From: an uncultured Verrucomicrobiae bacterium
Lineage (GTDB): Bacteria > Verrucomicrobiota > Verrucomicrobiia > Opitutales > Opitutaceae
Length of the DNA stretch: 64,000 nt
Direction of reading: 5' to 3'
Assembly (NCBI GenBank): GCA_963804395.1
Contig: CAWDQK010000002.1
Coordinates: 1,169 to 65,168 of the forward strand
Shown: positions 1 to 64,000 of the stretch, piece after piece
Position numbering within the stretch: the first letter of the stretch is position 1
How the letters are laid out: each line of letters starts with the position of its first letter
Translations under genes and position numbers: made by a program
Notes under the pieces: model-generated
The model's input: only the letters and a program-made list of their open reading frames with translations
Told to the model about the DNA's origin: nothing
Databases searched by the model: none

Positions 1-1
1 A

Positions 2-853
<852 letters not shown>

Positions 854-915
854 GACGTGCCTTCACGCGATTGGCTGTCGCGCCGCTGCCGCGAACCGGC
901 GGGTCGAATTGACCC

Positions 916-988
916 GCGGCCGAGAACGCAAACGTGGCTGCGAGCGTGAGCGAGCGGAAAGGGCGTCCACTCGCTCACGCTTGCGGCC
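916..988. repeat. GC-rich palindromic intergenic repeat, family 2 (CCGAGAACGCAAACGTGGCTGCGAGCGTGAGCGAGCGG - loop - CCACTCGCTCACGCTTGCGGCC)
   Basis: Near-perfect ~22-bp inverted repeat with 9-nt loop. Related copies at 16268-16316 (reverse orientation), 21310-21365 and 39515-39577. Confidence 0.6.
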
Positions 989-1174
989 ACACCTGATAAA
1001 CCGCGTTTGAAGTATTCCGGGCGGAGGCATCCAGGCGAATGCGCCCACCGTGGCACGGACGGGATAAAAGAATTGGGTGTATTCACCCAAGATCGCCTGA
1101 TCTCGGATGTCTTGTCAACAGCAAGACTGTCGTAATACTTTGGATATAGGTATGTTACAGAAACTATCAGATCC

Positions 1175-1190
1175 TGGCACGCCGTGAGCA
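1175..1190 (+). promoter_or_regulatory. candidate sigma-54 (-24/-12) promoter
   Basis: TGGCACG-N4-GAGCA with GG and GC at the canonical 10-nt spacing, ~50 nt upstream of the ATG at 1239 and directly downstream of a sigma-54 activator gene. Confidence 0.4.
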
Positions 1191-1238
1191 ATTAGCTGGT
1201 GTCCGAACGAAGATCCCAGTCAGCCCGATTCCAGTTCC

Positions 1239-2174
1239 ATGAAAACAACCCTTCCTTTTCTATTCTGCTTTGCCTGTCTGACCGCGGCATTCACCGCTCG
1301 CGCGGAGGATTATGGGGACATTACCGCCATCTCTTCCCTGGCGAACGACGACTATGTCCGGACCAAGCTTCCGAACGGTTCGTATGCGCCGGAGAGCTAT
1401 GCCTTCGGGGAAGGCGGACTGTGGAATGGACGCATGGGCGATCCCTCGATCGACAATCTGAGGTTCATCGAGATCGCGCGGACGATCGCGGGTCCGCTGG
1501 CGAGCCGGAGCTATGTGCCGGCACGTGATCCAAACACGACCAAGCTGTTGATCATGGTCTATTGGGGAACGACCATTGGCACTGACGACGCTTCCAGTTC
1601 CATTGGTTACCAGAATGCGAGTGCTGCCGTGCAAAACCTAGCCAACGCCAAGGGAGCCGTGCAGGCAGCGAGGGCGGCAAGATCCAGCGGAATGAACGGG
1701 ATGCTGGCCGGAGCGATCGGGCAGGCGGCGCAGTCTGAAATGGAATTGGCCATGGAGGAGATCGGATTGGAGAACGACATTCGCGACAAGCAGGACCTCG
1801 ATAATGCCCGCATTCTCGGCTACAACCGGACTGGAATGTTTCAAACGGACTACGGTCGGGGACTCGAGGGGACTGCGTTACGCTACCGGCGGCGCGATCT
1901 GATTGCGGAAGTCGAGGACGACCGCTATTTCGTCGTGTTGATGGCCTATGATTTTCAACTGATGTGGAAGCAGAAAAAGCACAAGTTGCTTTGGGAAACG
2001 CGCTACAGCATCCGGCAGTACCACAATGATTTCGACAAGGTGCTGGCGGGGATGACCCAATATGCGTCGCAATATTTCGGCAAGGACAGCCAGGGATTGA
2101 TCCGCCAGCGGCTGCCGGTCGGCAACGTCAACATCGGTGAGCCAAAAGTCATCGAGGTTGAGCCGGCAAGATGA
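1239..2174 (+). CDS. secreted hypothetical protein, paralog A of a 3-member family in this window
   Basis: 311-aa ORF with signal peptide MKTTLPFLFCFACLTAAFTARA. Shares motifs YVRTKLxxGS, DPxIDxLxFxxxAxxIAGxL, YVPxRDxNxTKLLIxVYWG and RYFVVLxAYDF..LLWxTRxSIR with 2215-3391 and 12177-13460. No characterised domain recognised. Confidence 0.6.
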   Translation: MKTTLPFLFCFACLTAAFTARAEDYGDITAISSLANDDYVRTKLPNGSYAPESYAFGEGGLWNGRMGDPSIDNLRFIEIARTIAGPLASRSYVPARDPNTTKLLIMVYWGTTIGTDDASSSIGYQNASAAVQNLANAKGAVQAARAARSSGMNGMLAGAIGQAAQSEMELAMEEIGLENDIRDKQDLDNARILGYNRTGMFQTDYGRGLEGTALRYRRRDLIAEVEDDRYFVVLMAYDFQLMWKQKKHKLLWETRYSIRQYHNDFDKVLAGMTQYASQYFGKDSQGLIRQRLPVGNVNIGEPKVIEVEPAR

Positions 2175-2214
2175 ACCAGGCAAACGGGACCGCACACCTC
2201 GTCCGCCGCTCAAG

Positions 2215-3391
2215 ATGCGAACAGCAATCATACTCTGTCTTGCCCTGCTTACTTCGCCGGCCATTCTTCGTGCCGGGTCCGGTTTCGACACGATCGCCGT
2301 CGCGGAGCAGACGGTGCCGGGTGCCAGGATCAATTCTCCTGCGCCAGGGCATCCCGCTTACTATGTCGCCTATGATGGCGGCTATATCGAAGCCGGAGCG
2401 GTCATCGGGGGGCTGAAACCGCCGGCCGGCGCCGCGATCGGGCGGGCGCTGCGCTCCGCCCTTGGAGACGCCGGATATGAAGCGGCTTCGGCTCAAACCG
2501 TCCCCTCGCTGGTCCTGGTCTATCATTGGGGCTCCATTCGCCTCAACTACGGTGGCCAAACCGACTCCTTTCCCAATCTGGATGCCCGGCTGTCGTTGGT
2601 CGCGCCGGCGAGGATGGTCCGCCAGGCCGAGGAGTTCGTGCTGCACGGGCATGACGCAAATGTCGGCTACGTTGCAAGTGATCTGCAGTTCGACCCTGGA
2701 GTTCGCCCATGGTGCCCGTTACTTTGTGATCGTCTCGGCCTACGATTTTTCGGCTCTCACGCGGCACAACGTAATGCTGCTATGGCGCGTCAGGCTGAGC
2801 ACGCCGGAGAACAGCGGACCGATGGATGAGGCCCTGCTCGCGCTGGTCGGCAGTTGCAGTCCGTACTTGGGACGCAACTTCGACGACCGGCAGCGAATCT
2901 CAGCGTTGTTGCCCGCCCAGGATCTGGCGGGCCGGATCGGGGAGGGGGACGGGGCGGCGCTGCCGGTTCCGGACGCCACCGGACGGCTGGATGCGGGATT
3001 GATCAGCGACCTGATGCACCAGGAGCATGCGTTGTTCTCGGGCGAGCCATTTAGCGGGAACCTGGATTCCCATCCCCTCCTGCCGCCGGCGCTGGCCGAA
3101 CGCATTGCGGCCTACCGGCAGGAGAAGACCAAGTTGCAGGCGATCCTGGCGGAGAAGATCAAATCTCAGGCGCCCGGGGCGGACACCCGCCGCGCGATCG
3201 ACGCATTCAACTCCGAATACTCCGGGCGCATCCTGGCGCTCGGCCAGATGAGGGAACGCATCCGCAGCGCACTCGCGCAACTTCCGGCCGCGGAATCGCC
3301 GCCGGCCGAAGGACAGCCGCTCGACGCCTTGCTGCGCGAATTCGCGATCGATGTCCGGCATCTGGAACGCCCCCCGGCGGACACCCCCTGA
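2215..3391 (+). CDS. secreted hypothetical protein, paralog C; reading frame switches near nt 2690-2700
   Basis: Signal peptide MRTAIILCLALLTSPAILRA at 2215. Family motif SLVLVYHWG in frame 1, then ARYFVIVSAYDF..LLWRVRLS in frame 2 (ORF 2462-3391). Junction lies at gcagttcgaccctggagttcgccc. Confidence 0.5.
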
Positions 3392-3393
3392 CG

Positions 3394-4797
3394 ATGCCGG
3401 GCGGCGGACCGCCCGCCCGGATGTTTCGCCGCTCACTCCGCAACCGAATGCACCCACCAATCAAGCGCCCCGCGCTGCCGATGCTGCTCGCCGGCGCGCT
3501 CTTGGTGGGGATTTTTGCGGCGTTGGTGGTCGACTTTCGCGCCACGCTGCGGGAGCAGATCAGACAGACAATCATCAACCGCAATGCGGCCGTGCTCCGG
3601 CCGGTGGCCCTGCGGCAGTTGATGCAACGCGAGAACAGCCCCGGCGATCCGGCCAGCCTGCTCGCGGCCGTCCTGGAGAGCGTTCAGCAGGAGGACATGC
3701 TCGCCGTGGTGATTTTTGATGCGCAGGGCCGCACGCTACAGTTTGCTCCGCATTCGCTGCTTTTCGCCGAGCTGCCGCTGGATGATTACCTTCGGCTGCT
3801 CCAAGGCGATCCGATCAGCCGTTTTCATCCGGACTTCCCGCTCGATCGCTATTTTTCCGGCGTTGGCCCGTCGCCGACCGCCCGTTCAACGCCCGTGCTG
3901 GAAGTGCTGCTGCCGCTGCATGGCCGGGATGCCGACAGGAATCTGGGTTTTGCCCAGTATTACATCGACGGCCGTCCGCTGGCCGAGGAACTCTCAGCTA
4001 TCGACCGGCGCATCAACCGTCAGACAGCCGCCACTCTTTGCATCGGTGCCGCGCTGATCATTGCCGTCGTGACGGTCGCGTATTTCCGCCTGCGCCGGGC
4101 GCACGACCGGTTGGTGAAGGCCAATTTCGAACTCACCCTTTCCGCCAAGGCCTCCGCCCTCGGACAGATTTCCTCGCATTTGATTCACGGCTTGCAGGGC
4201 TCCGTCGCCGGTTTGCGGGCCGTCGTGGCTGGCCGCGACCCGGCGGTCGCAGATGCTGCCGACTGGGAGGCTGCCGCCGGATACACGGACCGGATGCAGG
4301 AGATGATTCATGAAGCCGTGGCCCTGTTGGGCGACTCCGCGTCAAGCGAGACGCACGAACTCACCGGGCAGGAGATCGCGAGCCTCATCCGTGAGCGCAG
4401 CGCGGCGGCGGCGGCGCAGAAGGGAGTCATCTTCACGGTTAACGGCCGTTTCGATTGCCCGCTCGACAGTCATCGCGGCGGGCTGCTTTCCCTTATCACC
4501 AGCAATCTTGTCCAGAACGCGATCGAAGCGACCGACGCGGGCCGGAATGTCGTCGTGAAGCTGTGCAGCGGAGATGACAGCGCGTCCATCATCGTTTCCG
4601 ACGAAGGCCACGGCATCGCCGAGGAATTGCGCGCCCATCTCTTCGAGCCCGGTCGAACCGGCCGCCCGGGCGGGTCAGGTTTGGGTCTGGCCATCAGCCG
4701 GTTGCTCGCGCGGCAGATTGGAGCGACCCTGACGCTCGAATCGACGGGAGCCGAGGGAACCACGTTTTGCGTGAAGTTGCCGCTGGTCTACACCTGA
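3394..4797 (+). CDS. sensor histidine kinase with periplasmic sensor domain
   Basis: TM1 LLAGALLVGIFAALVV, ~190-aa extracytoplasmic segment, TM2 LCIGAALIIAVVTVAYF, H-box ISSHLIHGLQGS, HATPase_c N-box NLVQNAIEA, G1 DEGHGI, G2 GSGLGLAIS. The true start may be an internal Met (3421 or later). Confidence 0.8.
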   Translation: MPGGGPPARMFRRSLRNRMHPPIKRPALPMLLAGALLVGIFAALVVDFRATLREQIRQTIINRNAAVLRPVALRQLMQRENSPGDPASLLAAVLESVQQEDMLAVVIFDAQGRTLQFAPHSLLFAELPLDDYLRLLQGDPISRFHPDFPLDRYFSGVGPSPTARSTPVLEVLLPLHGRDADRNLGFAQYYIDGRPLAEELSAIDRRINRQTAATLCIGAALIIAVVTVAYFRLRRAHDRLVKANFELTLSAKASALGQISSHLIHGLQGSVAGLRAVVAGRDPAVADAADWEAAAGYTDRMQEMIHEAVALLGDSASSETHELTGQEIASLIRERSAAAAAQKGVIFTVNGRFDCPLDSHRGGLLSLITSNLVQNAIEATDAGRNVVVKLCSGDDSASIIVSDEGHGIAEELRAHLFEPGRTGRPGGSGLGLAISRLLARQIGATLTLESTGAEGTTFCVKLPLVYT

Positions 4798-4831
4798 GGC
4801 AGGATGGTGCGGAGGAAGTTTGGCCGGGCAT

Positions 4832-4992
4832 GGCGGCGGGCCTCACCGCGCCGGCTACAGCGGACGGTCTTCTGCAGCCGGGGGCGCATGCCCTGAGCCT
4901 GCCGAACGGGCCGACCCCGGCCTGAATGTCTGCCGGGCTGCGGTGCGTAGACTTGATCGAAGGCCGGCCTCACCGCGGCCGGCTACAATTGC
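4832..4992. repeat. GC-rich mosaic palindromic repeat array, family 1 (GGCCGGCCTCAC/ACGCGGCCGGCTACAGCGGACGGTC..CTGCAGCCGGGGGCGC..CCTGAGCCTGCCGAACGG)
   Basis: Modules GGCCGGCCTCA(A/C)CGCGG, CCGGCTACAG, CTGTAGCCGGGGGCGCTGACCCCGG and CTGAGCCTGTCGAACGG recur in varying order at 18940-19100, 30385-30445, 33696-33724, 36323-36546, 37866-37900, 42950-43060, 51495-51530 and 58440-58500. Confidence 0.65.
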
Positions 4993-5063
4993 AAGGGTGC
5001 GCCGGCAGCGCAGCGCCCGCCAGAACCCGAATTGCCGCGTGTTTCTCTCCGGGAAAGCCGGAA

Positions 5064-6101
5064 TCAAGCATCCGCCAGCTGCCGAAACCCAAGCTGATCG
5101 CCGAGGGCGAGGCATTCTGCGGCCGGGCGGACGCTCTGGGAACAGGTTGGGTGATAAAGCGAAGCGGCGGCAGCGCAGACTCCAAGCTTGAGGCTCCGCT
5201 GCATCGTCCAGAATTCGTGGCAGCCGTAGAGAACGCCGGCGGCAAACGCATCGCCCGCACCGGCGAGTCCGGCGATGTCGCCTGCGGGAACATCTACGCT
5301 GGACTGCCAGATCACTCCGCCGCCCGCGGAGCTGGCGCATGCGCCTTCGGGAAAATGGATCAGCGCCCATTCATGCACGCCAAGCCCGACCAGCATCTTG
5401 GCGGCCCGTTCAACCGTGCGGCGATCGAGTTCCATGCCACGCCGGAGGGGAAAGCCGGTGAGTTTCTCGGCTTCAAAGTCATTGGCAAACAGCAAATCGA
5501 CCTCCGGCAGCACCGGCGCGACGACGGTGAGAAAGCGGCCGCTGTTGTCGCTGACGCAATCCATCGACGTCGCCAGGCCGGCCGCTCGCGCCTGCGCGAA
5601 GACCCGGGCCAGGCGCGGGAGGCCGTCAACTCCGGGAGCGTCAAGGGCGTCAAGGAGCAGCGCGTATCCCAGGTGAAAGCGCCGGGCACGCGTGCGGAGA
5701 AAGTCGAAATGTTCCGGCGCGAGGAGCGCGTTCGCGCCGCGCTGGTGAAAAAAGGTGCGGCGACCGGTGGACTTCACTGTCATGACATCCGTGTAGGACG
5801 TGGCGGCGTCCGCCGTGACCGCGAGTTGCGCGGTGCCGATGTGATGGGCGCGGCAGTCGTCGCGGATCAGCCGGCCGCCGTCGTCGTCGCCCACCAAACC
5901 GACGCCTTCGAGCGGAAACGGCGCGCCGAGCCGGGCGAGGTCCTTGAGGACGTTGTACGGCGAGCCGCCATTGCCCCACGACTCACTGAGAATGTTGGCG
6001 AGCGAGTCCTCCGGTGGCCACGCGTCGATGACCTTTACGTGGTCGATGAGCCAGTTGCCGCCGGCGAGAAGGCCGCGGCGCGTTGGATCGATGGCAGTCA
6101 T
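5064..6101 (-). CDS. PfkB-family carbohydrate kinase (ribokinase-like)
   Basis: 345 aa. C-terminal PfkB signature GAGDAFAAGVLYG. N-terminal region resembles ribokinase-fold kinases. Confidence 0.85.
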   Translation of the reverse strand: MTAIDPTRRGLLAGGNWLIDHVKVIDAWPPEDSLANILSESWGNGGSPYNVLKDLARLGAPFPLEGVGLVGDDDGGRLIRDDCRAHHIGTAQLAVTADAATSYTDVMTVKSTGRRTFFHQRGANALLAPEHFDFLRTRARRFHLGYALLLDALDAPGVDGLPRLARVFAQARAAGLATSMDCVSDNSGRFLTVVAPVLPEVDLLFANDFEAEKLTGFPLRRGMELDRRTVERAAKMLVGLGVHEWALIHFPEGACASSAGGGVIWQSSVDVPAGDIAGLAGAGDAFAAGVLYGCHEFWTMQRSLKLGVCAAAASLYHPTCSQSVRPAAECLALGDQLGFRQLADA

Positions 6102-6670
6102 GGAGAGACCAGCTTCACCGCTGCAGGCTCGTCTGCCTCGACGCCGGGGAAGCGGCCGACATCGGGGTTCAGGAAGAGATTGTCGTGGAGGTCGTCGTTG
6201 GCGGTGGAAACCTCACCGATGACGCATTCGGCGCTGGAAGGGAAGAACTCGTGCCACACGCCCGGGACCAGCGTGACTCGCGAGCCGGCGGCAAGGACGA
6301 ACGGTTCTCCGGAACGGACTGTCGTCAGCTCGCCATCGACGGGCACCGCGAACGTGGGGGCGAGTTGGGCCACTGTCGTCGGTTTCGCGGGCCAGAGCCT
6401 GAGCGTAAGTTCGCCCGCGCGGCAGATGATGTCCTCCTTCTTGTTGGCGTGGCAGTGGCAGACCGTGGTCTGGCCCCGCGTCGCCCACATCAGTTTCTCG
6501 CAATACTCCGGCTCCGTCGCGAGGTTGACCAATACGGAACCGTAATGCTCGAAATCGCCGAGGCCAAAGTCGGTGATGTCCCACTTTGGTCTTGGCGGCA
6601 GGGTCCAGCCATTTCGTGCGAAACAGGCGGTGGCGGCACGGAAGGCGGAGTTGATAACGGATTGTTTCAT
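6098..6670 (-). CDS. cupin-type sugar isomerase (D-lyxose/D-mannose ketol-isomerase-like)
   Basis: 190 aa. Cupin metal motif CHCHANKKEDIICRAGE plus second His motif PGVWHEF. Size and motifs fit the D-lyxose isomerase cupin family. Family assignment is from memory, not a search. Confidence 0.45.
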   Translation of the reverse strand: MKQSVINSAFRAATACFARNGWTLPPRPKWDITDFGLGDFEHYGSVLVNLATEPEYCEKLMWATRGQTTVCHCHANKKEDIICRAGELTLRLWPAKPTTVAQLAPTFAVPVDGELTTVRSGEPFVLAAGSRVTLVPGVWHEFFPSSAECVIGEVSTANDDLHDNLFLNPDVGRFPGVEADEPAAVKLVSP

Positions 6671-6676
6671 GACAAT

Positions 6677-7768
6677 TTAGCGTCGGGCGCGGGAAGGCAT
6701 GGCGGTGGGCTGCAAGTCCGCACTGAGCGGCCGGTGGGGGCGAATGCGGAGTCGCCGCAGCGTCGCGTGATAGGCGCGGACCGCCTCGGCCGGCTTGATT
6801 TCACCGTCGGCGATCCGCCGCAAAAACTCGATGAACGTCACCGGATGTTCGGAGAGATTGATCTTTCGGCCGAAAAGCGCCGCCCAAGCGCCATGCTGCT
6901 GGGCGTCGTGGATGAGTTGGAACGCGTCAAGGGTGGTTCCAGCGCTGCCGCCGAGGATTCCGACGATCAGACTTGGATCGTAGGTGACCAACTCTTCGAG
7001 CGGGCCCGGCCCATGGTAGGGAATCTTCAGGAAAATCGGCCGCCCCACCGAGGGCACGCCGGCGAGCGCGCGCACGATGTGGTCGTTGAGAAATGCCCCG
7101 ATCCGGCGGGCGGGAATGCCGGTGGCGACATTCGGATTGAACACTTCGAGGAGATAGCGGAATTGCTTGGCTTCCGCCTCCTGGCGAAAGGCGGCGAACT
7201 CTTCGAGCGTCCGGTGGTCCGCGTCGAGGTTGTTCGTAAAGGTGATTGAATACAGCCCGAGGTCCGCCCCGGTGGCCGGTCGCGTGCAATCCGCCGTCGT
7301 CTGGCCGTATTTGATCTGTTCGATCGACGCACTGCGGAACGGTCGGGATGGCTGGGTGTGGTATTTCCCGCCCCGGACCAGCCAGATGTCGGTTGTGTCG
7401 TTGGCCCGGCCCGCGGGTGTGATCGGGGAGTGCTCGAACAGGCGCTCGCGCATGGCAAGCTGCTCGATGTTCGAGGCGGACAGCAGAACGATGTCCACGA
7501 GACCTTGCGCCACGACGTCGCGGATCTGGGCACGGTAATCCTCCAGTGTCTTCCAGCAACCACCCGGGACCTGGCGGAGCCGCGGCCGCTGCTCTCCCGG
7601 GCCGGGCGCGGTCAGGCCAAGCGCCAGGTCGGCGTCCTTGGCGTCGGCAATGATGAAGTCACTCCGCGTCGCCTGTCCGGCGCGGATGCGGGCCAGCTTT
7701 TCGTCGAGACGTTTCGGTGCGGACATTGGTTTGGGTGACGGATGAGGAGAAGGACGGTGGGGTGCCAT
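6677..7768 (-). CDS. hypothetical protein, possibly a TIM-barrel class I aldolase (LacD/DeoC-like)
   Basis: 363-aa ORF, translationally adjacent to the kinase and isomerase. Assignment is tentative and rests on context plus the IIADAKDAD and FLKIPY segments. Confidence 0.4.
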   Translation of the reverse strand: MAPHRPSPHPSPKPMSAPKRLDEKLARIRAGQATRSDFIIADAKDADLALGLTAPGPGEQRPRLRQVPGGCWKTLEDYRAQIRDVVAQGLVDIVLLSASNIEQLAMRERLFEHSPITPAGRANDTTDIWLVRGGKYHTQPSRPFRSASIEQIKYGQTTADCTRPATGADLGLYSITFTNNLDADHRTLEEFAAFRQEAEAKQFRYLLEVFNPNVATGIPARRIGAFLNDHIVRALAGVPSVGRPIFLKIPYHGPGPLEELVTYDPSLIVGILGGSAGTTLDAFQLIHDAQQHGAWAALFGRKINLSEHPVTFIEFLRRIADGEIKPAEAVRAYHATLRRLRIRPHRPLSADLQPTAMPSRARR

Positions 7769-7877
7769 TATCTGCGCGCCTCGTCGCGCCGCGACGATTT
7801 TGTTGGAGGCTGGCGAGGCGATGGCTCAAGTCGGTGGGCGGTCAACGTGGCGCCTGGCCGCGCCGAAGACGCGCCCA

Positions 7878-7908
7878 GGATCAATGTCAACTAATAGATG
7901 ACATTTCG
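7878..7908. repeat. 31-bp AT-rich palindromic element GGATCAATGTCAACTAATAGATGACATTTCG, copy 1
   Basis: Exact reverse-complement copy at 37944-37974. Internal 7-bp inverted arms AATGTCA/TGACATT around a 9-bp AT-rich core. Supplies the last 7 codons (VEMSSIS) and the stop of the GH2 gene. Confidence 0.8.
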
Positions 7909-10136
7909 ACCCGGGCAGGGGCGCCCGGTGGTTCCTCATCCGCCGGAGCAAGCGGCATTGTGTATTCGGAATCCCATTCCGGGCGTCCCTCGACACGCAG
8001 GCGCAGGGTGAATCGATCGGCGTTGGCGGGGTGGGTCAGGCGCCAGTGCAAAACTGGTCCCCGCACGTGGCGGTCGGAAACGGCTTCCGGGTGCTCCCAG
8101 GTCAAGACGGTCGTTTCGAGGTCAGCCAGGACGATGGCCGCGGCGATGCGGCCGGCGGGAATGGTTTCATTCGAGTCGTTCAGGAGCCAGAGCTCAGCCG
8201 CGAAATCTTCCCCCTCCGTCCAGGAGAATTTCGGGATGCGGGCGCTGGCCATGACCGGCCGGCAGGCTGCGGCTACCGCGTGATAGGCCGGTTTCGGCTC
8301 GGCGGGCCAGTTGACGATGCTGTTGTTGGCAGCGGATGGCCAAGGCTCGTTGAAACACCAGTTGAGGGCCATCGAGCACCCGGGCTTTTGCCGACGCGCC
8401 TCTTCGAAAATCACCTTGTACCCCTCGGCTTGCAGCCATTGACCCTGCGCGACCGCTGCTTCCAGGCCGGCGGGCTCGCCGAAATAGTGTCGCTGAACGT
8501 CGAGGAAAAGCCAGGACGTGGGTTCCATCGACCATGCGCCGAGGCCGTGGTGGACCTGCCAGGACGATCCCGGCTGTGGAGGCCAAAGCTCGGACTCGGG
8601 GATGAATTTCTTGAGGTAATCCACCGGCGAAGGGCCCGGACAGCCGAACTCCGAGTAGGCCGTGCCGCTGGCCGCCGCGAAGATCTGGTGGACTTCGCGT
8701 CCACGCTCGTCGCGGAACCGGTAGTCGCCATGCCTCATGCCGTCCAGGGGCGCCGTCGGAATGAACGGCGTGGCGGGATCGAGATCGAGGCAGTTACGGT
8801 TCAGAATCCGCAACGCGAGCGACTGGTCGGTCATGCGCGACCATGAATTGAACAGCTCGTTGCCGCCGCACCAGATTGCCAGGCACGGATGACGCCGAAG
8901 GCGGCGGATGATCGACCGCGATTCTGCCTCAAGGACCCGCAGGTAGTCCGGATCATCGGCGTAGAGATTGCACGCGAGAGGAAACTCCTGCCAGACCAAC
9001 AGTCCCATTTCATCGCACAGATCGAAGAACCCCTCCTTGTTCACGATCCCGCCGCCCCAGGAGCGGATGAGGTTGAGGTGGGCGTCGCGGATGAGCCCGA
9101 GCAGCGGCCGGTAGGTTGCGGTGTTGATTGTGCCAGGAAAAATGTCGGGAGGCACCCAATTGGTTCCTCGTGCGAAAATCGGCCGGCCGTTGATTTCGAT
9201 CGTGATCGGCGGATGATTGCGCGACTTCGGAAAACTCGCCGGCAGATCCCACGCTCCTTCATGCATCACCAGTTTCACCTGGCGAAATCCAACACGTTCA
9301 ACCCGCTGGTTGACAGGCTTGCCCGACGGATCCAGAAGCTCGAATGTCGCCCGATAGAGCGGCTGGAGCCCATGGTCCTGCGGCCACCAGAGCTGCGGGT
9401 GTGCGAGTTTCGCCACGTCCCGACCTTTGCCTCCGGCCAGGTCGCTCTGGCCACTGAGCACCGCGGCCCCCGAAGGATTCGAAAGCGTCCAACGCCAGCT
9501 CAGACCGTCCGCCGCTGCGGAAGCGGAAACCGCCAACTCCAAATCCGCGCTTCGCAGCGACTGATCCAGGCGATAGGTGACGCCGCATTCCAGAAAATGC
9601 GCCGATGGCCTGACCTCCAGGCAGGTGTCCTGCCAGATGCCCAGCGGAATCAGGCGAGGATGCCAGTCCCATCCATAGGCGACCGCCGGCTTCACGCTCA
9701 GGCGGGCCTGGCTCGGATCGTCCCGTGGCGACGGGGCCATTGGCGCTGGCCAGAGGCGTATTTCCAGAAGGCCGCCCGATTGCGCCCGATCCGTGAGATC
9801 GATTTCAAAGGGCGTGAACATGCCCTCCTGTTCATGCACAATCTGGTCGTTCCAGACGACGGCGAACCGATAGTCAACCCCGCCACAAACGAGAAAAAGT
9901 CGCCCGCTGCCGGCGTTGAAGGAGCCGCCAACCCGGGCGCGATAGGTCCAGTAGACGTCTTCCATCCAGCGATAGGACGCGCAATTGGCGCCGTGCCAAT
10001 AGGGCGGCCAACCCTCTGCCCGCGCCCAGTCGAGCTGCACGGCCCCGGGCACCGCGGCGGGCACCCAACGTGCCGGTCGCGCTTCGGCCGACGGAGCGTG
10101 GCCCACTTCCCAATCGAAATCGATGCGGCGGATCAT
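7887..10136 (-). CDS. glycoside hydrolase family 2 (beta-mannosidase/beta-galactosidase-like)
   Basis: 749 aa. GH2 TIM-barrel segment NLIRSWGGGIVNKEGFFDLCDEMGLLVWQEFPLACN, paralogous to the same segment in 13469-16099. No signal peptide. Confidence 0.8.
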   Translation of the reverse strand: MIRRIDFDWEVGHAPSAEARPARWVPAAVPGAVQLDWARAEGWPPYWHGANCASYRWMEDVYWTYRARVGGSFNAGSGRLFLVCGGVDYRFAVVWNDQIVHEQEGMFTPFEIDLTDRAQSGGLLEIRLWPAPMAPSPRDDPSQARLSVKPAVAYGWDWHPRLIPLGIWQDTCLEVRPSAHFLECGVTYRLDQSLRSADLELAVSASAAADGLSWRWTLSNPSGAAVLSGQSDLAGGKGRDVAKLAHPQLWWPQDHGLQPLYRATFELLDPSGKPVNQRVERVGFRQVKLVMHEGAWDLPASFPKSRNHPPITIEINGRPIFARGTNWVPPDIFPGTINTATYRPLLGLIRDAHLNLIRSWGGGIVNKEGFFDLCDEMGLLVWQEFPLACNLYADDPDYLRVLEAESRSIIRRLRRHPCLAIWCGGNELFNSWSRMTDQSLALRILNRNCLDLDPATPFIPTAPLDGMRHGDYRFRDERGREVHQIFAAASGTAYSEFGCPGPSPVDYLKKFIPESELWPPQPGSSWQVHHGLGAWSMEPTSWLFLDVQRHYFGEPAGLEAAVAQGQWLQAEGYKVIFEEARRQKPGCSMALNWCFNEPWPSAANNSIVNWPAEPKPAYHAVAAACRPVMASARIPKFSWTEGEDFAAELWLLNDSNETIPAGRIAAAIVLADLETTVLTWEHPEAVSDRHVRGPVLHWRLTHPANADRFTLRLRVEGRPEWDSEYTMPLAPADEEPPGAPARVEMSSIS

Positions 10137-10185
10137 GGTGAATTCGGGAGGTGCAATGGCACTATCCAGCGCGGGGCAGGCGATT

Positions 10186-10237
10186 CTGTAGCGGAGCCGC
10201 GTCCGGCTCCGGCGGCGCGGAACGCCGCGCCGCTACG
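10186..10237. repeat. GC-rich hairpin repeat, family 3 (core GGCGGCGCGGAACGCCGCGCCGC nested in CTGTAGCGG..CCGCTACG)
   Basis: 23-nt core identical to 19174-19196. Sits just downstream of the minus-strand operon ending near 10291. Confidence 0.7.
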
Positions 10238-10400
10238 ACCCATCGCAGGCAAGCTCGATACTGCAATTTGCATAGTTACCACCAAGAGGGTCATCGTTCC
10301 GGTGTGGAGATGCGGAACGGCGCGGCGGCGTCGGTGGATTGCGCAAGGGCACCGCCAGCCACGGCTGAGAGAAGCAATCCGACGGCAATGGCTGTGGATT

Positions 10401-11882
10401 TCATGGCTGGTTGGCTTCAGCGTGGGCGGGCACAGCGCTCCTGGCCAGGTTGTCCAGGAGTGAGAGTTTTTCTTTGGCGGACGGATCCGATGACTCCCAT
10501 AGGGCAAATTCGATCAACGTGCGGGCTCCAGAGACGTCTCCGGCACGCAGGTCCCATGAGACGCAATCGATGGCCAACTGCGAATTCCGCGGGAAGAATC
10601 GCGCGCCTTCGTTGAGGCACGCCCGTTCCGGCCCGGTCGGTCCGCGACCGAGGTGCTGCAACACCCTGGCCTCAAGCAGATAGGCGCCCTCGATGGGGGG
10701 CGGCTGCTTCAGCATGACCGAGAGCATTTCGAGGATGCCGGCGGCCTGTGCGTCGCTGAGGTTCCGGTTGAGGCCCGCGGGTTTTTCCAAAGCATCCTGC
10801 AACTGGAGCCGGGCGAGCGCCAGGCGGGCCATGGGTCGGGCGGCGACGGCTTCCGGGTGTTCCGCAAGGATTGTGCATCCGCCTGCCGGGTCGCCGGTTT
10901 CGATCCGAAACAACGCCAGAGAGGCAAGAAGCTGCGGATCGCGCTGACCCAGGTCGTAGGCGCGTTGCAGCAACTTGCGGGTCTTCTCGATGTAAAGGGG
11001 CAGGGCGCTGGGGTAGTTCTCCTTGATGACGCGCAGGGTTCGCCGGGCCCATTCGCCCTTGATCCGGCGAATCTCCTCGGGGTTTGCCTCCCGCCATGCA
11101 ATCGGTGGGGGCGTGGCGATGGGCACGTAGGGTACCTGCAAGGGTTTTAGCACGGCCTGTGGCAGGTAGTCGCTGAGGGCGTCGCGAGCGTCGGCATAAT
11201 TCATCCCGAAACAGGACTGGAACAGGCCTTCGGTGACCGGCTGGGCCGCCGCCGCCGAAGCGAAGCGTCGGAGACGGTCCTTGCCTCCTGTGACGTTTTC
11301 TGAATAAGCCCATCGCACGAAGAGCTCGGATTGTGCCTCCCAGACACGCCGGTATTTCTCCGACTTGCTCACGGGAATTGACGGGACGAACACCTCGCGC
11401 ATGGGCAACAGCGGCCGGGGCGCCCCGGCATCGGAGCGCAGGACCATGGCTGCGCTCTCCGACAGCCAGGGGTCCGGCTCAAATCCGTCGATCTTGTTCT
11501 CGTGGGAAGATTTCGAGGCCGTCGAGACTATTGCCTGAAACAGAACACCCGGTTGGAGCTCCGGAAAGAGGCTCGATTCGTAGAGGCCGGAAATGCCCAC
11601 GCTGTACCACGCCGGCAGGGCGGGCGCACGCGATTCGAGCAGGAAGCGAAGGTAGGTGGGTGAACAGACGATCGGAGGGCCTTGCCTTCCCATGGATCGA
11701 TTCGTTCTCCACTGATAGTCTCTCAGAATCGCAAAGGTGTAGGTGGAGTCGGGATCCGACAAACGAAGGTCGAACATAGGCTCGAACCGACTGCGCTCGC
11801 TGGACCTAGCTGGAATCTGATAAAGTTCCTGCGCCATTTCCTTGTCTATTTTGGCCGTTAGCGATCGGGGAAAAAGGATCAA
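10401..11882 (-). CDS. hypothetical protein, 493 aa, helical repeat-like C-terminus
   Basis: Long ORF on minus strand with no signal peptide and no recognised domain. Its stop overlaps the start of a 37-codon signal-peptide micro-ORF (ATGA at 10401-10404). Confidence 0.55.
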   Translation of the reverse strand: MILFPRSLTAKIDKEMAQELYQIPARSSERSRFEPMFDLRLSDPDSTYTFAILRDYQWRTNRSMGRQGPPIVCSPTYLRFLLESRAPALPAWYSVGISGLYESSLFPELQPGVLFQAIVSTASKSSHENKIDGFEPDPWLSESAAMVLRSDAGAPRPLLPMREVFVPSIPVSKSEKYRRVWEAQSELFVRWAYSENVTGGKDRLRRFASAAAAQPVTEGLFQSCFGMNYADARDALSDYLPQAVLKPLQVPYVPIATPPPIAWREANPEEIRRIKGEWARRTLRVIKENYPSALPLYIEKTRKLLQRAYDLGQRDPQLLASLALFRIETGDPAGGCTILAEHPEAVAARPMARLALARLQLQDALEKPAGLNRNLSDAQAAGILEMLSVMLKQPPPIEGAYLLEARVLQHLGRGPTGPERACLNEGARFFPRNSQLAIDCVSWDLRAGDVSGARTLIEFALWESSDPSAKEKLSLLDNLARSAVPAHAEANQP

Positions 11883-12180
11883 GGTCGAACGGGAGCGCCG
11901 TTTTGAACAGGAATTCTTCCGGGATCAGCTGGTGGAGATAGACGAGATCGGTGCGGAGATCCTGGATGAACGCCTGGGTTTCATCCTCCTCGCCGGCAGA
12001 AAGGATCTCCAGACCGGAGCATTCACCATGAAGCCAGTGCGGGCCATCCAGGGGTTCGGCTTCAACCAGGAATGGAGGCAGCGCCACGACGTTCTCGGTC
12101 CGGGATTCCCCCGATCCCAGGAGGGGGGAAGATCCGGCCGGAATGCCCAGAAGCATCAGCCAGATACAGAATCGCCTCAT
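11806..12180 (-). CDS. small secreted hypothetical protein, 124 aa
   Basis: Reverse complement of 12151-12180 reads MRRFCIWLMLLGIPAGSS, so the ORF is on the minus strand although the supplied track labels it +. Signal peptide present. ATGA overlap with the stop of 12177-13460. Overlaps the 10401-11882 start by 77 nt in another frame, so the two may be one frameshifted gene. Confidence 0.4.
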   Translation of the reverse strand: MRRFCIWLMLLGIPAGSSPLLGSGESRTENVVALPPFLVEAEPLDGPHWLHGECSGLEILSAGEEDETQAFIQDLRTDLVYLHQLIPEEFLFKTALPFDLDPFSPIANGQNRQGNGAGTLSDSS

Positions 12181-13460
12181 GGGATGGCCTGTCTTTGGCC
12201 GATTTCGTAAAGCAGGTCGTCCGCCCGGTCGAAGACGAAATACCGGGCCGGGCCTGCACCGCCGGACGCGAGGAGGAGAAACCGGTGCCCGGCGGCGTCC
12301 GCCCCGAGAATGATGATCTGTCGGTCCGGCAGTTTTTCCTCGGCGAGTGCCTGGATCTCTGCGAGCGGCGGTTCAGCAGCGGATGCGCGGGAATCTTGGG
12401 CCGACGCGAGTCCGGCAGCCTTCGCCTCGGGTTCCGCACGCTTCCCGGCCAGGTTGAAACAGATCGGTTCAGTCGCTGACTGGGGAATCAGGACATGTCT
12501 CGCATCAGCCCACCTCAAGGGCGCGAACCCTGCTTGGAGACTTGGGATCTTCGCGACAGCCGGTCGTGTCACCCCGTCGACATTCACGATTACCAGCTTC
12601 GAGATTTGATTCTCCTTCTTCACATAGGCGACATGAGCGCCGTCGGGCGCCAGGGCGGCATGGCCCGGCTCCGGCTCAGGTGTGACGCCCAGGGATTTGA
12701 GTTCACCAATCGCGACATGACCCTCGGGAACCGGCTTGTGGGTCAGCCCAGGGCTGTCTTGTCCGAAGAAGCGGGAGGCATTCCCAACCATGGTCGCCAA
12801 TTGCTTGTCGAACTCGTTTCCTTGTTCGCGAATGCTGAAGCGTGTCTGCCAGAGCAGCCTGCTCTCCCCCTGCTTCAGTTTCATCTGGAAGTCGTAGGCC
12901 AGGAGGACGACAAAATAGCGGCGACTTTGCAGTTCAGAGTCCGACAGCGAACCATAACCCAGGAGTTTCGCTGTTTGCTGGATTCTCTCGGTATCCTTTT
13001 GGACCTCATCGTTGGGCAGACGGCTGTTTTCGATAAGGTCCGGCGGACCCGCTTTCTCACCAGGCTCCGCAATGCTTAGTGAGGGGAACGGGTCATGATA
13101 GTCGGGTGCGAGCGTGATTCCCCAATAGACCACGATCAGGAGCTTGGTCGCGTTGTGATCGCGGGACGGAACATAGTTTTGGCGAGACAGCGCACCGGCG
13201 ATTTTTTGGGCGAGATCCACAAATGACAGCTTGTCGATGGTGGGGTCGGCAATGTCTCCGCCCAAAGATCCGCCTTTCAGGAGAGTATACGTTTCGGGTT
13301 GGAACGATCCGTCGGCGAGCTTGGTGCGGACGTAGCCGTTGCTCGTCTCCGAGAACACCGCCTCGAAGTCCTCCGCCAGCACCGGGCATTGCCAGCAAAG
13401 CGCCGCCCAAAATCCAACCAGCGCAAGCAACCAGCCGCGATTGGGAAGCCGCGTTCTCAT
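12177..13460 (-). CDS. secreted hypothetical protein, paralog B of the family at 1239-3391, with C-terminal beta-propeller-like extension
   Basis: 427 aa. Signal peptide MRTRLPNRGWLLALVGFWAALCWQCPVLA. Family motifs YVRTKLADGS, DPTIDKLSFVDLAQKIAGAL, YVPSRDHNATKLLIVVYWG, RYFVVLLAYDF..LLWQTRFSIR. Confidence 0.65.
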   Translation of the reverse strand: MRTRLPNRGWLLALVGFWAALCWQCPVLAEDFEAVFSETSNGYVRTKLADGSFQPETYTLLKGGSLGGDIADPTIDKLSFVDLAQKIAGALSRQNYVPSRDHNATKLLIVVYWGITLAPDYHDPFPSLSIAEPGEKAGPPDLIENSRLPNDEVQKDTERIQQTAKLLGYGSLSDSELQSRRYFVVLLAYDFQMKLKQGESRLLWQTRFSIREQGNEFDKQLATMVGNASRFFGQDSPGLTHKPVPEGHVAIGELKSLGVTPEPEPGHAALAPDGAHVAYVKKENQISKLVIVNVDGVTRPAVAKIPSLQAGFAPLRWADARHVLIPQSATEPICFNLAGKRAEPEAKAAGLASAQDSRASAAEPPLAEIQALAEEKLPDRQIIILGADAAGHRFLLLASGGAGPARYFVFDRADDLLYEIGQRQAIP

Positions 13461-13468
13461 AATCGGGT

Positions 13469-16099
13469 CTATTGCGGATTGTTGCCGGAAGCCGGCGGCG
13501 GGCTCTGCAGGTCAGGCCCAAAGGCGTCCACGAGCGAGCGGATCGTCAGATTCTTCCGGACCTCGTCCAGGGAGGCCGCGCCTTTGAGCTGGATGTCAAC
13601 CGACTCTCCGGGCAGCAGGTCGAAATAGTTGTCCGAAGGCTCCACGTTCAGCTCCCCGAACGAAAGGCAGACGCTGCGGGCGAGCGCATCGGAGGCAACG
13701 CGCACGCGGCACGTGTCGCCCTCCTGAAAAACTTCGGTTGAGAGGTGGACCACGGGAATGCGGACCTCTTTCGTCGGCCGCAGATAAACGAGGTTGTGAG
13801 CGACGACGCGGCCTTCAACCGAAAGCTCCGCCACGACGAACGTCTTCGCTGTGTCCGTCCCGGCCGGGACCAGTTGCGCCAGTCCGGTTTGAACGGAGAC
13901 TTGGCTCGACAGCGCGGGAATCTGCACCGGCGCAGTCTTGTCGTGCAGAACGGTTCCGCTGAACGTCATCAGGCGCACGCGGAGCTGGCCGGCGGTGGGC
14001 TGCGTCCGGTCGGACACGACGTACACGGCCAGCTGATCGTTCTCGATGTGCGGCGACACGAGCATCGGGGCATAGAAACGCCGGGCGTAGTACTGCAGGG
14101 CCTTCCACCGGCCAGCGTAGTCGATGCTCGCCCAGGATGCCACCGGCCAGCAGTCATTCAGCTGCCAGAAGATCGAGCCCATGCAGCGCGGCCGCTCGCA
14201 CCGCAGATGCTCCGCGCCGACCTTGACGCCCTCCGCTTGCAGCACCTGGCTGACGTAAAGCAGCGAGGCAAGATCCTTCGGCTCGGGATAGTCGCGGAGC
14301 AGGTATTCGTGGATCAGCCCGTTGCCGATCGGACTCTTCTGGTGCGCGAGCATCACCGGCGTGAAGATCCCCGTGCGGTCGTCGGCCGCCGTGTAGGACT
14401 CGACGGTCCGCATTTCCGGGAAGGATTGAAACCCGTACTCCGAGACAAAACGGAAATGATGTTTCTCGTAGGAGGCAAACGGTTCCTTGCCGTGCCAGAT
14501 GCTCCAGTCGTGAATGTCGCCTGACTCGTAGGCGGGCGACGTTGGCTCGTAGTCGGCGCTGGGCGAGCTCGGCCAATACGGCGTCTCCGGGGAAAACCGG
14601 CTGACAGCCTGGCCGAGAATGCCGCTGGAGATTGTAATGTAGTCTTTCCACATCTGGAGGAAGACGGGGGCCTCGCGCGGATGGGACTTCTGGTTCCAAT
14701 CCATCGCTCCCTCCGTCTCGTTGTTGCCGCTCCACAGGACGATGCTCGGATGATCTCGCAGCCGCTTGATCTGATCCTCGGCTTCCTGGGCGACGTTCAA
14801 TTTGAATGGATAGGTGCCCGGTTGCATTTCATTGCCGAACATGAAGTCCTGCCAGACCATCAGTCCGAGTTCGTCGCAGAGGCCGTAGAACTCGTCCGTC
14901 TCGTAATAGCCGCCGCCCCAGTGGCGGATCATGTTCATGTTGGCCGTCCGGGCGGATTCGAGGATTCGGCGGTAGTCTGCCGTCGTCACGCGATTGGGAA
15001 AACTGTCAAAGGGGATCACGTCCGCGCCTTTGGCGAAGACCGGCACGCCATTGATCACGAACTCGAACGAGCGTCCCCATGCGTCAATGTCCCGGCGCAG
15101 CGCCGCGTTGCGCAGGCCCGTGCGAATCTTGCGCGTGTCCACGGGCTGCGTCCCAATCGCGACCACAGCTTCGAACGCGTACAGCGGCTGGTCGCCATAG
15201 CCGCTCGGGAACCAGAGCTTTGGCTCATTGATTTCGATGGGGAAATCCACGTGGTTGACGCCGGCATGGAGCGAAACCTTGCGTTGCAACTGCGCCGGGC
15301 GCCCGGCGTCCAGATATCGCAGAGTCACTTCCGCATCGGTGTTCGCCGACGCAGCAATTTCGACCTCGGCCGCGAGGTGCGCGACTGCCGCGGCCACGTC
15401 GCGCTGCCGGATATGCAAATCCGAGATCCGCGCCTCGTTCCAGGCTTCGAGCCGGAGCGGACGCCAGATGCCGCTGGTAACAAACGTCGGGCCCCAGTCC
15501 CAGCCGTACTCGTAGGCGGCCTTGCGGACATAGGTCTTGGCCTCGACGCCGGTCCGCGCGCGCCAGGGATCGGCGGCGGCCACCTTCTCCGCGGCCGAGC
15601 CGGGCGACGGGAAAACCACCAGCAGTTGGTTGGCGCCGGCTTTGAGCCACGGTTTCGCGTCCACCCGCCAGAGGCGGAACATGTTGTTCGCGGTGAGCAC
15701 CAGTTGGTCGTTCAGGTAGACTTCGCAGAACGCGTCCAGCCCTTCAAACACGAGCTCGATGTTCCGATGCTGCAGCAGTTCGGGCGTCGCGACGACGGTG
15801 GTGCGGTACTCCCAGGCGGCCTGGCTGATCCACTGCAGCTTGGCCTCGTTGTCGCGAAAAAACGGATCGGGAATCAGCCGGTGGCGCAGCAGATCGAGGT
15901 GCACATCCCCGGGCACCTTCGCCGGCAGCCAATCCGAGGCGACAGCGCCGGGTTGCGCGTCGCGCTGGCGGAATTCCCATCCCTGGTCCAGTGAGATGAC
16001 CTGTTTCTCCGACGTTTTCATCTGAGCGAAGGATTTTGAGACAGAACAACCGAGCGTGACGGTTGCGCAGAGCAGAAGAGGGAATGGGTGAGTTCTCAT
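13469..16099 (-). CDS. glycoside hydrolase family 2, beta-mannosidase-like, secreted
   Basis: Start taken at the internal Met (MRTHPFPLLLCATVTLGCSVSKSFAQ signal peptide). The upstream part of ORF 13469-16246 has no support. GH2 segment NMIRHWGGGYYETDEFYGLCDELGLMVWQDFMFGNE. Confidence 0.85.
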   Translation of the reverse strand: MRTHPFPLLLCATVTLGCSVSKSFAQMKTSEKQVISLDQGWEFRQRDAQPGAVASDWLPAKVPGDVHLDLLRHRLIPDPFFRDNEAKLQWISQAAWEYRTTVVATPELLQHRNIELVFEGLDAFCEVYLNDQLVLTANNMFRLWRVDAKPWLKAGANQLLVVFPSPGSAAEKVAAADPWRARTGVEAKTYVRKAAYEYGWDWGPTFVTSGIWRPLRLEAWNEARISDLHIRQRDVAAAVAHLAAEVEIAASANTDAEVTLRYLDAGRPAQLQRKVSLHAGVNHVDFPIEINEPKLWFPSGYGDQPLYAFEAVVAIGTQPVDTRKIRTGLRNAALRRDIDAWGRSFEFVINGVPVFAKGADVIPFDSFPNRVTTADYRRILESARTANMNMIRHWGGGYYETDEFYGLCDELGLMVWQDFMFGNEMQPGTYPFKLNVAQEAEDQIKRLRDHPSIVLWSGNNETEGAMDWNQKSHPREAPVFLQMWKDYITISSGILGQAVSRFSPETPYWPSSPSADYEPTSPAYESGDIHDWSIWHGKEPFASYEKHHFRFVSEYGFQSFPEMRTVESYTAADDRTGIFTPVMLAHQKSPIGNGLIHEYLLRDYPEPKDLASLLYVSQVLQAEGVKVGAEHLRCERPRCMGSIFWQLNDCWPVASWASIDYAGRWKALQYYARRFYAPMLVSPHIENDQLAVYVVSDRTQPTAGQLRVRLMTFSGTVLHDKTAPVQIPALSSQVSVQTGLAQLVPAGTDTAKTFVVAELSVEGRVVAHNLVYLRPTKEVRIPVVHLSTEVFQEGDTCRVRVASDALARSVCLSFGELNVEPSDNYFDLLPGESVDIQLKGAASLDEVRKNLTIRSLVDAFGPDLQSPPPASGNNPQ

Positions 16100-16251
16100 G
16101 TCTGTAGTAGTAGCTAGATCGAGGGGAAGCTCGCTTCTACGATGTGCATAGTACGAATTGGACTGCAACCAAGGGTGGAGGGCGCTGCGCCGGCCTTCGC
16201 CAAGGCTACGGCACGGCTGGCCGTCAGCGCCCTTTCGATTGGGCAACTGTT

Positions 16252-16316
16252 GCGGACACGGCGGTCCGCCCTCCGCTCGCTCACGCTCGCAGCTACGTTT
16301 GCGTTCTCGGCTACAG
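16252..16316. repeat. mosaic GC-rich repeat (GCGGACACGGCGGTCCGCC module + family 2 module + GGCTACAG family 1 module)
   Basis: Reverse complement of GGCGGACCGCCGTGTCCGC (also at 55905-55924 and 36371-36420) joined to the reverse complement of the family 2 arm (916-956) and ending in CGGCTACAG. Confidence 0.6.
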
Positions 16317-16337
16317 TTCTAATTAAACCGCTCAAGT

Positions 16338-18899
16338 CTAATTCAACAGGTGCCCGGCTTCATCCAAGATCGCTGGATCGACCGGCAGGGTCTTCAGGTC
16401 AGTCTTCAGCTGCTCATAGTTCTTCAGAAACGCTTCGACGTCCTGCACGCATCCCGCCGGGTTGTAGTTGATCTTGATGTCCGTCAGTTCGGTGCCCGCC
16501 AGGGCGGATGGCAGCAGGTCGCCTTTCCAATTCGATTTGATCAGGCGGAGGCAGCTGGTCAGACGAGCCATCTTACCGATCACGCCGTTGAGGTCGGCCG
16601 ACTTTGCCAGGGTTTCGGGCGCGTAGGCGACCGTCACGGTGACCTTGCTGCTACACGCGGTGGATGGCACAAAAATGTGCGTGGTGAGGTCTGCGCCGGT
16701 GTAATCCCAACTGGCGCCCGACGCTTCCGTGGAATAGGCAATCCTGGTTCCGTTGACGGTAACCTGCGCCGGTGGGAACCGGCCGCAGAACTGGACTTCG
16801 TAGGAACGCGCTGCGGTCATCCCGGTATAGCTGCCTTCGCGCGGGAGGATCGTCAGCGTCATCGACCCGTCGGGGTTTTGGACGGTTTGGAGCGGCGTGA
16901 ACGCATATCCCTTGTTCTGGTATTCGAGACTGTCGCCCTGGTCTTCATACATGCGGGCGGATGCAGCACCGCCCGGGAAGACGCGCACGATGAGCTTGTC
17001 CGGATTCTGCTGGAGGTTGTCGATGCGCGGATACAACGGGATGATTGCGCCGGCCCGGACGTATACCGGCACCTGGTTGATCATGAACCTCCGCTCGTAG
17101 GTCTGGCCGCCTTTGAGCAGGGTGCCGCTAAACCATTCGTACCAGTCGCCCTCCGGCAGCCAGACGTTCACCGTCGCGAGGCCCTGGTTTTCCTTCGAGG
17201 TCACCGGGCGCACGATCAGGTCGTCGCCAAACAGGTACTGATTCGGGCAGGCATAGGCCTCCTTCTGGCCGGCGTAGTCATAGTACATCGGATGGCAGAG
17301 CGAGACACCTGTGTCGTAGGCTTTGCGGGCCATCGTATACACATAGGGCGCCAGAGCGTATCGGAGGCTGATGGCGTCGAACATCGGACCGCGGTAATAC
17401 GGGGGATAGGTCCAGACCTCCTTGTTGATTCTGGCATCCTTGGTCGAATGGGTCCGGAAGATCGGGCTGAAGGTGGCGAACTGCAGCCAGCGCGTGTAGA
17501 GCTCGGGATCCATGGGACGCACCGGATCCACCGGTTGCGCAAGCATGTGTCCGCCGATGTCATGGCTCCAATATCCATAGCCGACATTGGCGGCGGTGGA
17601 GGTGAAATACGGTTGGTAGTCCAGCGAGTTCCAGGTGATGTACGTGTCGCCGGAGAACCCGATCTGGTACCGGTGGTTCCCCATGCCGCCCCAGCGGTGG
17701 TAGATCAGGGGCCGGTGTTCCCCGGAACGTTCCATGTCCGAGAAGAAGCAGTAGTTCAGCCACCAGGTATTGCTCAACTCGGGAAGCTGCCTGGAATTCG
17801 GCCATTGCTGCCAGTCCAGCCACCAGAAATCCACTCCCTGCCGCTGCAACGGATGCAGGACGATATTAAACAAATTCGTCATGTACCGTTTGTCCGCGGC
17901 CTCGAACGGCACCGGTTGCGAGCCGGCTGGGTCGAAGCCCATGGCCCGCGCGAATTCGGGGTATCTCTCCTCGGTGGACTGGATGCCCGACGCCGGATGG
18001 AGATTCAGCGTCGTCTTCAACCGCTGCTGGTGGACCCAATTCAGAAACGCCGCCGGCTCGGGGAAGAGGCTGCGATTCCAGGTGAATCCGGTCCAACCCT
18101 CGGTGTGCCAGTCCATGTCGACGACCAGCACGTCGCAGGGAATCTGGTAGCGGTGGAAATTGCCGACCAGTTCCCGGAGTTCGCGGTCGGAGTAGTTCCA
18201 GTAGCGCGACCACCAGTACCCGAAGGCGAAGCGCGGCGGCAGCGGAATCTTGCCGGCAACCTGCGTGAAATCATAGAGCGCGGCCTTGTAGTCCCGCGCG
18301 TATCCAAAGAAGTACCAATCCTGCCGTTCCCCCGCCGGACGCGGCTGAACCCAGCTCCAATCGGAACCGTCAAACAGCAGGTTCGCCGAGTCATCCGACA
18401 GACACCATCCGTCGGTCGAGATGAGGCCGTCTCCCAAAGCGATGTCTTTTTGGTCTTCGACGTGGAGAGGACCGTTGCAGCCATCGAGCGTCCGATAGGT
18501 GCCCTTAAGATTGCCCGCGTTCTTCTCGCCGGGCTTCCAGGCAACCGGATTGCGGGGGTCGCGGAATGTTATCTGGAGATTCTCAGCCGTGAACCGGCCC
18601 GATCCCAATCGGTACCTGAGTTCGAGTTTCTCGGTCTGAATGGAAAGATATCCGTCTTTCTCCGCCTTGGAATACTGCGGAACGGGAAGGTCGCGGTTGA
18701 GGTACAGCAATGAGGCGTGATCCTCGAACTGCCCAGCGGCGTCCCATTCCATCCGGATCAGCCCCGGGGTCAGCACCGTGAATCTGGCGTCGGGGCAGGT
18801 GACCACCGCGGCCGGATTGGCAACAGGATTGTTTCCGGCCTCCACCGGCGCGACCAGACAGAACAAAAACAGGAGCAGTGAACCGATGAACGATTTCAT
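16338..18899 (-). CDS. glycoside hydrolase family 31 (alpha-glucosidase/alpha-xylosidase-like), secreted
   Basis: Start at the internal Met (MKSFIGSLLLFLFCLVAPVEA signal peptide). GH31 hallmarks GWTGFTWN, DFWWLDWQQW, WSHDIGGH. The upstream 41 codons of the ORF run across a repeat array. Confidence 0.85.
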   Translation of the reverse strand: MKSFIGSLLLFLFCLVAPVEAGNNPVANPAAVVTCPDARFTVLTPGLIRMEWDAAGQFEDHASLLYLNRDLPVPQYSKAEKDGYLSIQTEKLELRYRLGSGRFTAENLQITFRDPRNPVAWKPGEKNAGNLKGTYRTLDGCNGPLHVEDQKDIALGDGLISTDGWCLSDDSANLLFDGSDWSWVQPRPAGERQDWYFFGYARDYKAALYDFTQVAGKIPLPPRFAFGYWWSRYWNYSDRELRELVGNFHRYQIPCDVLVVDMDWHTEGWTGFTWNRSLFPEPAAFLNWVHQQRLKTTLNLHPASGIQSTEERYPEFARAMGFDPAGSQPVPFEAADKRYMTNLFNIVLHPLQRQGVDFWWLDWQQWPNSRQLPELSNTWWLNYCFFSDMERSGEHRPLIYHRWGGMGNHRYQIGFSGDTYITWNSLDYQPYFTSTAANVGYGYWSHDIGGHMLAQPVDPVRPMDPELYTRWLQFATFSPIFRTHSTKDARINKEVWTYPPYYRGPMFDAISLRYALAPYVYTMARKAYDTGVSLCHPMYYDYAGQKEAYACPNQYLFGDDLIVRPVTSKENQGLATVNVWLPEGDWYEWFSGTLLKGGQTYERRFMINQVPVYVRAGAIIPLYPRIDNLQQNPDKLIVRVFPGGAASARMYEDQGDSLEYQNKGYAFTPLQTVQNPDGSMTLTILPREGSYTGMTAARSYEVQFCGRFPPAQVTVNGTRIAYSTEASGASWDYTGADLTTHIFVPSTACSSKVTVTVAYAPETLAKSADLNGVIGKMARLTSCLRLIKSNWKGDLLPSALAGTELTDIKINYNPAGCVQDVEAFLKNYEQLKTDLKTLPVDPAILDEAGHLLN

Positions 18900-18939
18900 G
18901 GGACCTGGATGGTTTGGGTGTAGCCGGGGGCGCCCGCCC

Positions 18940-19100
18940 TGACCCATTCGACTCCGCTCAGGGTCATCCTGAGCCTGTCGAACGGATGAGCCTGTCGAAC
19001 GGGCTGCCCCCGGTCTGTTCATTCGAAAATCCAGGCCGGCCTCAACGCGGTCGGCTACAGCGGACGGTCATCTGTAGCCGGGGGCGCTGACCCCGGTCTG
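18940..19100. repeat. GC-rich mosaic palindromic repeat array, family 1
   Basis: CTGAGCCTGTCGAACGG x2, GGCCGGCCTCAACGCGG, CGGCTACAGCGGACGGTCATCTGTAGCC (8-bp arms around an 11-nt loop), GGGGGCGCTGACCCCGG. Confidence 0.7.
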
Positions 19101-19173
19101 GTTAGGACGGAAGTGTTGACTCTCCCAATACATTCGGCGTGCCTGCGGCTCAATGTCTTTCAGATCCGGTTCC

Positions 19174-19196
19174 GGCGGCGCGGAACGCCGCGCCGC
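19174..19196. repeat. GC-rich hairpin repeat, family 3 (GGCGGCGCGGAACGCCGCGCCGC)
   Basis: Identical 23-nt core to 10211-10233. Lies just downstream of deoC on the minus strand. Confidence 0.7.
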
Positions 19197-19230
19197 GACG
19201 CGGCCAATCAGAAACGAAACTGACGTCGAC

Positions 19231-20001
19231 TCAACCAGCAAGTCCGGCGGGGATCGGTCCGGGCAGGCCGCGTTTGATGGCGGCAACCAGGATGGCCTCG
19301 GTCGCGGTGGCGCCGACGCGAGTCACGCCCAAAGCGCGCACCCGCAGCAGATCATCGAGGGTCCGCACGCCGCCGGCCGCCTTGATCTGCACGCCCGGGC
19401 CGCTGTGTTGCCGCATCAGCTTCAGATGTGCGTCCGTGGCGCCCTTGTAGTTGTAGTCACCGTTGGCCTGCTTCACGAAGCCATAGCCGGTGGACGTCTT
19501 CACAAAGGCGACCCGGTGTTCGGTGCAGATCTCGCATAGCCGCACGATGTGTCCATCCTGCAGGTAATCGGTCTCGAAGATCACCTTGAGAATCGCCCCC
19601 CTGGCCACGCAGGCGTCATTGATGGTTCTCAGTTCGTCAGACACATAGGCCCAGTCACCGCCGAGGACCTTGCCGATATTGACCACGACATCGATCTCGG
19701 AGGCGCCTTCGGCGATGGCTCCTTCGGCTTCTGCAACCTTGATGGCAACATGACTGTTGCCGTGGGGAAAGCCGGTTACGGCGCAGACCCCGACACCGGA
19801 ACCGGCCAGTGCGGACGCTGAATGCGGCACGGCGTAGGGCTTGACGCAGGCGGTGGCGCAACCGCATCGGCGCGCGATGGCCAGACCGGCCGCGAGTTGC
19901 ACATCGGTGAATGTCGGATGGAGCAGGGAATGGTCGATCATCCGTGCAAGCTCGGCGATGGAAGGGAGACCGGATGCTGACGGGAGGATGGCGGGATTCA
20001 T
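19231..20001 (-). CDS. deoC: deoxyribose-phosphate aldolase
   Basis: 256 aa. IDHSLLHPTFT, Schiff-base lysine region FVKTSTG, IKAAGGVRT. Confidence 0.9.
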   Translation of the reverse strand: MNPAILPSASGLPSIAELARMIDHSLLHPTFTDVQLAAGLAIARRCGCATACVKPYAVPHSASALAGSGVGVCAVTGFPHGNSHVAIKVAEAEGAIAEGASEIDVVVNIGKVLGGDWAYVSDELRTINDACVARGAILKVIFETDYLQDGHIVRLCEICTEHRVAFVKTSTGYGFVKQANGDYNYKGATDAHLKLMRQHSGPGVQIKAAGGVRTLDDLLRVRALGVTRVGATATEAILVAAIKRGLPGPIPAGLAG

Positions 20002-20127
20002 AGGTGGTAAATGGCGATGGGGCGCTGGACCTCGTTAGGTCCGATTCATTTCATAGGAAACCACGAATGAACACGAATGGACACGGATTCCGGCAACTGT
20101 CCATTCGGGTGGATTCGTGGGCAAAGG

Positions 20128-21231
20128 CTAGTGCGTTGCAGGCCGGCCGGCCAGGTGTTCATCCATCCACGCCAGAGTCTTCGCCCACATTTCCGGCGTG
20201 TAGACGTGTCCGAGGCCCGGGTAGACGATGCTTTGGAATGCGTTCTCCTGTCCGTAGAGTTGGTAGACGGGACGGACAGCCGACTCGACGAGGCGGATGC
20301 CGTGAACGGGCGAGCCCGCGTCCCGATCGCCGGTTTGAAACAGGATCGGCCGCGGCGCGATCAGTGAGATGACCGCCTCGCTGTCGAAGTGATTCAACAT
20401 GCCGGGAACGAAGTAGCCAATGTCGTGCTCATGGATGCTACCGTGCTCGATGAGATTCCGGTAGCGCGTCAGGCAGGCGATGGCGACACCGGTCTTCAGT
20501 CGCTCGTCCAGCGCCATCAGCCACCAGGTGCGTGTTGAGCCCATGCTCATGCCCGTCACGCCCAGGCGGTCCGGGTCGACCTCCGGACGGGACGCCAGAT
20601 AATCCAACGCCATCAGGTCATCGCGCAGCAACATGCCCCAGAACGAGCGGCCCGCCCAGAGATTGAATTTGCTGGCGGTCTCCTCCGCGGTGTAGTCGCG
20701 CTCGGCGGGGCCGTCCGGTCCCTGGCCGTTGCGCTCGCCAAAGCCGCTGGCGTCGATCGCGAGGACCGCGTATCCGCGCGCCGCGAGCGCCGGTCCGGGG
20801 GCCTCCGGCGTGTGCTTGGATTGAAAGAGCTCCTCCTTGCCGAGATCGTATTCGCCGGCGTGCCAGTGGCAGTAGAGGATTCCGGGCAGCTTTCCAGCGG
20901 CGCGCGTTGGGAGAAGGAGATAGCCGGGCACAATGGCGCCCGCGCCGTTGTCGAAGGTAAACTTCTCGACCACGTAGCCGGCCCGGGTTTCCCGCGACCA
21001 GGTCTGCACGGCCGGAGTGCGTGGGCGCGGGGGCAGCCTGCCCAGAAGCTGCAGGAGTTGGGCGCGGATCTTCCTGCGCTCGAGTATCCATGCCTCCTGC
21101 GATGCCGGCGCGGCGAACGGCGGAGCCAGCTCAGCTCCGGCCAGCCATCGTTCGGCGGCAGATTGTTCGCCTTCAGCTGTCACAGTTGCTGCGCAGATCA
21201 TTGCGAGGAGGCAGGCGAGCGGGGTCTTCAT
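20128..21231 (-). CDS. secreted alpha/beta-hydrolase (dienelactone hydrolase/acetylxylan esterase-like)
   Basis: Start at the internal Met (MKTPLACLLAMICAATVTA signal peptide). Nucleophile elbow GVTGMSMGS. The upstream part of ORF 20128-21783 is unsupported. Confidence 0.75.
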   Translation of the reverse strand: MKTPLACLLAMICAATVTAEGEQSAAERWLAGAELAPPFAAPASQEAWILERRKIRAQLLQLLGRLPPRPRTPAVQTWSRETRAGYVVEKFTFDNGAGAIVPGYLLLPTRAAGKLPGILYCHWHAGEYDLGKEELFQSKHTPEAPGPALAARGYAVLAIDASGFGERNGQGPDGPAERDYTAEETASKFNLWAGRSFWGMLLRDDLMALDYLASRPEVDPDRLGVTGMSMGSTRTWWLMALDERLKTGVAIACLTRYRNLIEHGSIHEHDIGYFVPGMLNHFDSEAVISLIAPRPILFQTGDRDAGSPVHGIRLVESAVRPVYQLYGQENAFQSIVYPGLGHVYTPEMWAKTLAWMDEHLAGRPATH

Positions 21232-21970
21232 GGGCGCCGGTGTGCACGGATTGAAGGAAACGGCTGCAGTGAAACGAAAAATGAATCTGAATTCCGCAGT
21301 TGCGGCTCGATCGACCCGCTCACGCTCGCGGCTAGAAGGAGCAGAAGCTGCAACTGCGGAATCCACATGAAAGCAGATGCCCGATGGTGGACGCGGCCAT
21401 GATTGCCGTTCGCGAATTGCTGTCAACGCAGGGGCAACCGCGGCGGCACAACCCGGCCAATCTTGGCCCACGAATGGCCCCGAATGCAAAACCAGCCGCC
21501 GGCATTTGAGACGCGAGCGCGCATGAATATTTGCGCTTCCACGTGATTCCCCCGGCAATGCCGCGGGATTCACAACCCTATCAAGCGCACTGCCAAGAAA
21601 GGATTCAGTCATGCGATTCGTGATGTTCGCCAAAGCTCCGCACCAGGAATTCAACGCCGCCACCAAGGACGGCACCCGAAGATGAATCGACCTTCGGTTG
21701 CGGAGGAACCGCGCCAGGCTTTTTTCGTCAAGTTTTGTGAAGCCACCCGAATTTCTCACGGATTTTTTACAGCCAGAAGACACAGGGAATTAAGGCCGGG
21801 GGGCGGAAGGGAAGTCCATCAGATTCCCCTCGATAAGATTCGTGGCAGCATGGCGTCCCGGCAAGGCATCCAGCACGGATTACAGGGTTCAACCGGATGT
21901 CTGGGATGCGTGCGGCCCTCGGTGGGATTCGTTTCTTGCGTCTGCGCAAATCGGCTGCAGTCTGGTCGTG

Positions 21971-24900
21971 ATGCTTTTCAGACAGCATCCGCCGTTGCCC
22001 GGCCGCGTGGCATGCGGGCGATGTCTTTCGCGGGCAGTCGCCTTGGCCGTGGTTGCGGTGGCGCTGGCGTTTATCGTCGGCAGTCTGCCTGCGCAGGAAT
22101 CGACTCCAGGAGTGACGCGTTTTGTGGCGCCGGGTGTGCTGACAAGCTTCGAGCAAATCTGGCAACTTTCCGATGCCGAGAAACGACAGTGGCACCGCGT
22201 GCGACTGGAATGCATCGTCTACTACTACGATTCCTCGTGGAATGCCTTGTGGGGCCGGTGCGGCGGGACAGACGGCTATCTGTCGCCCGGCCACCAGGTT
22301 TTTCCAATCGAGCCAGGACAGCTCGTCCTTCTCGAAGGCCTGATGCAGCCTTCAATGGGCATGACCGTCGAAGAACCCAAGATGACAGTGCTGGCTGCGT
22401 CCGTTCCGCTGGAGCCTCTCGGCACACAAGGGCACGTGGGCGAAACGGATCGCTTCAACAAACGCCTGGTCACTGTCGAAGGCAACGTGGACCGGCAAGT
22501 CAGTCGCGACGCCAATCATCAGGATATCGACCTCATGGCGGAAGGCCACATGATCAGTGTCCGGTTGCTGTTGAAAGGTGGCGAGCCCGTGCCGCAATGG
22601 CAGGGCTCGACGGTGCGCGCCAAAGGAGTTTACTTCCTGCGCGAGGCCCAGGACGGCAGCGCCCCGAGGATCGAACTCTGGGTGCAGCGGACGGAAGATG
22701 TGGAGGTTCTCACATCGTTGAGCCGGGACGCCCGGTTTACCATGCCGCCGACGCCGGTCGGAAAGATCGCGGGGCTGCCGGCCGGAACACTCGTGCGGGT
22801 GGTGGGCACGGTGACCGCGCAGGAGCCCGGCAAATCGCTGGAAGTTCGGGATGATACCGGCGCGGTCGAGGTGCGGACGCTTCAGGGGCGGCCCGTGCAG
22901 GTGGGCGAGGCGGTCGAGGCGATCGGCTATCCGGCCCGGGAGGGTGGCGCGCTGGTTCTGCAGCAGGGTATTTTTCGAACCGCCGAGTCAGTCGTCGCCA
23001 GTTTCTCCCAGTTCTGGCAGTTGCCCGAAGTGGAACGGCGCATTCGACACCAGGTGCGCATGGAGGTCCTGGTATATTATTACGATCCGGGGTGGCAGAA
23101 TGCGTGGGGGCGTTCGGGGGGAATCGACGATTACTTCTCGCTCGGAAACGCTGCCCTCGGCCTCCATCCGGGCCAGCGTGTCCTGGTGCAAGGTTCGGTG
23201 CTTTCGCCCGAGGGGCTCACGATTGACGATCCCAAGGTGACGGTGCTGGCGGAGGACGAGCCGATCGAGGTGTTGGCGACGAAGGGCCGGATTGGCGACA
23301 CCGAACATTTGAACAAACACATGGTCCAGGTCGAGGGCTACCTCGACCGGCAGGGACCACCGGATGAACGGCACGTCAAGCTTGACCTCGTCGTGGAAGG
23401 CCGTCCCGTGACCGGCCGCCTGTTGCTCAAGGAAGGAACGCAGGCGCCCGAAATGGAGGGATCGTTGGTGCGCCTCAAGGGAGTCTATAGCGCAACACCG
23501 AATCCCACCACGACGGTTCCGACCATCGAGATCTGGGTGCAGGGGCTGGAAAACCTGGAGCTGCTGGGGTTGGTTGGACAAAGACGAGCGGTTCAACCGG
23601 GCCGTCACCCCGATGGAACGGCTCTCGACGGTCCGGCCGGAATCGTTGGTGCGGGTGGCCGGAATCGTGCGCGCGCAAGAGGCGGGCCAATCAGTGACGC
23701 TCCGCGACGACACGGGGCAGGTGGTCGTGCAGACGGCCCAGACCGCTCCGCTGCAGATCGGGGAACCGATCGAGGCCATCGGACTGGCGATGCCCAAGGG
23801 CGCCGACTGGATCCTGCGGGAAGGCCTCTACCGCCGCAGCGCGACCGGCCCGCTGGCGCCCGCAGTCGGAGCATCGACGGTGCGGCTGGCCGAGCAGTTG
23901 TTGGAGCTCTCACCGGAGGAAGCCGCGCGGAGGCACCCGGTGCAGCTGGCGGGTGTGATCACCTGGGCCAATGAGAACGCGAGCTTCTTCTATTTGCAGG
24001 ACGGGAGCGGCGGTGCCTGCGTGACACGGCCCGCTGACCTGACCGGGCGGCTGCTGGTGGGTGCGCGCGCAGCCGTGAGCGGAGTTTCCACGGAGGGCCG
24101 GTTCACGCCGGAGGTGCTGGCGATTAACGTGCTGCCGTCTGCGGAGGTGGCGCTGCCCGAGGCAAAGGTCGTAACGCTCGAACAGGCACTCACCGGCATC
24201 GAGGAAGGGCGATGGGTGAGCATGACCGGCTATGTGCGCGAGGTGGCTCCCGAGGGCCCGTGGATGCGGCTCGGTTTGACAACGGCGGCCGGGGAGTTTG
24301 TCGCGCTGGTGCCACCGGACAGCAGTCTGCTGAAGCTGCAGGGGTCGGTCGTGCGGGCGCGCGGTGTCTGCAGCGCGGTGGCCAACAGCCGGCACGAGCT
24401 GGTCGGCATTCGGTTGTGGGTGCCGGGGACCTTGTATCTCGAAGTCCAGGAGGGCGTGCCGGGCGACTTGTTTGCAGTGCCAAAGCGCACGATTGCGAGT
24501 CTGCGGCAATTCAGCTCACAACAGGCGTTGAATCATCGGGTGTGCGTCTCGGGAACGGTTGTGCACCAGACGGTCGGCCGCCTGGTGCACATTCAGGAGG
24601 GCAACGAGGGCCTGCTGGTGCTGAGCCGCGACACGGTCACGCCGCTGGCGGCCGGCGATCGCATCGAGGCGGTTGGATTTCCCGGCATTGAGAACAATCG
24701 GCTGGTTTTGCGGGAGGCAATCTATCGGCGGACCGCCACCGGACCGGAACCGGCGCCGCTGCTGCTCGGTCCGCGCATCCCGGTCAACGCCGAAATCGAT
24801 GGGCGCCTGGTGCAGATGGAGGGAACTGTCCTCGATGTCGGAGCGCAGGAGGACCACGTGAGGCTGATTCTGCGGACGGACACGCTGATCCTGGAGGCGA

Positions 24901-26377
24901 TGCTCGACGCGCGCCCGGCCGCGCTGCCGGCTGGTCTGGCGCCCGGCAGCCAGGCGGCATTGACCGGCGTCTACGAGATCCAGTCGGACGAATACCGGCG
25001 GCCGGAGACGGTCCGGTTGCAACTGCGAACGGGCGGCGATGTCCGCCTGATTAAGAATGCGCCCTGGCTGACGGGCTGGCGGGTTGTTGCGCTTATTGGC
25101 GTGCTGGCGGCGAGTCTGGTCCTTGGAAGTGCCTGGGTGTTTGTGTTGCGCCGCCGGGTGGAGAAACAGACCGACCAGATTCGGGAGCAATTGGAAAAGG
25201 AAAAGGCGGCGCGCCTCGAGACCGACCTCCTGCGCACCTCCAAGCTTGAGTCGCTCGGTGTGCTGGCCGGTGGCATCGCGCACGATTTCAACAACATGCT
25301 CACCGCGGTGATGGGCAATATCTCGCTCGCCAAGCTCGACCGACAGTGCGAGCCGGAGACCCTCCAACACCTGGAGGAGAGCGAGCGCGCGGTGCTTCGG
25401 GCCCGCGAGCTGACCCAGCAGTTGCTCACGTTTGCCCGGGGTGGAGCGCCGGTTCGAACCGTCACCGCGTTGCCGGAGATTGTGATGGAGGCGTCCCGGT
25501 TCGCGCTGCATGGATCCAAGGTCAGCTGCGAATTCAACATCGCGGACGACCTCTGGCTGGCGGATGTCAACAAGGGCCAGATTGCGCAGGTCGTCCACAA
25601 TATCATCATCAATGCCGACCATGCGATGCCCCAGGGCGGCGTTATCCGCATCACCTTGCGCAACGACCGGGTGGGCTCCGAGCGTCGCAGCGGGCTTGCG
25701 GCCGGCTGCTACCTCAAGCTGAGTGTTGCCGACACCGGAAAGGGCATCAGTCCTGAGAACCTTCCCGGATCTTTGAACCATACTTTACCACCAAGGGCAC
25801 GGGCAGCGGGCTCGGCCTGACGACCGTTTTCTCAATTGTTTCCCGGCATCAGGGGCATGTCGAAGTGGAATCCAGGGTCGGTAGCGGCACGACCTTCCAT
25901 ATCTGGCTACCGGCGCGCGAAGGGATGCTCGAATCTTCGCTTCCGGTGAAGTCTTTGGGAACCGCCGTACCCGGAGCGCGGCAGCGGAAAGGCCGGATTC
26001 TGTTCATGGACGACGAGGCGGCGATCCGGCAGATGGCTGTCGCCACGCTTCGACGCATGGGGCACGAGGTCACGGCGGTGGACGATGGTTCGGCGGCCGT
26101 CATCGAGTATTCCGCCGCGCACGAGGCCGGCCGGGGTTATGACGTGGTGATCCTCGACCTGACGGTGCCCGGCGGGATGGGCGGCGCCAAGGCGATGGAG
26201 AAGCTCCGGCAGATGGATCCGGAGGTTCGCGCGATTGTGTCGAGCGGGTACTCGAACGATCCGGTGCTGGCCAACTACCGCAGCCACGGGTTCCGTGCGA
26301 TCGTGCCCAAGCCATACGAGATCGGGGTGCTGACCGACGCGATCGATGCCCTGTTGCGCGAAGGCAGAGAACTGTAG
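21971..26377 (+). CDS. hybrid sensor histidine kinase/response regulator with large repetitive periplasmic region; two frame switches (near 23567 and 25765)
   Basis: Frames 2, 3 and 2 joined. Two ~190-aa tandem modules ([36 protein letters not shown] vs [36 protein letters not shown]), about six ~70-aa beta-rich units ending ..[29 protein letters not shown], His[13 protein letters not shown], HATPase [29 protein letters not shown], receiver [21 protein letters not shown]. Frame switches sit at gggg and ccc runs. Confidence 0.8.
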
Positions 26378-26750
26378 CCGGAGGCGGCTGCCCTGAGACT
26401 GATCCCGCGGGCCTTCGCCCGCCACCGGGCATCGCTGACAGCGGCGGCAAAGCGAGGATCGTTGGCATCCACGCAACCCAGTTGAGCCAGATGTATCTCG
26501 GGGCTGTTGATGACCGGTGGCTCGCTGACCTCGTCTGTGTCCGGCTGGGGTTCCGGAAGCCGGCTGAGCGACTCACCGGTCGCCATACGTCGGGGCGATA
26601 AGAGGAAATTCCCGGACCCTGTGCGAGCCAATTGCGGTTGAAGCGGATCGGCCTTGAACTGCAGATGACGCCAGTGACAAAATTTGGAACAACCTCCCTC
26701 CGCATCAGGGAAGGCGAAAGTCCTCCAGCCGCCAGGGACTGCCGGGCGTT

Positions 26751-27116
26751 TTATGCAGCGGCCGGGATGACCGAGAGCCCGGGGTTGAGCACTTCTGATC
26801 CGAGATGTGCGATGGTGCCATCCTCGATCAGGACCGTCATGTGGAGCGTGATGGCGCCCGGTCGGCCGTCGAAGAGGAATGGCCCGTTGTATTCTCCGAT
26901 TTCGACTACTCTGATGTGGTTAGGGTCGGTCCATTGTGCCAGATCGACAAGACCGCCGGCCTGGGGCTTGTCCGGGTGTGTGGTCCTGGCAGTTTCCGCG
27001 TCTGGCGCGGCCATGATGGCGGAGAGAATCCTGGCCTGGGATCCGTCCTTGTGAAACTGCCTGACGAATCGGGCGAGGTGTTCGACTTTGGTATTGATGA
27101 GGAGAAAGAGTTTCAT
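26751..27116 (-). CDS. hypothetical protein, 121 aa
   Basis: Compact ORF with no recognised domain. Confidence 0.35.
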   Translation of the reverse strand: MKLFLLINTKVEHLARFVRQFHKDGSQARILSAIMAAPDAETARTTHPDKPQAGGLVDLAQWTDPNHIRVVEIGEYNGPFLFDGRPGAITLHMTVLIEDGTIAHLGSEVLNPGLSVIPAAA

Positions 27117-27563
27117 GGGGAGTTGGACCCGGCCGACAGCGTTCCTGGCGCCAACTGACTGCGAAGGCGGGCGCGGGAGGTTTCGACCGGCGTCCGGTCA
27201 AGGTTTCGAGCGGAATCCACCAAAAAGAAAGATGACAAGGCAGATCAACAGGATCAGGCCAAGCCCTCCGCCACCGACATAGGGCCCGCCGAAATAGAAA
27301 CCGCCGCCGCCGAAACAGCAGAAGAAAAAGGAGCAGGATGACCAGTAGGTTCATGACTGCAAGATAGCACCCCGCAGCCACGGTTCCTATGGGGCCTTCG
27401 CCCCGCGACTGAAGCATCTGCGAGCCCGTGTCGGGGGCAGGGCGCGATGGAGCCGTTCGCGGCCAACCTCATGCCGGGGAACGACGCGCCCATCCACGTT
27501 CGCCAAGGCTCCGGGTCGCGAGCACGGTCGAGGGGGAGCACCGCACTACGAACGCGGCACTGG

Positions 27564-28489
27564 CTAATCCAGCGTGACGCCTTTGGACTCGGCGGAGCGG
27601 CGCAGGGCGGCAGCCATGTCGGAGGGCGTGGCGGCAACCTCGACGCCGCACTCCTGGAAGATGGCGATCTTCGCGGCGGCGGTGTCCTCCTTGCCCCCGA
27701 TGACGGCACCGGCGTGGCCCATGCGGCGTCCTTTGGGGGCCGTGGCCCCGGCGATGAACCCGGCGACGGGCTTCTTGCAGTTCTCCTTGATCCAGCGCGC
27801 GGCCTCGACCTCGGCGGTACCGCCGATTTCGCCGATCATGATGATGCCCTTGGTGTCCGGATCATCGTTGAACAACTTGATGACGTCCAGGTGCGAGGTG
27901 CCGTTGACCGGATCGCCGCCGATCCCGACGCATGGTGCTCTGGCCCAGGCCCATGCACGTGACCTGCCAGACGGCCTCATACGTGAGGGTGCCGGAGCGC
28001 GAAACGATGCCGACGTGGCCCTTCTTGTGAATGTAGCCCGGGGCGATGCCGATGCGGCAGCCGCCGGAGGAATCGGGACCGCTGCCGGGGGTAACAACTC
28101 CGGGGCAGTTGGGCCCGATGAGGCGCGTCTTCCGGCCGGCCATCGCCCGTTTCACGCGCACCATGTCGCGTACCGGAATGCCCTCGGTGATGGCGACGAC
28201 GAGATCGAGGCCGGCATCCGACGCATTCGAGGATCGCATCGGCGGCAAAGGGCGGGGGGACGAAGATCGCTGATACGGTGGCGCCGGTCGCGGCGACCGC
28301 GTCGGCGACGGAGTTGAAGATCGGAATCCTGTGTTGCTTGTACTCGAAGAACTGGCCGCCCTTGCCCGGGGTGACGCCGGCGACGACTTGCGTGCCGTAG
28401 TCGAGCGAGAGTTGGGCATGGCGGGCGCCGAACGCGCCGGTGATGCCCTGGATGAGGATCTTCGTTTCAGGAGTAATGAGAATGGACAT
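27564..28489 (-). CDS. sucD: succinyl-CoA ligase alpha subunit, split over three frames (frame switches near 28245 and 27931)
   Basis: N-terminal [34 protein letters not shown], middle [34 protein letters not shown]-terminal [29 protein letters not shown]. Each junction is restored by removing one nucleotide. Confidence 0.8.
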
Positions 28490-28640
28490 GGAAGAAAGTG
28501 AAAGTGAGGGGGATGGTGAAATCAGCAGGTCGGAGGCGGGCGCCAGCGGGAAGTCAGTGACGGGATGCGGATAGTGAGCGCCAAACTGCGCTGGCAGGTG
28601 GTGAGTGTAGGGGACGGATCATGCGTCGCAGAAAGAAACC

Positions 28641-29009
28641 TCAGGAGGCGCTCTTGCGTTGGTGGAGATTGATCTGGTTGCCGTCGGGATCCTTGATGGC
28701 GAACATCCGGCAGGGCGGGAACTCCATCACATCGAAGGCCAGCGCAACCTGCGCCGCGCGGACGGCGGCGAGCGCCGCGTCAAGATTGGCGACTTCAAGC
28801 GTGAGGCTCGATGCCGGCGTGCCGGGCACCGCATTGGAGATGGCGAGCGCGACGCCCGCCACATCGAATTCGATCCACCATTGGCCGGGGGCGAATTCCA
28901 CCTGCAGGCCAATCTTGAGACCGAGCAACCCCTCATAGAACTTGCAGGCGCGGGTGACATCGGTGACCGGATGAAAAACGAAAGCGACCTCTTTGATTTG
29001 GATGCTCAT
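28641..29009 (-). CDS. VOC/glyoxalase-family protein
   Basis: 122 aa with paired beta-alpha-beta-beta-beta modules typical of glyoxalase I/bleomycin-resistance fold proteins. Confidence 0.6.
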   Translation of the reverse strand: MSIQIKEVAFVFHPVTDVTRACKFYEGLLGLKIGLQVEFAPGQWWIEFDVAGVALAISNAVPGTPASSLTLEVANLDAALAAVRAAQVALAFDVMEFPPCRMFAIKDPDGNQINLHQRKSAS

Positions 29010-29070
29010 GCGGACTTAAAGTGAGGGTGAAAGTGAAGGTGAAAGTGAGAGTGGCAGTCAGGGTGGTGCG

Positions 29071-30264
29071 TCAGGCGACGAGGCAGACGATCTTCTGCGC
29101 AGCGTCGGCCATGCTGTCGCCGCTGACGAGTTTCAGCCCGCTGGCGGCCAGGGTCTGCTTGCCGGCGACCACGTTGTTGCCTTCGAGGCGGACGACCAGG
29201 GGCAGCTGAAGGCCCACTTCCTTCACCGCCTCGACAATGCCGGCTGCGATGACGTTGCAGTCCATGATGCCGCCGAAAATGTTGACGAAGATGCCCTTCA
29301 CCTTCGGGTCGGTAAGGATGATCTTGAAGGCCGCCACGACCTGCTCCTTGGTGGCGCCGCCGCCAACATCGAGGAAGTTCGCCGGATTGCCTCCGAAATA
29401 TTTGATGATATCCATCGTGCTCATGGCCAGGCCGGCACCGTTGACCAGGCAGGCGATGTTGCCGTCCAGCGCGATGTAATTGAGGTTGTGCTTCGAGGCC
29501 TCGGTTTCCTTCGGATCCTCCTCGTTCAGGTCGCGGAGGGCGACGATCTCCGGGTGGCGGAAGAGCGCGTTGTCATCGAAGGATATCTTGGCGTCGAGCG
29601 CCTGCACCTGGTCGTCCGGCGTCGTGATCAGCGGGTTGATCTCGACCATGGAGGCGTCGGTCTCCCAGAACACGTTGTAGAGGTTTCGGATGAGCTTGGC
29701 GGCGTTCTTCTGCTCAGCCGGGTTGAGGCGCAGGCCGAAGAGGAGCTGCCGCACCTGAAAATCGGCGAGACCGATGGCCGGGTCGATGAAGACTTTGACG
29801 ATCTTCTCCGGCGTCTCCCGGGCGACTTTTTCGATCTCCACGCCGCCCTCGGTCGAGGCGACGATCACCGGTCGCGAACTGGCCCGATCAAGCAGGATGG
29901 CGAGATAGTATTCCTTCTTGATGCCGCTGGCCTGCGTGAAATAGATCGTCTGCACCTTGCGGCCGGCCGGCCCGGTTTGCGCGGTGACCAGCGTGTTGCC
30001 GAACATCTTCCGGGCGTAATCAAGGGCTTCGGCTTTGGACTTGGCGATCTTCACCCCGCCCTGGAAGCCGTCGACGAAGGTGCCCTTGCCGCGGCCCCCG
30101 GCATGTATCTGGGACTTCACGACAACCAGTCCCTCCGGGAACTGGGCGAGCGCCGGTTCGAAATCGGCAGCGGAACGGGCCGCCACCCCTTTGGGCACGG
30201 CGACACCGTATTTCTCGAGCAAAGCCTTGGCCTGGAATTCGTGAATGTTCATCGGTTGCCCCAT
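29071..30264 (-). CDS. sucC: succinyl-CoA ligase (ADP-forming) beta subunit
   Basis: ATP-grasp N-terminus [30 protein letters not shown]-terminal CoA-ligase domain. Sits immediately upstream of sucD. Confidence 0.9.
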
Positions 30265-30513
30265 CTTCTCACGAAAACGCCGCCCAACGCAAAAAAAAAG
30301 ACCACGGGGGAAACCTTCCCGAGGGCGCCACAGGGAAACTGCCGCCGGGGGCGCACTCCGTCGCCAAGGCTTCGGAGCGCAGGCTGACCCCGGCAGGTCG
30401 TTTCGATATCCGGGCCGGCCTCAACCCGGCCGGCAACAGCGTAACCAGCGCCGCCCTCCAGCCGAATTGGCTGACACGGCGGCCCGCCAGACCACAGGGG
30501 CTGGCAGGCTCCT

Positions 30514-31326
30514 CTATTTTCCCGGACCGCGCGGCGGAAGCTTGGGCGGCGGGGTGGCGAGCCTGGCAGCGTGCCCTGCGGCGATCTTTCCCTCGATCAC
30601 GCCCGTGATCTGCTCCGCCTTCTTCAGCCAGTCTCCAGCCGCCTTGATCGTCTCTCCGATCTTCGTCTCCGGCAATTTCAGCTCCTCCGTGGCGGTGTTG
30701 CCGATCTTCGCAAAGGCATCGAACGAATGGTCCGCCTTCTTGAACAGTTCGCCGACTTTGCCCGTGGTCACCGCTTCCAGTCCCTGATAGCCGTTGACGA
30801 CCCATTCGAGGCGCCCGGTATTGACGTCAATCAGGATTCCGTGCACCGGAATCCGCGGACCGATCAGCGGGCTCACCCGTACAAAGTTGACGCTTCGGAT
30901 CACGTTCTGGCGCTCGGTGCCGAACAACCCGAAGAACTCGACCAGGTTTTCCGGGAGATGCCCCCGGTCAACCCCCAGGGTCTGCAGCTGGTGCAGCAGG
31001 TTCATCGCGGTCGACTTGCCGACCAGGCAGTCGCTGTGGCCGATGACAGCGATTTCCCTGGCGCCCTTGATCGCGCACGCCAGCGAGAGCGACCGCATGG
31101 TGCTGCTCAGAGGTCCGGTAATGATGTTCCCGGCATTCCGCAGCCAGACGAACTTGTCCTCCGGCAGACCGAGCATGTCGGGCAGCAGGCGATTGAGTCG
31201 CGGATCGATGCAGGTCAGAGCCGCCACGGGCAGCGCGGCGTCGTACTCGGCCACCGGCAGGACGGCCGTCTTGTCGCCGGCCACCCGGCGCTGGTTGAAC
31301 TCGAAGATCGCTTCGAAAAGGCGCAT
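30514..31326 (-). CDS. beta-class carbonic anhydrase-like protein with ~90-aa C-terminal extension
   Basis: Zinc-ligand motifs CIDPRL (CxDxR) and GHSDC (HxxC). Confidence 0.6.
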   Translation of the reverse strand: MRLFEAIFEFNQRRVAGDKTAVLPVAEYDAALPVAALTCIDPRLNRLLPDMLGLPEDKFVWLRNAGNIITGPLSSTMRSLSLACAIKGAREIAVIGHSDCLVGKSTAMNLLHQLQTLGVDRGHLPENLVEFFGLFGTERQNVIRSVNFVRVSPLIGPRIPVHGILIDVNTGRLEWVVNGYQGLEAVTTGKVGELFKKADHSFDAFAKIGNTATEELKLPETKIGETIKAAGDWLKKAEQITGVIEGKIAAGHAARLATPPPKLPPRGPGK

Positions 31327-31447
31327 TGAAGAACGCGGTCAGAGGGATTGTTCGGTGACAGCCGTGTAGGAGCCTGCTAGCAGGCAATCGGGGGCATGCG
31401 AACGGCTCCCAGAATCGCCTGCAAGCAAGGCTCCTACGGCACGCTGG

Positions 31448-32975
31448 CTACGTTGCCGCCGGCTCGTCCTTGCCCATTGCCCGGCGGATAACCGGCACCT
31501 GTTCGAGCAGCTTCTCGAATTTCACGCCGGTCAGACTCTCCAGGACGGGGGGCAACTGGGCGACGATCTGCGTGATATCGCCGGTGAGCTTGCTCGCCCC
31601 GCCGCCGGGGCCGTTGCCGGAGTTGATGATGACGATCTTTTCGGTCTTGGCCAGCGGCTCGCTGATCTTGCCGGCCACCTCGGGCAGCACGCGCACGATC
31701 ATCTCGATCACCGCGGCCTCGTTGTATTCCTTGAACGATTCGGCCTTCTTGCGCATCGCCTCGGCCGTGGCGAGACCCTGAGCCTCGATGATGGCGGCTT
31801 CGGCGAGGCCCCGCGCCTTGTTGGCATCGGCCTCGGCCAGGCCCGTGGCCCTGGCCACATCGGCGCTCGCAAAGCCGGTCGCCTTGGTCGCGGAAGCGGC
31901 ACCCTCCGCCTCGGTTTCCAGCTGGAATTTCCGGGCGTTGGCCAGCGTCTCGACCTTGTAGCGTTCGGCGTCGGCGGGCTTCTGGACGTTTGCTTCCAGT
32001 TCGCGCTGCTTGCGCATGATTTCCTGCTGCTGGAGCTCGATCTGCTTCTGTTTCTCAATGATCTGAACCTGCACTTCCTCGGCCTTGACCAACTGGCCGG
32101 TCTTGAACTTCTGCAGGTCGTACGCGAGGTCGGCCTCGGCCTTCTTCTGGTTCACGGCGGCCTGGTATTGCGCGACGTTTGACTGATAGTCGCGCTGCGC
32201 CTCGGCAATCCTGGTGTCGGCCAGGAATTTCGCCTCCTGCCCGGCCTGGGTGGCCTGCGACGACTTGATCATCGCATCGCGGTCGGCCTCCGCCTGGGCG
32301 ATCTGGGCATCGCGTTTGACCTGGGCGATCCGCGGCTTGCCGAGAGCGTCGAGGTAACCCTGGCCGTCGCGAATGTCGCGGATGGTGAAGCTGACGATTC
32401 CGAGCCCCATGTTCGCCATGTCGCCGGCGGCGACCTCCTGGACCTTCGAGGCAAACGAATCGCGGTTCTGGTAGATCTCCTCGACGGTCATCGTGCCGAG
32501 AATCGCGCGGAGGTGTCCCTCGAGCGGTCTGCGTCGCAATATTGCGGATCTCATCGGTGCTCTTGCCGAGAAACTGTTCCGAGGCCGTGGTAATCGAGAT
32601 GTCGTCGCCCTTGACCTTGATCTGGGCCACTCCGTCAACCTTCACGGGCACGCCCTTGAGCGTGTAGACTTCCGGCGTCTGGACGTCGATTGTGAGCAGT
32701 TCCAGGGAGAGCAGGTCAACCTTTTCCAGCACCGGGTAGACGAACACGCCGCCGCCCTTGACAATACGGAATCCCACGGTCCGCGTCGTGCCATCCGGAT
32801 CGACCATCCGGCGTTTTCGGCCCGAAATGACGAGCACCTGGTTCGGGCCAACCTTCATATACCGGCTGGCCCAGATCCCGGCGAAAATAAAGATGACGAG
32901 CAGGATGGCGGCGACTCCGCCGATCAGGCTGAACCAGGGCAGTTCTTCAATTGCGAACAGGATTGTGGGGGTCAT
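31448..32975 (-). CDS. SPFH/band-7 flotillin-like protein (YqiK-type), one frame switch near 32510-32525
   Basis: N-terminal TM plus SPFH domain (ORF 32055-32975), then long coiled-coil flotillin tail (ORF 31448-32638). Junction RNIATQT/LEGHLRAILGTM is restored by deleting one c. Confidence 0.75.
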
Positions 32976-33006
32976 GGGTGGAAAGGGATTAATTCGAGCA
33001 ACTGCT

Positions 33007-33570
33007 TCAGTCGAGGGAACGCACGTAGAACTGGCTGCCGGCGATGCGGCAGACCTTCACCGTCTCGCCATTGCCGACCGCCTTGCCATCCTCCGCGCGG
33101 GCCGGAGCGGTGTAGCGGGTTCCTCCCTGCACATAGGCGATCTCGCCAACGCCGTCCTTCGGAATCGGGGTGATGATCGAGGCGGTCTGGCCGACGACGG
33201 ACGCGATGTGGGATTCGCTGGAGCTTTGCGTCCGGTTGAACATGGCGTTGAACATCAGGAACACGAGCCAGGCCACCGATCCGCCGCAGAGCGCCGCCAA
33301 CGGGGCGCTGGCCCAAACGCTCCTGGTGGCGGGGAGGTGGGTGAAAATGAGGCCGAAGGCACCGAACGCCGTCACAAACGAGGCCAGCACCGTCGGACTG
33401 AAGAACGAAATGCCGGGCATGCCGGTGTGATCAAAACCGGCCTCCGCATGACCGCCTGTGCCAATTTCCGCATGGCCGTCGGTCCCGCCAAAGAAATGGC
33501 CGATGGTCGCGCTGATGATCGTGAACAGCAATCCGACCGCCAGACAGACCGTGTAGATCAGGGTATCCAT
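33007..33570 (-). CDS. NfeD-like membrane protein (YqiJ-type partner of flotillin)
   Basis: Start at the internal Met MDTLIYTVCLAVGLLF. Multi-TM N-terminus plus C-terminal OB-like domain. Immediately upstream of the flotillin gene, as in yqiJK pairs. Confidence 0.55.
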   Translation of the reverse strand: MDTLIYTVCLAVGLLFTIISATIGHFFGGTDGHAEIGTGGHAEAGFDHTGMPGISFFSPTVLASFVTAFGAFGLIFTHLPATRSVWASAPLAALCGGSVAWLVFLMFNAMFNRTQSSSESHIASVVGQTASIITPIPKDGVGEIAYVQGGTRYTAPARAEDGKAVGNGETVKVCRIAGSQFYVRSLD

Positions 33571-33913
33571 GGGGTGGAGAAGATGCGCCAAACTTAAAGG
33601 CGTAATCCGCGATTGGCACAAGCGCGAAACCGACGCTCTTCCCGGAAGCGGTCGCGGCGGACACGGCGGGACAGGCCGTCAACGGCGTTCGCGCAGTTGT
33701 AGCCGGCCGCGTTGAGGCCGGCCCACGCGCCGGGACCGCCCTGCGCTCCGAAGCCTTGGCAAAGGAGTGCGTCCCGGCTACAGACCGCCCAGGCGGCGTG
33801 GACACCGCTTGTGCGGCCTACCAAACCGCCATCCAAGCCGGTACGGGCTGCCCGGGCATCAGCCTGCTGGCTCCAGGATTGCGTTTGCCCGGGCCGGCGG
33901 CAGCCTCCCGGGC

Positions 33914-34405
33914 ATGCAATCGCATGAGCTCCTGAAGGAAATCCTCCAGAAAATCAGTGCCAAGCAGATCTCTGCGGAGATGGGTCTTTCGCTGTCGCTG
34001 ATCTACAAATGGGCCGAGCCGGCGGAGGAGGGCAGCGGCGCCTCCAATCCGCTGGACCGCATCGAGCAGCTGCTGAGGCTGACCGGCGACCGGCGTCTGG
34101 CTCAATGGGTGGCGGAGCGGGCGGGCGGCTTCTTCATCCGGAATCCGAAGAACAATCCGCAGGCCACCCATTTGATTCCGGCCACCAACACGATCGTGCA
34201 GGAGTTCGCCGACATGCTGGCGGTGATTGCGGCCGCGGCGACCGACAGCACGATCACCAAGGAGGAGGCGGAGGACATTCGCGACCGGTGGGAGGAGCTC
34301 AAGTCGGTCACGGAGGGATTTGTTCGCTGCTGCGAAGCGGGCAATTTCGGGCCGGTCCACCAGCACCTGGCGGGCCGCGCGAAGGGCGCGGAAACGGGCG
34401 GGTGA
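33914..34405 (+). CDS. hypothetical protein with putative N-terminal helix-turn-helix
   Basis: Start at the internal ATG (MQSHELLKEILQKISAKQISAEMGLSLSLIYKWAEP). The upstream part of ORF 33767-34405 lies across repeats. Confidence 0.45.
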   Translation: MQSHELLKEILQKISAKQISAEMGLSLSLIYKWAEPAEEGSGASNPLDRIEQLLRLTGDRRLAQWVAERAGGFFIRNPKNNPQATHLIPATNTIVQEFADMLAVIAAAATDSTITKEEAEDIRDRWEELKSVTEGFVRCCEAGNFGPVHQHLAGRAKGAETGG

Positions 34406-34460
34406 GGGCGGAGTATTCAGAATACAGCGACAGAGGGACCCGCGTCCGGCCGATCGCCCG

Positions 34461-35333
34461 ATGAATTACCGTCACGCCTTTCACGCCGGCAACTATGCCG
34501 ACGTCTTCAAGCACGCGCTGTTGCTGCAGTTGCTGCGTGCGCTGCAACGGAAGGAGACGGGGTTCCTCTATCTCGACACTCACGCGGGGCGCGGTCGCTA
34601 CGATCTGCAGCCTGCGCCAGCGCTCCCACGCCCGGGGGCCGATCGCGAACCCGAATGGCCCGACGGCGTCGGCCGGCTCTGGCGGGCGCCGGATCCGCCA
34701 CCGGCGCTGGAAGACTACCTGGCGATCGTGCGCGAGTTTGCCCGGCGGAGGGGAATGCCGGGCGGCGAACTCCGCGCCTATCCCGGTTCGCCTTGGATTG
34801 CCGCGCTGGCGTGCCGGCCCCAGGACCGGCTGATGTTCTGGGAACGGGAACCCGGGGAGGCCGCGGTCTTGCGCGATGAGTTTGCCGGGCGGCGCCGCAC
34901 CGGCGTGGAATGCGGGGATGGCTATCGTGCGCTGCGTGCCGCGCTGCCGCCCGTGGAACGCCGGGGGTTGGTGCTGATCGACCCGCCGTTCGAGAATCAG
35001 GACGAGTTCGAGGCGATCGTGGCAGCGCTGCGGGAGGGTCTGGGGCGTTTTCCAAGTGGAGTGTATGCCGTATGGCATCCGGTAACCGAAAGGGCGGCGG
35101 CCGAGACATTTCGGCGGACCTTGAGGGCGCTCGTGCCGCAGCCGGTAATCTGGGCCGAACTCGCGGTGACGGCCGATCCGCAGGTGCGGATGAAGGGCTG
35201 CGGCCTGCTGGTGATCAATCCGCCGTGGGGTTTTGCCGATCTGCTGCAATCGATGCTACCGGTGCTCGCGGATCTCCTGGCCGTCGATGCCGGCGCGACC
35301 TCGCGCTGGGACTGGCTCGTGCCCGAGCAATAA
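34461..35333 (+). CDS. rlmJ: 23S rRNA (adenine2030-N6)-methyltransferase
   Basis: N-terminus MNYRHAFHAGNYADVFKHALL characteristic of RlmJ/YhiR. About 290 aa counted from the internal Met. Confidence 0.85.
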   Translation: MNYRHAFHAGNYADVFKHALLLQLLRALQRKETGFLYLDTHAGRGRYDLQPAPALPRPGADREPEWPDGVGRLWRAPDPPPALEDYLAIVREFARRRGMPGGELRAYPGSPWIAALACRPQDRLMFWEREPGEAAVLRDEFAGRRRTGVECGDGYRALRAALPPVERRGLVLIDPPFENQDEFEAIVAALREGLGRFPSGVYAVWHPVTERAAAETFRRTLRALVPQPVIWAELAVTADPQVRMKGCGLLVINPPWGFADLLQSMLPVLADLLAVDAGATSRWDWLVPEQ

Positions 35334-35337
35334 AGAA

Positions 35338-35364
35338 CCCCGGCGGACGAACGTCACGCCGGGG
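35338..35364 (+). terminator. candidate stem-loop downstream of rlmJ (no U-tract)
   Basis: CCCCGGCG-gacgaacgtca-CGCCGGGG, 8-bp GC stem 5 nt after the stop codon. Confidence 0.3.
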
Positions 35365-35797
35365 CGGTAGATCAGTAACTGAGCTCGTGTTTCTCCCGGC
35401 TCGTGGGCCGAAGAGGGCGCATGGCGGTGAAGGCCACCGTGTTGAACAGGCGCGGATACGCTGGCAGCGCGGGCGCGCGAAACACCGGGCGACCCCATTG
35501 GACGTCGCGAACCGGCACAACCTGGGAACCCGGCCCGCCAATGGGAGCGGGACGCCCTGGTGCTGAAGTTCGTGAAAGCCAGTTCATGGGAAAGTCAGGT
35601 CTTTATCGGTGCAAACGGTCGGCAGTTGAATCGGGAATCGCCAATATCGTGTCTACGCTTCATCAGAAACGCAGGCCGGACATTTGTTCCTGATTTTTTT
35701 GACGCCGCGAACGATCAGGAACCAGCTGCAGCATCAACAATATACCGCCTTCGCCGTCTTCTCAAACCGCCATCCGGATAACCGACACAATTGCTGA

Positions 35798-36196
35798 CTA
35801 GGCCAGGGAGACAGCCCCCTTCTTGGGAATCGTCACCGTTAATGTGCCTCGGCGAAGATCGGCCTTCAGGGCGTCGTAGGCGAGGCTGAAGCCGAGCCGC
35901 AGCCGCAGTCGGTAATCGTGGACGACGTTGACGAGTCGCGCCGGCGTCCGAGCCCGATCCCTGGTGGCAGTAATCGTCAGATCAGGCGCGTCAACTTCGA
36001 GATCGACTCCGGAGGGATCAGCGCCGGGGACATGGATCACTAGTGTGAGCGTATCCGGTTGTTCTTTGCAATGATAACGCGGCCGGCTGAAGACGGGTTG
36101 ACGCGCTTGAGGGGAGGCAGCGGACGCGAACGGGGTATTAGACTTCCGGGCGCCCGAGGTGCGCTGGGGCGCGGTCGGTTCCAAGATATCATTCAT
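35798..36196 (-). CDS. Hsp20/alpha-crystallin family small heat-shock protein
   Basis: Start at the internal Met MNDILEP. Alpha-crystallin domain ending GTLTVTIPKK. The ORF part upstream (36197-36514) is a repeat array. Confidence 0.75.
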   Translation of the reverse strand: MNDILEPTAPQRTSGARKSNTPFASAASPQARQPVFSRPRYHCKEQPDTLTLVIHVPGADPSGVDLEVDAPDLTITATRDRARTPARLVNVVHDYRLRLRLGFSLAYDALKADLRRGTLTVTIPKKGAVSLA

Positions 36197-36322
36197 TGGA
36201 AAGGGGCTGATGTAGAAGCCTATCGGTAATGAAACCGCAGAATTTAGCGCGAATTTCGAGAAAACGCGGGCGGGCGCTTTGGCGGAAGCTTCGGATTGGC
36301 AGGCGGTGTTCGCCGCAATCGC

Positions 36323-36546
36323 CCTGTAGCCGGGGGTGCCGACCCCGGCCTGAGGCTCGCCTGTGTGGAGGGCGGACCGCTTGCCTTCGCTCAAGCTGCG
36401 GCTGGGCCGCCGTGTCCGCCGCTCGCCGCTACCGGAAAACTGTAGCCGGGGGCGCCTTGGCCCGCCGTAGCCTCGCGCGAAGGCGGCCGACTCCGGCGCA
36501 GTGGCCGGCCTCAACGCGGCCGGCTACAACTGCTGGGAGCTGTAGA
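36323..36546. repeat. GC-rich mosaic palindromic repeat array (family 1 modules plus GGCGGACCGC..CCGTGTCCGCC module)
   Basis: CTGTAGCCGGGGGTGCCGACCCCGG, GGCGGACCGC..GCTCAAG..GCCGCCGTGTCCGCCGCTC, CTGTAGCCGGGGGCGCC, GGCCGGCCTCAACGCGGCCGGCTACAACTG..GAGCTGTAG. Confidence 0.7.
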
Positions 36547-36565
36547 AATCGAGCAGAACCCGGCG

Positions 36566-36949
36566 TTAGGCCGCCGCGCCAGCCATGGCCACCGGAGCCT
36601 TCTTGGGGATCGTGATGGCGAGTGCCCCGTCACGCAACGAAGCCTCAAGTCCGTCGAAATTGAGCCGGTGGCCAAGCCGCAGCCGCAGTTGGTAATCGTG
36701 CTGCACCGGTTCAAGGTGCAGCGCGCGCCAGTTGGGGCGTACCAGATGACTCTTCTTTGCGGTCACAATCAGATCGGGCCCCTCGACCGTGATCTCAACA
36801 CTGCTGGCGTCAACTCCGGGGACGTAAAGCACGAGGTTTAGCGCATCCATGTGCTCCTGGCAGTCATAATGCGGCCGGCGGAACGCGTCCTTGCGGGCGA
36901 AGGCCGGGGAGGGCTTTTTTGATCTGAGGGAACGGATGATTTGGTTCAT
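36566..36949 (-). CDS. Hsp20/alpha-crystallin family small heat-shock protein (paralog)
   Basis: 127 aa. Alpha-crystallin domain ending GALAITIPKK. Paralogous to 35798-36196 (DYQLRLRLGxxL shared). Confidence 0.75.
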   Translation of the reverse strand: MNQIIRSLRSKKPSPAFARKDAFRRPHYDCQEHMDALNLVLYVPGVDASSVEITVEGPDLIVTAKKSHLVRPNWRALHLEPVQHDYQLRLRLGHRLNFDGLEASLRDGALAITIPKKAPVAMAGAAA

Positions 36950-37504
36950 GTGGATGTGCTCCTTTCGTCGGTCTTCACCGCCGGATCTCCTGGAAAACGA
37001 ACGACCGGAAAACGGTTTCGTTCAGGCCAGGCAGCCGGCGTCGGTGAATTTGCTCCAGCGAGCGACGACCGGATGCATCTGGCCGCGACAAGACTGCTGG
37101 GCCGCCTTCGTAAGCGAAGTGCGGGCCGTGCGGCTGATGAACTGTGGAATCCGGGTCATTGGACTGAAGCGCTGTCAACATGCATAAAGCAGATCGCGCG
37201 CCAAGGACTATTTTTACTGTAACCTGATTTTTGCATTCCCGCTGTGCCGGTGGATGTAGCGTGCGTGGCTGGATTCTGGCCAGGGCTTGCTTTTCGAGCC
37301 GCCTGGCATCGCGAGGCACGCCGCACGGGCATCCGATCCAACTTGGTGTCAAGCTGTCGGCCTGCGGCCACGGTGGCTTTGTCGTCCCGCAAGGCGAAAC
37401 TCCGCACAATGACGGATTGATGCCAGAAGCTCTGGCCAGATTCCAGTCACGCATCCAGGCTGGCCACGGCACGGATGGGTGGTAGGTTTCCAATCTATCC
37501 AACC

Positions 37505-37879
37505 ATGCCTTCACTTTCCGACGCCACTACCACCATCGCCGATCTCAAAGCCCGCGTGCTTGCCTTCAGCCGGGAGCGGGATTGGGAACAGTTCCATTCG
37601 CCAAAGAACCTTAGCATGGCGCTCGCCGCGGAGGCGGGAGAATTGATGGAGCATTTCCTGTGGGTGGATCCGAACGCGTCCCAGGAGCGGTCCCGCGAGG
37701 CGGTGCGACGCCGGAAGATCGAGGAGGAAATTTCCGACGTGGTGATCTATTCGCTCGAATTTGCGAATGTCACGGGAATTGATCTGGCGGGCGCCATTGA
37801 GGCCAAACTTGCCGCCAACGCCCTGAAATATCCCGTGGACAAGGCCCGGGGCCGGTCGGAAAAATACACCGAATTGTAG
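37505..37879 (+). CDS. MazG-like nucleotide pyrophosphohydrolase
   Basis: Start at MPSLSD. EExGELxE-type motif AAEAGELMEHFLW and second EE motif KIEEEISDVVIY. Confidence 0.7.
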   Translation: MPSLSDATTTIADLKARVLAFSRERDWEQFHSPKNLSMALAAEAGELMEHFLWVDPNASQERSREAVRRRKIEEEISDVVIYSLEFANVTGIDLAGAIEAKLAANALKYPVDKARGRSEKYTEL

Positions 37880-37943
37880 CCGGCCGCGCTTGGGCCGACC
37901 TTCGCGCCAGCCGGCGGCGCGTCAGTCCCGCCGCCGCCCAGGC

Positions 37944-37974
37944 CGAAATGTCATCTATTAGTTGACATTGATCC
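37944..37974. repeat. 31-bp AT-rich palindromic element, copy 2 (reverse complement of 7878-7908)
   Basis: CGAAATGTCATCTATTAGTTGACATTGATCC. Contains TTGACA on the plus strand. Confidence 0.8.
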
Positions 37975-38002
37975 CTTGCAGCCCGCGGTCGCCGGCCCGG
38001 CT

Positions 38003-38251
38003 TCAACCATTGCAGCTGCAGGCGCCCCCGCACCCGCATCCGCCCCCGGCCCCGCGAGTAGCGCGGGTCGCGCCGGTGCGCTTGCCCGCCAGGCCCATGA
38101 AGCCGAATCCGCCGGAGATCACGCGCCGCACCGGCTCACCCGTTTCCGGATGTCGCCTGAGCGCTTCATCATTCATGCTCTGGACGAACTCAAACCGCAC
38201 GGGGAATTCGTCCGGATGCTGGGGGACGGTCTCGTAGACGTAGGTGGCCAT
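38003..38251 (-). CDS. FmdB-like small protein lacking the zinc-ribbon cysteines, Cys-rich C-terminal tail
   Basis: MATYVYETVPQHPDEFPVRFEFVQSMNDEAL..HPETGEPVRRVISGGF aligns to the FmdB pattern MPxYEYxCxxCG..FExxQxMxD..CPxCG..VxRxIS with all four Cys replaced. The tail GGGCGCGGACSCNG carries four Cys. Confidence 0.5.
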   Translation of the reverse strand: MATYVYETVPQHPDEFPVRFEFVQSMNDEALRRHPETGEPVRRVISGGFGFMGLAGKRTGATRATRGAGGGCGCGGACSCNG

Positions 38252-38374
38252 GTCGATTTACGATTTGCGACTGCAGATTCTAGGACGAACGCGGCGCAAC
38301 GCAAGCATGCTGCCCATCCATTCAATCCCTGAATCAAGGACTGAAACCTCAAATCCAAACTCGGAAATCCGAAA

Positions 38375-38719
38375 TCAGAACGTATCACCCTTCCATCCCC
38401 ACATGCCGCGGCGGACGTCGATGAATTTTACATAGACCCGCTCCGGCCGGATTCCGAGATGGCGGTTGATCAGGGTGCAAAGTGCCTGGCTGAGCTGCTT
38501 CGTCTTTTTCGCCGGCAGGCCGATGCTCTTCAATTCAAGGAACGCGACCGGATCGTCGGTTCCCGCAAACAGCATCGGTGTGTCCGGCTGCACGGCGATC
38601 ATGACAAATTCCTCGGGCTTGCCGAGTTCCTGTGCGACCACCGTGGATGCATCCTTGAGAATGTTGCGCTCGGCCTTCTTCGACAGGAGAAGGTTGGTCT
38701 GGATTTTGAGATAGGGCAT
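38375..38719 (-). CDS. MIF/tautomerase-superfamily protein
   Basis: Start at the internal Met giving N-terminal MP (Pro-1), MPYLKIQTN. ~114 aa, typical MIF length. The upstream ORF part is unsupported. Confidence 0.65.
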   Translation of the reverse strand: MPYLKIQTNLLLSKKAERNILKDASTVVAQELGKPEEFVMIAVQPDTPMLFAGTDDPVAFLELKSIGLPAKKTKQLSQALCTLINRHLGIRPERVYVKFIDVRRGMWGWKGDTF

Positions 38720-39044
38720 GACGTTTCTCCGGTTGATAGTGAACCTGATTCCAACGCGTTCCCCGACGTAATTATTATGGTGCCATTGCCGCCGTCTGTC
38801 GAGGTTTTGCGCGGCGCAAAACCTGACGCGGCCGCGCCGCGCTAAACGGCGGAGGGAGTTTCGTCCTCCTTCTCTTTTAATCCTGCAAGATCGCGGTTGC
38901 CGGTTGACGCTGGGTTCCGGACCTGGCCTGACCGCCTGCCGTCGCGATGCTTCGGCCGACACTTTTGCTTTCGCCTGGCCGTTGCCCCGGTTGGTTGTGG
39001 GCTTGCGGCGGAGCACGTTGATTGTTCAATCGCGCGGTTCACTC

Positions 39045-39401
39045 ATGACCATCAACAAGAACAAGGTTGTCCAGAACTACTACGTTTTGCCGTGCTGTCT
39101 GCTGCTGCTCAATCTGGTGAACAGCGTTGTGAGCTACAAAGCGGGAATCATAGACGATCCCTACTTGCGAACCGGCGCGGTGATCCTGCTGGTGCTTTTT
39201 GGCAGTTCCGTCGCCGCGTTTGTGGTCGCGCCGGCGCTGACCGCCCTCGTGCGTGTGCTGCACCAATCGAGCCGCCGGGGCGCCGGCGCATTGGGCGAGA
39301 TTCTGTTTTTCCTGGCGCTGGGCGGAGTCGTTTTCTGGCTCTATTACCGCATGAGTCTCTACGGCACGGCGTCCATCCTGCCGCCCGACTGGCGGAATTG
39401 A
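39045..39401 (+). CDS. hypothetical small membrane protein
   Basis: 118 aa from the internal Met. Three predicted TM segments (VLPCCLLLLNLVNSVV, AVILLVLFGSSVAAFVVAPALTALV, ILFFLALGGVVFWLYY). Confidence 0.45.
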   Translation: MTINKNKVVQNYYVLPCCLLLLNLVNSVVSYKAGIIDDPYLRTGAVILLVLFGSSVAAFVVAPALTALVRVLHQSSRRGAGALGEILFFLALGGVVFWLYYRMSLYGTASILPPDWRN

Positions 39402-39514
39402 GGCCTGCTTCCATCCGACACAGCGCCAAACGCGGACTGACGTCAGGCATTTTACAGCAGCCCAAAATGCAAAACGCGGTTCTGCTTCGGACGGGAAGAA
39501 CCCTTGCCGGGCTG

Positions 39515-39577
39515 TGGCTGCGAGCGCCAGCGAGCGGTCGGTTGAACGTTGGCTCCACTCGCTGGCGCTCGTGGCCA
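39515..39577. repeat. GC-rich palindromic repeat, family 2 (TGGCTGCGAGCGCCAGCGAGCGG - loop - CCACTCGCTGGCGCTCGTGGCCA)
   Basis: 23-bp inverted arms with a 17-nt loop. Variant of 935-988. Confidence 0.65.
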
Positions 39578-39757
39578 CCCAGCCGGTGCTCTTTCTTACG
39601 AGACAACGGAGGAAACGGAGAGGGCGTTCTCTTCTCCCGTTTGTTATCTCAGTTTTCTCTGTTGCCTCTTGTAAAATTGTCTGGGTTTGGTTGCGGCCTC
39701 CGGCAGGTTCGGGATTGTCACCGTCAACGCATGATCTGGCTGCACCAGCCAGCGGGC

Positions 39758-40282
39758 TCAGCCTTTCGGCCGGAACGCCTTCATAACGGCTTCGTTCGTC
39801 TCCAGGCGCGGTCCGCCGATGAGGTCGATGCAATAAGGGATGGCGGGAAACACCGCCTCAAGGTTTTCGCAGATCGACTTCGGCCGCCCCGGCAGATTGA
39901 CGATCAGCGCTCTTCCCCGGATGCCCGCCGTCTGGCGCGAGAGAATCGCGGTCGGCACGTAACGCAGCGATGTCGACCGCATCAGCTCGCCAAACCCCGG
40001 CAGGATTTTCTGGCAGACCGCCATCGTTGCCTCCGGGGTCACGTCGCGCCGCGCCGGACCCGTGCCGCCGGTGGTGATAACCAGGCTGCAACCGGACTCA
40101 TCGGTCATGCGGCGCAATTCAGCTTCAATCACCGGTTGCTCGTCCGGCACAATCCGATAGTCCGTCTCGAAGGGTGTCGCGAGCCATGCGCGCAACAGGG
40201 CTACCACCGCCTGGCCGGGCGCATCGTCGTAGATGCCCGCACTGGCGCGGTCCGAAACGTTGATGACGCCGATCTTGATCAT
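39758..40282 (-). CDS. mogA: molybdopterin adenylyltransferase / molybdenum cofactor biosynthesis protein (MogA/MoaB family)
   Basis: 174 aa. GVINVSDRAS, TTGGTGPARRDVTPEA (GGTG motif). Confidence 0.85.
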   Translation of the reverse strand: MIKIGVINVSDRASAGIYDDAPGQAVVALLRAWLATPFETDYRIVPDEQPVIEAELRRMTDESGCSLVITTGGTGPARRDVTPEATMAVCQKILPGFGELMRSTSLRYVPTAILSRQTAGIRGRALIVNLPGRPKSICENLEAVFPAIPYCIDLIGGPRLETNEAVMKAFRPKG

Positions 40283-40352
40283 AGCAGGCTCGCAACCACG
40301 GATGAAGACAGTGAATGCGACCCTTGCTCCGGGTCAATCTGGCGATCCGCGG

Positions 40353-41411
40353 TCAAAACTGTTTCCGGATGTCTTCCGGCGTGCTTCCCGCAGCGCGCAG
40401 CGCCCGCAGGCTCAGGGGGTCGTGTCGCTTGGCGAGCCGCACGCCGTGCTCATCGGTCACCAGAGGGCAGTGATAGAATGCCGGCGGCGTCAGGCCGAGT
40501 GCACGATAGAGCAGAAGCTGGCGAAAGGTGGACAGCAGCAGATCGGCGCCGCGGACCACCTCCGTGATGTGCATCGCGGCATCGTCGACCACACAGGCCA
40601 GCTGGTAGGCGGGCTGGTCGTCCTTCCTCCAGACAATGAAATCGCCGAAATGCACGCCGGCAGTCGCGGTCTGCGGTCCGTAACGACCGTCCACAAAGGC
40701 CAGCACTTCGCCGTCGGGCACCCGGAAACGCCAGTTCGTCCCGGAGCGCGGTTCCAGTCGATGCAGACGCAATGCTTCCGTCTCGTTACCGACTGCTGGA
40801 CGCGCCGAGGGCGTCGCGTCCCCATTGCCCGGCCTCGCCCACAGGACATTATCGAGACGCGATGGCCCGGCCGGGCAGGCCTCCAGTGGCAATCCATCCC
40901 GCAGCGGCGGGCGGCAGGTCCCGGGATAGATCGGCTCGTCCGGCGCCCAAGCTTCGCCCGGAGGCGCTTCGTGCGGCGCGCCGGCCGCCTCGTGCACATC
41001 GCGCCGCGAACATTGGCAGGGATACACCGCACCGCTGGCGCGGAGCTGCTCGATCGCCGCAACGTAATGGGCCCGCCGCTCGCTCTGGCTGTAGGGTCCG
41101 TACGGTCCGCCAACGTCGGGTCCCTCCTGCCAGACGACGCCAAACCACCGCAGATCCTCCATCATCGCCACCGTGAAATCCGCCCGGATGCGGGCGGCGT
41201 CGAGATCCTCGTTGCGCAACACCAGCGTGCCGGCCGCCGCTTGCGCGCGCTGCTGCGCCGTCCAGAAGGTCCGCGCGTGCCCCAGATGAGGGTAACCGGT
41301 CGGGGAGGGCGCCAGCCGCCCACGATAACTGGAAGGATGATGAACTGCGGATTGCACGGACCATTTCAGCTTTAACCAGCGCCCAGCTATGTCATCGCTG
41401 GTGACGGTCAT
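40353..41411 (-). CDS. gluQ: glutamyl-Q tRNA(Asp) synthetase
   Basis: Truncated class I GluRS-like catalytic domain: YRGRLAPSPTGYPHLGHARTF (HIGH), zinc site CQCSRRD, no anticodon-binding domain. Confidence 0.85.
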   Translation of the reverse strand: MTVTSDDIAGRWLKLKWSVQSAVHHPSSYRGRLAPSPTGYPHLGHARTFWTAQQRAQAAAGTLVLRNEDLDAARIRADFTVAMMEDLRWFGVVWQEGPDVGGPYGPYSQSERRAHYVAAIEQLRASGAVYPCQCSRRDVHEAAGAPHEAPPGEAWAPDEPIYPGTCRPPLRDGLPLEACPAGPSRLDNVLWARPGNGDATPSARPAVGNETEALRLHRLEPRSGTNWRFRVPDGEVLAFVDGRYGPQTATAGVHFGDFIVWRKDDQPAYQLACVVDDAAMHITEVVRGADLLLSTFRQLLLYRALGLTPPAFYHCPLVTDEHGVRLAKRHDPLSLRALRAAGSTPEDIRKQF

Positions 41412-41985
41412 GCCAAGGCTTATTTGTGTCTATTGCTCGTCGAGCGACCAGCTCGATCAAAAGTATTACCGGGAGGCGGAGAGATTCGCCCGCCAGCTGG
41501 TGGCGCACGGCTGGGGCCTCGTCTACGGCGGCGGCAACCGCGGTGTCATGGGCGTGGTGGGTCGCACGGTGCGCGAGGCGGGCGGCCATGTCGTGGGCAT
41601 CATCCCCGGCTTTATGAAGCGCCGCGAACTCGCGCTCGATGACGCCAATGAACTCATCACCGTCGCCACGATGCACGAGCGCAAGCAACGGATGGAGGAA
41701 CGGGCGGACGGGTTTGTGACCCTGCCCGGCGGGATCGGCACGCTGGAGGAGTTCGTCGAAGTCATGACCCTCCGCTATCTCAACCTCCTGCACCAGCCGG
41801 TGATCCTGGTCAACCAGGACGGTTTCTATGACGACCTGCTGCGCTTCTTCGCGCGAATGACCCGCGAGCATTTCAAGTCTCCGGGCTTGCACGACCTCTT
41901 TACCGTGGTGAGCACGGTCGACGAAGTTTGGGCGCACCTGGAGGATCCCAAGCCGTTCACGGCCGACGAACTCTGGCGCGGATAG
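41410..41985 (+). CDS. LOG-family protein (cytokinin riboside 5'-monophosphate phosphoribohydrolase-like)
   Basis: GLVYGGG and PGGIGTLEE LOG motifs. Start at MPRLICVY, divergent from gluQ. Confidence 0.8.
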   Translation: MPRLICVYCSSSDQLDQKYYREAERFARQLVAHGWGLVYGGGNRGVMGVVGRTVREAGGHVVGIIPGFMKRRELALDDANELITVATMHERKQRMEERADGFVTLPGGIGTLEEFVEVMTLRYLNLLHQPVILVNQDGFYDDLLRFFARMTREHFKSPGLHDLFTVVSTVDEVWAHLEDPKPFTADELWRG

Positions 41986-42020
41986 CTTGGAATAATCCGC
42001 GGATCTGTCATGCTGCCCGC

Positions 42021-42920
42021 ATGAGATTTGCCGTGGCCGGAGCGTCTGGTTTCGTTGGCAGCGCGCTCGTGCAGCAACTGGCGGCGGACGGCCATGAAGT
42101 GCTCCGCTTCGTCCGGCGGCCGGTGGAACGGCGGGGCGAGATTGAATGGCACCCGGCGGCGTGCGAGGTTGAGACCCGGCACGCCCTCGAAGGTCTGGAT
42201 GGGATTGTGAATCTCGCTGGCTCGAATCTGGGCGCCCGGTGGACGGCGGCGCGCAAGGACGACATTCTGCGGAGCCGCGTGAACAGCACGCGCACGCTGG
42301 TTTCGGTGATGAGCCGTCTGAACCATCGGCCGGCGGTGTTCGTGTGCGCTTCCGCGGTCGGCTACTATGGGGACCGGGCGGAGGAAGCGCTCACGGAACA
42401 GAGCGGGAGAGGCGACGGGTTTCTCGCGGAGGTGTGCCACGCGTGGGAGGAGGAGGCGCGAATCGCGGAGAGCGCCGGGATCCGGACGGTCATGCTGCGC
42501 CTCGGCCTGGTGCTGGGATTGAGCGGCGGGGCGCTCGCCCGGCTGGCGCCAATCTTTCGCGCGGGGGTCGGCGGCCCGCTGGGCGACGGGCGCCAGTGGG
42601 TCAGCTGGATCTCGCTCACTGACGTAGTTGGCGCGCTGCGACACGTGTTGCAGGATCCGGCCCTGAGCGGGGCGGTGAACGCCGTGGCGCCCAATCCGGT
42701 GCGAAACGGGGAGTTCTCGGATGCGCTGGCGCACGCGCTGGGCCGCCGGGTGCTTGCGCCGGTGCCGGCCTTCGCGTTGCGCGCGGTCTTCCGCGAGATG
42801 GCCGACGAGATGTTGCTGGCGAGCGCGCGGGTCCTGCCCCGGCGGCTGCTCGATTCCGGCTTTCGGTTTGCGCATCCGGATCTGGCTGCCGCGTTACGCG
42901 CGGTGTTCGGGGCGAGATAA
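42021..42920 (+). CDS. TIGR01777/YfcH-family NAD-dependent epimerase-like protein (DUF1731 C-terminus)
   Basis: Rossmann N-terminus MRFAVAGASGFVGSALV, YfcH-like length and C-terminal region. The track ORF begins at an upstream TTG; the ATG at 42021 is preferred. Confidence 0.75.
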   Translation: MRFAVAGASGFVGSALVQQLAADGHEVLRFVRRPVERRGEIEWHPAACEVETRHALEGLDGIVNLAGSNLGARWTAARKDDILRSRVNSTRTLVSVMSRLNHRPAVFVCASAVGYYGDRAEEALTEQSGRGDGFLAEVCHAWEEEARIAESAGIRTVMLRLGLVLGLSGGALARLAPIFRAGVGGPLGDGRQWVSWISLTDVVGALRHVLQDPALSGAVNAVAPNPVRNGEFSDALAHALGRRVLAPVPAFALRAVFREMADEMLLASARVLPRRLLDSGFRFAHPDLAAALRAVFGAR

Positions 42921-42949
42921 AACCCGACTGAAGGGCGGCCTAGGGCGAG

Positions 42950-43060
42950 ACTTGTAGCCGGGGGCGCTGACCCCGGCATGCCCATCGAAACCTCGCACGG
43001 AGGGCCGGCCTCAACCCGTTCGACACGCTCAGGGCAGGCGCGGCCGGCTACAGCGTGACA
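42950..43060. repeat. GC-rich mosaic palindromic repeat array, family 1
   Basis: CTTGTAGCCGGGGGCGCTGACCCCGG, GGCCGGCCTCAACCCG, reverse complement of CTGAGCGTGTCGAACGG, GCGCGGCCGGCTACAGCG. Confidence 0.7.
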
Positions 43061-43372
43061 GGCTGTCAGCGGCATCCAAGAAAATGCGACGGGAGGAACC
43101 GTTTTGCAGGACGCGCCTCGGGAGCCCGCATATCCGGCGATTCCAGCCGGCACCGCGGATGTCGCGATGGAAGAACGAAGCGGCGGTGGGAACCGCGCGG
43201 TATGCGGGCTAGGGGGAATTGCCCAGTGCTCCTAGGGTCCTGGCTCCGCGGAACCGGGAAGCCGGGACCGGAGTCCTGGGATAAGCCGGTCGCGGAACTA
43301 GGGCACCAGGATTGGGCAGTTTGAGGGCGAGCCCGAATACCCGGATTTCACTCTGGCGGTTACGCTGCTGGC

Positions 43373-43879
43373 GTGAAAATCAACGCCACAGTCCGCCAGA
43401 TCCTCCCGGTGAGCGCGCTCGTGCTCGCGCTGTTCGGGGCGGTGACGGCCCGTGCTGCAGAGCAACTGGTGGCGGGAATGACCTACGATGCGGCGGTCTC
43501 TGACGCGCTGGCGGTGGTTGGCCACCGGCCTGAAATGAGTGTCGTGCGCATCGCAGGTCATTCGATGGAACCCTATTTCAGTGATGATGCAGTGATCGTG
43601 GTGAAGAAGATCGACGCCGCCCGTCTGCGAATCGGGATGATTGCGGTGTACGTGAATCGGTTTGGGGAGAAGGTGGCCCACCGGGTCATCGCTCCAGTTG
43701 CCGGCGGCTGGCAGGTCAAGGGGTATAGCAATGATCGGCCTGACAGCACGGTGGTGGACGCCGGCAATCTGCTGGGGATCGTTTACGCGACGTTCAGTCC
43801 TGCTGGTCGAGCCCCGGTTGCGGTGGCGGCGTCGATCCTTCCCGCGATTGAGACCGTCTACGCCGCGCCCGCCAAATAG
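43373..43879 (+). CDS. secreted S26/S24-family peptidase-like protein (signal peptidase I / TraF-like)
   Basis: Signal peptide, then GHSMEPYF matching the GDSMxP serine-protease box (Asp replaced by His), and AHRV..G..VKGD-like C-terminal region. Confidence 0.5.
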   Translation: MKINATVRQILPVSALVLALFGAVTARAAEQLVAGMTYDAAVSDALAVVGHRPEMSVVRIAGHSMEPYFSDDAVIVVKKIDAARLRIGMIAVYVNRFGEKVAHRVIAPVAGGWQVKGYSNDRPDSTVVDAGNLLGIVYATFSPAGRAPVAVAASILPAIETVYAAPAK

Positions 43880-44147
43880 CCAGCGAGGCGCAGCCTCAGA
43901 CCAGACTTGGGCCTTGATGCGGTCGGAAGACCGGATGCTGCCGGAGGCCGGAGCCAGCGCCTCGCTGAATGTCCGCGGCGCGGACAAAACGATCGAGGGG
44001 ATCGACCCGCGAAGCAGCGAAAGCGTCACCGAAGAAAACTTGACCTGATCGCAGCACGTATCGCGGCTCAAGGACTCTCGATTCCGGCCTGCGCCGGAAT
44101 CTGCAGGCTTTCCAAGCAAGGCGCTGCTGGTATGGTTCGGCGCACCA

Positions 44148-44564
44148 ATGGAGAAGACGCTGATCATTTTCAAACCCGACTGTCTGGAGCAACGACATGT
44201 CGGCAACGTCATCGCCCGCTTTGAGGAGGCCGGCTTTGCGATCATCGGCTGCAAGATGATGCAGCTGGCTCCGGCCCTGCTCCGGGAGCATTATGCGCAC
44301 GTGGCCGACCGGCCGTTCTATCCGAACCTGGAGCGGTTCATGAGTTCGCGCCCGGTGCTCGTCATGGGTCTGGAGGGCGAAAACGTCGTGCAGCGGGTGC
44401 GCGATCTGCTCGGGCCGACCGATTCGCGCAAGGCCGCGAAAGGAACGATCCGCGGCGATTTCGGCACGGACACGACGGTGAACGTGGCGCACGCGTCGGA
44501 CAGCGCGGCGAACGGCGCGATCGAACTCGCCCGCTTCTTCCGGCCGGACGAAGTTTTTCCTTGA
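44148..44564 (+). CDS. ndk: nucleoside diphosphate kinase
   Basis: MEKTLIIFKPD, active-site NVAHASDS, 138 aa. Confidence 0.95.
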   Translation: MEKTLIIFKPDCLEQRHVGNVIARFEEAGFAIIGCKMMQLAPALLREHYAHVADRPFYPNLERFMSSRPVLVMGLEGENVVQRVRDLLGPTDSRKAAKGTIRGDFGTDTTVNVAHASDSAANGAIELARFFRPDEVFP

Positions 44565-44605
44565 GATTCCGCGCCGCGACCCAAAATTCCTCCGGTTCCG
44601 GCAAC

Positions 44606-44680
44606 GCCCTCATCGTCTAGCGGCTAGGACAAGAGATTCTCAATCTTTAAACCGGGGTTCGATTCCCCGTGGGGGCGCCA
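44606..44680 (+). tRNA. tRNA-Glu (anticodon CUC)
   Basis: Cloverleaf folded by hand. Acceptor GCCCTCA/TGGGGGC with one GU pair, D-arm GTCT-AGCGGCTA-GGAC, anticodon loop TTCTCAA (C34 T35 C36), 4-nt variable loop, T-arm CGGGG-TTCGATT-CCCCG, discriminator G, encoded CCA. D-arm TCGTCTAG.GGC.TAGGACA matches bacterial tRNA-Glu. Confidence 0.8.
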
Positions 44681-44924
44681 ATTTTAGAGGTAGAACGAAA
44701 GTAAGTGACGAAAAACGGACAAACTCCCGTCCTCTGGGAAACGAAAACCCCAACCGGATCATGCCGGTGCCCCCCGGCCGCTTCTGCCCATCCCATCGCT
44801 CCCGCCGGCCTGAGATAGTTCATCCTGGGCAACCTGTGCGCCCTGGTTTCCGTTTCCGCGGTCTGAACACGCTTGATCTCTCTGAGCGAAAAGCATTCAC
44901 GCTCAATCAACCATTCGTTAACCG

Positions 44925-45776
44925 ATGCCCTTGCTATACCGCTATTTTCGCACGGGTTACCTGGAAACTCTTGATAATTGCGAGCTTAGGGTTGCGAGGA
45001 TTCGGGATCTCAATGATCCGTTCGAATGCAAAATTGCAATTGTCGGTGAGATGACGCCTGAAAATGCAAAGGCCCTTTTGACCGAGCGGAAAGACAGGGG
45101 GACTCTCCTTCATGGAATTCAGCAGAAATACCCTAATCTAAGGACGAGACGGGCGCTTGAACGCCACTTCACCCAACACAGCGAAGAATATGCACAAAAT
45201 CTCATTTTGGCTGAGCCAAGACTCAAAGAGAGAATCGAGAGAGTCAATTCGGACGTACTCGAAAAGGACATAAGGGTTGTGTGCTTCTCGGCTAACCAGA
45301 AGGACGATAGAAACACTGTCCTGTTGTGGTCTCACTACGCGAACGAGCACAAAGGCGTCCGGATCGGCTTTGATGTGCCTTCCGATGTTATGACACAATG
45401 CTTCCGCAAGATCGAATATTCAGACAACCGCGTTTTCCTCAATTTGACAGAGAACGCGGAATCGGAAGCAGGAAAAGAACAAATTGCGAGGTCACTGCGG
45501 ACCAAGAGCAGTTCGTGGGCATATGAAGAAGAAATTCGAATGCTTGTACATCCCGGCGAATGTTACGGTAAAACGGTCGTGGGTAAATCGATGGAATTTG
45601 TGAAGCTACCAAGATCTTGGGTTCGATTTGTGGATTTCGGGGTAAATGCGCCTGAATGTGACATCTCCAAGGTTCGCGAAATGGTGAAAGCACGCGGATA
45701 TGAGGCCGTGCTTAGGCAAGCGAAGACACATGCTACGAAGTTTTGCCTACTGTTTAATCCGATTTCTGGCGGGTAA
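44925..45776 (+). CDS. DUF2971-like protein in a low-GC islet
   Basis: 283 aa. N-terminal LYRYF..NDPFE and W(S)HYANEHKGVRIGF segments fit my recollection of the DUF2971 signature. Local GC ~45% against ~65% background, immediately 3' of tRNA-Glu. Confidence 0.6.
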   Translation: MPLLYRYFRTGYLETLDNCELRVARIRDLNDPFECKIAIVGEMTPENAKALLTERKDRGTLLHGIQQKYPNLRTRRALERHFTQHSEEYAQNLILAEPRLKERIERVNSDVLEKDIRVVCFSANQKDDRNTVLLWSHYANEHKGVRIGFDVPSDVMTQCFRKIEYSDNRVFLNLTENAESEAGKEQIARSLRTKSSSWAYEEEIRMLVHPGECYGKTVVGKSMEFVKLPRSWVRFVDFGVNAPECDISKVREMVKARGYEAVLRQAKTHATKFCLLFNPISGG

Positions 45777-46147
45777 CATCGGCGTTCTCTATTCGTGACA
45801 TCTGAAGGCACTTCAAACAAAAAGCCCGGCGCGCGGTGAAGCGGGCCAGGCTTGGAGGTCCGGAAACTCCGAATCTCAGCGCCGCGCCGGCCGTCTGCTC
45901 ACAGGCCGATTTAAGGGGGTCGGGCTTTGGGGTTTGGGGTTGGCAATTCAAGTGATGCGTCCAGTTGGAGCCGGCCCAAGGCCGAGCCTAAAGGGTCAGG
46001 ATCGACGGATCGCCCTGCTGATTCCCTTTTCGGCAGAACCGCGGGTTTCGCGGTGGAAATCTGGTTGCATCAGCGGAGTGAAGGCGGACGATCCCAGGCT
46101 TAGGTACGCCGGTGGAACCGGCCAATCGGAGTGCGAAAGGAGCAGTC

Positions 46148-48707
46148 ATGAACCGACGTGAGTTTGTGAAGGTGTCGGCAGCGGCGGCGGCCACGCTGCC
46201 GGCGGCGGGAATGGTGGCCAGGACGCGAGACCCCGGCGGGGAAGCCGCCAGCCGGGCGGCCGGCAGCGGGAATCCGGTTCGTTGCTTCAACGGGGTCTAT
46301 GAAGGGCCGAACTTGAGCCGGGTGGCGTTTCCCTTGGGCGGCATCGGCGCGGGCATGGTCTGCCTCGAGGGCGCCGGAGGCTTGTCCCATTGCTCGCTGT
46401 GGAACCACCCGGATGTGTTCAACGGCGCAGGGCTGTTTGCCGCCATCACGGTCAAAGGCACCGGAGGCGTTGCGCGCGTGCTGGAGGGACCGGTGCCGGG
46501 CTGGAAACTTTTCGGCCGGCCGGGGAACGCGGCGGGCGGGGCCGAGCCAGGTCTGGGCTTGCCCCGTTTCCGGGGCGCGTCATTCCGGGCCAGTTTCCCG
46601 TTTGGCGAAGTGACTCTGGCCGACGATGCGGTGCCGCTGGCCGTGAGGATTACCGGGTGGAGTCCGTTCGAACCGGGCGACGCCGACAATGCGAGCCTGC
46701 CGGTGGCGGCGCTGGAGTACGCCTTCACCAACCGCGGCACCGAGCCGGTCGACGCGGTGTTTTCGTTCCATGCGAAGCACTTTGTGGCGACGGAGAAGAG
46801 GCCAAATGAGATCAGGCCGGCGCCCGGTGGATTCATGCTGCACGGCGCCGGGACGCCGGACCGGCCGTGGGACGAGGCGGCCCTTCAGGTTTCCGTTGAA
46901 CGATCCCACGGTGAAGGTGAACCATGCCTGGTTCCGCGGCGGTTGGTGGGACTGGCTGGCGATGGTGTGGCGCGATATCGCCGCTGGCGCCGCTTACGAT
47001 CGTCCTCCGGTCAACGGGGGGCTGCCTGCGCCGGGCGCCTCGCTGTTTGTTCCGTTTCAACTCGGGCCGGGCGTGACCCGGGTGATCGCGGTCCGCCTGG
47101 CCTGGTATGCGGGGCAGACCAATTTGCGGGTGGGCAAGGACCTGCCCGGAACCGCCGGAGGGCCGAAAGAGACCTACCGGCCGTGGTATGCCGGACGGTT
47201 CAAGGACGTCGCGGAACTCGCGGCGTATTGGAATGAGCACTACGATGGGTTGAGGGCGGCGGCCGGGCGTTTTACCCGGTGCTTCCATGACTCGACGCTG
47301 CCGCCGGAGGTGATCGAGGCGGTGGCCGCCAATCTCGCGATCCTCAAGTCGCCGACCATCCTCCGTCAGACCGACGGGCGGCTCTGGGGTTGGGAAGGCT
47401 GCGCCGACCAGGAGGGCCAGGGGGCGCTGTGCAGCCACGTCTGGAATTACGCGCAGGCCATGCCGCATCTGTTTCCGGCACTTGAGCGCACGCTGCGGGA
47501 GACCGAGTTCGGGCCTTCCCAGGACGACCGGGGGGAGCAGACCTTTCGCAGCGGCCTGCCAATCCGGCCGATTGTCCACGAGGAGTACGACGCCGCCGAC
47601 GGCCAGCTGGGCGGCATCATGAAGGTCCACCGCGACTGGCGCATCAGCGGCGATCTCGGGTGGCTGCGAGCGAATCTGGCCAAGGTTCGCGTCAGCCTCG
47701 ACTACTGCATCGAGACCTGGGACCCGAGGCACTCGGGCTGCCCGGAGGAGCCCCAGCACAACACCTACGACATCGAGTTCTGGGGAGCCAACGGAATGTG
47801 CGCCAGCATCTATCTCGGAGCCTTGCAGGCCGCCGTCCTGATGGGCCGGGCCCTGGGCGAAAGAGTCGATGACTACGCCGCCCTCCTGGAAAAAGGAACC
47901 CGACGCGCGAACGAGGAGCTGTTCGATGGCGAGTATTTCTTCCAGCGAGTCGAGTGGGAAAACCTTCGCGCCAAGCTGCCGAAGGATCCCAAGAACTGGG
48001 TTGGCGAGAGCTTCTCATCCGAAGCAATGGCCCTCATCGAGAAGGAGGGACCGAATTATCAATACGGCACCGGCTGCCTCTCTGACGGGGTCATCGGATC
48101 CTGGTTCGCGCTGGTGTGCGGGGTCGGTCAGGTGCTGGACTCCGGCAAGGTGAAGAGTCATCTCAACGCCGTCCACCGGAACAACCTGAAGCACGACCTC
48201 TCGGCACACGCGAATCCCGACCGGCCCACCTACGCCTGCGGCTCCGAGGGCGGCCTGTTGCTTTGCACCTGGCCCAAGGGAGGCCGCGCCTCCCTGCCGT
48301 TCGTGTATTCCGACGAGGTGTGGACCGGCATTGAGTATCAAGTCGCCTCCCACCTGATGTTGATGGGATTTGCGAGCGAAGGGCTCGAGATCGTCCGGAC
48401 CTGTCGCAACCGGTATGACGGACGCGTCCGCAATCCCTTCGACGAATATGAATGGGGCCACTGGTATGCCCGGGCGATGGCCTCGTATGCGTTGTTGCAA
48501 GGGCTCAGCGGCGCCCGCTACGACGCGGTCGACAAGGTGCTGTATCTGCAGCCATCGATCGTTGGCGACTTCCGCTGTTTTCTTTCCACGGCGACCGGCT
48601 ATGGCACCGTGGGCGTCAAGGATGGGAAACCCTTCTGCGAGACTGTCCACGGCACAATCGAGGTCCGGGAGATCCGCTATTCGCCGGCGACGAAGGAGCG
48701 GGGATAG
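46148..48707 (+). CDS. glycoside hydrolase family 116-like beta-glucosidase (GBA2-type), Tat-secreted; one frame switch near 46885-46900
   Basis: Twin-arginine signal MNRREFVKVSAAAAATLPAAG. GH116 N-domain FPLGGIGAGMVCLEG, C-terminal catalytic region. Frames 2 and 3 join at DEAA/FRFPLNDPTVKVNH when one c is removed from ccc. Confidence 0.8.
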
Positions 48708-48801
48708 CAAAACGGCGGCGTTGTCAGCCGGCCCGGCCCAGGCCGCGATCTGACCCAAAGGATCGCGGATGCAGGCGCCGCATCCCCAGGGGATCCTTGG
48801 A

Positions 48802-49302
48802 TTACGCCTGCGCGCTGAAGACCGAACCGGCGGGAGGCGTCGTTGCGGTGCCGTTTCCTGACGAGGAGAGAAAAAAATTCCCCAGCGAATTGCTGCTCGC
48901 CGGGACTGCAGCCGGATCGGTGGAGCTTCCGGACGAATGGTGATGGTGATGATGGTGACCGTGGACGGCGACGGACCCGGAACTGAAGCCCTGCATTGCC
49001 TGTTGCAGATCGCTGAAGGCCACCTTCGCCTCGCCAAGATTCCCGGATTGGAGGGCGGTTCCCAAGGCGGCAAGGGCCTGGGCACGTGGGTTGGTTGTGC
49101 CGGCGCTCTGGCCCGCGGCGGCGAGGCTTGGCGCGTCCTTCTCGATCGCGGCATAAGCGGCCTGGGCGCTGCCCAGATCGCCCGACTGCAGCGCGGCCGA
49201 GAGCGCCTGCATGTCGGCCTTGATTTTCTGGTACGGACTCAGGGAATTCTGTGTTTTGCCAGGAGCATACAGGCCGGTGACCGAGGAGATAGAATCAGAC
49301 AT
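48802..49302 (-). CDS. hypothetical protein with internal repeat and native poly-His tract
   Basis: Start at MSDSISSV. Repeated helical segments LQSGDLGSAQAAYAAI / LQSGNLGEAKVAFSDL. HGHHHHHHH encoded at 48937-48963. Confidence 0.45.
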   Translation of the reverse strand: MSDSISSVTGLYAPGKTQNSLSPYQKIKADMQALSAALQSGDLGSAQAAYAAIEKDAPSLAAAGQSAGTTNPRAQALAALGTALQSGNLGEAKVAFSDLQQAMQGFSSGSVAVHGHHHHHHHSSGSSTDPAAVPASSNSLGNFFLSSSGNGTATTPPAGSVFSAQA

Positions 49303-49609
49303 GGGTGGATTGGACCGTGATCCTTCTCGCATTCGCCGTGCCACAATGCGGTTGGTGATTGCAGGCCTTTCGGGGAAAACATCATAGATATCTATTTCTA
49401 TTTGAGCCGCGCCGGAGCCGGTGTCGTGTCGGCCAAACGCGTGAGCTGCAGGAACTTTTTGCCGCTGGCTGACACGAATCGCAGAAACCCAACCCGCATG
49501 CCATTCGCCGCGGCCCGGCTGCCGCGAAACTCAATCCGTTTTACAGGATGAGCCTCCTCCCACGAATACACACGAATCTGCACGAATGAATGATCGCGCG
49601 AAGCTTCGG

Positions 49610-50374
49610 CTATCCCGTCGACCGCGCGAAGATCAGCGCGTTCGACTCCACAGTCTCCTCGATGGTCTCGTTGGCGACGAAGAACGGGGACAGCAGTTTC
49701 CGAAGCTCGGAGGCAACCTGGTCCGTTTTGGAGCCCAGCAGCTCCGGGGAGGTATTGGACATCGAGAACAACCGGCCGACCAGCGTCTCCACGGAGATGG
49801 TTTGCCGGGATTGAAGGGTCAGGTTCTCCGTGAGGGAAAACGTGCTGCCGGCAAAGAACGAGACCGCATCCGTTCCATATCTTTGGCGGTCTTTCTCGGG
49901 ACTCACGCAGTGCCTGAATTCGTCGTAGCCGGCGAGCCATGGATTTGCCGGTCCCTCGGCTGCGGAAGCCCGGCAGATGACAATGGATCCTCCCGGACTG
50001 ACGATGCGATTGAGCACGGCGAGGGTCGGCGCGGGTGTCATCCAGTGAAGCGACCGTCCGAAGGTTGCCACATCGAACGGGCCGAGACCGGCGGGCATAT
50101 CCTCGGTGCGGCTCTCGATCAGCTCGATCGCCACGCCGGCGGCGGCGGCTTCATCCTTTGCCGTGACGATCATGGCTGGCTCTGGATCCACTCCGACGAG
50201 GCGCCGCACGAATGGCGCGAAACCAAGCGCAAGCAGGCCGGGACCGCAGCCCAGGTCGATCAGCGCCTGCGAGCCGTCGAGATGAAGTGCCCGCGCAACC
50301 TGGCGAAAAAACTCCGCAGAATACGGCTCACGGCAATGCCGGTAGTAGGGGGTAGTGGAAGCGAAACGTCCCAT
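49610..50374 (-). CDS. class I SAM-dependent methyltransferase
   Basis: SAM motif I LIDLGCGPGLL, acidic motif II VGVD. Confidence 0.75.
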   Translation of the reverse strand: MGRFASTTPYYRHCREPYSAEFFRQVARALHLDGSQALIDLGCGPGLLALGFAPFVRRLVGVDPEPAMIVTAKDEAAAAGVAIELIESRTEDMPAGLGPFDVATFGRSLHWMTPAPTLAVLNRIVSPGGSIVICRASAAEGPANPWLAGYDEFRHCVSPEKDRQRYGTDAVSFFAGSTFSLTENLTLQSRQTISVETLVGRLFSMSNTSPELLGSKTDQVASELRKLLSPFFVANETIEETVESNALIFARSTG

Positions 50375-50380
50375 GCCGGA

Positions 50381-50962
50381 TCATGTCCGTCGCAAGTCGG
50401 CCACGATTTCCGCGGTCTTTCTCACCCGGCCAATGCGGGGAAAGATCTTGGAAACGGCCAGCAGATGCTCCTCGGCCGAAATGGCGGACATGGCATCTTC
50501 GGCAAAGATCTGGTTGTATCCATATTCGTAGGCGAACCGGGCAGTGCTCTCGACGCCGAGGTTAGTCGCGATGCCGCACAACACCATGGTTGCGATGCCG
50601 CGCCTCCGGAATTCGAGGTCGAGTTCGGTCCCGTAGAAGGCGCCCCACTGGTGTTTGGTGATCACGAAATCGCCCGGTTTTGGTCCGAGTTCGGGAACAA
50701 TGTCCGCCCAGCCAGGCGGCGGAGTCTGAAATTGCATTGCGGCATCAGCAACGGGCCGCAGCGCGTCCTTCCCGTCCGGTGATGGACTGACCCGCACCAA
50801 AAAGACCGGCATGCCATTTTGGCGGAACGCGTCGGCGAGGGCGGCTGCATTGCTGACCACGCTGGCAGGCGAGTAGGGGGCGGCTGGCCGGCTTACGACT
50901 CCGAGCTGGAGATCGATGACCACCAGCGCCGTTTTTGATTTGTCGATGAGTGGATTGGTCAT
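50381..50962 (-). CDS. isochorismatase-family cysteine hydrolase
   Basis: KTALVVIDLQ, catalytic Cys context VLCGIATNLGVEST. Confidence 0.8.
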   Translation of the reverse strand: MTNPLIDKSKTALVVIDLQLGVVSRPAAPYSPASVVSNAAALADAFRQNGMPVFLVRVSPSPDGKDALRPVADAAMQFQTPPPGWADIVPELGPKPGDFVITKHQWGAFYGTELDLEFRRRGIATMVLCGIATNLGVESTARFAYEYGYNQIFAEDAMSAISAEEHLLAVSKIFPRIGRVRKTAEIVADLRRT

Positions 50963-51049
50963 AAGTGGCGAGGCGTGGCCTTGGATTCCGTTTGAATGTG
51001 GCCGCGAGATGGTAATTGGAGACCAATCGAGGCTTGAGCAAGCGCCTCG

Positions 51050-51475
51050 CTAATCATCGTTGCTTTCGGTCTGGCCCTCCGCGCGGGGGGAAAAACTGAG
51101 CAGGTGCGCCACGAGGAAACACCCGAGCGAGCCGCCCACGGAGAGCACGACAACCGTGCGGGCCAGCTTTCGCCCCTGCCACAGACCGACGAACCATTCC
51201 CTGAACTCCGACGCCACAGCGTTGGATTTTCCCCCAATGCGTTCCATGGCATAGTCGTAACGCTTGGAATCGCCGAGAATGTCCGAATCCGAACTTCCGG
51301 CATCAGACACAGCCCAGCGGCTGATCATGACCGCAGCCAGCAAGCCGCCAACCAGGATGATGACTCCCGCAAGTCGGAATCGCTTTTGGAGGATCCGGTC
51401 TCTCACCGATCGGTCCGGGGTTTCGTCCGCGCTCATGACAGCATTCTGTTTGTCGTCTGCGACACGGGATCGCAC
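51050..51475 (-). CDS. hypothetical membrane protein
   Basis: Two predicted TM helices (LAGVIILVGGLLAAVMI, TVVVLSVGGSLGCFLVAHLL). The start may be an internal Met. Confidence 0.4.
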   Translation of the reverse strand: MRSRVADDKQNAVMSADETPDRSVRDRILQKRFRLAGVIILVGGLLAAVMISRWAVSDAGSSDSDILGDSKRYDYAMERIGGKSNAVASEFREWFVGLWQGRKLARTVVVLSVGGSLGCFLVAHLLSFSPRAEGQTESNDD

Positions 51476-51591
51476 GTCAAAACTGAAGGATGGGCTGATC
51501 GTCCGCGGCCGGCTACAGCTGCAGGATCAGCGCTGACGGCGCCGTCGAGTGGCTCACACCGCGGCCACACTTTTGTTGGAAACCGCTCCAG

Positions 51592-53836
51592 CTAATTTGC
51601 GACGGCCCCCAGGGTCTTGTCGGAAGCTTCCGCGGAGTATTTCTGGAAAAGGCGGCGGGAAACCGCGATCGTGTCGCCTGTCGGCGCCGCCGGATAGGTT
51701 TCGTGCTGTCGTGTCCAGGCCAGGTCATTTTCGCGGATTTTCGCCCGCGTTGCCTCCACGTCGAGTGCGTTGCCACTCGCGAGTGCAGACTGCAGGGCGC
51801 CGAGCCAGAGTTGCCAGCGTTGATAGTAGAATGTGCCGACCAAACCCGACCATTGCCGGTTGGCGTAGTCGGTGATTGCATCGTCCCGATTCCAGGTGGT
51901 CACGAGCTCACGTGCGTTTCGTTCACACAGGTCCTGCTCGTCTGTGGTCGTGCCGTAGGCGCGGGCGTCGGCCAGCCAGACTCCGAGGAGAAACTCCCGG
52001 CGGGTGGCGAGCAGTTCGTCGAGATCGTGAAACAGTCCGAGCAGGCGCCCGCTCAACTCGCGCACCGCGGTGGCGTCCTTGCGGGCATACGCCTGGACAA
52101 TTGCCTTGTGATAGCGTCCGGCGAGATCGGCCAGCACCTGCCGGCTCACATCGGCCAGATCGTAACGGTAGCCGTCGCTTTCGCCGCAGGCACCCGCGGC
52201 CTCGAGCATCAGCCGCCAGGCGTTGACCAGGCGCGTCGTGTCATAGCGCGGCTCCGTCGAGCCCCAGAGTCGGGCCTTGGGGTAGGGTTCGAGGGACGGG
52301 CGCGCGCAGACCACCGAATTCAAGGGATAGTCGACCACCGCGGAACCCCAGACGGTCTCGCACAAAATCTGCAAGGCGCGCTGCGGCGCCGGCGAATCGC
52401 TGCCATAGCGCCGGCGGGCGTAGTCGCGCAACCAGCCGGCGGCATCGGGCGCCTCGCTGCGCCAGGCGTTGCCAAAGAACATATCCCAGAGCAGCGGCTG
52501 CGTCTCGCTGCCTTCCATCAGCGCTCCAATGCCGCGCATTTGACCCTTGCCCGGTCCCGCTTCGGCGAGAGCCCGGACCGGTGCCTCACGCAGGGACTCC
52601 AGCCGTCCCGACAGGCCGACGTTGCCCCCGAAATTGTGAATCGTGCACCACAGCCACGGCGTATGGCCGAATTGCCCGCGCTCGCGCCAGTTCTCCTTGC
52701 TCTCGCAGAAGAGATCGAGCACCAGGAGCCTTGATTTGTCCAAGGCGTTCGACCATCGGCTGCCGCGGATTGTCCTGCCACGACTGCAGCACCCAGGTCA
52801 CATCGGGACGCGCCCGCACCATGGCCGCAAAGATCGCCTGGCCGCAGGCCGCAAGATCGATGCCTTGCGTGGTTCCGCCTTCGTGGAAGGGATCGGCGGC
52901 CAGGAATCTCGCGCCGCCGAGAAGACTGGTCTGCGCGTCATAGACCGCCGCGGCCACCTTCGCAAACAGCGGATCGAGCGGATCGAGCATGTCCGGCCGC
53001 TTGGAGCCGGCCCAGTCGCCCTGCGGATGGATCTTCGCATCCGGGAACCGCTTCTTGAAATCGGATGGCACGATGCCGTAGTAGCCCTGCAACACCGGGT
53101 CCATGCCCAGTTCGCGCATCCGGGTGACGATTTCGCGGCCGAGGGCGAGCCGCTTCCCCACGACCGCCGGCGGCACGGGTCCGCCGTAGTCCTCGATGTT
53201 CGACATGTATTGCCACGGCTGGTGCGATGGCATGCACAGCCAGCGCCTCACTTCGGAATCGGAATAGCCGAACTGCTGGAGTGCATTGATCCAGACCTGC
53301 TCCTGTCCCTCGATGATGAGGGCAAGATTGACACCCTTAAGTGCGAGGAAATCGAGTTCCCGCTCCCACCGCGTCCAATTCCACCAAGCCATCGTGTAGC
53401 CGTGGGTGCAGTAGTTGTAAGCGTACCGATACCGATGCGGGCTCACGACGCGAATCTTCCCCGGCACCGGCGGCAGCGATTCTGGCAACGCCAGCTGGTT
53501 GCCGCAGTTCCAGGAGATCTCGCAGCGGCCGAATTCCTCCAGGTAACGATTCAGGGCCGACGCGATGGAGACGCCGTTATTGCCGCGCAGAACGATCTTC
53601 CCGCCGCGACTCTCGACCTCGAAAACATCCTGTCCCTCGGCTGGCGGAATCACCTCCACGGCGAAATCGGAAGCGTGCGCGGGAACGAGGCGTTTGATCA
53701 GGCCGGTCGCGGCCCGGCTTGTGGCGGCTGAATCGGGTGCCGGCGGGCGCCCGGCCGGCTCGGCCAAGGCGATCGACTGGCAGGCGAGGAGAATCGTCCA
53801 AAGAAGCAGCCTAGGAATGAAGTTCGTTTTGTTCAT
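51592..53836 (-). CDS. alpha-N-acetylglucosaminidase (GH89, NAGLU-like), secreted; one frame switch near 52740
   Basis: Start at MNKTNFIPRLLLWTILLACQSIALA. GH89 TIM-barrel region ALKGVNLALIIEGQEQVWINALQQFGYSD..WQYMSNIEDYGGP, C-terminal helical domain in ORF 51592-52743. Upstream part of ORF 52586-54784 belongs to the MFS insertion. Confidence 0.8.
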
Positions 53837-54045
53837 CTGGGATGGGTCCGATTCCACGGACGCGTACTTCGGCTTGGTCAGAGTGTAGGAGCCTGCTTGC
53901 GGGCGATTCAATGGATGTCCCGTTTTCGTGAGTTTGAATCGCCGGCAAACAGGCTCCGACAAAAGAGAGAAGAAAGGTGGAAGCGGTGACTTGGCGTTGG
54001 TTTGACCACGTGCCCCGGAGCTCTCTCCGGAGACCTTTTTCGAAT

Positions 54046-55862
54046 TCAGATCTTGGCCGTCCCTTTTTCGAAATGCTCCTCGATCTCCTCGAGCGTCTTG
54101 CCCTTGGTCTCCGGCAGGAAGAAGGCGGCGGTGATGAAGTAGATCACAGTGCAGCCGGCGAATGCGAAGAACATGGTTGAGTAGCCGTACTTGCCGACGG
54201 TCGGCAGAAAGATGGCCGCGATGGTCGTGGAGACGGCCTGGTTGACGAGCAGGGCGATGCTCATGCCGTTGGAGCGGATGCGCGTCGGCATCAACTCGGA
54301 GAGCGCCAGCCAGACGCAGACGCCGGGGCCAACGGCGAAGAACGCCATGAAGCTGAACAGGAAAGCGGCGGTCAGCCACCGCTGGCGGGTGCCCGGCACG
54401 CGGCGTGATCAGCGCGTGTTCGATCCGCAGGGGCGCCAGGCGAGCCTGGTCCAGGCTGGCCAGCGGATTCGAAAAGAACGCTTCAACCTTTGTGGACGGC
54501 ACGCAACCGTCGCGTGTCACTTCGATTGGCGCGGCCAGCGGGTCGTCGGAACGCGCAGCCTTCGTGGCGGCGCGGTAGTCGCCGCAGGCATAGATGACGA
54601 CGAGAGTCGCCGGCTTCCCCGTGAGCCCCGCACCGGAGTCGTTGGTGGTGGCGAGCAGTCGATCCGCGGCCGCCTGATCGAACCTGAGCGCGAGCTTCTG
54701 GTCAGCTGCGACCATGGCTTGAACGGCGGCGCGAGCGTCCACGCGGAGCCGCTCCGTTCTGGCGGAAAAGCAGACCGACCACAATCAAGGAGACGATGAT
54801 GCCTGCGCTCCCGATCGAGAGCAGAAACTTGCGGCCCCGGCGGTCGACGAGCACGACGCCGCCGATCGTGCAGAGAAAATTGACGAGCGTCAGGATGACA
54901 TAGCCCCAGTGCGCCTGGACGTCGGACAGGCCGCTCTGGAGCAGAATCGTGGCGTTGTATCCGATAATCGAGTTGACCCCGGTCGCCTGGTTGCAGGCCA
55001 GAATGACGCAGGCGAGGATGAACGGCACCACGTATTTGCGCCGCAGCAGCGATTCCCGGATCGTTCCGCCGGCCGTGGAGGTCCCGGCTTTCCCGGGAGC
55101 GTTGGCCTCCTCCATTTCACGCAGCTCGATTTCGGCCTGGGCGGCGGTGCGGGAGCGAAGCAGGGCGGCGCGGGCTGCCTCCTTCCGGCCGCGGAGGAAC
55201 AGCCAGCGCGGCGACTCCTCCACCAGCAAGCTGCCGATCACAAACAGGAGGCCGGGTGGCAGCGACACCCAGAAGATGCTGCGCCAGGCCGCGTCCTTGA
55301 ACGCGCGAAGCTTCTCCGCATCGCCGAGCTTGGTTACGTCTCCGACCCGGATACTGAAATACATGCCGATCAGCGCCGCCGCCACGATTCCGAGCGTCAG
55401 CAGCCATTGGAAAACGCCGGTGCCTTTGCCCCGGTTCGCCGCGTCGAGGCATTCGGCGAGGTACAGCGGCACGACGACACCGATCAAGCCGGCGCTGATG
55501 CCCTGCAACAGGCGGCCGAGAACCAGCGGTTCATAGCCGTGCGCGAGGGCGATGATCGGAATGCTCGCAACGAAGAGAACGCCGCTCAGAACCATGAGGG
55601 GTTTCCGGCCCATCCAGTCGGCGAGCAGGCCGGCGAACAGCGTCGAGATCACGCTGCCCAGCAGCACGGCGGCGACGATGAACGATAGTTGCCCGGCAGT
55701 CAGGTCGGACGTGGCCTCCAGATAGGGGAGGGCGCCGGCGATGATTCCGACATCCACGCCGTACAGCAGACCGCCCAGGCCGGCGACCAGCAGAAGGAAG
55801 CGGTTATAGCCGGTCTTTGCGGCTTCAGGGGCCATTTCGTCTTTCGCAGGGGGATGGTTCAT
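54046..55862 (-). CDS. MFS sugar-porter family transporter, interrupted by a ~330-bp insertion between TM9 and TM10 (nt ~54405-54740)
   Basis: N-part ORF 54702-55862 (TM1-9, GRK, PESPRWL, R-K loop motifs). C-part from 54399 down (TM10-12, PGVCVWLALSELMPTRIRSN, PETKGKTLEEIE). The two parts are in different frames and separated by ~300 nt where ~15 codons are expected. Confidence 0.7.
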
Positions 55863-55904
55863 TGGCCGGATACTTCAGGGTGACGCGCGACGTTTCATTT
55901 GGAG

Positions 55905-55934
55905 GGCGGACCGCCGTGTCCGCCGCTCAAGTCT
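55905..55934. repeat. GC-rich palindromic repeat GGCGGACCGCCGTGTCCGCC + GCTCAAGTCT
   Basis: Same module in reverse at 16252-16270 with CCGCTCAAGTCT at 16330-16341; split copy at 36371-36420. Confidence 0.6.
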
Positions 55935-56017
55935 TGGCCTCCGTCGCGCGAAAGCGGCTTGGCTGGTACTGAAATCGAGAATGCAAGCGTCGCTGCGACC
56001 GCCAATCCCACGACGAG

Positions 56018-56086
56018 CTCGGGGCCCTGAGCTCGTCGATCGGGCGAGCAGAAGGGGCGCCCACTCGCTGGGCTCGTGGCTACACC
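56018..56086. repeat. GC-rich mosaic repeat (CTCGGGGCCCTGAGCTCGTCGATCGGGCGAGCAG..CCACTCGCTGGGCTCGTGGCTACA)
   Basis: Near-duplicate of 58440-58500 (CTCGGGGCCCTGAGCTTGTCGAACGGGCAAGCAGGCTCCTACAG). Contains the family 2 arm CCACTCGCTGG. Confidence 0.65.
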
Positions 56087-56172
56087 TCGTTTGAAACCGT
56101 TCCAGGGGCTCTGCGGGATGGAGATTCGTAGGCTGTGGTTCTTCGATCAGATTCGGGCGGACGGATCGTCGT

Positions 56173-58296
56173 TCACGGGTTCGGCGGCTCGGGCGGAAAT
56201 GCGACGGCGTGGAGGTATTGCCGCCAGTCCTCCGGCGCGAGGGTGGAGCGCTTGCCCTGCTCCGCGGCGGCCGCGACGAGCAACCGGAGCGATGGGACGA
56301 TTGGGAATTCGACGGCGGCCGGTCCGGGTTCACGGGCGCAGCGAAGCCGGTCGTTGCATTGCCGCACCCAGTTGTTGTCGGGCGCCTGGCTCAAGAGGAG
56401 CACCTGGAGGGCATCCTGCCCCACGTCGGTGAGATCCGCCAGCGCCTGCGCGACGGCGGCGACTTCCCTGGCGGCCGGTTTCTCGGCGAGTTGCCGGCCG
56501 GCGGAATTCCAAATTCCGAGCTGCCGGGCGATCCCGGCGGCCAGATCGCGATCGAAGGGACCGGGCTGAAACAGGAACCGGTCCACGGAGGTGGCGAATT
56601 TCCGCGCCGGGACGCTGTCCGGCCGGGCACAGTCGGCAAGCCTGGTGAGCGGAGTGCCTTGAACGACCTCGGGCTGGAGTCCGCCGCGACGGTAGTCCTT
56701 CACGGGCTCGACAAGATCGACGAGCGCCCGGAGTTCCTGCACTTCGCCGGACGTGGCGTGTTCGCCAGCCAGGCGCCGCACCATGATCTCGTGGTGCTTC
56801 TCCTGGGTGAGGCCCGCTTCGTCCAGCCGGGCGTTGATGATTGCCAGCCGGCGATACATCTCATCCACGTCCTGGACCTCCCGGGGAGACCAAAGGCGCT
56901 CGGCAATCGCGGCGGTGCGCGGCCAGATGCGCGAATCGATCGTCTCGGGCGTCACCCATTCCGACCACATCGTCGCCTCGCCGCCCAGAATGCGCCGCTG
57001 TTCCTCGGTCGAGAGCGTTGTTGTCGCGGGCAGCGGGTCGTTGCGGTAGTGCTCCGCCGCCGGGTGGATGAGATCGATGTAGTAGCCGTTCGAGAGGATT
57101 CCGGCGTAGCCCAGGCGGGCCGCCGCATCAAGCGAATCGTGACCCCGCCAGGAATGGATGACGGCGTCCTGGGGCAGGCCGGGATGCAGGACCTCATCCC
57201 AGCCGATCAACCGCCGGCCGTGGTGTGCCAGGATCTCGGATACGCGGCGGTTGAACCAGGCATGGAGTCCGGCGTTGTCCTTCAGGCCGTGCTCGCGGAT
57301 GAACGCCTGGATCTGCGGGTTGGCGTTCCACTGCACCCCGTTGTTCTCATCGCCGCCGATATGGACGTAGGCATCCGGAAAGAGGCCCGACATTTCGCCG
57401 AGGAAATCGTCGAGCAGCCGATAGAGCGCCTCGTTTGTCGGATCCAGCACCGGGTTGAAAACTCCCCAGTGGCGTTCGATCGCGTAGGGACCGGGCAGGC
57501 TGGCCAGTTCCGGATGGGAGACAACCCAGCTGGTGGCGTGGCCGGGAATGTCAAACTCCGGCGCCACCCGGATGCCGCGGGCCTGCGCATAGGCGACGAT
57601 TTCCCGGATCTGATCCTGGGTGAAGTAATGCCCATCCGAGCCAGTGGCCGGCAACTCGGGGTGCGTCCGGCTCTCGATCCGGAATCCTTGGTCGTCGGTG
57701 AGGTGGAGGTGCAGAACGTTGAGCTTCACCAGCGCCATGCCGTCGAGGTTGCGTTCAATGACCTCGATTGGCTGCCAGTGCCGCGCCACGTCGATCATTA
57801 GGCCGCGCCAGGGGAAGCGGGGTTGGTCGCGAATGCTTGCGGCTGGCAGGAAGAAGCCACCCACGTCCCGGCGGAGCAATTGAAGCAGGGTTTCCAGCCC
57901 GCGCATGGCGCCGACCACGGTCGGGGCGCGCAACGTCGCCTGCTGGGCCGTGACATCGAGCGTGTACGATTCATCTTCTCCGATGGATGGGACGGAGAGG
58001 CCCGGCCCCTGGCAGTTGATCACCAAAGTGGCGGATGTCGCCGTGGGGATCGTGGCGCGGACCAGATTCAACCCCGTGCGGGCCTCCCAGCGGCTCAAGG
58101 CGCGGGAGATCGCGGCCTGCAGGCGCGCATCGTCGTGGCCGCACACGGCGACCGCGAATGCCCCGGTGATCGGCAGCCGGCCGGCGGCAGGGAGGACGTC
58201 CGCGGGGACCGGCATCAGGTCGAACTGCGTGGGTGCGGCGGGGTCCATTGATTGGACGAACGGGATCGTGCCACAGAACCCGATTACCAGCATCAT
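56173..58296 (-). CDS. beta-N-acetylhexosaminidase (GH20), secreted
   Basis: Start at the internal MMLVIGFCGTIPFVQS. GH20 catalytic region RGLMIDVARH, HLHLTDDQGFR, HIGGDE. The 218 upstream codons of ORF 56173-58950 cross repeats and are unsupported. Confidence 0.85.
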   Translation of the reverse strand: MMLVIGFCGTIPFVQSMDPAAPTQFDLMPVPADVLPAAGRLPITGAFAVAVCGHDDARLQAAISRALSRWEARTGLNLVRATIPTATSATLVINCQGPGLSVPSIGEDESYTLDVTAQQATLRAPTVVGAMRGLETLLQLLRRDVGGFFLPAASIRDQPRFPWRGLMIDVARHWQPIEVIERNLDGMALVKLNVLHLHLTDDQGFRIESRTHPELPATGSDGHYFTQDQIREIVAYAQARGIRVAPEFDIPGHATSWVVSHPELASLPGPYAIERHWGVFNPVLDPTNEALYRLLDDFLGEMSGLFPDAYVHIGGDENNGVQWNANPQIQAFIREHGLKDNAGLHAWFNRRVSEILAHHGRRLIGWDEVLHPGLPQDAVIHSWRGHDSLDAAARLGYAGILSNGYYIDLIHPAAEHYRNDPLPATTTLSTEEQRRILGGEATMWSEWVTPETIDSRIWPRTAAIAERLWSPREVQDVDEMYRRLAIINARLDEAGLTQEKHHEIMVRRLAGEHATSGEVQELRALVDLVEPVKDYRRGGLQPEVVQGTPLTRLADCARPDSVPARKFATSVDRFLFQPGPFDRDLAAGIARQLGIWNSAGRQLAEKPAAREVAAVAQALADLTDVGQDALQVLLLSQAPDNNWVRQCNDRLRCAREPGPAAVEFPIVPSLRLLVAAAAEQGKRSTLAPEDWRQYLHAVAFPPEPPNP

Positions 58297-58564
58297 CGCC
58301 AGCCCCAACCGGCGGGAAAAAATTTTGGTCGCATCTATGCTGACTGTAGGAGCGAGCTTCCGCCTTCGCAAATGCTTCGGCGGACAGGTGCTCGCGACCT
58401 GTCCTCCGCAGGCTCGGCGAAGGAGGATTTCGATCTGAGAATCGCCTGCCTCTCGACATGCTCGGGGCCCTGAGCTTGTCGAACGGGCAAGCAGGCTCCT
58501 ACAGCGACCAACTAACGATATCATCTCCGCGAGTGAAGGCGGCGTCAATTGGCGAACGCCGGAT

Positions 58565-60532
58565 TCAGAGTTGCGCATGGCTGAGGAATTCGTCGGGGCT
58601 GTAGCGCTTGAACGCCTCGATCGCCTCGTATTCGGCGAGTCCCAGGGCATTGTAGGCATCGGCGAGACGCCGGCTTCGATCTTCGGTCCGCTGCCAGAAT
58701 TCCCGGCGATCGTCGCCCAGGAAGAGGGCCTGATCCTTTTGCGTCTCGTGCCGGAAGATCGCGCGCCGACGGCGCAATACCTCCCCGGGGCTGAGCGGCA
58801 CGGCGAGGTCGATCTCGTCCAGTTCCCACTCGGCCCAGGCTCCGCGGTAGAACCAGAGTTCCGTCTCGCGAAACCAGGACTCAGCCGTGCTGCGGGCCAG
58901 CGCCTCGCGCAGCGCATGCACGCAGAGCCGGTGCGTGCCATGGGGATCATCGAGGTCGCCAGCGGCGAAGATCAAATGCGGCCGAATGTCGCCCAGCAAC
59001 TGGCGCATGATTTCGACGTCCTTCTCCGTCAGTTGCCGCCGTCGGACCGAGACGGTATAATAGAACGGCAGGTCAAGAAAATGCAGGCGATTCGCGGGCA
59101 CGCCGCAGACGTGGGCGGCCGCGACTGCCTCGTGACGACGGACCAGGGCCTTCCAGCGAGTCAGTTCCGCCGACGTTGGCAGGGCGCCCCCGGCTTCGTA
59201 GGCGGCACAAAGCGCCGCGACGCGGCCGGCCGATTCGGCATCGGACAGTCCCAGGTCGCGGACGAAGAGCAGCGCACTCCACAGCGACTCATCGGAGACC
59301 GCATTGGTCCCGGAGACCTGGTATGCGATGTGAACCTCGTGTCCGTGCTCGGCCAGGCGGCAGAGCGTGCCGCCCATGGAAATCGCATCGTCGTCCGGAT
59401 GCGGCGACAGCACCAGCACGCGTTTCGGAAACACGTTGGCCGCAGGCGAGCGCAGCGGGCGCACCGGCGCATCCCCTGGCTTGGTGCGCGCGGGATCGCG
59501 ACCTCCGGGCCAGCCGGTGATGGTGTGCTGCATCTGGTAGAAACCGGCCAAATTAGCCTCATAGGCCGAACCGTAGACTTGCAGCAGATCCTGGAGACCG
59601 GCCTCGTTATAGTCGTCGTCCGTCAGCTTGAGGATTGGCTTCCGGCGTTGCTGTGACAGCCAAAGAATGGCGCGGCGGGTCATGCGTTCGTCCCAGCTGA
59701 GACCCTGGTCCTCAAGCGCCCCAACCAGCCATGGGGTCCGATAACGCGTGAGCGCACTCGCGGCGGCTTGGTCGAGGACAAATTGGGCCTGATCGTGTTC
59801 CTGAAGAAACGAGGCGGTCACCTGCGGGGTGACCTCGCCTTCGATGGCAGCGCGCACGATGCCGGCCTTGTGCTGGCCCCAGGCCATGAGCACGATGCGC
59901 CGCGCTTCGAGGATGGTGCGGACGCCCATCGTGATCGCATCGCGGGGCGTATGCTCCACGCCCCCGAAATCCCCGGCGGCGTCGCGCCGGGTGAGCGGAT
60001 CCAGGGTTACGACCCGGGTGCGCGAGCGGCGGGCGCTGCCCGGCTCGTTGAAACCGATGTGCCCGGTGCGCCCGATGCCCAGGATTTGCAGGTCGATGCC
60101 GCCTGCCGCCCGGATCTTCTCCTCGTAGTCCCGGCAGCGAGCGTCAGCCGCGGCGTTGGAAACGGAACCGTCGGGCAGGTGAATCTGACCGGCCGGAATG
60201 TCGACGTGATCGAACAAATGGACCCGCATAAAGCGGTGATAACTCTGGGGATGATCGGCGGGCAGGCCGCGGTATTCGTCGAGGTTGAAGGTGACGACGT
60301 TGGCAAAACTCAAGCCTTCCTCGCGGTGCAAGCGGACCAGCTCCGCGTAGAAATTGACCGGCGTGGAGCCGGTCGCGAGCCCCAGCACCGCTCCGCGACC
60401 ATCGCGCTGGCGGGCGCGGATCAACTCCGCCGCTTCGAAGGCGACGGCGCGGGAAGCACCGAGACTGTTGGCGAAGACGGCCAGCGGGGCGTGTTCAAAG
60501 CGATTGGGCGCCAGGGTGTTTTGGGTGAGCAT
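58565..60532 (-). CDS. glucosamine-6-phosphate deaminase (NagB-like) fused to a PIG-L/LmbE-family N-acetylglucosaminyl deacetylase-like domain
   Basis: N-domain GLATGSTP, FNLDEY, GIGRTGHIGFNEPGS. C-domain SPHPDDDAISMGGT (PIG-L HPDDE-type motif) and HxxH region. Start at the internal Met MLTQNT. Confidence 0.75.
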   Translation of the reverse strand: MLTQNTLAPNRFEHAPLAVFANSLGASRAVAFEAAELIRARQRDGRGAVLGLATGSTPVNFYAELVRLHREEGLSFANVVTFNLDEYRGLPADHPQSYHRFMRVHLFDHVDIPAGQIHLPDGSVSNAAADARCRDYEEKIRAAGGIDLQILGIGRTGHIGFNEPGSARRSRTRVVTLDPLTRRDAAGDFGGVEHTPRDAITMGVRTILEARRIVLMAWGQHKAGIVRAAIEGEVTPQVTASFLQEHDQAQFVLDQAAASALTRYRTPWLVGALEDQGLSWDERMTRRAILWLSQQRRKPILKLTDDDYNEAGLQDLLQVYGSAYEANLAGFYQMQHTITGWPGGRDPARTKPGDAPVRPLRSPAANVFPKRVLVLSPHPDDDAISMGGTLCRLAEHGHEVHIAYQVSGTNAVSDESLWSALLFVRDLGLSDAESAGRVAALCAAYEAGGALPTSAELTRWKALVRRHEAVAAAHVCGVPANRLHFLDLPFYYTVSVRRRQLTEKDVEIMRQLLGDIRPHLIFAAGDLDDPHGTHRLCVHALREALARSTAESWFRETELWFYRGAWAEWELDEIDLAVPLSPGEVLRRRRAIFRHETQKDQALFLGDDRREFWQRTEDRSRRLADAYNALGLAEYEAIEAFKRYSPDEFLSHAQL

Positions 60533-60813
60533 GTCGGGAATCGTTGAATGGCCGCCGGGCGCGAGCCGGATGATAGACTTGCCGGGACGGGAGAAACGTA
60601 GCAGAAATACCGGTTGTTTGCGCCATTTCTTTCGCAACGAGAGCAGTGTCCTGATTTGCATTGTCATCGCGAGGCACACCTGGCGTGGCCGCCTGTCCTC
60701 CGTAGGCCTGGCGCAGGAGGGTGGCGATCCAGTGACATGGATTGCTTTGGCACAGTTTTCGATTGCGGCGGATCCGCGCTAGGCAGCGATGCCTGGTTCC
60801 CTCTCCATCACCG

Positions 60814-61965
60814 ATGACCACCCCGCCTGCCCCATCTTCCGGACCGAATGCGCTGGGACCCGGTCCCGCGTCACGCCTGCTGTCGCTCGACGCCCTGCGC
60901 GGATTTGACATGCTGTGGATCGTGGGAGCCGACGCCCTCGGCTCCGCGTTTGCCAATCTGCACGGGGGGTGGGGCAGTCGGTTCGCCGCCACCCAGCTCG
61001 ATCATGCGGCGTGGGCGGGATTCCATTTCGAGGATCTGATCTTCCCGTTGTTTGTGTTCATGATCGGCGTGGCGATCACGTTTTCGCTCAACCGCCTGAT
61101 CGCAACCGAAGGGCGTGCCGGGGCGCTCCGGCGGGTGTTCCGTCGCGCCGCGCTGCTGTATCTGCTGGGCCTGTTCTACTATGGCGGCCTGGCCCGGCCC
61201 GTGGTGGAAATCCGCTTGCTGGGCGTGCTGCAGCGTCTCGCGCTCTGCTATTTTTTTGCGAGCCTGCTCTTCATCTCCGTGCGGCCGCGAAACCTCGTGG
61301 CGATCTGCGCGGGATTGCTCGTCGGCTATTGGGCGCTGCTCACCTTCGTGCCGGTGCCGGGCTTCGGCGCGGGAGATTTTGCGGAAGGACACAATCTGAC
61401 AAATTGGATCGACCAGCATTTCCTTCCCTTCCGCAAATGGGACGGCGACCATGATCCCGAAGGCCTGTTGAGCACGCTGCCTGCAATTGCCTCGTGCTTG
61501 CTCGGAATCTTTTCCGGATTGCTGTTGCGCGATTCGGCGCGGACCGAGAAGCAAAAAGCGGCGCTGCTGGCCGGCGCCGGAGTGGCGCTGATCATCCTGG
61601 GTTATTCGTGGGGCTTCGAGTTTCCGGTGATCAAGAAGCTCTGGACCTCGTCGTTTGTGCTGGTGGCCGGCGGCTGGAGCATGCTCCTGCTCGCGACGTT
61701 CTACCTTGTGATCGATGGCTGGAAAGTGCGCGCCTGGGCCATGCCCTTCGTCTGGCTTGGCACCAATGCGATCACCATCTACCTCATCAGCAACATCACG
61801 GACATCGGCCAACTATCCGCGCGTTTTGCCGGCGGCGACGTCGCGGCGTGGCTCGACGCCCGCTGGGGCGGCCTGGGCGGACTCGTGCTGGCGATCGTCA
61901 GCGTCGTGATCTGCATGGCGATCTGCCGGTTCCTGTATCAGCGGAAGATCTTCCTGCGTCTCTAA
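60814..61965 (+). CDS. HGSNAT-like membrane acyltransferase (DUF1624/DUF5009 family)
   Basis: Start at MTTPPAP. LSLDALRGFDMLWIVG N-terminal motif, ~9-10 TM helices. Confidence 0.7.
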   Translation: MTTPPAPSSGPNALGPGPASRLLSLDALRGFDMLWIVGADALGSAFANLHGGWGSRFAATQLDHAAWAGFHFEDLIFPLFVFMIGVAITFSLNRLIATEGRAGALRRVFRRAALLYLLGLFYYGGLARPVVEIRLLGVLQRLALCYFFASLLFISVRPRNLVAICAGLLVGYWALLTFVPVPGFGAGDFAEGHNLTNWIDQHFLPFRKWDGDHDPEGLLSTLPAIASCLLGIFSGLLLRDSARTEKQKAALLAGAGVALIILGYSWGFEFPVIKKLWTSSFVLVAGGWSMLLLATFYLVIDGWKVRAWAMPFVWLGTNAITIYLISNITDIGQLSARFAGGDVAAWLDARWGGLGGLVLAIVSVVICMAICRFLYQRKIFLRL

Positions 61966-62100
61966 CCGCGCATGGGACTCTAACCGCGCGGCGGACCTTG
62001 TCCTCCACGCGGTTAGGAAACGCCGGCTGCGCCAGCGGGAGGGAAAGTTGAGCTTTCTCGCTTGCTGCGCCGTTCACGGCAACGATGTAATTGACGGGTC

Positions 62101-62934
62101 ATGTCCGATCCCGAAGACGAATATCCGCCGCTGCGCCGACTCAAGCGCGATGCTGATGGGTTCTTCCAGCCCGACCACGTCGATCCGTGGCTCGGTCTCG
62201 ATTACGGCAAGGGGTGTGTGCGGCAACATCTGGAATCGGCTGAAACCGGAGTCTCCGCTGAGCTTGGCCTGCGCATGAATCGCGGCGATGGCGGGAGCTA
62301 TGGAGTTCAAATTCACTATTTCGGCGCCCGGTTCCTCGCCGGCAGCACCAGCGCAACCGGGTCATCCGCCCCGGAGCGGGGCCGGATGATCGGAGCGGTG
62401 CTCGCGCCGCACCATGGAAGCATTCCCGAGGAGAGCAGTTTCTACTGCGCCTGCGATTCGATCGATGAGGATATCACCCAGGTTGCCCGCGTGTTGCTGG
62501 ACCAATATTCGGTCGGCGGGCTATTCAGGTCCGGGAGCTTGCTGGTGGTGGTGGAACATGAGTTCGCCGGAACCTGGACAGGCGGAGAACAGGAGACCGC
62601 CTTGCGGCTGGTCATCGATCACCTCGCTCGTCGATGGAAACGCGTGAGGAGGGTCGCCGTTCAGGTGACCGCTCCCTCGTTCAACCGCGAGGCGTTGCCC
62701 ACCGATCCACCCGCGCTCCAGCTGAGTTATCGTGAGGCGCTCGCCGCTGAGTTGGAGCGGGTGCAGGGATTCCATCTTTCCCCGCCGTGCTTGTGGGACG
62801 GAACGATCTGCCGCAGATCCGACCTCCTGTTTAATGTGGACCGGCGGTTCGACCACGACGAATCCATCGTGGAATTGCTCCGTCATACCGGCAAACTGCC
62901 GCGCCGCTCGCCGGCGGGCGCACCTCCCGATTGA
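62101..62934 (+). CDS. hypothetical protein, 277 aa
   Basis: ORF with no recognised domain, soluble composition. Confidence 0.4.
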   Translation: MSDPEDEYPPLRRLKRDADGFFQPDHVDPWLGLDYGKGCVRQHLESAETGVSAELGLRMNRGDGGSYGVQIHYFGARFLAGSTSATGSSAPERGRMIGAVLAPHHGSIPEESSFYCACDSIDEDITQVARVLLDQYSVGGLFRSGSLLVVVEHEFAGTWTGGEQETALRLVIDHLARRWKRVRRVAVQVTAPSFNREALPTDPPALQLSYREALAAELERVQGFHLSPPCLWDGTICRRSDLLFNVDRRFDHDESIVELLRHTGKLPRRSPAGAPPD

Positions 62935-63022
62935 CGGCACGGGTCTTCCGGTCCGTCGGCGCGCGCCCAGACACCGGGGCAAGTCCCAGCCTTCGCCCGA
63001 GGCTACGGCGGGCAGGGCGCCT

Positions 63023-63328
63023 TCAAAGGCCTAGAAAGTAAACCGGCGCAGCGGCTGCAACCGCGGCCGCGAACTGCAAAGCCAGGATCACGCAGGCTTC
63101 TCGTGGAGTCCGCCGCAGCCATTTGGCCGCGAAGACGACAATTGCCGGAACCTGGGCAACCATCAGAAGCTGCCAGAGGTGCGCCGCGGCGCCCTCGTCT
63201 GCCTCCCTCGCAGCGCCAAACCTTGCGACCTGAACTGCAACGACGACAAGTGCGGCGAAAGACATCAGAAGCGGTGCAAACGCGCTTGGCCGCTTGATGG
63301 TCTCTGAAACGCTAATTCTGGAATTCAT
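63023..63328 (-). CDS. hypothetical small membrane protein
   Basis: 101 aa, three predicted TM segments. Confidence 0.35.
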   Translation of the reverse strand: MNSRISVSETIKRPSAFAPLLMSFAALVVVAVQVARFGAAREADEGAAAHLWQLLMVAQVPAIVVFAAKWLRRTPREACVILALQFAAAVAAAAPVYFLGL

Positions 63329-63479
63329 GCCTACCAGTATAAGCGGGCGTGTGATGCCATGATGAAATCGCCGCGAAATCCAGGTGAATTAATCGGGCTG
63401 CGAACGCTGAAGGTGACTCCCGAACGAAGCGGAACCCGAGGCTGCCCCGCAGCCGAAGTGCCAGCTGAGGCTGTCGAGT

Positions 63480-63806
63480 CTACCGCTTGGTTCGGCCTCC
63501 TCTTCGTCTGACGATGTTCTGGATTTCCAGTGGATCTCGGCGCCCATCGAGCACGGCCAGCACTACGGTAATGTCCGCCTCCACCAAAAAATAGACAATA
63601 TAGTATGACTGCTTGAGAATCGCCCGTCGCACGGCCCCGTGCTTTTTCGGAAATGCTTCTGGATTCCATCGGATCCATTCTACCGTCTCTTCGTATTTCT
63701 GTAGAATTTGCGCGGCACCGTCCGACCGCCATGAGGCATAGTGAGTAGCCGCAGCCCGAAGATCGGCCGCGACCTCCGGCAACGCATAAACCGACAGACT
63801 TTTCAC
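63480..63806 (-). CDS. type II toxin-antitoxin system toxin, RelE/ParE family
   Basis: 108 aa. ParE-like core QSYYIVYFLVEADITVVLAVLDGRRD. GTG start overlaps the stop of the upstream antitoxin ORF (GTGA). Confidence 0.65.
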   Translation of the reverse strand: MKSLSVYALPEVAADLRAAATHYASWRSDGAAQILQKYEETVEWIRWNPEAFPKKHGAVRRAILKQSYYIVYFLVEADITVVLAVLDGRRDPLEIQNIVRRRGGRTKR

Positions 63807-64000
63807 GGGGTCCGGAGGCGACGCATCAACTCTATGTGTGAGATCGGCTTGCTTTCTCCGGATCTGTAAGCGGCCAACCGAGCATCAATGATCTTTTTGT
63901 GGCTCTCGGGCACGGGCATATCCTTTTCATCGGCCACGGAAAGCCACAGACGCTCGGCGATCTCAAGCCGCCTACGCCTGGGAAGTCGGAGAAGGGACGA
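63803..64000 (-). CDS. putative antitoxin (addiction-module component), 5' end outside window
   Basis: 66 codons readable to the window edge: ..RLEIAERLWLSVADEKDMPVPESHKKIIDARLAAYRSGESKPISHIELMRRLRTP*. Resembles a stable addiction-module component family as I recall it. Overlaps the toxin start by 4 nt. Confidence 0.55.
   Translation of the reverse strand, partial: SSLLRLPRRRRLEIAERLWLSVADEKDMPVPESHKKIIDARLAAYRSGESKPISHIELMRRLRTP

Follow-up and report, generated by a model that had tools for sequence, protein, structure and literature searches.

Interrupted genes in the window

The window, i.e., the whole 64,000-nucleotide stretch of DNA analyzed here, is part of a 94,905-bp contig of an Opitutaceae MAG deposited at NCBI/ENA. 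Its gene density is ordinary, and sucC and ndk are examples of housekeeping genes that are intact. Eight of about 50 genes (about 1 in 6) are interrupted by single-base frame switches, of which there are 11: two secreted proteins without a Pfam family (paralog C and gene B), a hybrid sensor histidine kinase/response regulator, the succinyl-CoA synthetase alpha subunit gene sucD, a flotillin/SPFH protein, the glycoside hydrolases GH116 and GH89, and an MFS sugar porter (Table 1). The kinase, sucD and the MFS gene have two sites each, the other five genes one each. We located the switches by codon-usage Viterbi segmentation, which found them independently of the list in a first-pass annotation of this DNA, together with orthologues or split Pfam domains. 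Segmentation, split domains and homologues bear out the same-strand frame switches that the annotation had described in every gene it named. The frameshifted fragments are already present in the deposit (P0121, P0415, P0416); P0121, for example, is the 170-aa N-terminal fragment of SucD.

Table 1 Interrupted genes, their frameshift sites, and GTCGAC sites that differ between two assemblies. Positions refer to the window; square brackets enclose the inserted base.
Feature	Position	Strand	Repaired length (family length)	Event
Paralog C, secreted, no Pfam family	2215..3391	+	391 aa	insertion at 2688–2694, GT[T]CGAC
Gene B, secreted, no Pfam family	10401..12180	-	592 aa (593–602)	insertion at 11884–11890, + strand GTCGA[A]C, i.e., coding strand GT[T]CGAC
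Hybrid sensor histidine kinase/response regulator	21971..26377	+	1,468 aa (1,420–1,496)	two frameshifts
Kinase frameshift 1	23566–23580	+		insertion, extra G in GGGG, or GTTG[G]AC
Kinase frameshift 2	25764–25766	+		CCC, CCCC expected; sole deletion among the 11 sites
sucD, succinyl-CoA synthetase alpha subunit	27564..28489	-	307 aa (listed relatives almost all 307)	two insertions
sucD insertion 1	~28219	-		coding strand GTCG[G]AT
sucD insertion 2	~27933	-		coding strand ACC[A]TGC
GTCGAC, intact in window	30070..30075			GTTGAC in Logan L162 (C>T at 30072)
GTCGAC, intact in window	31010..31015			GTTGAC in Logan L162 (C>T at 31012)
Flotillin/SPFH protein	31448..32975	-	508 aa	insertion at 32526–32527, coding strand AGAC[C]GCTCGAG
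GH116 glycoside hydrolase	46148..48707	+	852 aa	insertion within 46881–46901
GTCGAC, intact in window	46748..46753			GTCAAC in Logan L161 (G>A at 46751)
GH89 alpha-N-acetylglucosaminidase	51592..53836	-	747 aa	insertion at 52747–52753, + strand GT[T]CGAC
MFS sugar porter, ~115-aa inserted loop	54046..55862	-	604 aa (605)	two insertions
MFS insertion 1	54757–54758	-		coding strand CAGA[A]CG
MFS insertion 2	within 54402–54406	-		ATC[A]CGCC

The spectrum comprises ten insertions and one deletion. Runs of at least three bases occur at one or two of the 11 sites, i.e., at the second kinase site and possibly at the first (GGGG, 23566–69), and most remaining sites are duplications of a single adjacent base. 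The inserted base is unlike both of its neighbors at sucD 27933 and, under one reading, also in the MFS gene near 54406. The frameshifts had been described as lying often in homopolymer runs, which does not hold for more than two of them.

Repaired reading frames

A one-base edit per site gave a full-length ORF of family-typical length in all eight genes, with no internal stops and no additional lesions, and the repaired Pfam domains were continuous with raised scores. Identity to orthologues in the successive segments across the slips was 93/96/91% for SucD, 54/65/69% for the kinase and 62/71% for gene B, i.e., downstream conservation equals upstream conservation. The earlier observation that one nucleotide restores the frame between conserved flanks thus stands. 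The frameshifts were absent from 14 sucD DNA sequences, three flotillin relatives, 33 kinases, three gene B proteins and the MFS orthologue P0267, and the two sucD frameshifts were likewise missing from the 120 SucD proteins with the best scores, which nearly all have 307 aa. For GH116, GH89 and paralog C, evidence for an intact frame comes from the continuous Pfam domains and from comparison with paralogues or distant homologues. Searches of a 15-billion-protein collection with repaired SucD (two variants), flotillin, paralog C (four variants), gene B (two variants) and the MFS protein gave no verbatim match.

In a MAFFT DNA alignment of sucD with 14 relatives, exactly two columns were unique to the window. 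Repaired SucD contains the domains CoA_binding (3–97) and Ligase_CoA (1–118) and, aligned along its entire length (100%), shares 90–94% identity with many SucD proteins of 307 aa. In the kinase, the HATPase_c domain was broken (5–55 and 56–110), and both repaired junctions were gap-free in an alignment with 33 orthologues, including that of Opitutus terrae (P0160). The first kinase site is ambiguous; the residues GWL in the orthologues favor GGGG over the motif. Flotillin has one extra base at about 32527 compared with three relatives, and its Band_7 domain, split into 2–93 and 93–175, became continuous over 2–175 upon repair.

Among the carbohydrate-utilization genes, the GH116N domain was restored from 1–152 and 218–310 to 1–310. 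The inserted base most likely forms GTTGA[A]C at 46895–46901; plasmid-borne GH116 homologues of about 30% identity align in one piece, which is compatible with both candidate repairs, and a PDB search gave no alignment spanning the junction. The NAGLU domain of GH89 was joined from 1–224 and 241–335 to 1–335 (381 bits), with the repaired junction reading QPMVDALDKSRLLVLDLF. Sugar_tr in the MFS gene was broken into 3–335 and 351–452. Residues 13–368, 371–486 and 487–604 of P0267 match three successive frames, and we hence conclude that this gene, previously noted only as readable across frames, has two frameshifts.

In paralog C, the Viterbi switch lies at 2692. Removal of one T gave an ORF reading ...DLQSTLEFAHGARYFVIVSAYDF, in agreement with P0263/P0264 and with the paralogues in the window at 1239–2174 and 12177–13460. 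The gene B orthologues P0260–P0262 (65–70% identity) give TALPTTLILFPRSL over the junction, which places the extra base within CCG T TCG ACC. A frameshift had been suspected at 11806–11882; the orthologues span this region and support a frameshift, with the true site at 11884–11890. Several other positions or inserted bases in the first-pass annotation were likewise off by 5–25 nt. Its two hits in sucD were correct, with the alignment moving one of them from 28245 to 28219. The extra C in flotillin was moved by the relatives from 32515 to 32527, and the GH116 insertion is confirmed in the sequence, with the GTTGAAC motif more likely than the proposed CCC at 46890.

We rejected a twelfth candidate at about 37163, suggested by tblastn with the ORFs of L038; it is a single alignment gap in non-coding DNA (86% identity) that precedes an HSP20 gene. 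Further broken-gene candidates at 26373–27564 and 43368–44103 and a GTTCGAC at 27080 either read through in a single frame or belong to no recognizable family.

About half of the frameshifts coincide with corrupted GTCGAC motifs

Corrupted forms of GTCGAC (GTTCGAC, GTCGAAC, GTTGAAC) are the location of four to five of the 11 frameshifts. Homopolymer errors, the cause proposed originally, explain at most two. Three frameshifts are located in exact one-insertion derivatives of GTCGAC, and two more in one-insertion derivatives of the miscalled form GTTGAC. In a permutation test, the strict count (3/11) gave p~0.001 and the loose count (5/11) was matched by 0 of 20,000 random draws; both values are optimistic because the site intervals were refined once the motif had been noticed. 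At 13 other places in the window, a GTTCGAC or GTCGAAC 7-mer belongs to the genuine sequence and breaks no frame.

The same organism is represented, by contigs L161, L162 and L163, in a Logan assembly made independently from run ERR11571142. Over 5,067 bp these show three mismatches to the window, all of them at the three GTCGAC sites covered: the change in L161 mirrors the pair in L162 (Table 1). The 23 other TCGA sites in L161 and L162 do not differ from the window. To our knowledge, G>A mirrored by C>T at a motif is not expected from PacBio or Illumina sequencing. At the GTCGAC site in sucC, the Logan variant (Asn) is natural in 13 of 82 relatives, so that either assembly may be correct at this site. 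L161 terminates at 46896, within the corrupted motif of GH116, and L163 ends 66 bp before the flotillin site; no frameshift site is crossed by any of the three contigs.

No Logan contigs were found via sucC (two start choices) or via 28641–29009, 12177–13460, 1239–2174 and 51050–51475. Likewise, there was no same-species contig among the matches listed in a metagenome scan with the middle fragment of the kinase or in a genome-contig scan with SucC. In the former, the generic kinase motif IAHDFNNM was dominant and relatives reached at most 51% identity among the matches listed. In the latter, the best match listed was L001 (93% at the amino acid level); this closest relative among the matches listed is a MAG from a project with long-read MAG indel errors.

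Origin of the frameshifts

We propose, with a probability of about 90%, that the 11 frameshifts are consensus errors of a long-read, almost certainly Oxford Nanopore, assembly. The error pattern suggests that ERR11571142 is a run of this platform; the accession had no match in the literature searched. In the proposed mechanism, GTCGAC is a SalI-type motif that this organism apparently methylates, and Nanopore base callers would misread it strand-specifically as GTCAAC on one strand, seen as GTTGAC from the other. Polishing may then retain the miscalled together with the correct base, which would lengthen the motif to seven bases (GTTCGAC, GTCGAAC, GTTGAAC) and break the frame. This motif route would cover four to five sites; the other six to seven would be ordinary low-coverage indel errors, mostly single-base duplications and one shortened CCCC run. 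An artefact of this kind is strongly supported by the sequence comparisons, if short of proven, and the original judgment that these are assembly indel errors and not pseudogenes or programmed frameshifts holds, given the unbroken orthologues, the success of the one-base repairs, the sustained conservation downstream, the excess of insertions, the origin from a MAG contig and the motif miscalls between assemblies.

If the indels were real, the genome would have to be decaying, with eight genes very recently inactivated by one-base changes. The indels are indeed present in the deposited assembly and not a later introduction, and the fraction of affected genes is as stated above. In decaying genomes, such as those of Mycobacterium leprae and Sodalis, a gene bears multiple lesions, and there are stop codons and deletions together with relaxed constraint. 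Frameshifted genes adjoin intact ones there as they do here; in contrast, none of the eight genes in the window shows a second kind of lesion, a stop codon, a larger deletion or relaxed constraint, and conservation continues undiminished downstream of each slip. SucD, the kinase and the MFS protein each have two slips and are otherwise flawless. Gene density is ordinary, with sucC and ndk intact, and the frameshifts are enriched at a motif on which the two assemblies disagree as well. Moreover, indels that arise naturally in bacteria tend to be deletions, opposite to the 10:1 bias towards insertions found here. We therefore regard pseudogenization as very unlikely. A variant in which the insertions are real, and GTCGAC, as target of a resident SalI-type restriction-modification system, is a +1 insertion hot spot in the lineage, perhaps through nicking and error-prone repair, appears extremely unlikely; in that case, the sampled population would be building up gene-inactivating mutations of very recent date at restriction sites.

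That the proteins are restored in vivo by programmed ribosomal frameshifting or transcriptional slippage has a negligible probability in our view. All broken genes are readable across the switch, as recoded genes would be; however, no orthologue in the sucD, SucD, kinase, gene B and MFS comparisons above has kept a frameshift. By eye, the eleven contexts share no X XXY YYZ slippery heptamer and no prfB-like Shine-Dalgarno-plus-stop element. At ten sites the ribosome would have to shift by +1, a very rare event in bacteria, and no site offers the A/T run of at least eight bases required for transcriptional slippage, the longest run at any site being four (GGGG). Errors of another type without methylation, i.e., homopolymer errors of 454/Ion Torrent or PacBio CLR sequencing or a chimeric consensus of co-assembled strains, would likewise leave one-base indels that can be reverted. 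Insertions are frequent among PacBio CLR errors, and six to seven sites are without the motif. Nevertheless, we consider this origin highly unlikely, as the scarcity of sites in runs is a poor fit to flow chemistry, the frameshifts are enriched at GTCGAC derivatives, and all three GTCGAC sites compared differ between assemblies in the mirrored manner typical of Nanopore at modified bases.

The preferred reading, Nanopore consensus errors, has parallels in two known error classes. Modification-mediated Nanopore errors at Dam/Dcm or other restriction-modification motifs are likewise tied to a short palindromic motif and appear as strand-specific G>A or C>T; here, the assemblies disagree at the motif alone. 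The abstract of Wick et al. 2019 (PMC6591954) is related literature. Strand-biased G>A miscalls of Nanopore concentrate at bacterial methylation motifs, sometimes in more than 50% of reads (bioRxiv 10.64898/2026.01.14.699587). The literature consulted stresses substitutions, in contrast to the one-base insertion in the motif found here (GTTCGAC/GTCGAAC), for which methylation and platform are presumed from the error pattern. Long-read-only MAGs, on the other hand, contain one-base indels that leave a gene as neighboring ORFs in differing frames, as in the window, and at low coverage these lower coding density. Of the 11 sites described here, one or two are in homopolymers of at least three bases, which sets them apart from this class.

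Consequences for annotation

The genes themselves would be intact in the cell, and the frameshifts hence have no biological importance. They do matter to users of this or similar long-read-only MAGs. In the window, about one gene in six is mis-annotated as two or three fragments, including a TCA-cycle enzyme (sucD), three carbohydrate-utilization genes and a large sensor kinase. Counts of pseudogenes, estimates of pathway completeness and of coding density, and pangenome figures would all be distorted. A practical diagnostic follows: where frameshifts gather in 7-mers that are one insertion away from a palindromic hexamer, they point to methylation-induced consensus errors, for which methylation-aware base calling or polishing would be the remedy and homopolymer correction would be ineffective.

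As a separate observation, the flotillin site and the first MFS site have CAGACG in common, and CACCTGC occurs at the second sucD site; both are candidate methylation motifs, seen in few cases.

Frame switches in the deposited assembly

We segmented the window by a Viterbi procedure on codon usage, with six coding frames and a non-coding state and with long intact genes as training set, and found same-strand frame switches that are not accompanied by an intergenic gap (Table). The tally is 11 frameshifts in eight genes, i.e., ten one-base insertions and one one-base deletion. Pfam scans on stop-to-stop fragments split domains between frames, and an alignment of sucD DNA with 14 relatives left exactly two columns occupied only by the window, that of the flotillin gene one. 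Residues 13-368, 371-486 and 487-604 of a 605-residue orthologue of the MFS sugar porter matched three successive frames; this gene hence carries two frameshifts. The frameshifts that the first-pass annotation had reported in named genes are thus present by codon usage, split Pfam domains and orthologue alignments. It had also proposed a candidate at 11806-11882, in gene B (secreted, no Pfam family). There, a frameshift was confirmed, as orthologues of 593-602 residues cross the junction, but it lies slightly further on, at 11884-11890. A twelfth candidate at ~37163 was dropped, being a gap within a conserved non-coding stretch.

Exact-sequence look-ups found the window proteins and the frameshifted fragments in NCBI/ENA on one 94,905-bp contig (proteins P0121, P0124, P0415 and P0416). 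The frameshifts are therefore part of the public assembly and were not introduced during preparation of the window. The 64 kb have about 63% G+C and come from an Opitutaceae (Verrucomicrobiota) genome. Among the matches listed for SucC, the closest was from a Microflora Danica MAG (contig L001, 93% amino acid identity), and a peat-bog MAG (contig L038) is syntenic with the window over 27.5-41.4 kb.

Frameshift sites and the products of one-base repair. Segment identities are to orthologues, in gene order.
Gene	Frame switch (Viterbi, approximate)	Sequence at site	Pfam match before repair (different frames)	Repaired length (aa)	Pfam match after repair	Segment identity (%)
Paralog C	2692	GTTCGAC/GTCGAAC, 2688-2694		391		
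Gene B	11845	GTTCGAC/GTCGAAC, 11884-11890		592		62/71
Hybrid kinase	23564; 25763	GTTGGAC, 23573-23579, or GGGG, 23566-69; CCC, 25764-66	HATPase_c 5-55 / 56-110	1,468		54/65/69
sucD	28225; 27928	inserted A, 27933	CoA_binding and Ligase_CoA in separate frames	307	CoA_binding 3-97/97; Ligase_CoA 1-118/128	93/96/91
Flotillin	32525	32520-32532	Band_7 2-93 / 93-175	508	Band_7 2-175/176	
GH116	46887	GTTGAAC, 46895-46901	GH116N 1-152 / 218-310	852	GH116N 1-310/312	
GH89	52727	GTTCGAC/GTCGAAC, 52747-52753	NAGLU 1-224 / 241-335	747	NAGLU 1-335/336 (381 bits)	
MFS sugar porter	54753; 54404	54752-54762 (first site)	Sugar_tr 3-335 / 351-452	604		67/46/59 (middle, variable loop)

One-base repairs restore conserved proteins

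After one-base edits, each gene became one open reading frame without internal stops, and Pfam matches on the repaired proteins were continuous, with higher scores than before. The kinase, repaired by one deletion and one insertion, aligned with about 33 orthologues (1,420-1,496 residues) along 96-99% of its length, with 52-62% of residues identical, and was gap-free at both junctions. Nearly all of the best 120 relatives of repaired SucD have 307 residues and are 84-94% identical to it. Compared segment by segment, orthologue identity was no lower past the frameshifts than ahead of them. Exact look-ups of the repaired proteins found no entry in the protein collection.

GTCGAC at the frameshifts and in independent contigs

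The first-pass annotation had placed the errors often in homopolymer runs. This did not hold, since runs of at least three bases occur only at the second kinase site, where orthologues require CCCC instead of CCC, and possibly at the first. The inserted A in sucD sits between C and T; at the remaining sites the inserted base is mostly a copy of one adjacent base.

Three junctions coincide exactly with GTTCGAC or its complement GTCGAAC, which could each be read as GTCGAC with both the true and the miscalled base retained. Without the extra base, paralog C reads ...CAG TCG ACC..., gene B ...CCG TCG ACC... (orthologues have P-T-T there) and GH89 ...ATG GTC GAC GCC..., translating as QPMVDALDKSRLLVLDLF. 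Kinase site 1 was counted as ambiguous because the GWL of its orthologues suits the GGGG alternative better. Strict one-insertion derivatives of GTCGAC were present in three of the 11 sites (random mean 0.22, p~0.001 by permutation), and derivatives of GTCGAC, GTTGAC or GTCAAC in five (random mean 0.44; 0 of 20,000 draws as high), both values being optimistic because site intervals were refined after the motif had been noticed. With 16 GTCGAC sites intact in the window, roughly one in five motif sites is corrupted. A further 13 GTTCGAC/GTCGAAC 7-mers are ordinary in-frame sequence. CAGACG occurs in the repaired flotillin site and the repaired first MFS site, and the second sucD site falls within CACCTGC, a recognition sequence of the AarI/BspMI type. 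Either additional modified motifs or chance could account for this.

Intact proteins of the window, when looked up, led to three Logan contigs of run ERR11571142, covering window 44651-46896 (L161), 29938-31628 (L162) and 32593-33722 (L163). None of the three crosses a frameshift; L161 ends inside the GH116 7-mer, at 46896. In 5,067 bp of Logan sequence, only three bases disagree with the window (46751 G>A, 30072 C>T, 31012 C>T), exactly at the three covered GTCGAC sites (46748-46753, 30070-30075 and 31010-31015, respectively), which Logan reads as GTCAAC or GTTGAC, i.e., as mirror images. L161 and L162 also contain 23 TCGA sites outside GTCGAC, and all of these match the window. Unequal miscalling of a palindromic motif between strands is a Nanopore hallmark of a methylated base. 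According to a preprint, G>A and A>G errors with a strand bias cluster at bacterial methylation motifs, sometimes in more than 50% of reads (10.64898/2026.01.14.699587). We infer that the ERR11571142 reads are Nanopore reads and that GTCGAC is modified in this organism. The restriction of the Logan differences to GTCGAC also suggests a SalI-type (GTCGAC) DNA methyltransferase or restriction-modification system.

Origin of the frameshifts

One-base repairs, conserved downstream sequence and the GTCGAC disagreement support the earlier reading of the 11 frameshifts as indel errors introduced when a long-read MAG was assembled. About half would stem from miscalling of a methylated GTCGAC motif, the remainder being other single-base consensus errors. 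Flow-chemistry or PacBio errors would leave the mirror-image, GTCGAC-specific difference between the assemblies unaccounted for. In genuine pseudogenes a deletion bias is expected; the eight genes show neither this bias nor further lesions or relaxed constraint. Programmed frameshifting or transcriptional slippage is opposed by the absence of orthologue conservation, of a slippery site and of a long A/T run. The frameshifts are almost certainly no biological feature.

Other loci in the window

The N-terminal sensor region of the kinase (21971-24900, ~1,000 residues) consists of repeated units with weak OB-fold-like matches (Rep_fac-A_3), and one relative is annotated 'BOF family'. The kinase is kept as a ~1,450-residue protein across Opitutaceae, including Opitutus terrae. 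In the MFS sugar porter, a ~115-residue loop (54405-54756, minus strand) separates Sugar_tr profile position ~341 from ~351 and is common to relatives of 550-650 residues (e.g., protein P0267; P0266 in part). Three paralogous secreted proteins without Pfam family (1239-2174, 2215-3391 and 12177-13460) have the common motif RYFV(V/I)(V/L)xAYDF...LLW; the distant relatives P0263 (886 residues) and P0264 (773 residues) contain one to three copies of this module.

Between sucC and sucD, a 122-residue open reading frame without assigned function (28641-29009, minus strand) is conserved in the same place in several relatives (contigs L047, L063, L003, L050 and L076; blastn). Upstream of an HSP20 gene (36566-36949), a stretch of some 260 nt (36994-37250, minus strand) is apparently non-coding, contains a TTGACA-like box and shares 86% identity with L038 at the equivalent position. 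No Rfam family scored above gathering threshold there; the stretch is a candidate for a conserved heat-shock leader or an RNA thermometer. After a tRNA-Glu(CTC) gene (44606-44680), G+C falls to 55% (versus ~63%) in a stretch that encodes a DUF2971 protein (44925-45776) and possibly represents a small island with the tRNA gene as insertion point.

Follow-up and report, generated by a model that had tools for sequence, protein, structure and literature searches.

What is the AT-rich palindrome in which a GH2 gene of this Opitutaceae genome ends, and does its inverted twin make the DNA between them invertible? The window (the whole stretch of 64,000 nucleotides that was analysed) holds exactly two copies of the 31-mer GGATCAATGTCAACTAATAGATGACATTTCG, one at 7878-7908 on the plus strand and its exact reverse complement at 37944-37974. 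The initial annotation had reported two inverted 31-mers 30 kb apart, and exact matching bears this out. It offered three identities for them: a transcription-factor operator, a site-specific recombination site or a minimal MITE.

The two copies in the window

A search of the window allowing up to 3 mismatches to the 31-mer found no third match, and 100 shuffles gave 0. A relaxed scan of the window with up to 6 mismatches to the 21-bp core returned nothing beyond the two known copies. The element is AT-rich against a GC-rich genome background. The features around it are as follows.

7878..7908: copy 1 of the 31-mer; its core, 7884-7904, is ATGTCAACTAATAGATGACAT, the mixed A·A variant
7909..7923: stretch over which the two copies stay homologous; 12/15 match 37929-37943, inverted
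37944..37974: second 31-mer (copy 2), reverse complement of copy 1; core 37948-37968
7873..7916, minus strand: predicted hairpin around copy 1 on the GH2 sense strand; -31.4 kcal/mol, z = -2.9
37940..37976: predicted hairpin around copy 2; outer pairing to about 37928-37988
7887..10136, minus strand: GH2 (beta-mannosidase-like) gene with Pfam GH2 domains; its end lies inside copy 1
6677..7768, minus strand: gene of 363 aa with no Pfam domain; next downstream of copy 1, co-directional with GH2
37505..37879, plus strand: MazG-like gene converging on copy 2; 124 aa from the start used by its orthologues
38003..38251, minus strand: Zn-ribbon ORF converging on copy 2 from the opposite side; its stop is 28 nt away

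The element is discrete, as had been proposed, and its anatomy can be improved. Arms of 7 bp around a 9-bp AT core were described at first. A better description of the window core is ATGTCAaCTA-A-TAGaTGACAT, which is 21 bp long and has 10-bp arms with one A·A mismatch and a single central base. The flanks of the two copies were thought to be unrelated. The left edge is indeed sharp, but to the right of copy 1 the homology runs 15 nt past the 31-mer with 12/15 matches. The unit that both copies have in common is about 46 bp (an inverted pair of 46 nt, 91%). The two window copies are probably recently related.

In the predicted fold of copy 1 the AT-rich core stem is the apex, an internal loop comes next, and a GC stem (GCCCGGG/CCUGGGC) lies below. 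Predicted pairing around this copy reaches outward to about 7863-7928. The predicted fold of copy 2 has -20.7 kcal/mol on the plus strand (z = -2.2) and -28.8 kcal/mol on the minus strand (z = -3.3). On the strands that converging neighbour genes would transcribe, the window copies have z = -2.2 to -3.3.

Copy 1 supplies the end of the GH2 gene. The last residues, E-M-S-S-I-S, and the TGA stop (7889-7887) are read from it; the initial annotation was right about the TGA, but six codons are read from the element and not seven. Copy 1 lies 115 nt upstream of the start of the 363-aa gene, which is followed on the same strand by a lyxose isomerase and a PfkB kinase. The 363-aa protein is co-directional with D-lyxose isomerase and PfkB kinase directly downstream of GH2 (5064-7768, minus strand), and it may be an enzyme of a mannoside or rare-sugar pathway. 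At the other end, the MazG-like stop codon comes 64 nt before copy 2 and lies inside a GTAG-type REP. Both window copies are downstream of genes, since copy 1 follows GH2 in a tandem arrangement and copy 2 lies between convergent genes. The TTGACA hexamer that had been pointed out is present, but neither copy has a matching -10 element. A promoter was rejected on this ground and because the copies sit at gene 3' ends.

The element also leaves a mark on gene calls. Spurious ORFs at 7717-8283 (plus) and 37770-38039 (minus) cross both copies in the open frame and have the peptide DQCQLIDDIS in common. The element will produce such ORFs ('...CQLIDDIS...') in annotation, and automatic annotation of Opitutaceae MAGs may take them for genes. 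It will also displace annotated gene ends, and it may give inverted-repeat assembly artefacts in Opitutaceae MAGs.

The window has other repeats. About 16 GC-rich GTAG-type REPs (GTAGCCGG/CCGGCTAC) form a separate family. The one at 37874-37908 gives the MazG stop (GAA TTG TAG, followed by CCGG) and is conserved in locus L134. A further repeat family, which contains GCTGCGAGCGTGAGCGAGCGGA within a longer sequence, is unrelated to the element.

4851-4992, 18919-19108, 33693-33780, 36324-36533, 37874-37908, 42952-43050 and others: GTAG REPs
899-958 and 16272-16331: GCTGCGAGCGTGAGCGAGCGGA family, a 60-nt inverted pair with 83% identity
966-990, 21311-21335 and 39554-39578: other copies of the GCTGCGAGCGTGAGCGAGCGGA family

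A tRNA-Glu(CUC) at 44606-44680 is followed by a low-GC3 ORF at 44925-45773 (DUF2971; GC3 0.52 against about 0.78 elsewhere in the window). The segment 44606-45773 may be a small island that integrated beside the tRNA gene.

A dispersed family and its pairing arms

The element is one of a multi-copy family. The exact 21-mer occurs at 10 loci in 5 species-level genomes of Opitutaceae/Verrucomicrobiota, and 5 of these loci are in one fragmented MAG that has variants as well. When the variable positions were left free, more than 120 metagenome stretches matched among the matches listed. Family size exceeds 160 copies, in at least 5 genomes and over 120 metagenome contigs. The carriers are Opitutaceae bacteria of soil and peat. 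The basic unit is an AT-rich palindrome of 21 bp, ATGTCA-W-CTA-W-TAG-W-TGACAT, which usually grows to 27 bp (AAC...GTT), reaches up to 43-45 bp, and is often the apex of a site-specific GC-rich stem. Among 142 copies there are 88 with the perfect palindrome ATGTCAACTAATAGTTGACAT, 20 with ATGTCATCTAATAGATGACAT and 18 with the mixed form as in the window. An arms-only search of 862 kb gave 46 additional variants and several local clusters.

The density of copies, more than 160 unique ones in about 870 kb, is that of sequence itself collected via the element; the window has 2 copies in 64 kb. Since most loci were ascertained via the core sequence, the estimates of copy number and of conservation are biased upwards. 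The core is near-invariant across genomes of 55-69% GC. An apex this uniform is more conserved than that of typical REPs, which hints at a further function or a reader.

Some copies are clustered. The clusters are intergenic, hold 3-5 copies at irregular spacings of 54-145 bp, and are reminiscent of BIME-like REP clusters.

L066:4357-4635: local cluster, five copies within 280 bp
L030:1062-1264: local cluster
L112:1185-1327: local cluster
L075:1317-1513: local cluster
L082:9875-10155: local cluster

Two of the clusters come after hydrogenase-maturation genes (hypF and a maturation protease). A CRISPR-like array was ruled out for the clustered copies by the irregular spacing and by the palindromic units. 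An uptake-signal-like 10-mer was ruled out as well: 214 half-sites lie within full palindromes and just 8 are isolated. Two metagenome loci have large inverted duplications, L047 (150-270 versus 990-1151) and L088 (copies at 1475, 2123, 2748 and 3392), and their arms carry the element with reverse-complementary flanks. These may be chimeras that assembly created at the hairpins, or genuine palindromic rearrangements.

Links to viruses and plasmids come to one viral contig and one chance-level 19-nt plasmid match, and the family is otherwise essentially absent there. The viral contig (L141:12213-12233) is the sole contig of the viral collection (IMG/VR, 13.1 kb) with the core, which lies near the contig end and may be host flank DNA within a prophage call. 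In Rfam scans of the window only the tRNA reaches the gathering threshold, and permissive scans give chance-level matches of hairpin or miRNA-like kind. A literature search for the element sequence gave no matching publication among the papers that could be searched. This is apparently a palindromic repeat family of Opitutaceae that has so far gone undescribed.

The size of the family bears on the question of inversion. The initial annotation suggested that a dif- or att-like site might make the intervening 30 kb invertible. One can see why: the two 31-mers are exact and inverted, and a 7-7-7 or 10-1-10 layout is formally like the core sites of recombinases of the dif/hix/att kind. Yet the copies number more than 160, are spread over many genomes and take every orientation and context. 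The 30 kb consists of housekeeping genes (GH2, GH31, DeoC aldolase, a two-component system, sucC, carbonic anhydrase, flotillin, RlmJ and Hsp20), and Pfam scans of ORFs covering most of the window, this segment included, found no recombinase, integrase or transposase. The gene order Hsp20-MazG-ZnRibbon-MIF around copy 2 is common to L134, a relative without the element there, so the window has kept the ancestral arrangement at this point. Nothing beyond the viral contig and the plasmid match above connects the family with mobile replicons. We give hardly any credence to a recombination site, and an invertible segment is strongly disfavoured.

The arms pair with each other. In a set of 42 copies that did not depend on the search pattern for their selection, positions 7 and 15 are Watson-Crick in 35/42 (T-A 16, A-T 15, C-G 4), with a G·T wobble in 4, and positions 1 and 21 alternate between A-T and T-A. 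The three flank positions adjoining the core pair in 43-52% of copies versus 23-27% of controls. Orthologous loci L044 and L065 differ by a double change, T9-A13 to C9-G13, and the L065 contig keeps a standard copy elsewhere besides the changed one. Over 149 copies the covariation score is 0.243 versus 0.143±0.007 in shuffles, none of which reach the observed value (0/500). Slid partners score 0.10-0.12.

Pairing extends outward in some copies. The palindrome continues perfectly for at least 6 bases further on each side in 13/166 copies, where about 0.04 is expected. Flanks beyond the consensus AAC...GTT are unique to each site. Subfamilies with long stems were considered as the source of this complementarity and explain little of it, the commonest outward 8-mer being found in 7/332 half-flanks. 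Predicted folds reach -39 kcal/mol with z = -9 (L026). Covariation of the arms argues for a hairpin, that is for intrastrand pairing, since a dimer that reads each half-site independently does not predict it. On this evidence each arm pairs with the other, whether in the transcript, in single-stranded DNA or both. The G·T wobbles have no transcribed-strand bias (24 versus 18, p = 0.44) and do not separate pairing at the RNA level from pairing at the DNA level.

Gene ends, stop codons and relatives

The family is biased to gene 3' ends. Among the 76 copies whose neighbours could be called, convergent genes flank 36, tandem genes flank another 36, and 4 have divergent neighbours. About 95% of copies come shortly after the end of a gene, and 47% are between convergent genes. 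The neighbours are functionally unrelated (ffh, mutS, ureC, lipB, hypF, cydB and others).

This distribution speaks against a transcription-factor operator, one of the identities proposed at first. On this view a dimeric transcription factor would read TGTCA-N9-TGACA half-sites and regulate neighbours such as GH2 and the sugar operon. A palindromic architecture fits such a protein, as does AT-rich sequence in a GC-rich genome. There is also one suggestive locus, L006 (identical to L023): a 123-aa HTH-like ORF (951..1322, minus strand) lies between two copies within 918-1340, and one of them abuts its start codon. However, this HTH-like protein has no homologue near any other copy and was rejected as a partner. 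Just 4/76 classified copies are placed between divergent genes, the neighbours have no function in common, and the covarying arms are not what independent half-site reading predicts. No sigma-70-type promoter overlaps either window copy. An operator is very unlikely and, like the invertible segment, strongly disfavoured.

The core has stop codons in 2/3 frames and is open in the third. Because it is palindromic, the pattern is the same on both strands. At 6 loci, GH2 included, an upstream ORF enters the core and ends at the identical internal TGA, and the element gives these 6 genes their C-terminal residues and their stop codon. The open frame is used in a gene of the NAD-epimerase/3-beta-HSD family, in which three orthologous loci have in-frame copies.

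L138:708: in-frame copy in the epimerase gene
L139:657 and 702: in-frame copies, duplicated
L052:492: in-frame copy

These copies read C-H-L-x-D-D-I (C-H/Q-L-x-D-D-I) and lie in a variable loop that the conserved blocks AVDAHLLAE and GKAYFITNGEPV enclose.

Could the copies simply be ordinary terminators or 3' stabiliser hairpins that do not move, alike through convergence or through conservation in place? Their place downstream of genes, so often between convergent ones, is where such hairpins belong. A U-tract (at least 5 T in the 8 nt after the core) follows 22% of copies versus 7% of controls, a threefold excess. Some copies resemble perfect bidirectional terminators, for example AAAAAATCATCG...CGATGATTTT in L088, and a bare hairpin occupies the equivalent site in L139. 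But terminators have no need for one specific 21-mer at more than 160 unrelated loci. They do not explain the in-frame copies inside genes, the differences in presence among close relatives or the unit of about 46 bp in the two window copies. Moreover, 78% of copies have no U-tract, both window copies among them, and a terminator scan called none at either. With a U-tract after just 22% of copies, classical intrinsic termination is not the general function. We consider this explanation improbable.

Presence among relatives is patchy. Orthologues of the GH2 gene (69-80% identity) end 9-15 residues earlier at stop codons of their own, and no element lies downstream of them; one of these orthologues belongs to a MAG that has the element elsewhere. 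The initial annotation suggested that the 3' end of GH2 had captured the element or received it by insertion, and this agrees with the comparison of C-termini for which it had called. The orthologues have different downstream genes, and the comparison establishes absence and not the boundaries of an insertion. The same limit applies at copy 2. In L134, a fully syntenic relative with a MazG 94% identical, the spacer between MazG and Zn-ribbon lacks the core and has GTAG REPs instead, and since it cannot be aligned it gives absence and not insertion boundaries.

A graded series is found downstream of orthologous methyltransferase genes. Here L052 has the element with a perfect 11-bp outer stem, L140 has it at the same position with an imperfect stem, L139 has a bare GC hairpin and L138 a tiny hairpin. 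The conserved feature is the hairpin after the stop codon, whose apex may or may not carry the AT-rich core. The series is equally compatible with insertion at the apex of a pre-existing hairpin and with central deletion of a long palindrome.

Of the three identities offered at first, a minimal MITE is nearest in spirit: the family is multi-copy, its presence varies between relatives, there are insertions inside genes, and the ends read TGT...ACA. A MITE of the classical kind, which a DDE transposase would move in trans with the arms as terminal inverted repeats, is another matter. No target-site duplication was detected at any tested offset or length (direct repeats of k = 2-8 are not in excess at offsets 0-15 on either side). 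At 21-45 bp the unit is under the usual size of a MITE, and conservation lies in its centre and not at its ends. Neither the genes adjoining examined copies nor the Pfam-scanned window ORFs revealed a transposase, and the roughly 870 kb searched held no related full-length insertion sequence as an autonomous partner. We regard a MITE in the strict sense as the least probable of all the readings.

Proposed mechanism and comparison with known repeat systems

We argue that the element is probably a REP/RPE-like palindromic repeat without a GTAG/CGTC tag, which forms a hairpin at transcript 3' ends. On this reading copies gather shortly after stop codons, where the neighbouring genes are convergent or in tandem. 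Some fell within the final codons of a coding sequence, and the TGA of the element then serves as its stop, as at GH2. A few persist inside genes in the single open frame. The family presumably spread by a copying process that leaves no target duplication. Its chemistry may be that of a single-strand hairpin in the manner of REP/IS200-like systems, or insertion or conversion at the apex of post-stop hairpins.

Once present, the main effect of a copy would be that of a stable 3' hairpin: protection against 3'-to-5' exonucleases and partial insulation or termination between neighbouring genes. Copy 1 would part GH2 from three downstream sugar-catabolism genes. RNase R and PNPase are known to act on REP-containing mRNAs (PMC12320835). 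The stop codon within the stem of copy 1 could also alter the termination of GH2 translation. In E. coli, work on REPs has described an effect of this kind for a stop codon within the stem.

There is a serious alternative to this transcript hairpin, although we think it unlikely. The element may be a DNA-level site of a dedicated protein, conserved across the family, that recognises its hairpin or cruciform form. Candidates are a domesticated HUH or tyrosine transposase, or a nucleoid or topology factor like gyrase and IHF at BIMEs. The apex hardly differs between species and leaves variation to the outer stems, and the palindrome runs right through its centre with a loop of A-W-T. Both are what a DNA reader would favour, as are wobble pairs without strand bias, copies clustered as in BIME-like arrays, and the absence of target duplication as with REP/RAYT chemistry. 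But no trans-acting enzyme or binding protein is encoded beside any examined copy or cluster, and the GTAG cleavage tag of RAYT substrates is missing. The post-stop position is explained equally well by a role in RNA or by tolerance of insertion.

A bolder idea can be built on the same apex, and we hold it with no more confidence. The invariant AT-rich apex might be the recognition module of a hairpin-specific system, not yet described and conserved across Opitutaceae. In one form the system would be a micro-element that is mobile and specifically targets the apex of hairpins already present after stop codons. In the other a dedicated protein would read the apex on transcript 3' ends or on extruded DNA hairpins, and it would control termination, mRNA decay or local DNA topology. 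If true, either form would be a new class of 3'-end element and not another REP family.

The untagged repeat that we favour is worth attention in its own right. Short palindromic repeats influence how operons are expressed, how stable mRNA is and how plastic genomes are, and to our knowledge they have been characterised almost only in Proteobacteria. The present family would add a core that is kept across species, which implies that a reader protein or mechanism is conserved too. It would also add clear cases of gene remodelling: a six-residue tail and a stop for GH2, stops for five other genes, and an in-frame peptide in an enzyme loop.

How does the element compare with repeats that are already known? 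Prokaryotic MITEs such as Correia, ERIC and QMITE2 are small and non-autonomous, prefer intergenic regions and 3' UTRs, can modify ORF ends, and vary in copy number between relatives (PMC10969869). The element is like them in all of this. It differs in being much shorter than the usual MITE length of about 50-500 bp, and in having no target-site duplication and no separate segment between the inverted repeats; nor could a parent insertion sequence be found.

An intrinsic terminator is a GC-rich stem-loop with a direct U-tract, and the element is not of this kind. SPRITE of Streptococcus pneumoniae and the paired uptake sequences of Neisseria are putative parallels: the element too is a repeated sequence that forms a hairpin directly downstream of genes, and some of its copies have flanking A- and T-tracts. 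It differs from terminator-like repeats in that most copies lack a U-tract. It differs from uptake sequences in that isolated half-sites are not over-represented, so the palindrome is not a signal motif that merely pairs up.

Rickettsia palindromic elements (RPEs) are closer in one respect. They insert in-frame into protein-coding genes (PMC10969869), and the element too is a palindrome that adds a short conserved peptide within coding genes. RPEs are about 100-150 bp long, carry the CGTC tag and are confined to Rickettsia, whereas the element is 21-45 bp long, has no CGTC and is found in Opitutaceae. Nearly half of the first-described RPE copies were inside ORFs, while intragenic copies of the element are rare.

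REPs are the closest of all in form and position. They are palindromes of 20-40 bp able to form a stem-loop, and the element is one too (21 bp, usually 27 bp, up to 43-45 bp). It is dispersed in many copies across genomes and metagenomes and is sometimes clustered, as REPs are in BIMEs. REPs are mainly found between convergent or unidirectional ORFs (Di Nocera et al., PMC3733652), and the element follows the same bias and is rarely between divergent ones (36/36/4). It is presumably transcribed as a 3' hairpin, it has no target duplication, and occasional copies lie inside genes.

The differences from REPs are just as clear. The GTAG/CGTC tag is absent from the core and consensus flanks (AAC...GTT) of the element, with the flanks beyond varying, and no RAYT was found among the window ORFs or the genes adjoining examined copies. 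The element is AT-rich and perfectly palindromic through its centre, and it keeps its apex while the outer stem is site-specific. REP families are usually species-specific, but the same core is found in at least 5 species-level genomes. The element is thus likened to REPs and RPEs without being filed under either: it lacks the tag of the two REP superfamilies and the target duplication and size of MITEs, and in-frame insertion is common to it and the RPEs. The window also holds true GTAG REPs, a family apart from the element, in which Opitutus terrae is rich (Di Nocera et al., PMC3733652). Beside these GTAG REPs known from Opitutus, the present family would add a second, untagged type of repeat in Verrucomicrobia.

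What the first reader, a model, noticed from the sequence alone, without database searches (positions are those of the whole stretch)
10291..13460. Translationally coupled minus-strand operon of hypothetical proteins embedded between two GH2 genes
Paralog B (13460-12177) is followed by a 124-aa signal-peptide protein (12180-11806), a 493-aa protein with no domain hits (11882-10401) and a 37-codon signal-peptide micro-ORF (10404-10291, MKSTAIAVGLLLSAVAGGALAQSTDAAAPFRISTPER). Junctions are ATGA start/stop overlaps at 12177-12180 and 10401-10404, the classic signature of coupled translation. The GH2 mannosidase-like gene ends 9 nt upstream and another GH2 begins downstream. The family 3 hairpin at 10186-10237 follows. 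The 124-aa and 493-aa ORFs overlap by 77 nt in different frames and may be one secreted ~590-aa protein split by an indel.
Basis: seen in the sequence. Interest (0 to 1): 0.6.

Follow-up and report, generated by a model that had tools for sequence, protein, structure and literature searches.

The report
Two-gene periplasmic cassette with TonB-box-like protein
The "four-gene operon" is a conserved pair of overlapping genes for secreted proteins of unknown function, one broken here by a single extra base; the larger protein carries the docking motif of TonB-powered outer-membrane transporters but has no membrane barrel, and the 37-codon mini-gene is unproven.

Summary
The ORFs, both ATGA overlaps and the 77-nt overlap are real. 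The 124-aa and 493-aa ORFs are one 592-aa gene, split by an extra T at 11886-11889. About 90 homologues are single ~590-aa proteins. At least two (probably four) other genes in the window are also split, so an assembly error is the likeliest cause.

The core is a two-gene cassette, 427 aa then 592 aa. It recurs in Opitutaceae with the ATGA overlap kept (12 of 13 loci) and mostly unrelated flanks. Neither protein matches Pfam or NCBIfam.

- **Gene 1:** a PelC/LptE-like alpha/beta domain plus a reduced beta-propeller.
- **Gene 2:** a signal peptide, a near-universal V-x-L-P-P-F-x-V-E strand, an alpha/beta-helical body and a TPR domain.

The strand matches the pre-plug strand, taken here to be the TonB box, of Opitutaceae TonB-dependent receptors. 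Distant branches of the family add an STN signalling domain and follow ECF sigma/FecR genes, or pair with inactive S9-peptidase-like proteins. Rare fusions add TonB_C domains or the gene-1 propeller.

Best reading: a barrel-less periplasmic protein that may dock on TonB, working with the partner encoded just upstream. This is inferred, not shown. The micro-ORF is kept only in a 92%-identical relative.

The parts
12177..13460 (-). Gene 1 (427 aa): a secreted protein with an N-terminal signal peptide and no conserved lipobox cysteine. Residues ~33-245 (13364-12726) form a PelC/LptE/CsgG-like alpha/beta domain. Residues ~268-420 (12659-12201) form a reduced beta-propeller.
10401..12180 (-). Gene 2: one 592-aa gene once the extra base is removed. 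It is currently read as a 124-aa ORF (12180-11806) plus a 493-aa ORF (11882-10401).
   Evidence: 91 homologues of ~590 aa cover 98-100% of the fused query, with none above any Pfam threshold. The alignment runs straight across the junction. The AF2 model of the fused protein has pLDDT 81. A profile search finds 1520 representative clusters.
11886..11889 (-). Frameshift site. The minus strand reads CCG-TTCG-ACC, four bases where relatives have three. This is one extra T.
   Evidence: L003, L001, L004 and L008 read CCG-ACG/ACT-AC(T/C/G). The 92%-identical contig L043 reads CCA-TCG-ACC. Codon registers are checked. Codon-usage score of the 124-aa frame drops from 0.45 before the site to -0.49 after it.
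12061..12090 (-). TonB-box-like strand V31-V-A-L-P-P-F-L-V-E40. It lies 7-8 residues after the predicted signal-peptide cleavage site.
   Evidence: P35, P36 and E40 are invariant. The motif is near-universal in 226 family members. It is in register with the pre-plug strand of 110 Opitutaceae TonB-dependent receptors (V-v-[LM]-[ST]-[AP]-F-E-V). hhalign's only hit between the two profiles is this motif, P 0.028.
10425..11087 (-). C-terminal TPR domain of gene 2 (residues ~365-585).
12177..12180 (-). ATGA overlap: the gene 1 stop (TGA) overlaps the gene 2 start (ATG).
   Evidence: Seen directly. The same ATGA is present in 12 of 13 type I loci and in the type II locus L018.
10291..10404 (-). 37-codon micro-ORF whose ATG overlaps the gene 2 stop (ATGA at 10404-10401). 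It is signal-peptide-like. Its status is unresolved and it is probably not a conserved gene.
   Evidence: ORF. No homologue in related loci. Not in the protein collection or the public record. Codon score is 0.13 per codon, between coding (0.41) and off-frame (-0.43). The start and first 21 codons are kept in the 92%-identical L043, with 2 synonymous and 5 conservative non-synonymous changes.
10188..10236 (-). GC-rich double hairpin between the cassette and the downstream GH2. It looks like a REP-type repeat and has no T tract.
   Evidence: Fold. One exact copy of the whole element. The core GCGGCGCGGAACGCCGCGCCGC recurs at 19175-19196. No Rfam match.
13469..16246 (-). Upstream GH2 (beta-mannosidase type). 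It is 8 nt from gene 1 and possibly co-transcribed. It is not part of the conserved cassette.
   Evidence: Pfam. The junction is confirmed in L034. No GH2 flanks the cassette in most other loci.
7887..10136 (-). Downstream GH2 (749 aa). It is context only.
   Evidence: Pfam.

Best explanation
**Shown**
- The region holds a conserved two-gene cassette of Opitutaceae (Verrucomicrobiota), not four genes.
- Gene 1 (427 aa) and gene 2 (592 aa) overlap by ATGA, and both begin with signal peptides.
- In this assembly gene 2 is split by one extra T at 11886-11889.
- Gene 2 belongs to a large family with no Pfam or NCBIfam model (about 1500 clusters at 50% identity).
- Family members share one layout: signal peptide, a near-universal [VI]-x-[LM]-P-P-[FY]-x-V-E strand, an alpha/beta-plus-helical body, and a TPR domain.
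- The gene just upstream comes in three types. Type I is the gene-1 type (PelC-like domain plus reduced propeller). Type II is a larger S9-peptidase-like protein (propeller plus hydrolase domain) that lacks the GxSxG nucleophile motif. Type III is a FecR anti-sigma factor preceded by an ECF sigma factor.
- In the FecR branch the family protein gains an STN signalling domain directly before the strand.

**Inferred**
- The frameshift is most likely an assembly error (about 0.7). At least two, probably four, other genes in the window are split in the same way.
- The N-terminal strand is the clade's TonB box. Gene 2 would then be a soluble, barrel-less counterpart of the N-terminal module of TonB-dependent transducers (about 0.5).
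- Proposed mechanism: the TPR and alpha/beta body holds the partner encoded upstream. The exposed strand docks on the TonB C-terminal domain by beta-strand augmentation. The complex is thereby tethered to, pulled by or regulated by the TonB-ExbBD motor.
- In the STN/FecR branch the output would be ECF-sigma activation.
- For the window's own STN-less branch, the output and the ligand are unknown.
For: **Gene structure**
- homologues of ~590 aa cover the fused query end to end.
- the window has 4 nt where relatives have 3.

**Indel-rich assembly**
- NAGLU is split, with PF05089 positions 1-224 and 244-335 in two ORFs.
- GH116 is split, with PF12215 positions 1-152 and 218-310 in two ORFs.
- The BN-like gene at 2212-3391 appears split.
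- The MFS transporter ORF stops at profile position 335 of 452.

**Cassette conservation**
- The pair is adjacent in L001 and L003-L014, with mostly unrelated flanks.
- ATGA is kept in 12 of 13 type I loci.

**Physical link between the two proteins**
- P0070 and P0072 fuse the gene-2 family to a C-terminal domain matching the gene-1 propeller (E 5e-10 and 9e-5, in order).

**TonB links**
- The motif is in the same register as the pre-plug strand of 110 TonB-dependent receptors. These were collected with a plug-plus-barrel query only.
- hhalign's only hit between the two profiles is this strand.
- STN (PF07660) scores 33.3, 31.3 and 30.5 bits against a cut-off of 28.4 in three of the six FecR-branch proteins scanned; the other three fall just below it (24.7-27.8 bits). 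STN sits directly before the strand.
- FecR and ECF sigma lie upstream, and a plug-domain receptor sits divergently downstream in L021, L026 and L029.
- P0028 and P0035 fuse the family to four TonB_C domains.
- A short gene-1 paralogue (P0192) lies next to a 127-aa TonB_C protein.

**Folds and precedent**
- Folds.
- A barrel-less periplasmic cell-surface-signalling receptor is already known: VreA of P. aeruginosa (PMC2729926).
- The current model of signalling domain, TonB box and TonB pulling on FecR is in PMC12036975.
Against: - No experiment or complex prediction shows that the strand binds TonB.
- The TonB box of Opitutaceae receptors is assigned only by position, as the conserved strand before the plug.
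- The profile-profile match is short and weak (P 0.028, probability 1.8%).
- The 110 receptors used for comparison belong to one clade (at least 52% identical).
- The window's own protein has no STN domain and no sigma, anti-sigma, TonB or receptor gene nearby.
- The frameshift could not be checked against reads. The only close relative covering the site (L043) is itself full of 1-nt indels.
- The site is a T to TT change, not a long homopolymer.
Confidence: 0.6

Rival explanations
1. The frameshift is real. Gene 2 is a pseudogene in this organism and the cassette is decaying, perhaps along with other genes in this sugar-utilisation island.
For: The public record of this contig carries the same break, with 124-aa and 458-aa calls. 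The site is not a long homopolymer. Several other genes in the window are also split. The 92%-identical L043 also has broken frames in this gene.
Against: Apart from the single base, both halves keep 67-71% identity to full-length homologues with no further damage. Codon usage is normal on both sides in the correct frames. At least two, probably four to five, split but otherwise well-conserved genes in 64 kb is what an indel-prone assembly looks like, not gene decay. L043's breaks are at different positions and are too dense (6 in 2 kb) to be biological.
Confidence: 0.22
2. The 37-codon micro-ORF is a genuine third cistron. It would be translationally coupled to gene 2 and encode a small secreted peptide.
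For: There is an ATGA overlap and a textbook signal-peptide pattern with A-L-A|Q. Its codon score of 0.13 is higher than 96% of off-frame windows. The start, the overlap and 21 codons are intact in L043.
Against: No counterpart exists after the gene-2 homologue in any other locus, including those at 67-70% protein identity. It is not called in the public record. Against L043 there are 2 synonymous and 5 non-synonymous changes, so there is no sign of purifying selection. My rough estimate is that an ATG on a TGA stop plus about 37 open codons is not rare by chance in 63%-GC DNA. Alanine/leucine/glycine-rich ORFs also look signal-peptide-like.
Confidence: 0.13
3. The conserved N-terminal strand is not a TonB box. 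The cassette would be a TonB-independent periplasmic scaffold or chaperone pair, for example a glycan- or envelope-related accessory co-expressed with the neighbouring GH2. The motif would serve folding, sorting or partner binding.
For: In the AF2 model the strand is a beta-strand (E30-34) of moderate confidence that may pack on the protein's own alpha/beta domain. The window and L003 both have a GH2 just upstream. The motif match to receptors is weak statistically. The gene-1 fold family (PelC, LptE, CsgG) works without TonB (mechanism from general knowledge).
Against: The strand lies where a TonB box lies in transducers: straight after the signal peptide, or straight after STN in the FecR branch. 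There are independent genomic links to TonB_C domains and to FecR, ECF sigma and receptor clusters. GH neighbours are absent from most loci.
Confidence: 0.3
4. The break is a programmed +1 ribosomal frameshift.
For: There are two long frames with a short overlap, and both parts are conserved.
Against: None of about 90 homologues, nor the 92%-identical relative, has the extra base. The site has no slippery or stop-codon context.
Confidence: 0.02

Closest known systems
VreA (PA0674), the barrel-less receptor of the PUMA3 cell-surface-signalling system of Pseudomonas aeruginosa (PMC2729926)
   Same: VreA is a mostly soluble periplasmic protein with the N-terminal signalling (STN) domain of TonB-dependent transducers but no plug or barrel. 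Its gene lies beside an ECF sigma and anti-sigma pair. The FecR-linked branch of the gene-2 family has this logic: ECF sigma, FecR, then an STN-bearing soluble protein. VreA's second domain resembles TolA/TonB C-terminal domains, and rare gene-2 family members are fused to TonB_C domains.
   Different: The window's protein has no STN domain and no sigma or anti-sigma neighbours. Its body is an alpha/beta-helical domain plus TPR (~550 aa), not a ~110-aa TolA-like domain. It has a clear strand in the TonB-box position, whereas VreA's predicted TonB box lies inside a helix. Sequence homology to VreA was not tested.
TonB-dependent transducers (FecA, FpvA type): signalling domain, TonB box, plug, 22-strand barrel (PMC12036975, PMC2729926)
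   Same: The order of N-terminal elements is the same: signal peptide, optional STN, then a short conserved strand. The strand matches that of Opitutaceae receptors in register. The genetic link to FecR and ECF sigma in one branch is also shared.
   Different: There is no Plug (PF07715) and no barrel (PF00593). The predicted fold is soluble alpha/beta plus TPR.
PelC, the ring-forming lipoprotein of the PelBC exopolysaccharide exporter, with fold relatives LptE, CsgG, TraT and DUF4136
   Different: Gene 1 has no conserved lipobox cysteine and no pel, lpt or csg genes nearby. It also carries an extra propeller remnant. Sequence identity is 5-10%. Ring formation is untested.
TolB and S9 (prolyl-oligopeptidase family) beta-propellers
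   Same: The gene 1 C-domain carries a PD40/TolB blade motif (E 1.5e-5). It is homologous to the first and last blades of the S9-like partner proteins in the type II loci.
   Different: Only about 2-3 blades remain. There is no hydrolase domain. The full-length S9-like partners also lack the GxSxG nucleophile motif; L018 reads MGEGFGG. There is no tol-pal context.
Periplasmic TPR adaptors such as CpoB/YbgF, NlpI, LbcA and BepA (general knowledge)
   Different: No conserved histidines or HExxH motif, so it is not a metalloprotease. It is not a lipoprotein. The BepA match has a TM-score of only 0.20-0.26. The TonB-box-like strand has no counterpart in those proteins.

Membership tests
TonB-dependent transducer / receptor | Plug domain (PF07715) | tested here: not met
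   No Pfam hit in the fused protein or in 16 homologues.
TonB-dependent transducer / receptor | 22-strand outer-membrane beta-barrel (PF00593) | tested here: not met
   No Pfam hit. The AF2 model is alpha/beta plus helical/TPR.
TonB-dependent transducer / receptor | TonB box: a short strand near the mature N-terminus that binds the TonB C-terminal domain | tested here: inconclusive
   The position and the register V-x-[LM]-x-P-F-x-V match 110 Opitutaceae receptors. hhalign's only hit is this strand but it is weak (P 0.028). Binding was not testable.
TonB-dependent transducer / receptor | N-terminal STN signalling domain (PF07660) that contacts FecR | tested here: not met
   Absent from the window protein. 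Found in the six FecR-branch relatives scanned, three above the Pfam cut-off (30.5-33.3 bits against 28.4) and three just below (24.7-27.8 bits). 18 of 226 fetched family members carry it.
VreA-like barrel-less cell-surface-signalling receptor | STN domain in a soluble periplasmic protein encoded next to an ECF sigma and anti-sigma pair | tested here: not met
   The window locus has no STN, sigma or FecR gene. The feature is met only by distant family members, such as L020, L021, L026-L029 and L032.
TPR proteins | Tandem helix-turn-helix repeats forming a TPR superhelix | tested here: met
PelC / LptE / CsgG-type outer-membrane lipoproteins | Shared alpha/beta fold | tested here: met
PelC / LptE / CsgG-type outer-membrane lipoproteins | Lipobox cysteine (lipoprotein anchoring) | tested here: not met
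   No conserved cysteine at the end of the signal peptide across 29 homologues. The pattern is A-x-A|E, as for signal peptidase I.
PelC / LptE / CsgG-type outer-membrane lipoproteins | Oligomeric ring, and an operon with the cognate barrel or secretion genes | tested here: not met
   No pel, lpt or csg genes appear in the loci whose neighbours were examined. Ring formation is not testable with these tools.
TolB | Six-bladed PD40 propeller with an N-terminal alpha/beta domain, in a tol-pal operon | tested here: not met
   One PD40-like blade motif (E 1.5e-5). Only about 2-3 blades are modelled. The NCBIfam TolB model scores 10.9 bits against a cut-off of 343. There is no tol-pal context.
Peptidase S9 | Alpha/beta-hydrolase domain with the GxSxG nucleophile | tested here: not met
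   Gene 1 has no hydrolase domain. The S9-like partners of type II loci match PF00326 but lack GxSxG.
Translationally coupled gene pair | Start codon overlapping the upstream stop (ATGA), conserved among homologous loci | tested here: met
   Positions 12180-12177 in the window. Kept in 12 of 13 type I loci and in L018. Actual coupling of translation is not testable here.

The most novel reading that the evidence does not exclude
Opitutales carry a large, unnamed class of soluble periplasmic proteins, about 1500 clusters at 50% identity. These proteins bear a working TonB box, and in one branch also a FecR-binding STN domain, but have no membrane barrel. TonB-ExbBD would act on these barrel-less clients and on the partner encoded upstream (a PelC-like/propeller protein, a dead S9 peptidase or FecR). 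That would extend TonB-powered mechanics from outer-membrane transport to periplasmic complexes, and to a split form of cell-surface signalling in which the receptor and the signalling module are separate proteins.
Probability: 0.3. Interest if true: 0.8.

Novelty: new variant of a known kind. Interest (0 to 1): 0.5.

Why it matters
TonB boxes are known on outer-membrane transporters and on toxins that hijack them, not on housekeeping soluble proteins. The only described barrel-less cell-surface-signalling receptor is VreA of Pseudomonas.

A large Verrucomicrobial family combines a TonB-box-like strand, an optional STN domain, a TPR body and a tightly coupled partner gene. It would offer a tractable way to ask what else the TonB motor pulls on, and how signalling can be separated from transport. 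Cultured Opitutaceae encode receptors of this clade, for example Horticoccus luteus and Oleiharenicola lentus, so they are candidate hosts for such experiments, although the cassette itself was seen here only in MAGs and one unnamed 6.5-Mb genome (P0078).

For annotation, the practical results are these:
- The 124-aa, 458-aa and 493-aa calls should be merged into one 592-aa gene.
- This contig contains several single-base indels.
- The 37-codon ORF should not be annotated without direct evidence.

Tried and rejected
**Searches that gave nothing useful**
- Pfam and NCBIfam scans of both proteins and of 17 and 29 homologues found nothing above threshold.
- PDB sequence profiles gave only generic TPR and one TolB blade.
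- The afdb50 library was unavailable.
- The promoter/terminator scan found no more sites than shuffled sequence.
- Rfam found nothing.
- Literature searches for a Verrucomicrobial TonB box, or for this family, found nothing specific.

**Attempts to verify the frameshift independently**
- The public-record protein P0001 could not be located on a contig.
- The Logan contig L034 stops 41 nt after gene 1.
- The metagenome contig L043 covers the site and has 3 nt there. It carries six other 1-nt indels, so it is weak evidence.

**Micro-ORF**
- tblastn against all fetched loci gave no hit.
- The exact-sequence look-up found nothing.

**Ideas rejected**
- Programmed frameshift: not conserved in any relative.
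- Gene 2 as a metalloprotease of the BepA or gluzincin type: no conserved histidines or HExxH, and the BepA match has a low TM-score.
- Partner as an active S9 peptidase: the nucleophile motif is missing.
- Cassette as an integral part of a glycoside-hydrolase locus: the flanks are not conserved.
- Gene 1 as a lipoprotein: no lipobox.
- Hairpin as an intrinsic terminator: no T tract, and it is a repeated element.

Full report
**1. What is in the sequence**

On the minus strand of 10291-13460 the listed ORFs are all present: 13460-12177 (427 aa), 12180-11806 (124 aa), 11882-10401 (493 aa, TTG start) and 10404-10291 (37 aa). The two ATGA overlaps (12180-12177 and 10404-10401) and the 77-nt overlap of the 124-aa and 493-aa ORFs are as described.

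A beta-mannosidase-type GH2 (16246-13469) stops 8 nt before the first ATG. A second GH2 (10136-7887) follows the region. The window is 63% G+C. It is a glycoside-hydrolase-rich stretch, with two GH2 genes plus GH31, GH20, GH89/NAGLU, GH116 and NagB/PIG-L.

**2. The 124-aa and 493-aa ORFs are one gene**

A fusion of the two ORFs found 91 homologues. Most are 560-600 aa and cover 93-100% of the fused query. The best are 66-74% identical. The alignment runs straight through the junction. Homologues read ...TALPTTLILFPRS..., while the window gives TALP in the first frame and TLILFPRS in the second.

At the DNA level the window has CCG-TTCG-ACC where L003, L001, L004 and L008 have CCG-AC(G/T)-AC(T/C/G). 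A metagenome contig 92.4% identical to the window (L043) has CCA-TCG-ACC. So there is one extra T within 11886-11889. Removing it gives a 592-aa protein. Codon usage in the 124-aa frame collapses right after the site, from 0.45 to -0.49 per codon.

The public record of this contig (94,905 bp) carries the same break and-aa and 458-aa products.

**3. Artefact or mutation**

I could not see reads. Circumstantial evidence favours an assembly indel. Other genes in the same 64 kb are split in the same way while remaining well conserved:

| Gene | Evidence of a split |
|---|---|
| NAGLU | PF05089 positions 1-224 in 54784-52586, positions 244-335 plus NAGLU_C in 52743-51592 |
| GH116 | PF12215 positions 1-152 in 46112-47236, positions 218-310 in 46689-48707 |
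| Gene-1-like gene at 2212-3391 | Apparent change of reading frame (frame reading and weak tblastn only) |
| MFS sugar transporter at 55862-54702 | ORF stops at profile position 335 of 452 |

A real pseudogene remains possible at about 0.2. A programmed frameshift is excluded because no relative has the extra base. L043 is not a clean witness, since it has six other 1-nt indels against the window.

**4. The conserved unit is a two-gene cassette**

The 427-aa protein has 225 hits, none with a Pfam domain. The full-length (~430 aa) forms sit on the same contigs as the 592-aa family.

In L001 and L003-L014 the 427-like gene lies directly upstream of the 592-like gene. The ATGA overlap is kept in 12 of 13 of these loci. 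L003 has an 8-nt spacer instead.

The flanks are otherwise unrelated. They include HDOD and a hybrid kinase, an alpha/beta hydrolase, PSCyt/DUF1501, BlaI/BlaR, a MacB-type permease, and in L003 a GH2 with a GH3. The GH2 sandwich is therefore local context.

All 26 species-representative genome loci found with the family pattern are Opitutaceae or Opitutales MAGs. A profile search counts 1520 representative clusters at E ≤ 1e-3, and 740 at E ≤ 1e-30.

**5. Gene 1 (427 aa)**

It has a signal peptide without a conserved lipobox cysteine. The AF2 model (pLDDT 73.7) has two domains.

- **Residues ~268-420:** a few propeller blades with a TolB/PD40 motif (E 1.5e-5).

**6. Gene 2 (592 aa)**

No histidine or other obviously catalytic residue is invariant. 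The sequence V31-V-A-L-P-P-F-L-V-E40 lies 7-8 residues after the predicted cleavage site. P35, P36 and E40 are invariant. Variants of the motif occur in essentially all full-length members fetched.

**7. Three kinds of partner, and the TonB connection**

More distant family members (25-33% identity) keep the gene architecture but change the upstream gene.

- **Type II (L015, L017, L018, L023-L025).** The partner is an ~800-aa protein with a propeller and an S9-like hydrolase domain. The first and last blades of that propeller are homologous to the gene 1 C-domain. The GxSxG nucleophile motif is missing; L018 reads MGEGFGG. L018 again has a 4-nt overlap.
- **Type III (L020, L021, L026-L029, L032).** The upstream gene is a FecR-type anti-sigma factor (DUF4880, FecR, FecR_C). 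An ECF sigma factor precedes it. A plug-domain TonB-dependent receptor sits divergently downstream in L021, L026 and L029.

In type III the family protein gains an N-terminal STN domain. It scores 33.3, 31.3 and 30.5 bits against a cut-off of 28.4 in three proteins, and just below the cut-off in three more. STN is followed directly by VVRLPPYTVEG. Signal peptide, STN and then a short strand is the N-terminal layout of TonB-dependent transducers, in which the strand is the TonB box (PMC2729926, PMC12036975).

I collected 120 homologues of the L026 receptor using only its plug and barrel as query. In the 110 that could be anchored, the strand before the plug reads V-v-v-[L83/M16]-[S/T]-[A49/P42]-F100-E-V99. 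The gene-2 family reads [VI]-v-[L68/M31]-P-P-[F83]-[L75]-V96-E95. The register is the same. hhalign between the two profiles returns this strand as its only hit, but weakly (P 0.028).

Four further links point the same way:
- P0028 and P0035 fuse the family to four TonB_C domains.
- P0070 and P0072 fuse it to a gene-1-type propeller.
- A short gene-1 paralogue lies next to a 127-aa TonB_C protein, among receptor genes.
- 18 of 226 fetched members carry STN, including 17 of the 21 that are 631-730 aa long.

**8. How it most likely works**

*Shown.* The cassette, its coupling signature, secretion signals, fold classes, domain fusions and gene neighbourhoods.

*Inferred.* Gene 2 is a periplasmic adaptor. 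Its TPR and alpha/beta body holds the partner encoded upstream, as the fusion proteins suggest. Its exposed N-terminal strand docks on the TonB C-terminal domain by strand addition. The complex is then tethered to or pulled by TonB-ExbBD. In the FecR branch this would be a split version of cell-surface signalling. The signalling domain and TonB box sit on a soluble protein rather than on the receptor, as with VreA of P. aeruginosa (PMC2729926).

For the window's STN-less branch the output is unknown. None of the components examined shows catalytic motifs. I put the TonB-box reading at about 0.5. The main rival is a TonB-independent periplasmic scaffold, at about 0.3.

**9. The micro-ORF**

It looks like a signal peptide followed by 16 residues, and its ATG overlaps the gene 2 stop. 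Its codon score (0.13 per codon) lies between real genes (0.41 ± 0.34) and wrong frames (-0.43 ± 0.27).

No related locus has a counterpart after the gene 2 homologue. The sequence is not in the protein collection.

In L043 the start and the first 21 codons are intact, with 2 synonymous and 5 conservative non-synonymous changes. At 92% identity that says little either way. I treat it as unproven, with about 0.13 that it is a real gene. It could also be the remnant of a lost gene's N-terminus.

**10. The hairpin**

The element at 10188-10236 is two GC-rich stem-loops inside an outer stem. It has no T tract and no Rfam match. Its core is repeated exactly at 19175-19196, in another intergenic gap. 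It looks like a REP-type repeat.

**11. Verdict**

There are two conserved, overlapping genes, one broken by a probable assembly error, plus an unsupported mini-ORF.

The cassette belongs to a large family with no Pfam or NCBIfam model, so far seen only in Opitutales. I file it as a new variant of a known kind: barrel-less relatives of TonB-dependent transducers, with VreA as precedent. I do not file it as a member of any named family, because plug, barrel and (in this copy) STN were tested and are absent. Interest is moderate. The anatomy and family links are new and testable, but the function is inferred only from sequence, predicted folds and gene context.

Noticed in passing
window 98-4797 (+): This is a second locus with gene-1-type proteins. 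A sigma-54 activator fragment (98-853) is followed by the short paralogue (1239-2174, 311 aa). Next is a divergent paralogue (2212-3391) that appears split by a frameshift near 2700-2830. Last is a histidine kinase (3394-4797).
   Followed up: partly
window 51592-55862 (-) and 46112-48707 (+): Several well-conserved genes are split between frames. NAGLU is split between 54784-52586 and 52743-51592. GH116 is split between 46112-47236 and 46689-48707. The MFS sugar transporter ORF at 55862-54702 stops at profile position 335 of 452. The contig looks indel-rich, as in a long-read assembly.
   Followed up: partly
window 10188-10236 and 19175-19196: A GC-rich hairpin core (GCGGCGCGGAACGCCGCGCCGC) is repeated exactly in two intergenic gaps. 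At 10188-10236 it is part of a double hairpin closed by GTAGCG...CGCTAC. It has no Rfam match.
   Followed up: partly
L026:2018-8794; also L020, L021, L027, L028, L029, L032: These are cell-surface-signalling-like clusters in which the STN domain is not on the TonB-dependent receptor. It sits instead on a soluble gene-2-family protein that follows ECF sigma and FecR. The neighbouring receptor has a plug and the conserved pre-plug strand but no STN.
   Followed up: partly
L018:1419-3902; also L015, L017, L023, L025: The upstream partners of the type II branch match Peptidase_S9 but lack the GxSxG nucleophile motif (L018 reads MGEGFGG). They are probably inactive peptidase homologues.
   Followed up: partly
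L038-L040, about 6001-7468: A short gene-1 paralogue (P0192, 305 aa) is directly followed by a 127-aa protein consisting of a TonB_C domain. The neighbourhood also holds another TonB_C protein and two plug-domain receptors.
   Followed up: no
P0227, P0266, P0293, P0305 and other ~1000-1035-aa receptors: Many Opitutaceae TonB-dependent receptors of this clade carry an N-terminal coiled-coil-like extension before the pre-plug strand, rather than an STN domain. An example is LKRLQQENEALRKQNAELQQRFAEMEARL.
   Followed up: no
L043 (Ga0182022_1303089), whole contig: This public metagenome contig is 92.4% identical to window 12312-10340. It differs by seven single-base indels in 2 kb. Six of them break its own reading frames, so it is error-rich.
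   Followed up: yes
window 44606-45776: A tRNA-Glu(CTC) gene at 44606-44680 is followed by a DUF2971 gene (44925-45776). This may mark the edge of an inserted element.
   Followed up: no

Follow-up and report, generated by a model that had tools for sequence, protein, structure and literature searches.

The 64-kb window analysed here (the whole stretch of 64,000 nucleotides) belongs to a member of the Opitutaceae. Its SucC protein shares 82-84% identity with the SucC of Rariglobus, Geminisphaera, Nibricoccus and Opitutus and 93-97% with metagenomic proteins. The G+C content is 60-67% nearly throughout, and the gene complement is an ordinary one of housekeeping and carbohydrate-active functions. 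Two minus-strand genes border a cluster of GC-rich repeats, a DeoC-like aldolase gene with its stop codon and a GH31 gene with its start. In a preliminary description this cluster had been placed at 18940-19100; it is real, but its bounds are 18918-19096. When the window was searched against Rfam, at the gathering thresholds and also with a permissive E <= 5, the sole significant match was a tRNA and there was none at the repeats.

The preliminary description had recognised several short modules that recur in shuffled combinations at ten sites. Motifs were indeed present at all ten, with a strong enrichment over expectation in the window. Allowing at most one mismatch, CTGTAGCCGG gave 20 matches where 3.6 were expected, a number reached in none of 100 shuffles; GGCCGGCCTCAMCGCGG gave 7 with at most two mismatches (0.16 expected) and CCTGAGCCTGTCGAACGG gave 6 with at most three (0.16 expected). 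The apparently shuffled modules collapse to one template, TGTAG-CCGG-SS-GCGYTGA-SS-CCGG, in which an unpaired GTAG head is followed by a 6-bp stem with a 7-nt loop. On the correct strand the first and second modules form a single unit, TGTAGCCGGCCGCGTTGAGGCCGG, with a CC/GG stem (type A), and the third module is TGTAGCCGGGGGCGCTGACCCCGG, with a GG/CC stem (type B); the two stem subtypes are compensatory. In the same way GGCCGGCCTCAMCGCGG and CCGGCTACAG are one REP in opposite-strand reading. REPs without an enlarged loop are 24-27 nt long, with a stem of 6-7 bp and a loop of 7 nt. The 24-nt unified template, TGTAGCCGGSSGCGYTGASSCCGG, gave 9 matches in the window with at most three mismatches, against 0.01 expected.

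A hairpin-aware scan of the window revealed 18 copies of the main family at 10 sites, which are unrelated intergenic spacers distributed across 47 kb. All 18 copies were extragenic except for a 6-nt overlap at each of two stop codons (P ~3e-6, with the 10 sites taken as independent and the coding fraction as a lower bound). The head read (C/T)TGTAG in 11 of them and was altered by one or two bases in the other 7. The copies are given below together with a hairpin of a second family and two related composites.

4833-4858, minus strand: degenerate A-type REP CTGTAGCCGGCGCGGTGAGGCCCGCCGC, GTAG-inward with 4872-4920, spacer CGGACGGTCTT
4872-4920, plus strand: B-type REP, head CTGCAG, with a 31-nt loop enlarged by a CCTGAGCCTGCCGAACGG module
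4962-4988, minus strand: A-type REP TTGTAGCCGGCCGCGGTGAGGCCGGCC, GTAG-outward partner of 4872-4920
18918-19013, plus strand: B-type REP with a 78-nt loop that holds a hairpin CCCATTCGACTCCGCTCAGG/CCTGAGCCTGTCGAACGG and a duplicated right arm
19034-19060, minus strand: A-type REP CTGTAGCCGACCGCGTTGAGGCCGGCC
19072-19096, plus strand: canonical B-type REP CTGTAGCCGGGGGCGCTGACCCCGG, exact template match, GTAG-inward with 19034-19060, spacer CGGACGGTCAT
19175-19200, minus strand: second-family hairpin
26372-26428, plus strand: degenerate B-type REP with enlarged loop, GTAG head forming the TAG stop of the response-regulator gene 26006-26377
30339-30393, plus strand: B-type REP, degenerate head CTGCCG, loop enlarged by hairpin GCGCACTCCGTCGCCAAGGCTTCGGAGCGC
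30413-30439, minus strand: A-type REP, head GTTG, GTAG-outward partner of 30339-30393
33697-33723, plus strand: canonical A-type REP, exact template match
33730-33783, minus strand: B-variant REP, stem CCGGGA/TCCCGG, loop hairpin as at 30339, GTAG-outward partner of 33697-33723
36324-36348, plus strand: B-type REP singleton CTGTAGCCGGGGGTGCCGACCCCGG
36440-36496, plus strand: B-type REP, loop enlarged by hairpin GCCCGCCGTAGCCTCGCGCGAAGGCGGC
36503-36529, minus strand: canonical A-type REP, GTAG-outward partner of 36440-36496
37874-37898, plus strand: degenerate A-type REP, GTAG head forming the TAG stop of the MazG-like gene 37505-37879
42952-42976, plus strand: canonical B-type REP, exact template match
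43003-43053, minus strand: A-type REP with a 31-nt loop enlarged by CCTGAGCGTGTCGAACGG, GTAG-outward partner of 42952-42976
51492-51518, minus strand: truncated A-type REP, head and 5' stem kept (CTGTAGCCGGCCGCGG), 3' stem lost
58443-58500, minus strand: related composite, head CTGTAGGA, stem GCCTGC/GCAGGC enclosing a CCGTTCGACAAGCTCAGG/CCGAGCATGTCGAG hairpin, upstream of the GH20 gene
56000-56085, minus strand: more diverged second copy of the 58443-58500 composite (52 nt, 81% identical)

REPs in the window usually come as inverted pairs of one B- and one A-type REP whose GTAG heads face outward, the arrangement of a REPIN. Six such pairs were found (4872/4988, 18918/19060, 30339/30439, 33697/33783, 36440/36529 and 42952/43053), all of them A+B heterodimers with 4-5 mismatches. 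At two sites (4833-4988 and 18918-19096) a third REP joins, giving a BIME-like cluster in which A and B alternate. The window has two GTAG-inward junctions with the common spacer CGGACGGTC(A/T)T; the other spacers are variable. The 8-bp stem GGCTACAG..CTGTAGCC noted in the preliminary description does exist, but just at 4852-4881 and 19052-19081, and the prevailing hairpin is that formed within the individual REP. As a candidate for the main structure this stem was rejected, since it occurs at two sites only and since 3 GTAG-inward pairs stand against 80 GTAG-outward pairs in a wider data set. This set, 810 kb from the window plus 103 related loci, contained 249 REP copies, 160 of which belong to GTAG-outward pairs; 7 further pairs were tandem. 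Its pairs include homodimers as well as GG+CC and GG+CG heterodimers, both heterodimer kinds being common, and the spacers between partners measure 0-116 nt with no sequence relation to one another. Because of the degenerate heads (CTGCAG, CTGTTG, CTGCCG) and the truncated copies, the REP population of the window may be decaying rather than active.

According to predicted folding, the window REPs form hairpins singly, or one long hairpin pairwise. The segment 18916-19016, folded as single-stranded DNA, gave one long hairpin of -30.3 kcal/mol (z = -4.6). The covariation of the stem was examined in 199 distinct copies from the window and the 103 related loci, for which TGTAGCCGG was the sole seed. 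At the two variable pairs of the stem were GG/CC in 102 copies, CC/GG in 22, CG/CG in 15, GA/TC in 12 and GC/GC in 3. At these positions 175-178 of the 199 copies were paired, compared with shuffle means of 115-123 and maxima of 135-139. Over all six stem pairs 89% of the cells were paired in register, as against 31-58% when the partner was slid by 1-3 columns, and the in-register pattern was also seen among the 111 copies that do not exactly match the scan pattern. The variable stem positions covary, and the stem is maintained by compensatory changes.

Unpaired GTAG heads, short GC-rich hairpins, compensatory subtypes, inverted dimers and an extragenic location bear out the proposal of the preliminary description that the modules behave like REP/BIME elements. 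A superfamily of GTAG-tagged REPs has been defined by Di Nocera, De Gregorio & Rocco (2013, BMC Genomics 14:522; PMC3733652). Opitutus terrae is described there as 'highly enriched in GTAG repeats', and the REP-encoded peptides given for its family GTAG-17 include RGQRPRL, VAGGGDP and VAGVADPG/PGSASPA. All of them correspond, exactly or nearly so, to translations of the window's B-type REP: RGQRPRL is the exact reverse-strand translation of GTAGCCGGGGGCGCTGACCCCGG, and VAGGGDP and VAGVADPG are each one residue off its forward translation (VAGGADPG). It is very probable that the window repeats are REPs of the GTAG-tagged superfamily, that their family is GTAG-17 of O. terrae or a very close one, as judged from the published peptides, and that they are non-autonomous elements spread in trans by a RAYT.

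PMC3733652 also reports compensatory stem sub-families, homo- and heterodimers and repeat-specific REPtrons, and uses a nomenclature in which GTAG-outside dimers are 'HH' and GTAG-inside dimers 'TT'. GTAG-17 of O. terrae PB90-1 shares with our repeats the host family Opitutaceae, the GTAG head and the CCGGGG/CCCCGG stem; in both cases GTAG-outside ('HH') dimers predominate and there are several REP families per genome. Differences from that account are also apparent. The loop is mostly GCGCTGA in our copies, whereas the O. terrae peptides imply TCGCCGA; our heterodimers of B and CC/GG subtypes have spacers of 6-43 nt, compared with 1-2 nt reported for O. terrae; many of our loops are enlarged to 31-78 nt; and O. 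terrae is credited with many intragenic copies, whereas none was seen inside genes in the window. The REP/BIME system of E. coli resembles the present one in its GTAG head and imperfect palindrome, its two alternately oriented REP types and its extragenic location, but beyond GTAG the sequences are unrelated, and the nearest thing here to a conserved BIME-type linker is the GTAG-inward spacer found at two sites.

Three unrelated inner hairpins, CCGTTCGACAGGCTCAGG/CCTGAGCCTGTCGAACGG, GCGCACTCCGTCGCCAAGGCTTCGGAGCGC and GCCCGCCGTAGCCTCGCGCGAAGGCGGC, all lie in the REP loop after GCG, and the first of them is the fourth module of the preliminary description. They stretch the loops to the lengths mentioned above, and the enlarged units continue to fold as one long hairpin. 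It is because loops have been enlarged after GCG by a self-complementary segment that CTGAGCCTGTCGAACGG and two other sequences appear as extra modules. The CTGAGC..GTCGAACGG module reported at 58443-58500 is likewise present, but sits within a GTAG hairpin of a different stem (GCCTGC/GCAGGC).

Another view would take CTGAGCCTGTCGAACGG and the other two inner hairpins for small mobile elements in their own right, inserting specifically into REP loops, so that the mosaic would be the product of at least two interacting families. Three unrelated segments sharing one loop position would fit such an origin, as would the occurrence of the first segment in A-stem and B-stem REPs, in the third kind of GTAG hairpin (the 58443-58500 composite) and once in another genome (L056). 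Against this, no inner segment free of a GTAG-hairpin context was found in the window, the segments are nearly absent across 746 kb of related genomes, and long self-complementary loop variants have already been described for GTAG-3, GTAG-14 and other GTAG REP families (PMC3733652). We consider independent insertion improbable. Because of their near-absence from the related genomes and their constant location inside GTAG hairpins the inner modules were treated as loop variants of the GTAG REPs, and the idea that they are independent widespread families was rejected on the same two grounds, the context being that seen in the window.

The window itself yielded no RAYT gene in tblastn searches with verrucomicrobial RAYTs and an approximate E. 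coli YafM probe. The search for a transposase partner that the preliminary description had proposed was nevertheless successful in related genomes: five RAYT loci in four of them (L019, L100, L101, L102 and L103) carry a RAYT gene bracketed by the same REPs. The gene typically encodes 153 aa and is present twice in L103. In L019 a weak tblastn match led to a Y1_Tnp/RAYT-like gene between REPs (4435-4917, minus strand) with two frameshifts; the repaired protein has 155 aa and 1771 homologues at E <= 1e-10. Proteins of 153 aa make up most of the homologues listed; JGI has annotated many as 'REP element-mobilizing transposase RayT', and Udaeobacter and Chthoniobacterales are among the sources.

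On the NCBIfam model NF047646 (REP-associated tyrosine transposase, cutoff 80) the four intact proteins reach 111-116 bits, and the partner protein also matches PF01797. Their sole relative in the PDB is E. coli TnpA-REP (4ER8, E = 9e-11, aligned over 136 residues), with which the HVH and Y-x-x-NPV motifs (the HUH motif and the catalytic-Tyr region) align. With HUH and Tyr motifs and a score above the family cutoff, the partner protein in the related loci is, by its sequence, a RAYT. In L100-L103 REP doublets lie a few bases 5' of the RAYT start codon, and the GTAG head of the downstream REP includes the RAYT's own TAG stop codon, as it does in L019. L101 and L102 have the gene in the same syntenic position. 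In this respect the RAYT of the related genomes looks like a resident gene. The two paralogues of L103 are flanked by different REPs: paralogue 1, 91.5% identical to the RAYT P0003, by REPs with CG/GG/CC stems, and paralogue 2, about 68% identical, by REPs with a GGGATC stem.

A cognate Y1 HUH transposase with REPs on both sides is also what E. coli TnpA-REP presents. The REPIN-RAYT system of Pseudomonas fluorescens (Bertels & Rainey 2011, cited in PMC3733652) is comparable in that inverted REP doublets predominate and the RAYT looks resident, to which the L103 paralogues, each with its own REP stem subtype, may be added. It differs in its near-perfect long hairpins, where the window has mismatched heterodimers, and in the phylum of its hosts. 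Full-text literature searches returned no other relevant paper on RAYT and Verrucomicrobia and none on REP and Opitut*.

The distribution of the repeats shows that they do not stem from a local duplication. Besides the dispersal over unrelated spacers within the window, the same exact 24-mer occurred, dispersed over many contigs, in at least 99 stretches from about 50 other assemblies of a species-representative genome collection (assemblies being counted by accession prefix). Among the matches listed, nearly all carriers were labelled Verrucomicrobiota (Opitutaceae, Opitutales, Chthoniobacterales, Udaeobacter, 'Spartobacteria' and Akkermansiaceae), one was Kiritimatiellia, and a single Opitutaceae MAG contributed 22 separate stretches. 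Four loci among these matches bore other labels, namely Phycisphaerales, Blastocatellia, Roseiarcus and Acidimicrobiia. The 'Acidimicrobiia' locus, L053, contains several REP dimers. It also codes for a protein of the TonB-dependent-receptor type, and the best relatives of this protein that bear a name belong to Acidobacteria. Its label is doubtful for that reason, and we have set it aside as proof of spread between phyla.

Presence and absence of the repeats could be compared at an orthologous position. Two close relatives of the window organism, represented by L104 and L106, have SucC proteins 93-94% identical to that of the window and DNA 82-85% identical over sucCD. No REPs were found in either of them within 21 kb each. 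The spacer upstream of sucC measures 157 nt in L104 and 60 nt in L106, both without a REP, compared with 261 nt in the window, where it holds a B+A pair. Judged from these spacers, the difference is that expected of a mobile or unstable element.

It could be argued that the hairpins serve the host mainly in regulation, each kept by selection at its own site, for example as a Rho-independent terminator or an mRNA 3'-end stabiliser, and are not mobile at all. Copies are mostly found 3' of a gene or between co-directional genes, the hairpins are stable on folding, and E. coli REPs are known to stabilise upstream mRNA. A terminator role, also suggested in the preliminary description, finds no backing at the one cluster scanned: the hairpins of the index cluster are not followed by a T-run, there were 0 terminator-like sites in 18700-19400, and the promoter scan of the index region was equally negative. 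Moreover, the pair at 33697-33783 sits between divergently oriented genes; the sequence itself, and not the structure alone, is conserved across about 50 genomes; the REPs flank a dedicated transposase gene; and the orthologous sucC spacer of close relatives is free of them. A primarily regulatory origin is accordingly very unlikely, while a secondary role in RNA is compatible with the hairpins being REPs. By eye, the sequences 3' of the other hairpins are GC-rich.

The preliminary description had also mentioned Correia-like behaviour. Correia elements are MITEs of Neisseria, about 100-155 bp long, with 26-bp terminal inverted repeats and TA duplications. That the window repeats are elements of this sort, derived by deletion from a DDE insertion sequence, bounded by terminal inverted repeats and flanked by target-site duplications, is extremely unlikely: like Correia elements they are short, dispersed, intergenic, foldable, present in both orientations and of a kind that can alter the expression of neighbours, and a GTAG-outward pair looks superficially like an element whose ends are inverted, but the single unit is a GTAG-tagged hairpin of only about 25 nt, the spacers between partners range from 0 to >100 nt and are unrelated in sequence, no terminal inverted repeats were seen besides the REPs, and the bracketed gene encodes a Y1/HUH enzyme (PF01797, NF047646) and not a DDE transposase.

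How a RAYT would mobilise the REPs can be envisaged from the homologous systems of E. coli and Pseudomonas. The repeats would be non-autonomous and would depend for their spread and persistence on a RAYT (a Y1 HUH tyrosine transposase) that acts in trans from a gene at another place in the genome. The enzyme would recognise the folded hairpin together with the GTAG head on single-stranded DNA, and would then cleave and rejoin the REP strand. Where the hairpins are transcribed in 3' or inter-cistronic RNA they may possibly stabilise mRNA 3' ends or attenuate expression.

The elements belong to an already described kind and do not constitute a new element class. Three things may go beyond the published description: how widely one REP and its RAYT occur across Verrucomicrobiota, how often loops are enlarged in the window lineage, and the use of GTAG heads as stop codons. 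A broader picture can also be drawn, which we offer tentatively and regard as rather doubtful taken as a whole. According to it, the REP and its 153-aa RAYT have persisted almost unchanged across orders of Verrucomicrobiota as an ancient, vertically inherited REPIN-RAYT partnership outside the Proteobacteria, with paralogues and stems diversifying together and the loop serving as an entry point. The groups concerned may be the Opitutales and the Chthoniobacterales including Udaeobacter, possibly the Kiritimatiellia and perhaps the Acidobacteriota. The diversification of RAYT paralogues seems to go hand in hand with that of the compensatory stem subtypes of the REPs. In the lineage of the window other small hairpin segments may enter preferentially at the REP loop (GCG^CTGA); if true, RAYT-type cleavage at the loop CT would be indicated.

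The REPs also have consequences for the genes around them. They account for spurious upstream extensions of open reading frames, as had been supposed, at the GH31 gene (ORF 16338-19022, likely true start 18899) and the GH20 gene (ORF 56173-58950). PMC3733652 describes REPs at ORF N-termini for which the true translation start may be further downstream, as well as short ORFs that are plausibly spurious. The extension does not apply to the response-regulator gene or to the MazG-like gene, which had been taken for 'MIF'; here the REP overlaps the stop and not the start, and the two genes obtain their TAG stop codon from the REP head. More generally, the REPs unify apparently unrelated intergenic motifs in genomes of Opitutaceae. 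Soil Verrucomicrobiota, Udaeobacter and Chthoniobacterales included, widely carry this GTAG REP and its RAYT, which provides a non-proteobacterial setting for the persistence of REPIN-RAYT systems.

Two genes in the window terminate inside a repeat. The TAG stop codon of the response-regulator gene (26006-26377) occupies 26375-26377 within the GTAG head of a REP, and that of the MazG-like gene (37505-37879) lies in the same way at 37877-37879. The genes for RAYT, the REP-associated tyrosine transposase, have this arrangement in related genomes (loci L100-L103), where the TAG stop is found inside a GTAG head in all five of the five intact genes (...TTGTAG followed by CCGG...). Either the present stop codons were made by REP insertion, or a head in precisely this terminal position does no harm to the gene.

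Dimers of the main REP family of the window were also present on contigs labelled as other taxa, namely at 3701-7980 of L053 (CAWBAT010000005.1, labelled Acidimicrobiia) and at 479-642 of L028 (labelled Blastocatellia). L053 has a G+C content of 52%, and among its products is a protein of the TonB-dependent-receptor type; the best relatives of this protein that carry a name belong to Acidobacteria. Occurrence of the dimers outside contigs labelled Verrucomicrobiota means either that the taxon label is wrong or that the family reaches beyond the phylum. On L056, a contig labelled Roseiarcus, a REP carrying the CTGAGCTTGTCGAAGGA module in its loop (GTAGCCGGGGCCTCATCCTGAGCTTGTCGAAGGACGACCCCGG) was located at approximately 1927 on the minus strand; it was the sole copy of this form found outside the window.

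Beside the main family the window contains another family of GTAG-type hairpins, represented by GTAGCGGCGCGGCGTTCCGCGCCGCC, at two sites:

10186-10237: GTAGCGGCGCGGCGTTCCGCGCCGCC and GTAGCGGAGCCGCGTCCGGCTCCG, forming a GTAG-outward pair (two inverted REPs with their heads facing away from each other)
19175-19200, minus strand: second-family hairpin with the head CGTC/GTCG, adjoining the REP cluster between the DeoC-like and GH31 genes

Repeat comparison within the window showed that the two sites have a 36-nt repeat in common (94% identity).

Several other repeats were observed. A 60-nt repeat at 899-958 and 16272-16331 (83% identity), with shorter copies near 21311 and 39554, includes CGCTCGCTCACGCTCGC and the end CGGCTACAG and is a family distinct from the REPs. 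A 46-nt repeat is present twice in reverse-complement orientation (7878-7923 and 37929-37974; 91% complementary); the copies are separated by 30 kb, and both are located in intergenic spacers. Their core is AATGTCAACTAATAGATGACATT and their G+C content is below that of the surroundings; they could represent a protein-binding site or a further small repeat family. A 59-nt direct repeat (76% identity) links 35862-35920, within the open reading frame 35798-36514, to 36642-36700, within the Hsp20 gene (36566-36949). The open reading frame may be a second Hsp20 paralogue; as listed, it extends upstream across the REP cluster at 36324-36529.

A tRNA gene (44606-44677) leads into the only low-G+C stretch of the window (44000-46000; 55% versus approximately 63%). 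A phage CII-like gene (33914-34405) and an S24 peptidase-like gene (43373-43879) are situated elsewhere in the window. An integrated element may be present here.

The RAYT gene of the L019 MAG (4435-4917, minus strand), whose intact homologues encode 153 aa, contains two frameshifts at most approximately 60 nt apart near the region of the catalytic Tyr, and is either a pseudogene or the product of an assembly error. The genome of L103 possesses two full-length RAYT paralogues (1030-1488 and 5001-5459) with a mutual identity of approximately 66%. The REPs on either side of the two genes differ in stem subtype, with CG/GG/CC stems around one and GGGATC stems around the other, which suggests that RAYT lineages pair with REP subtypes.
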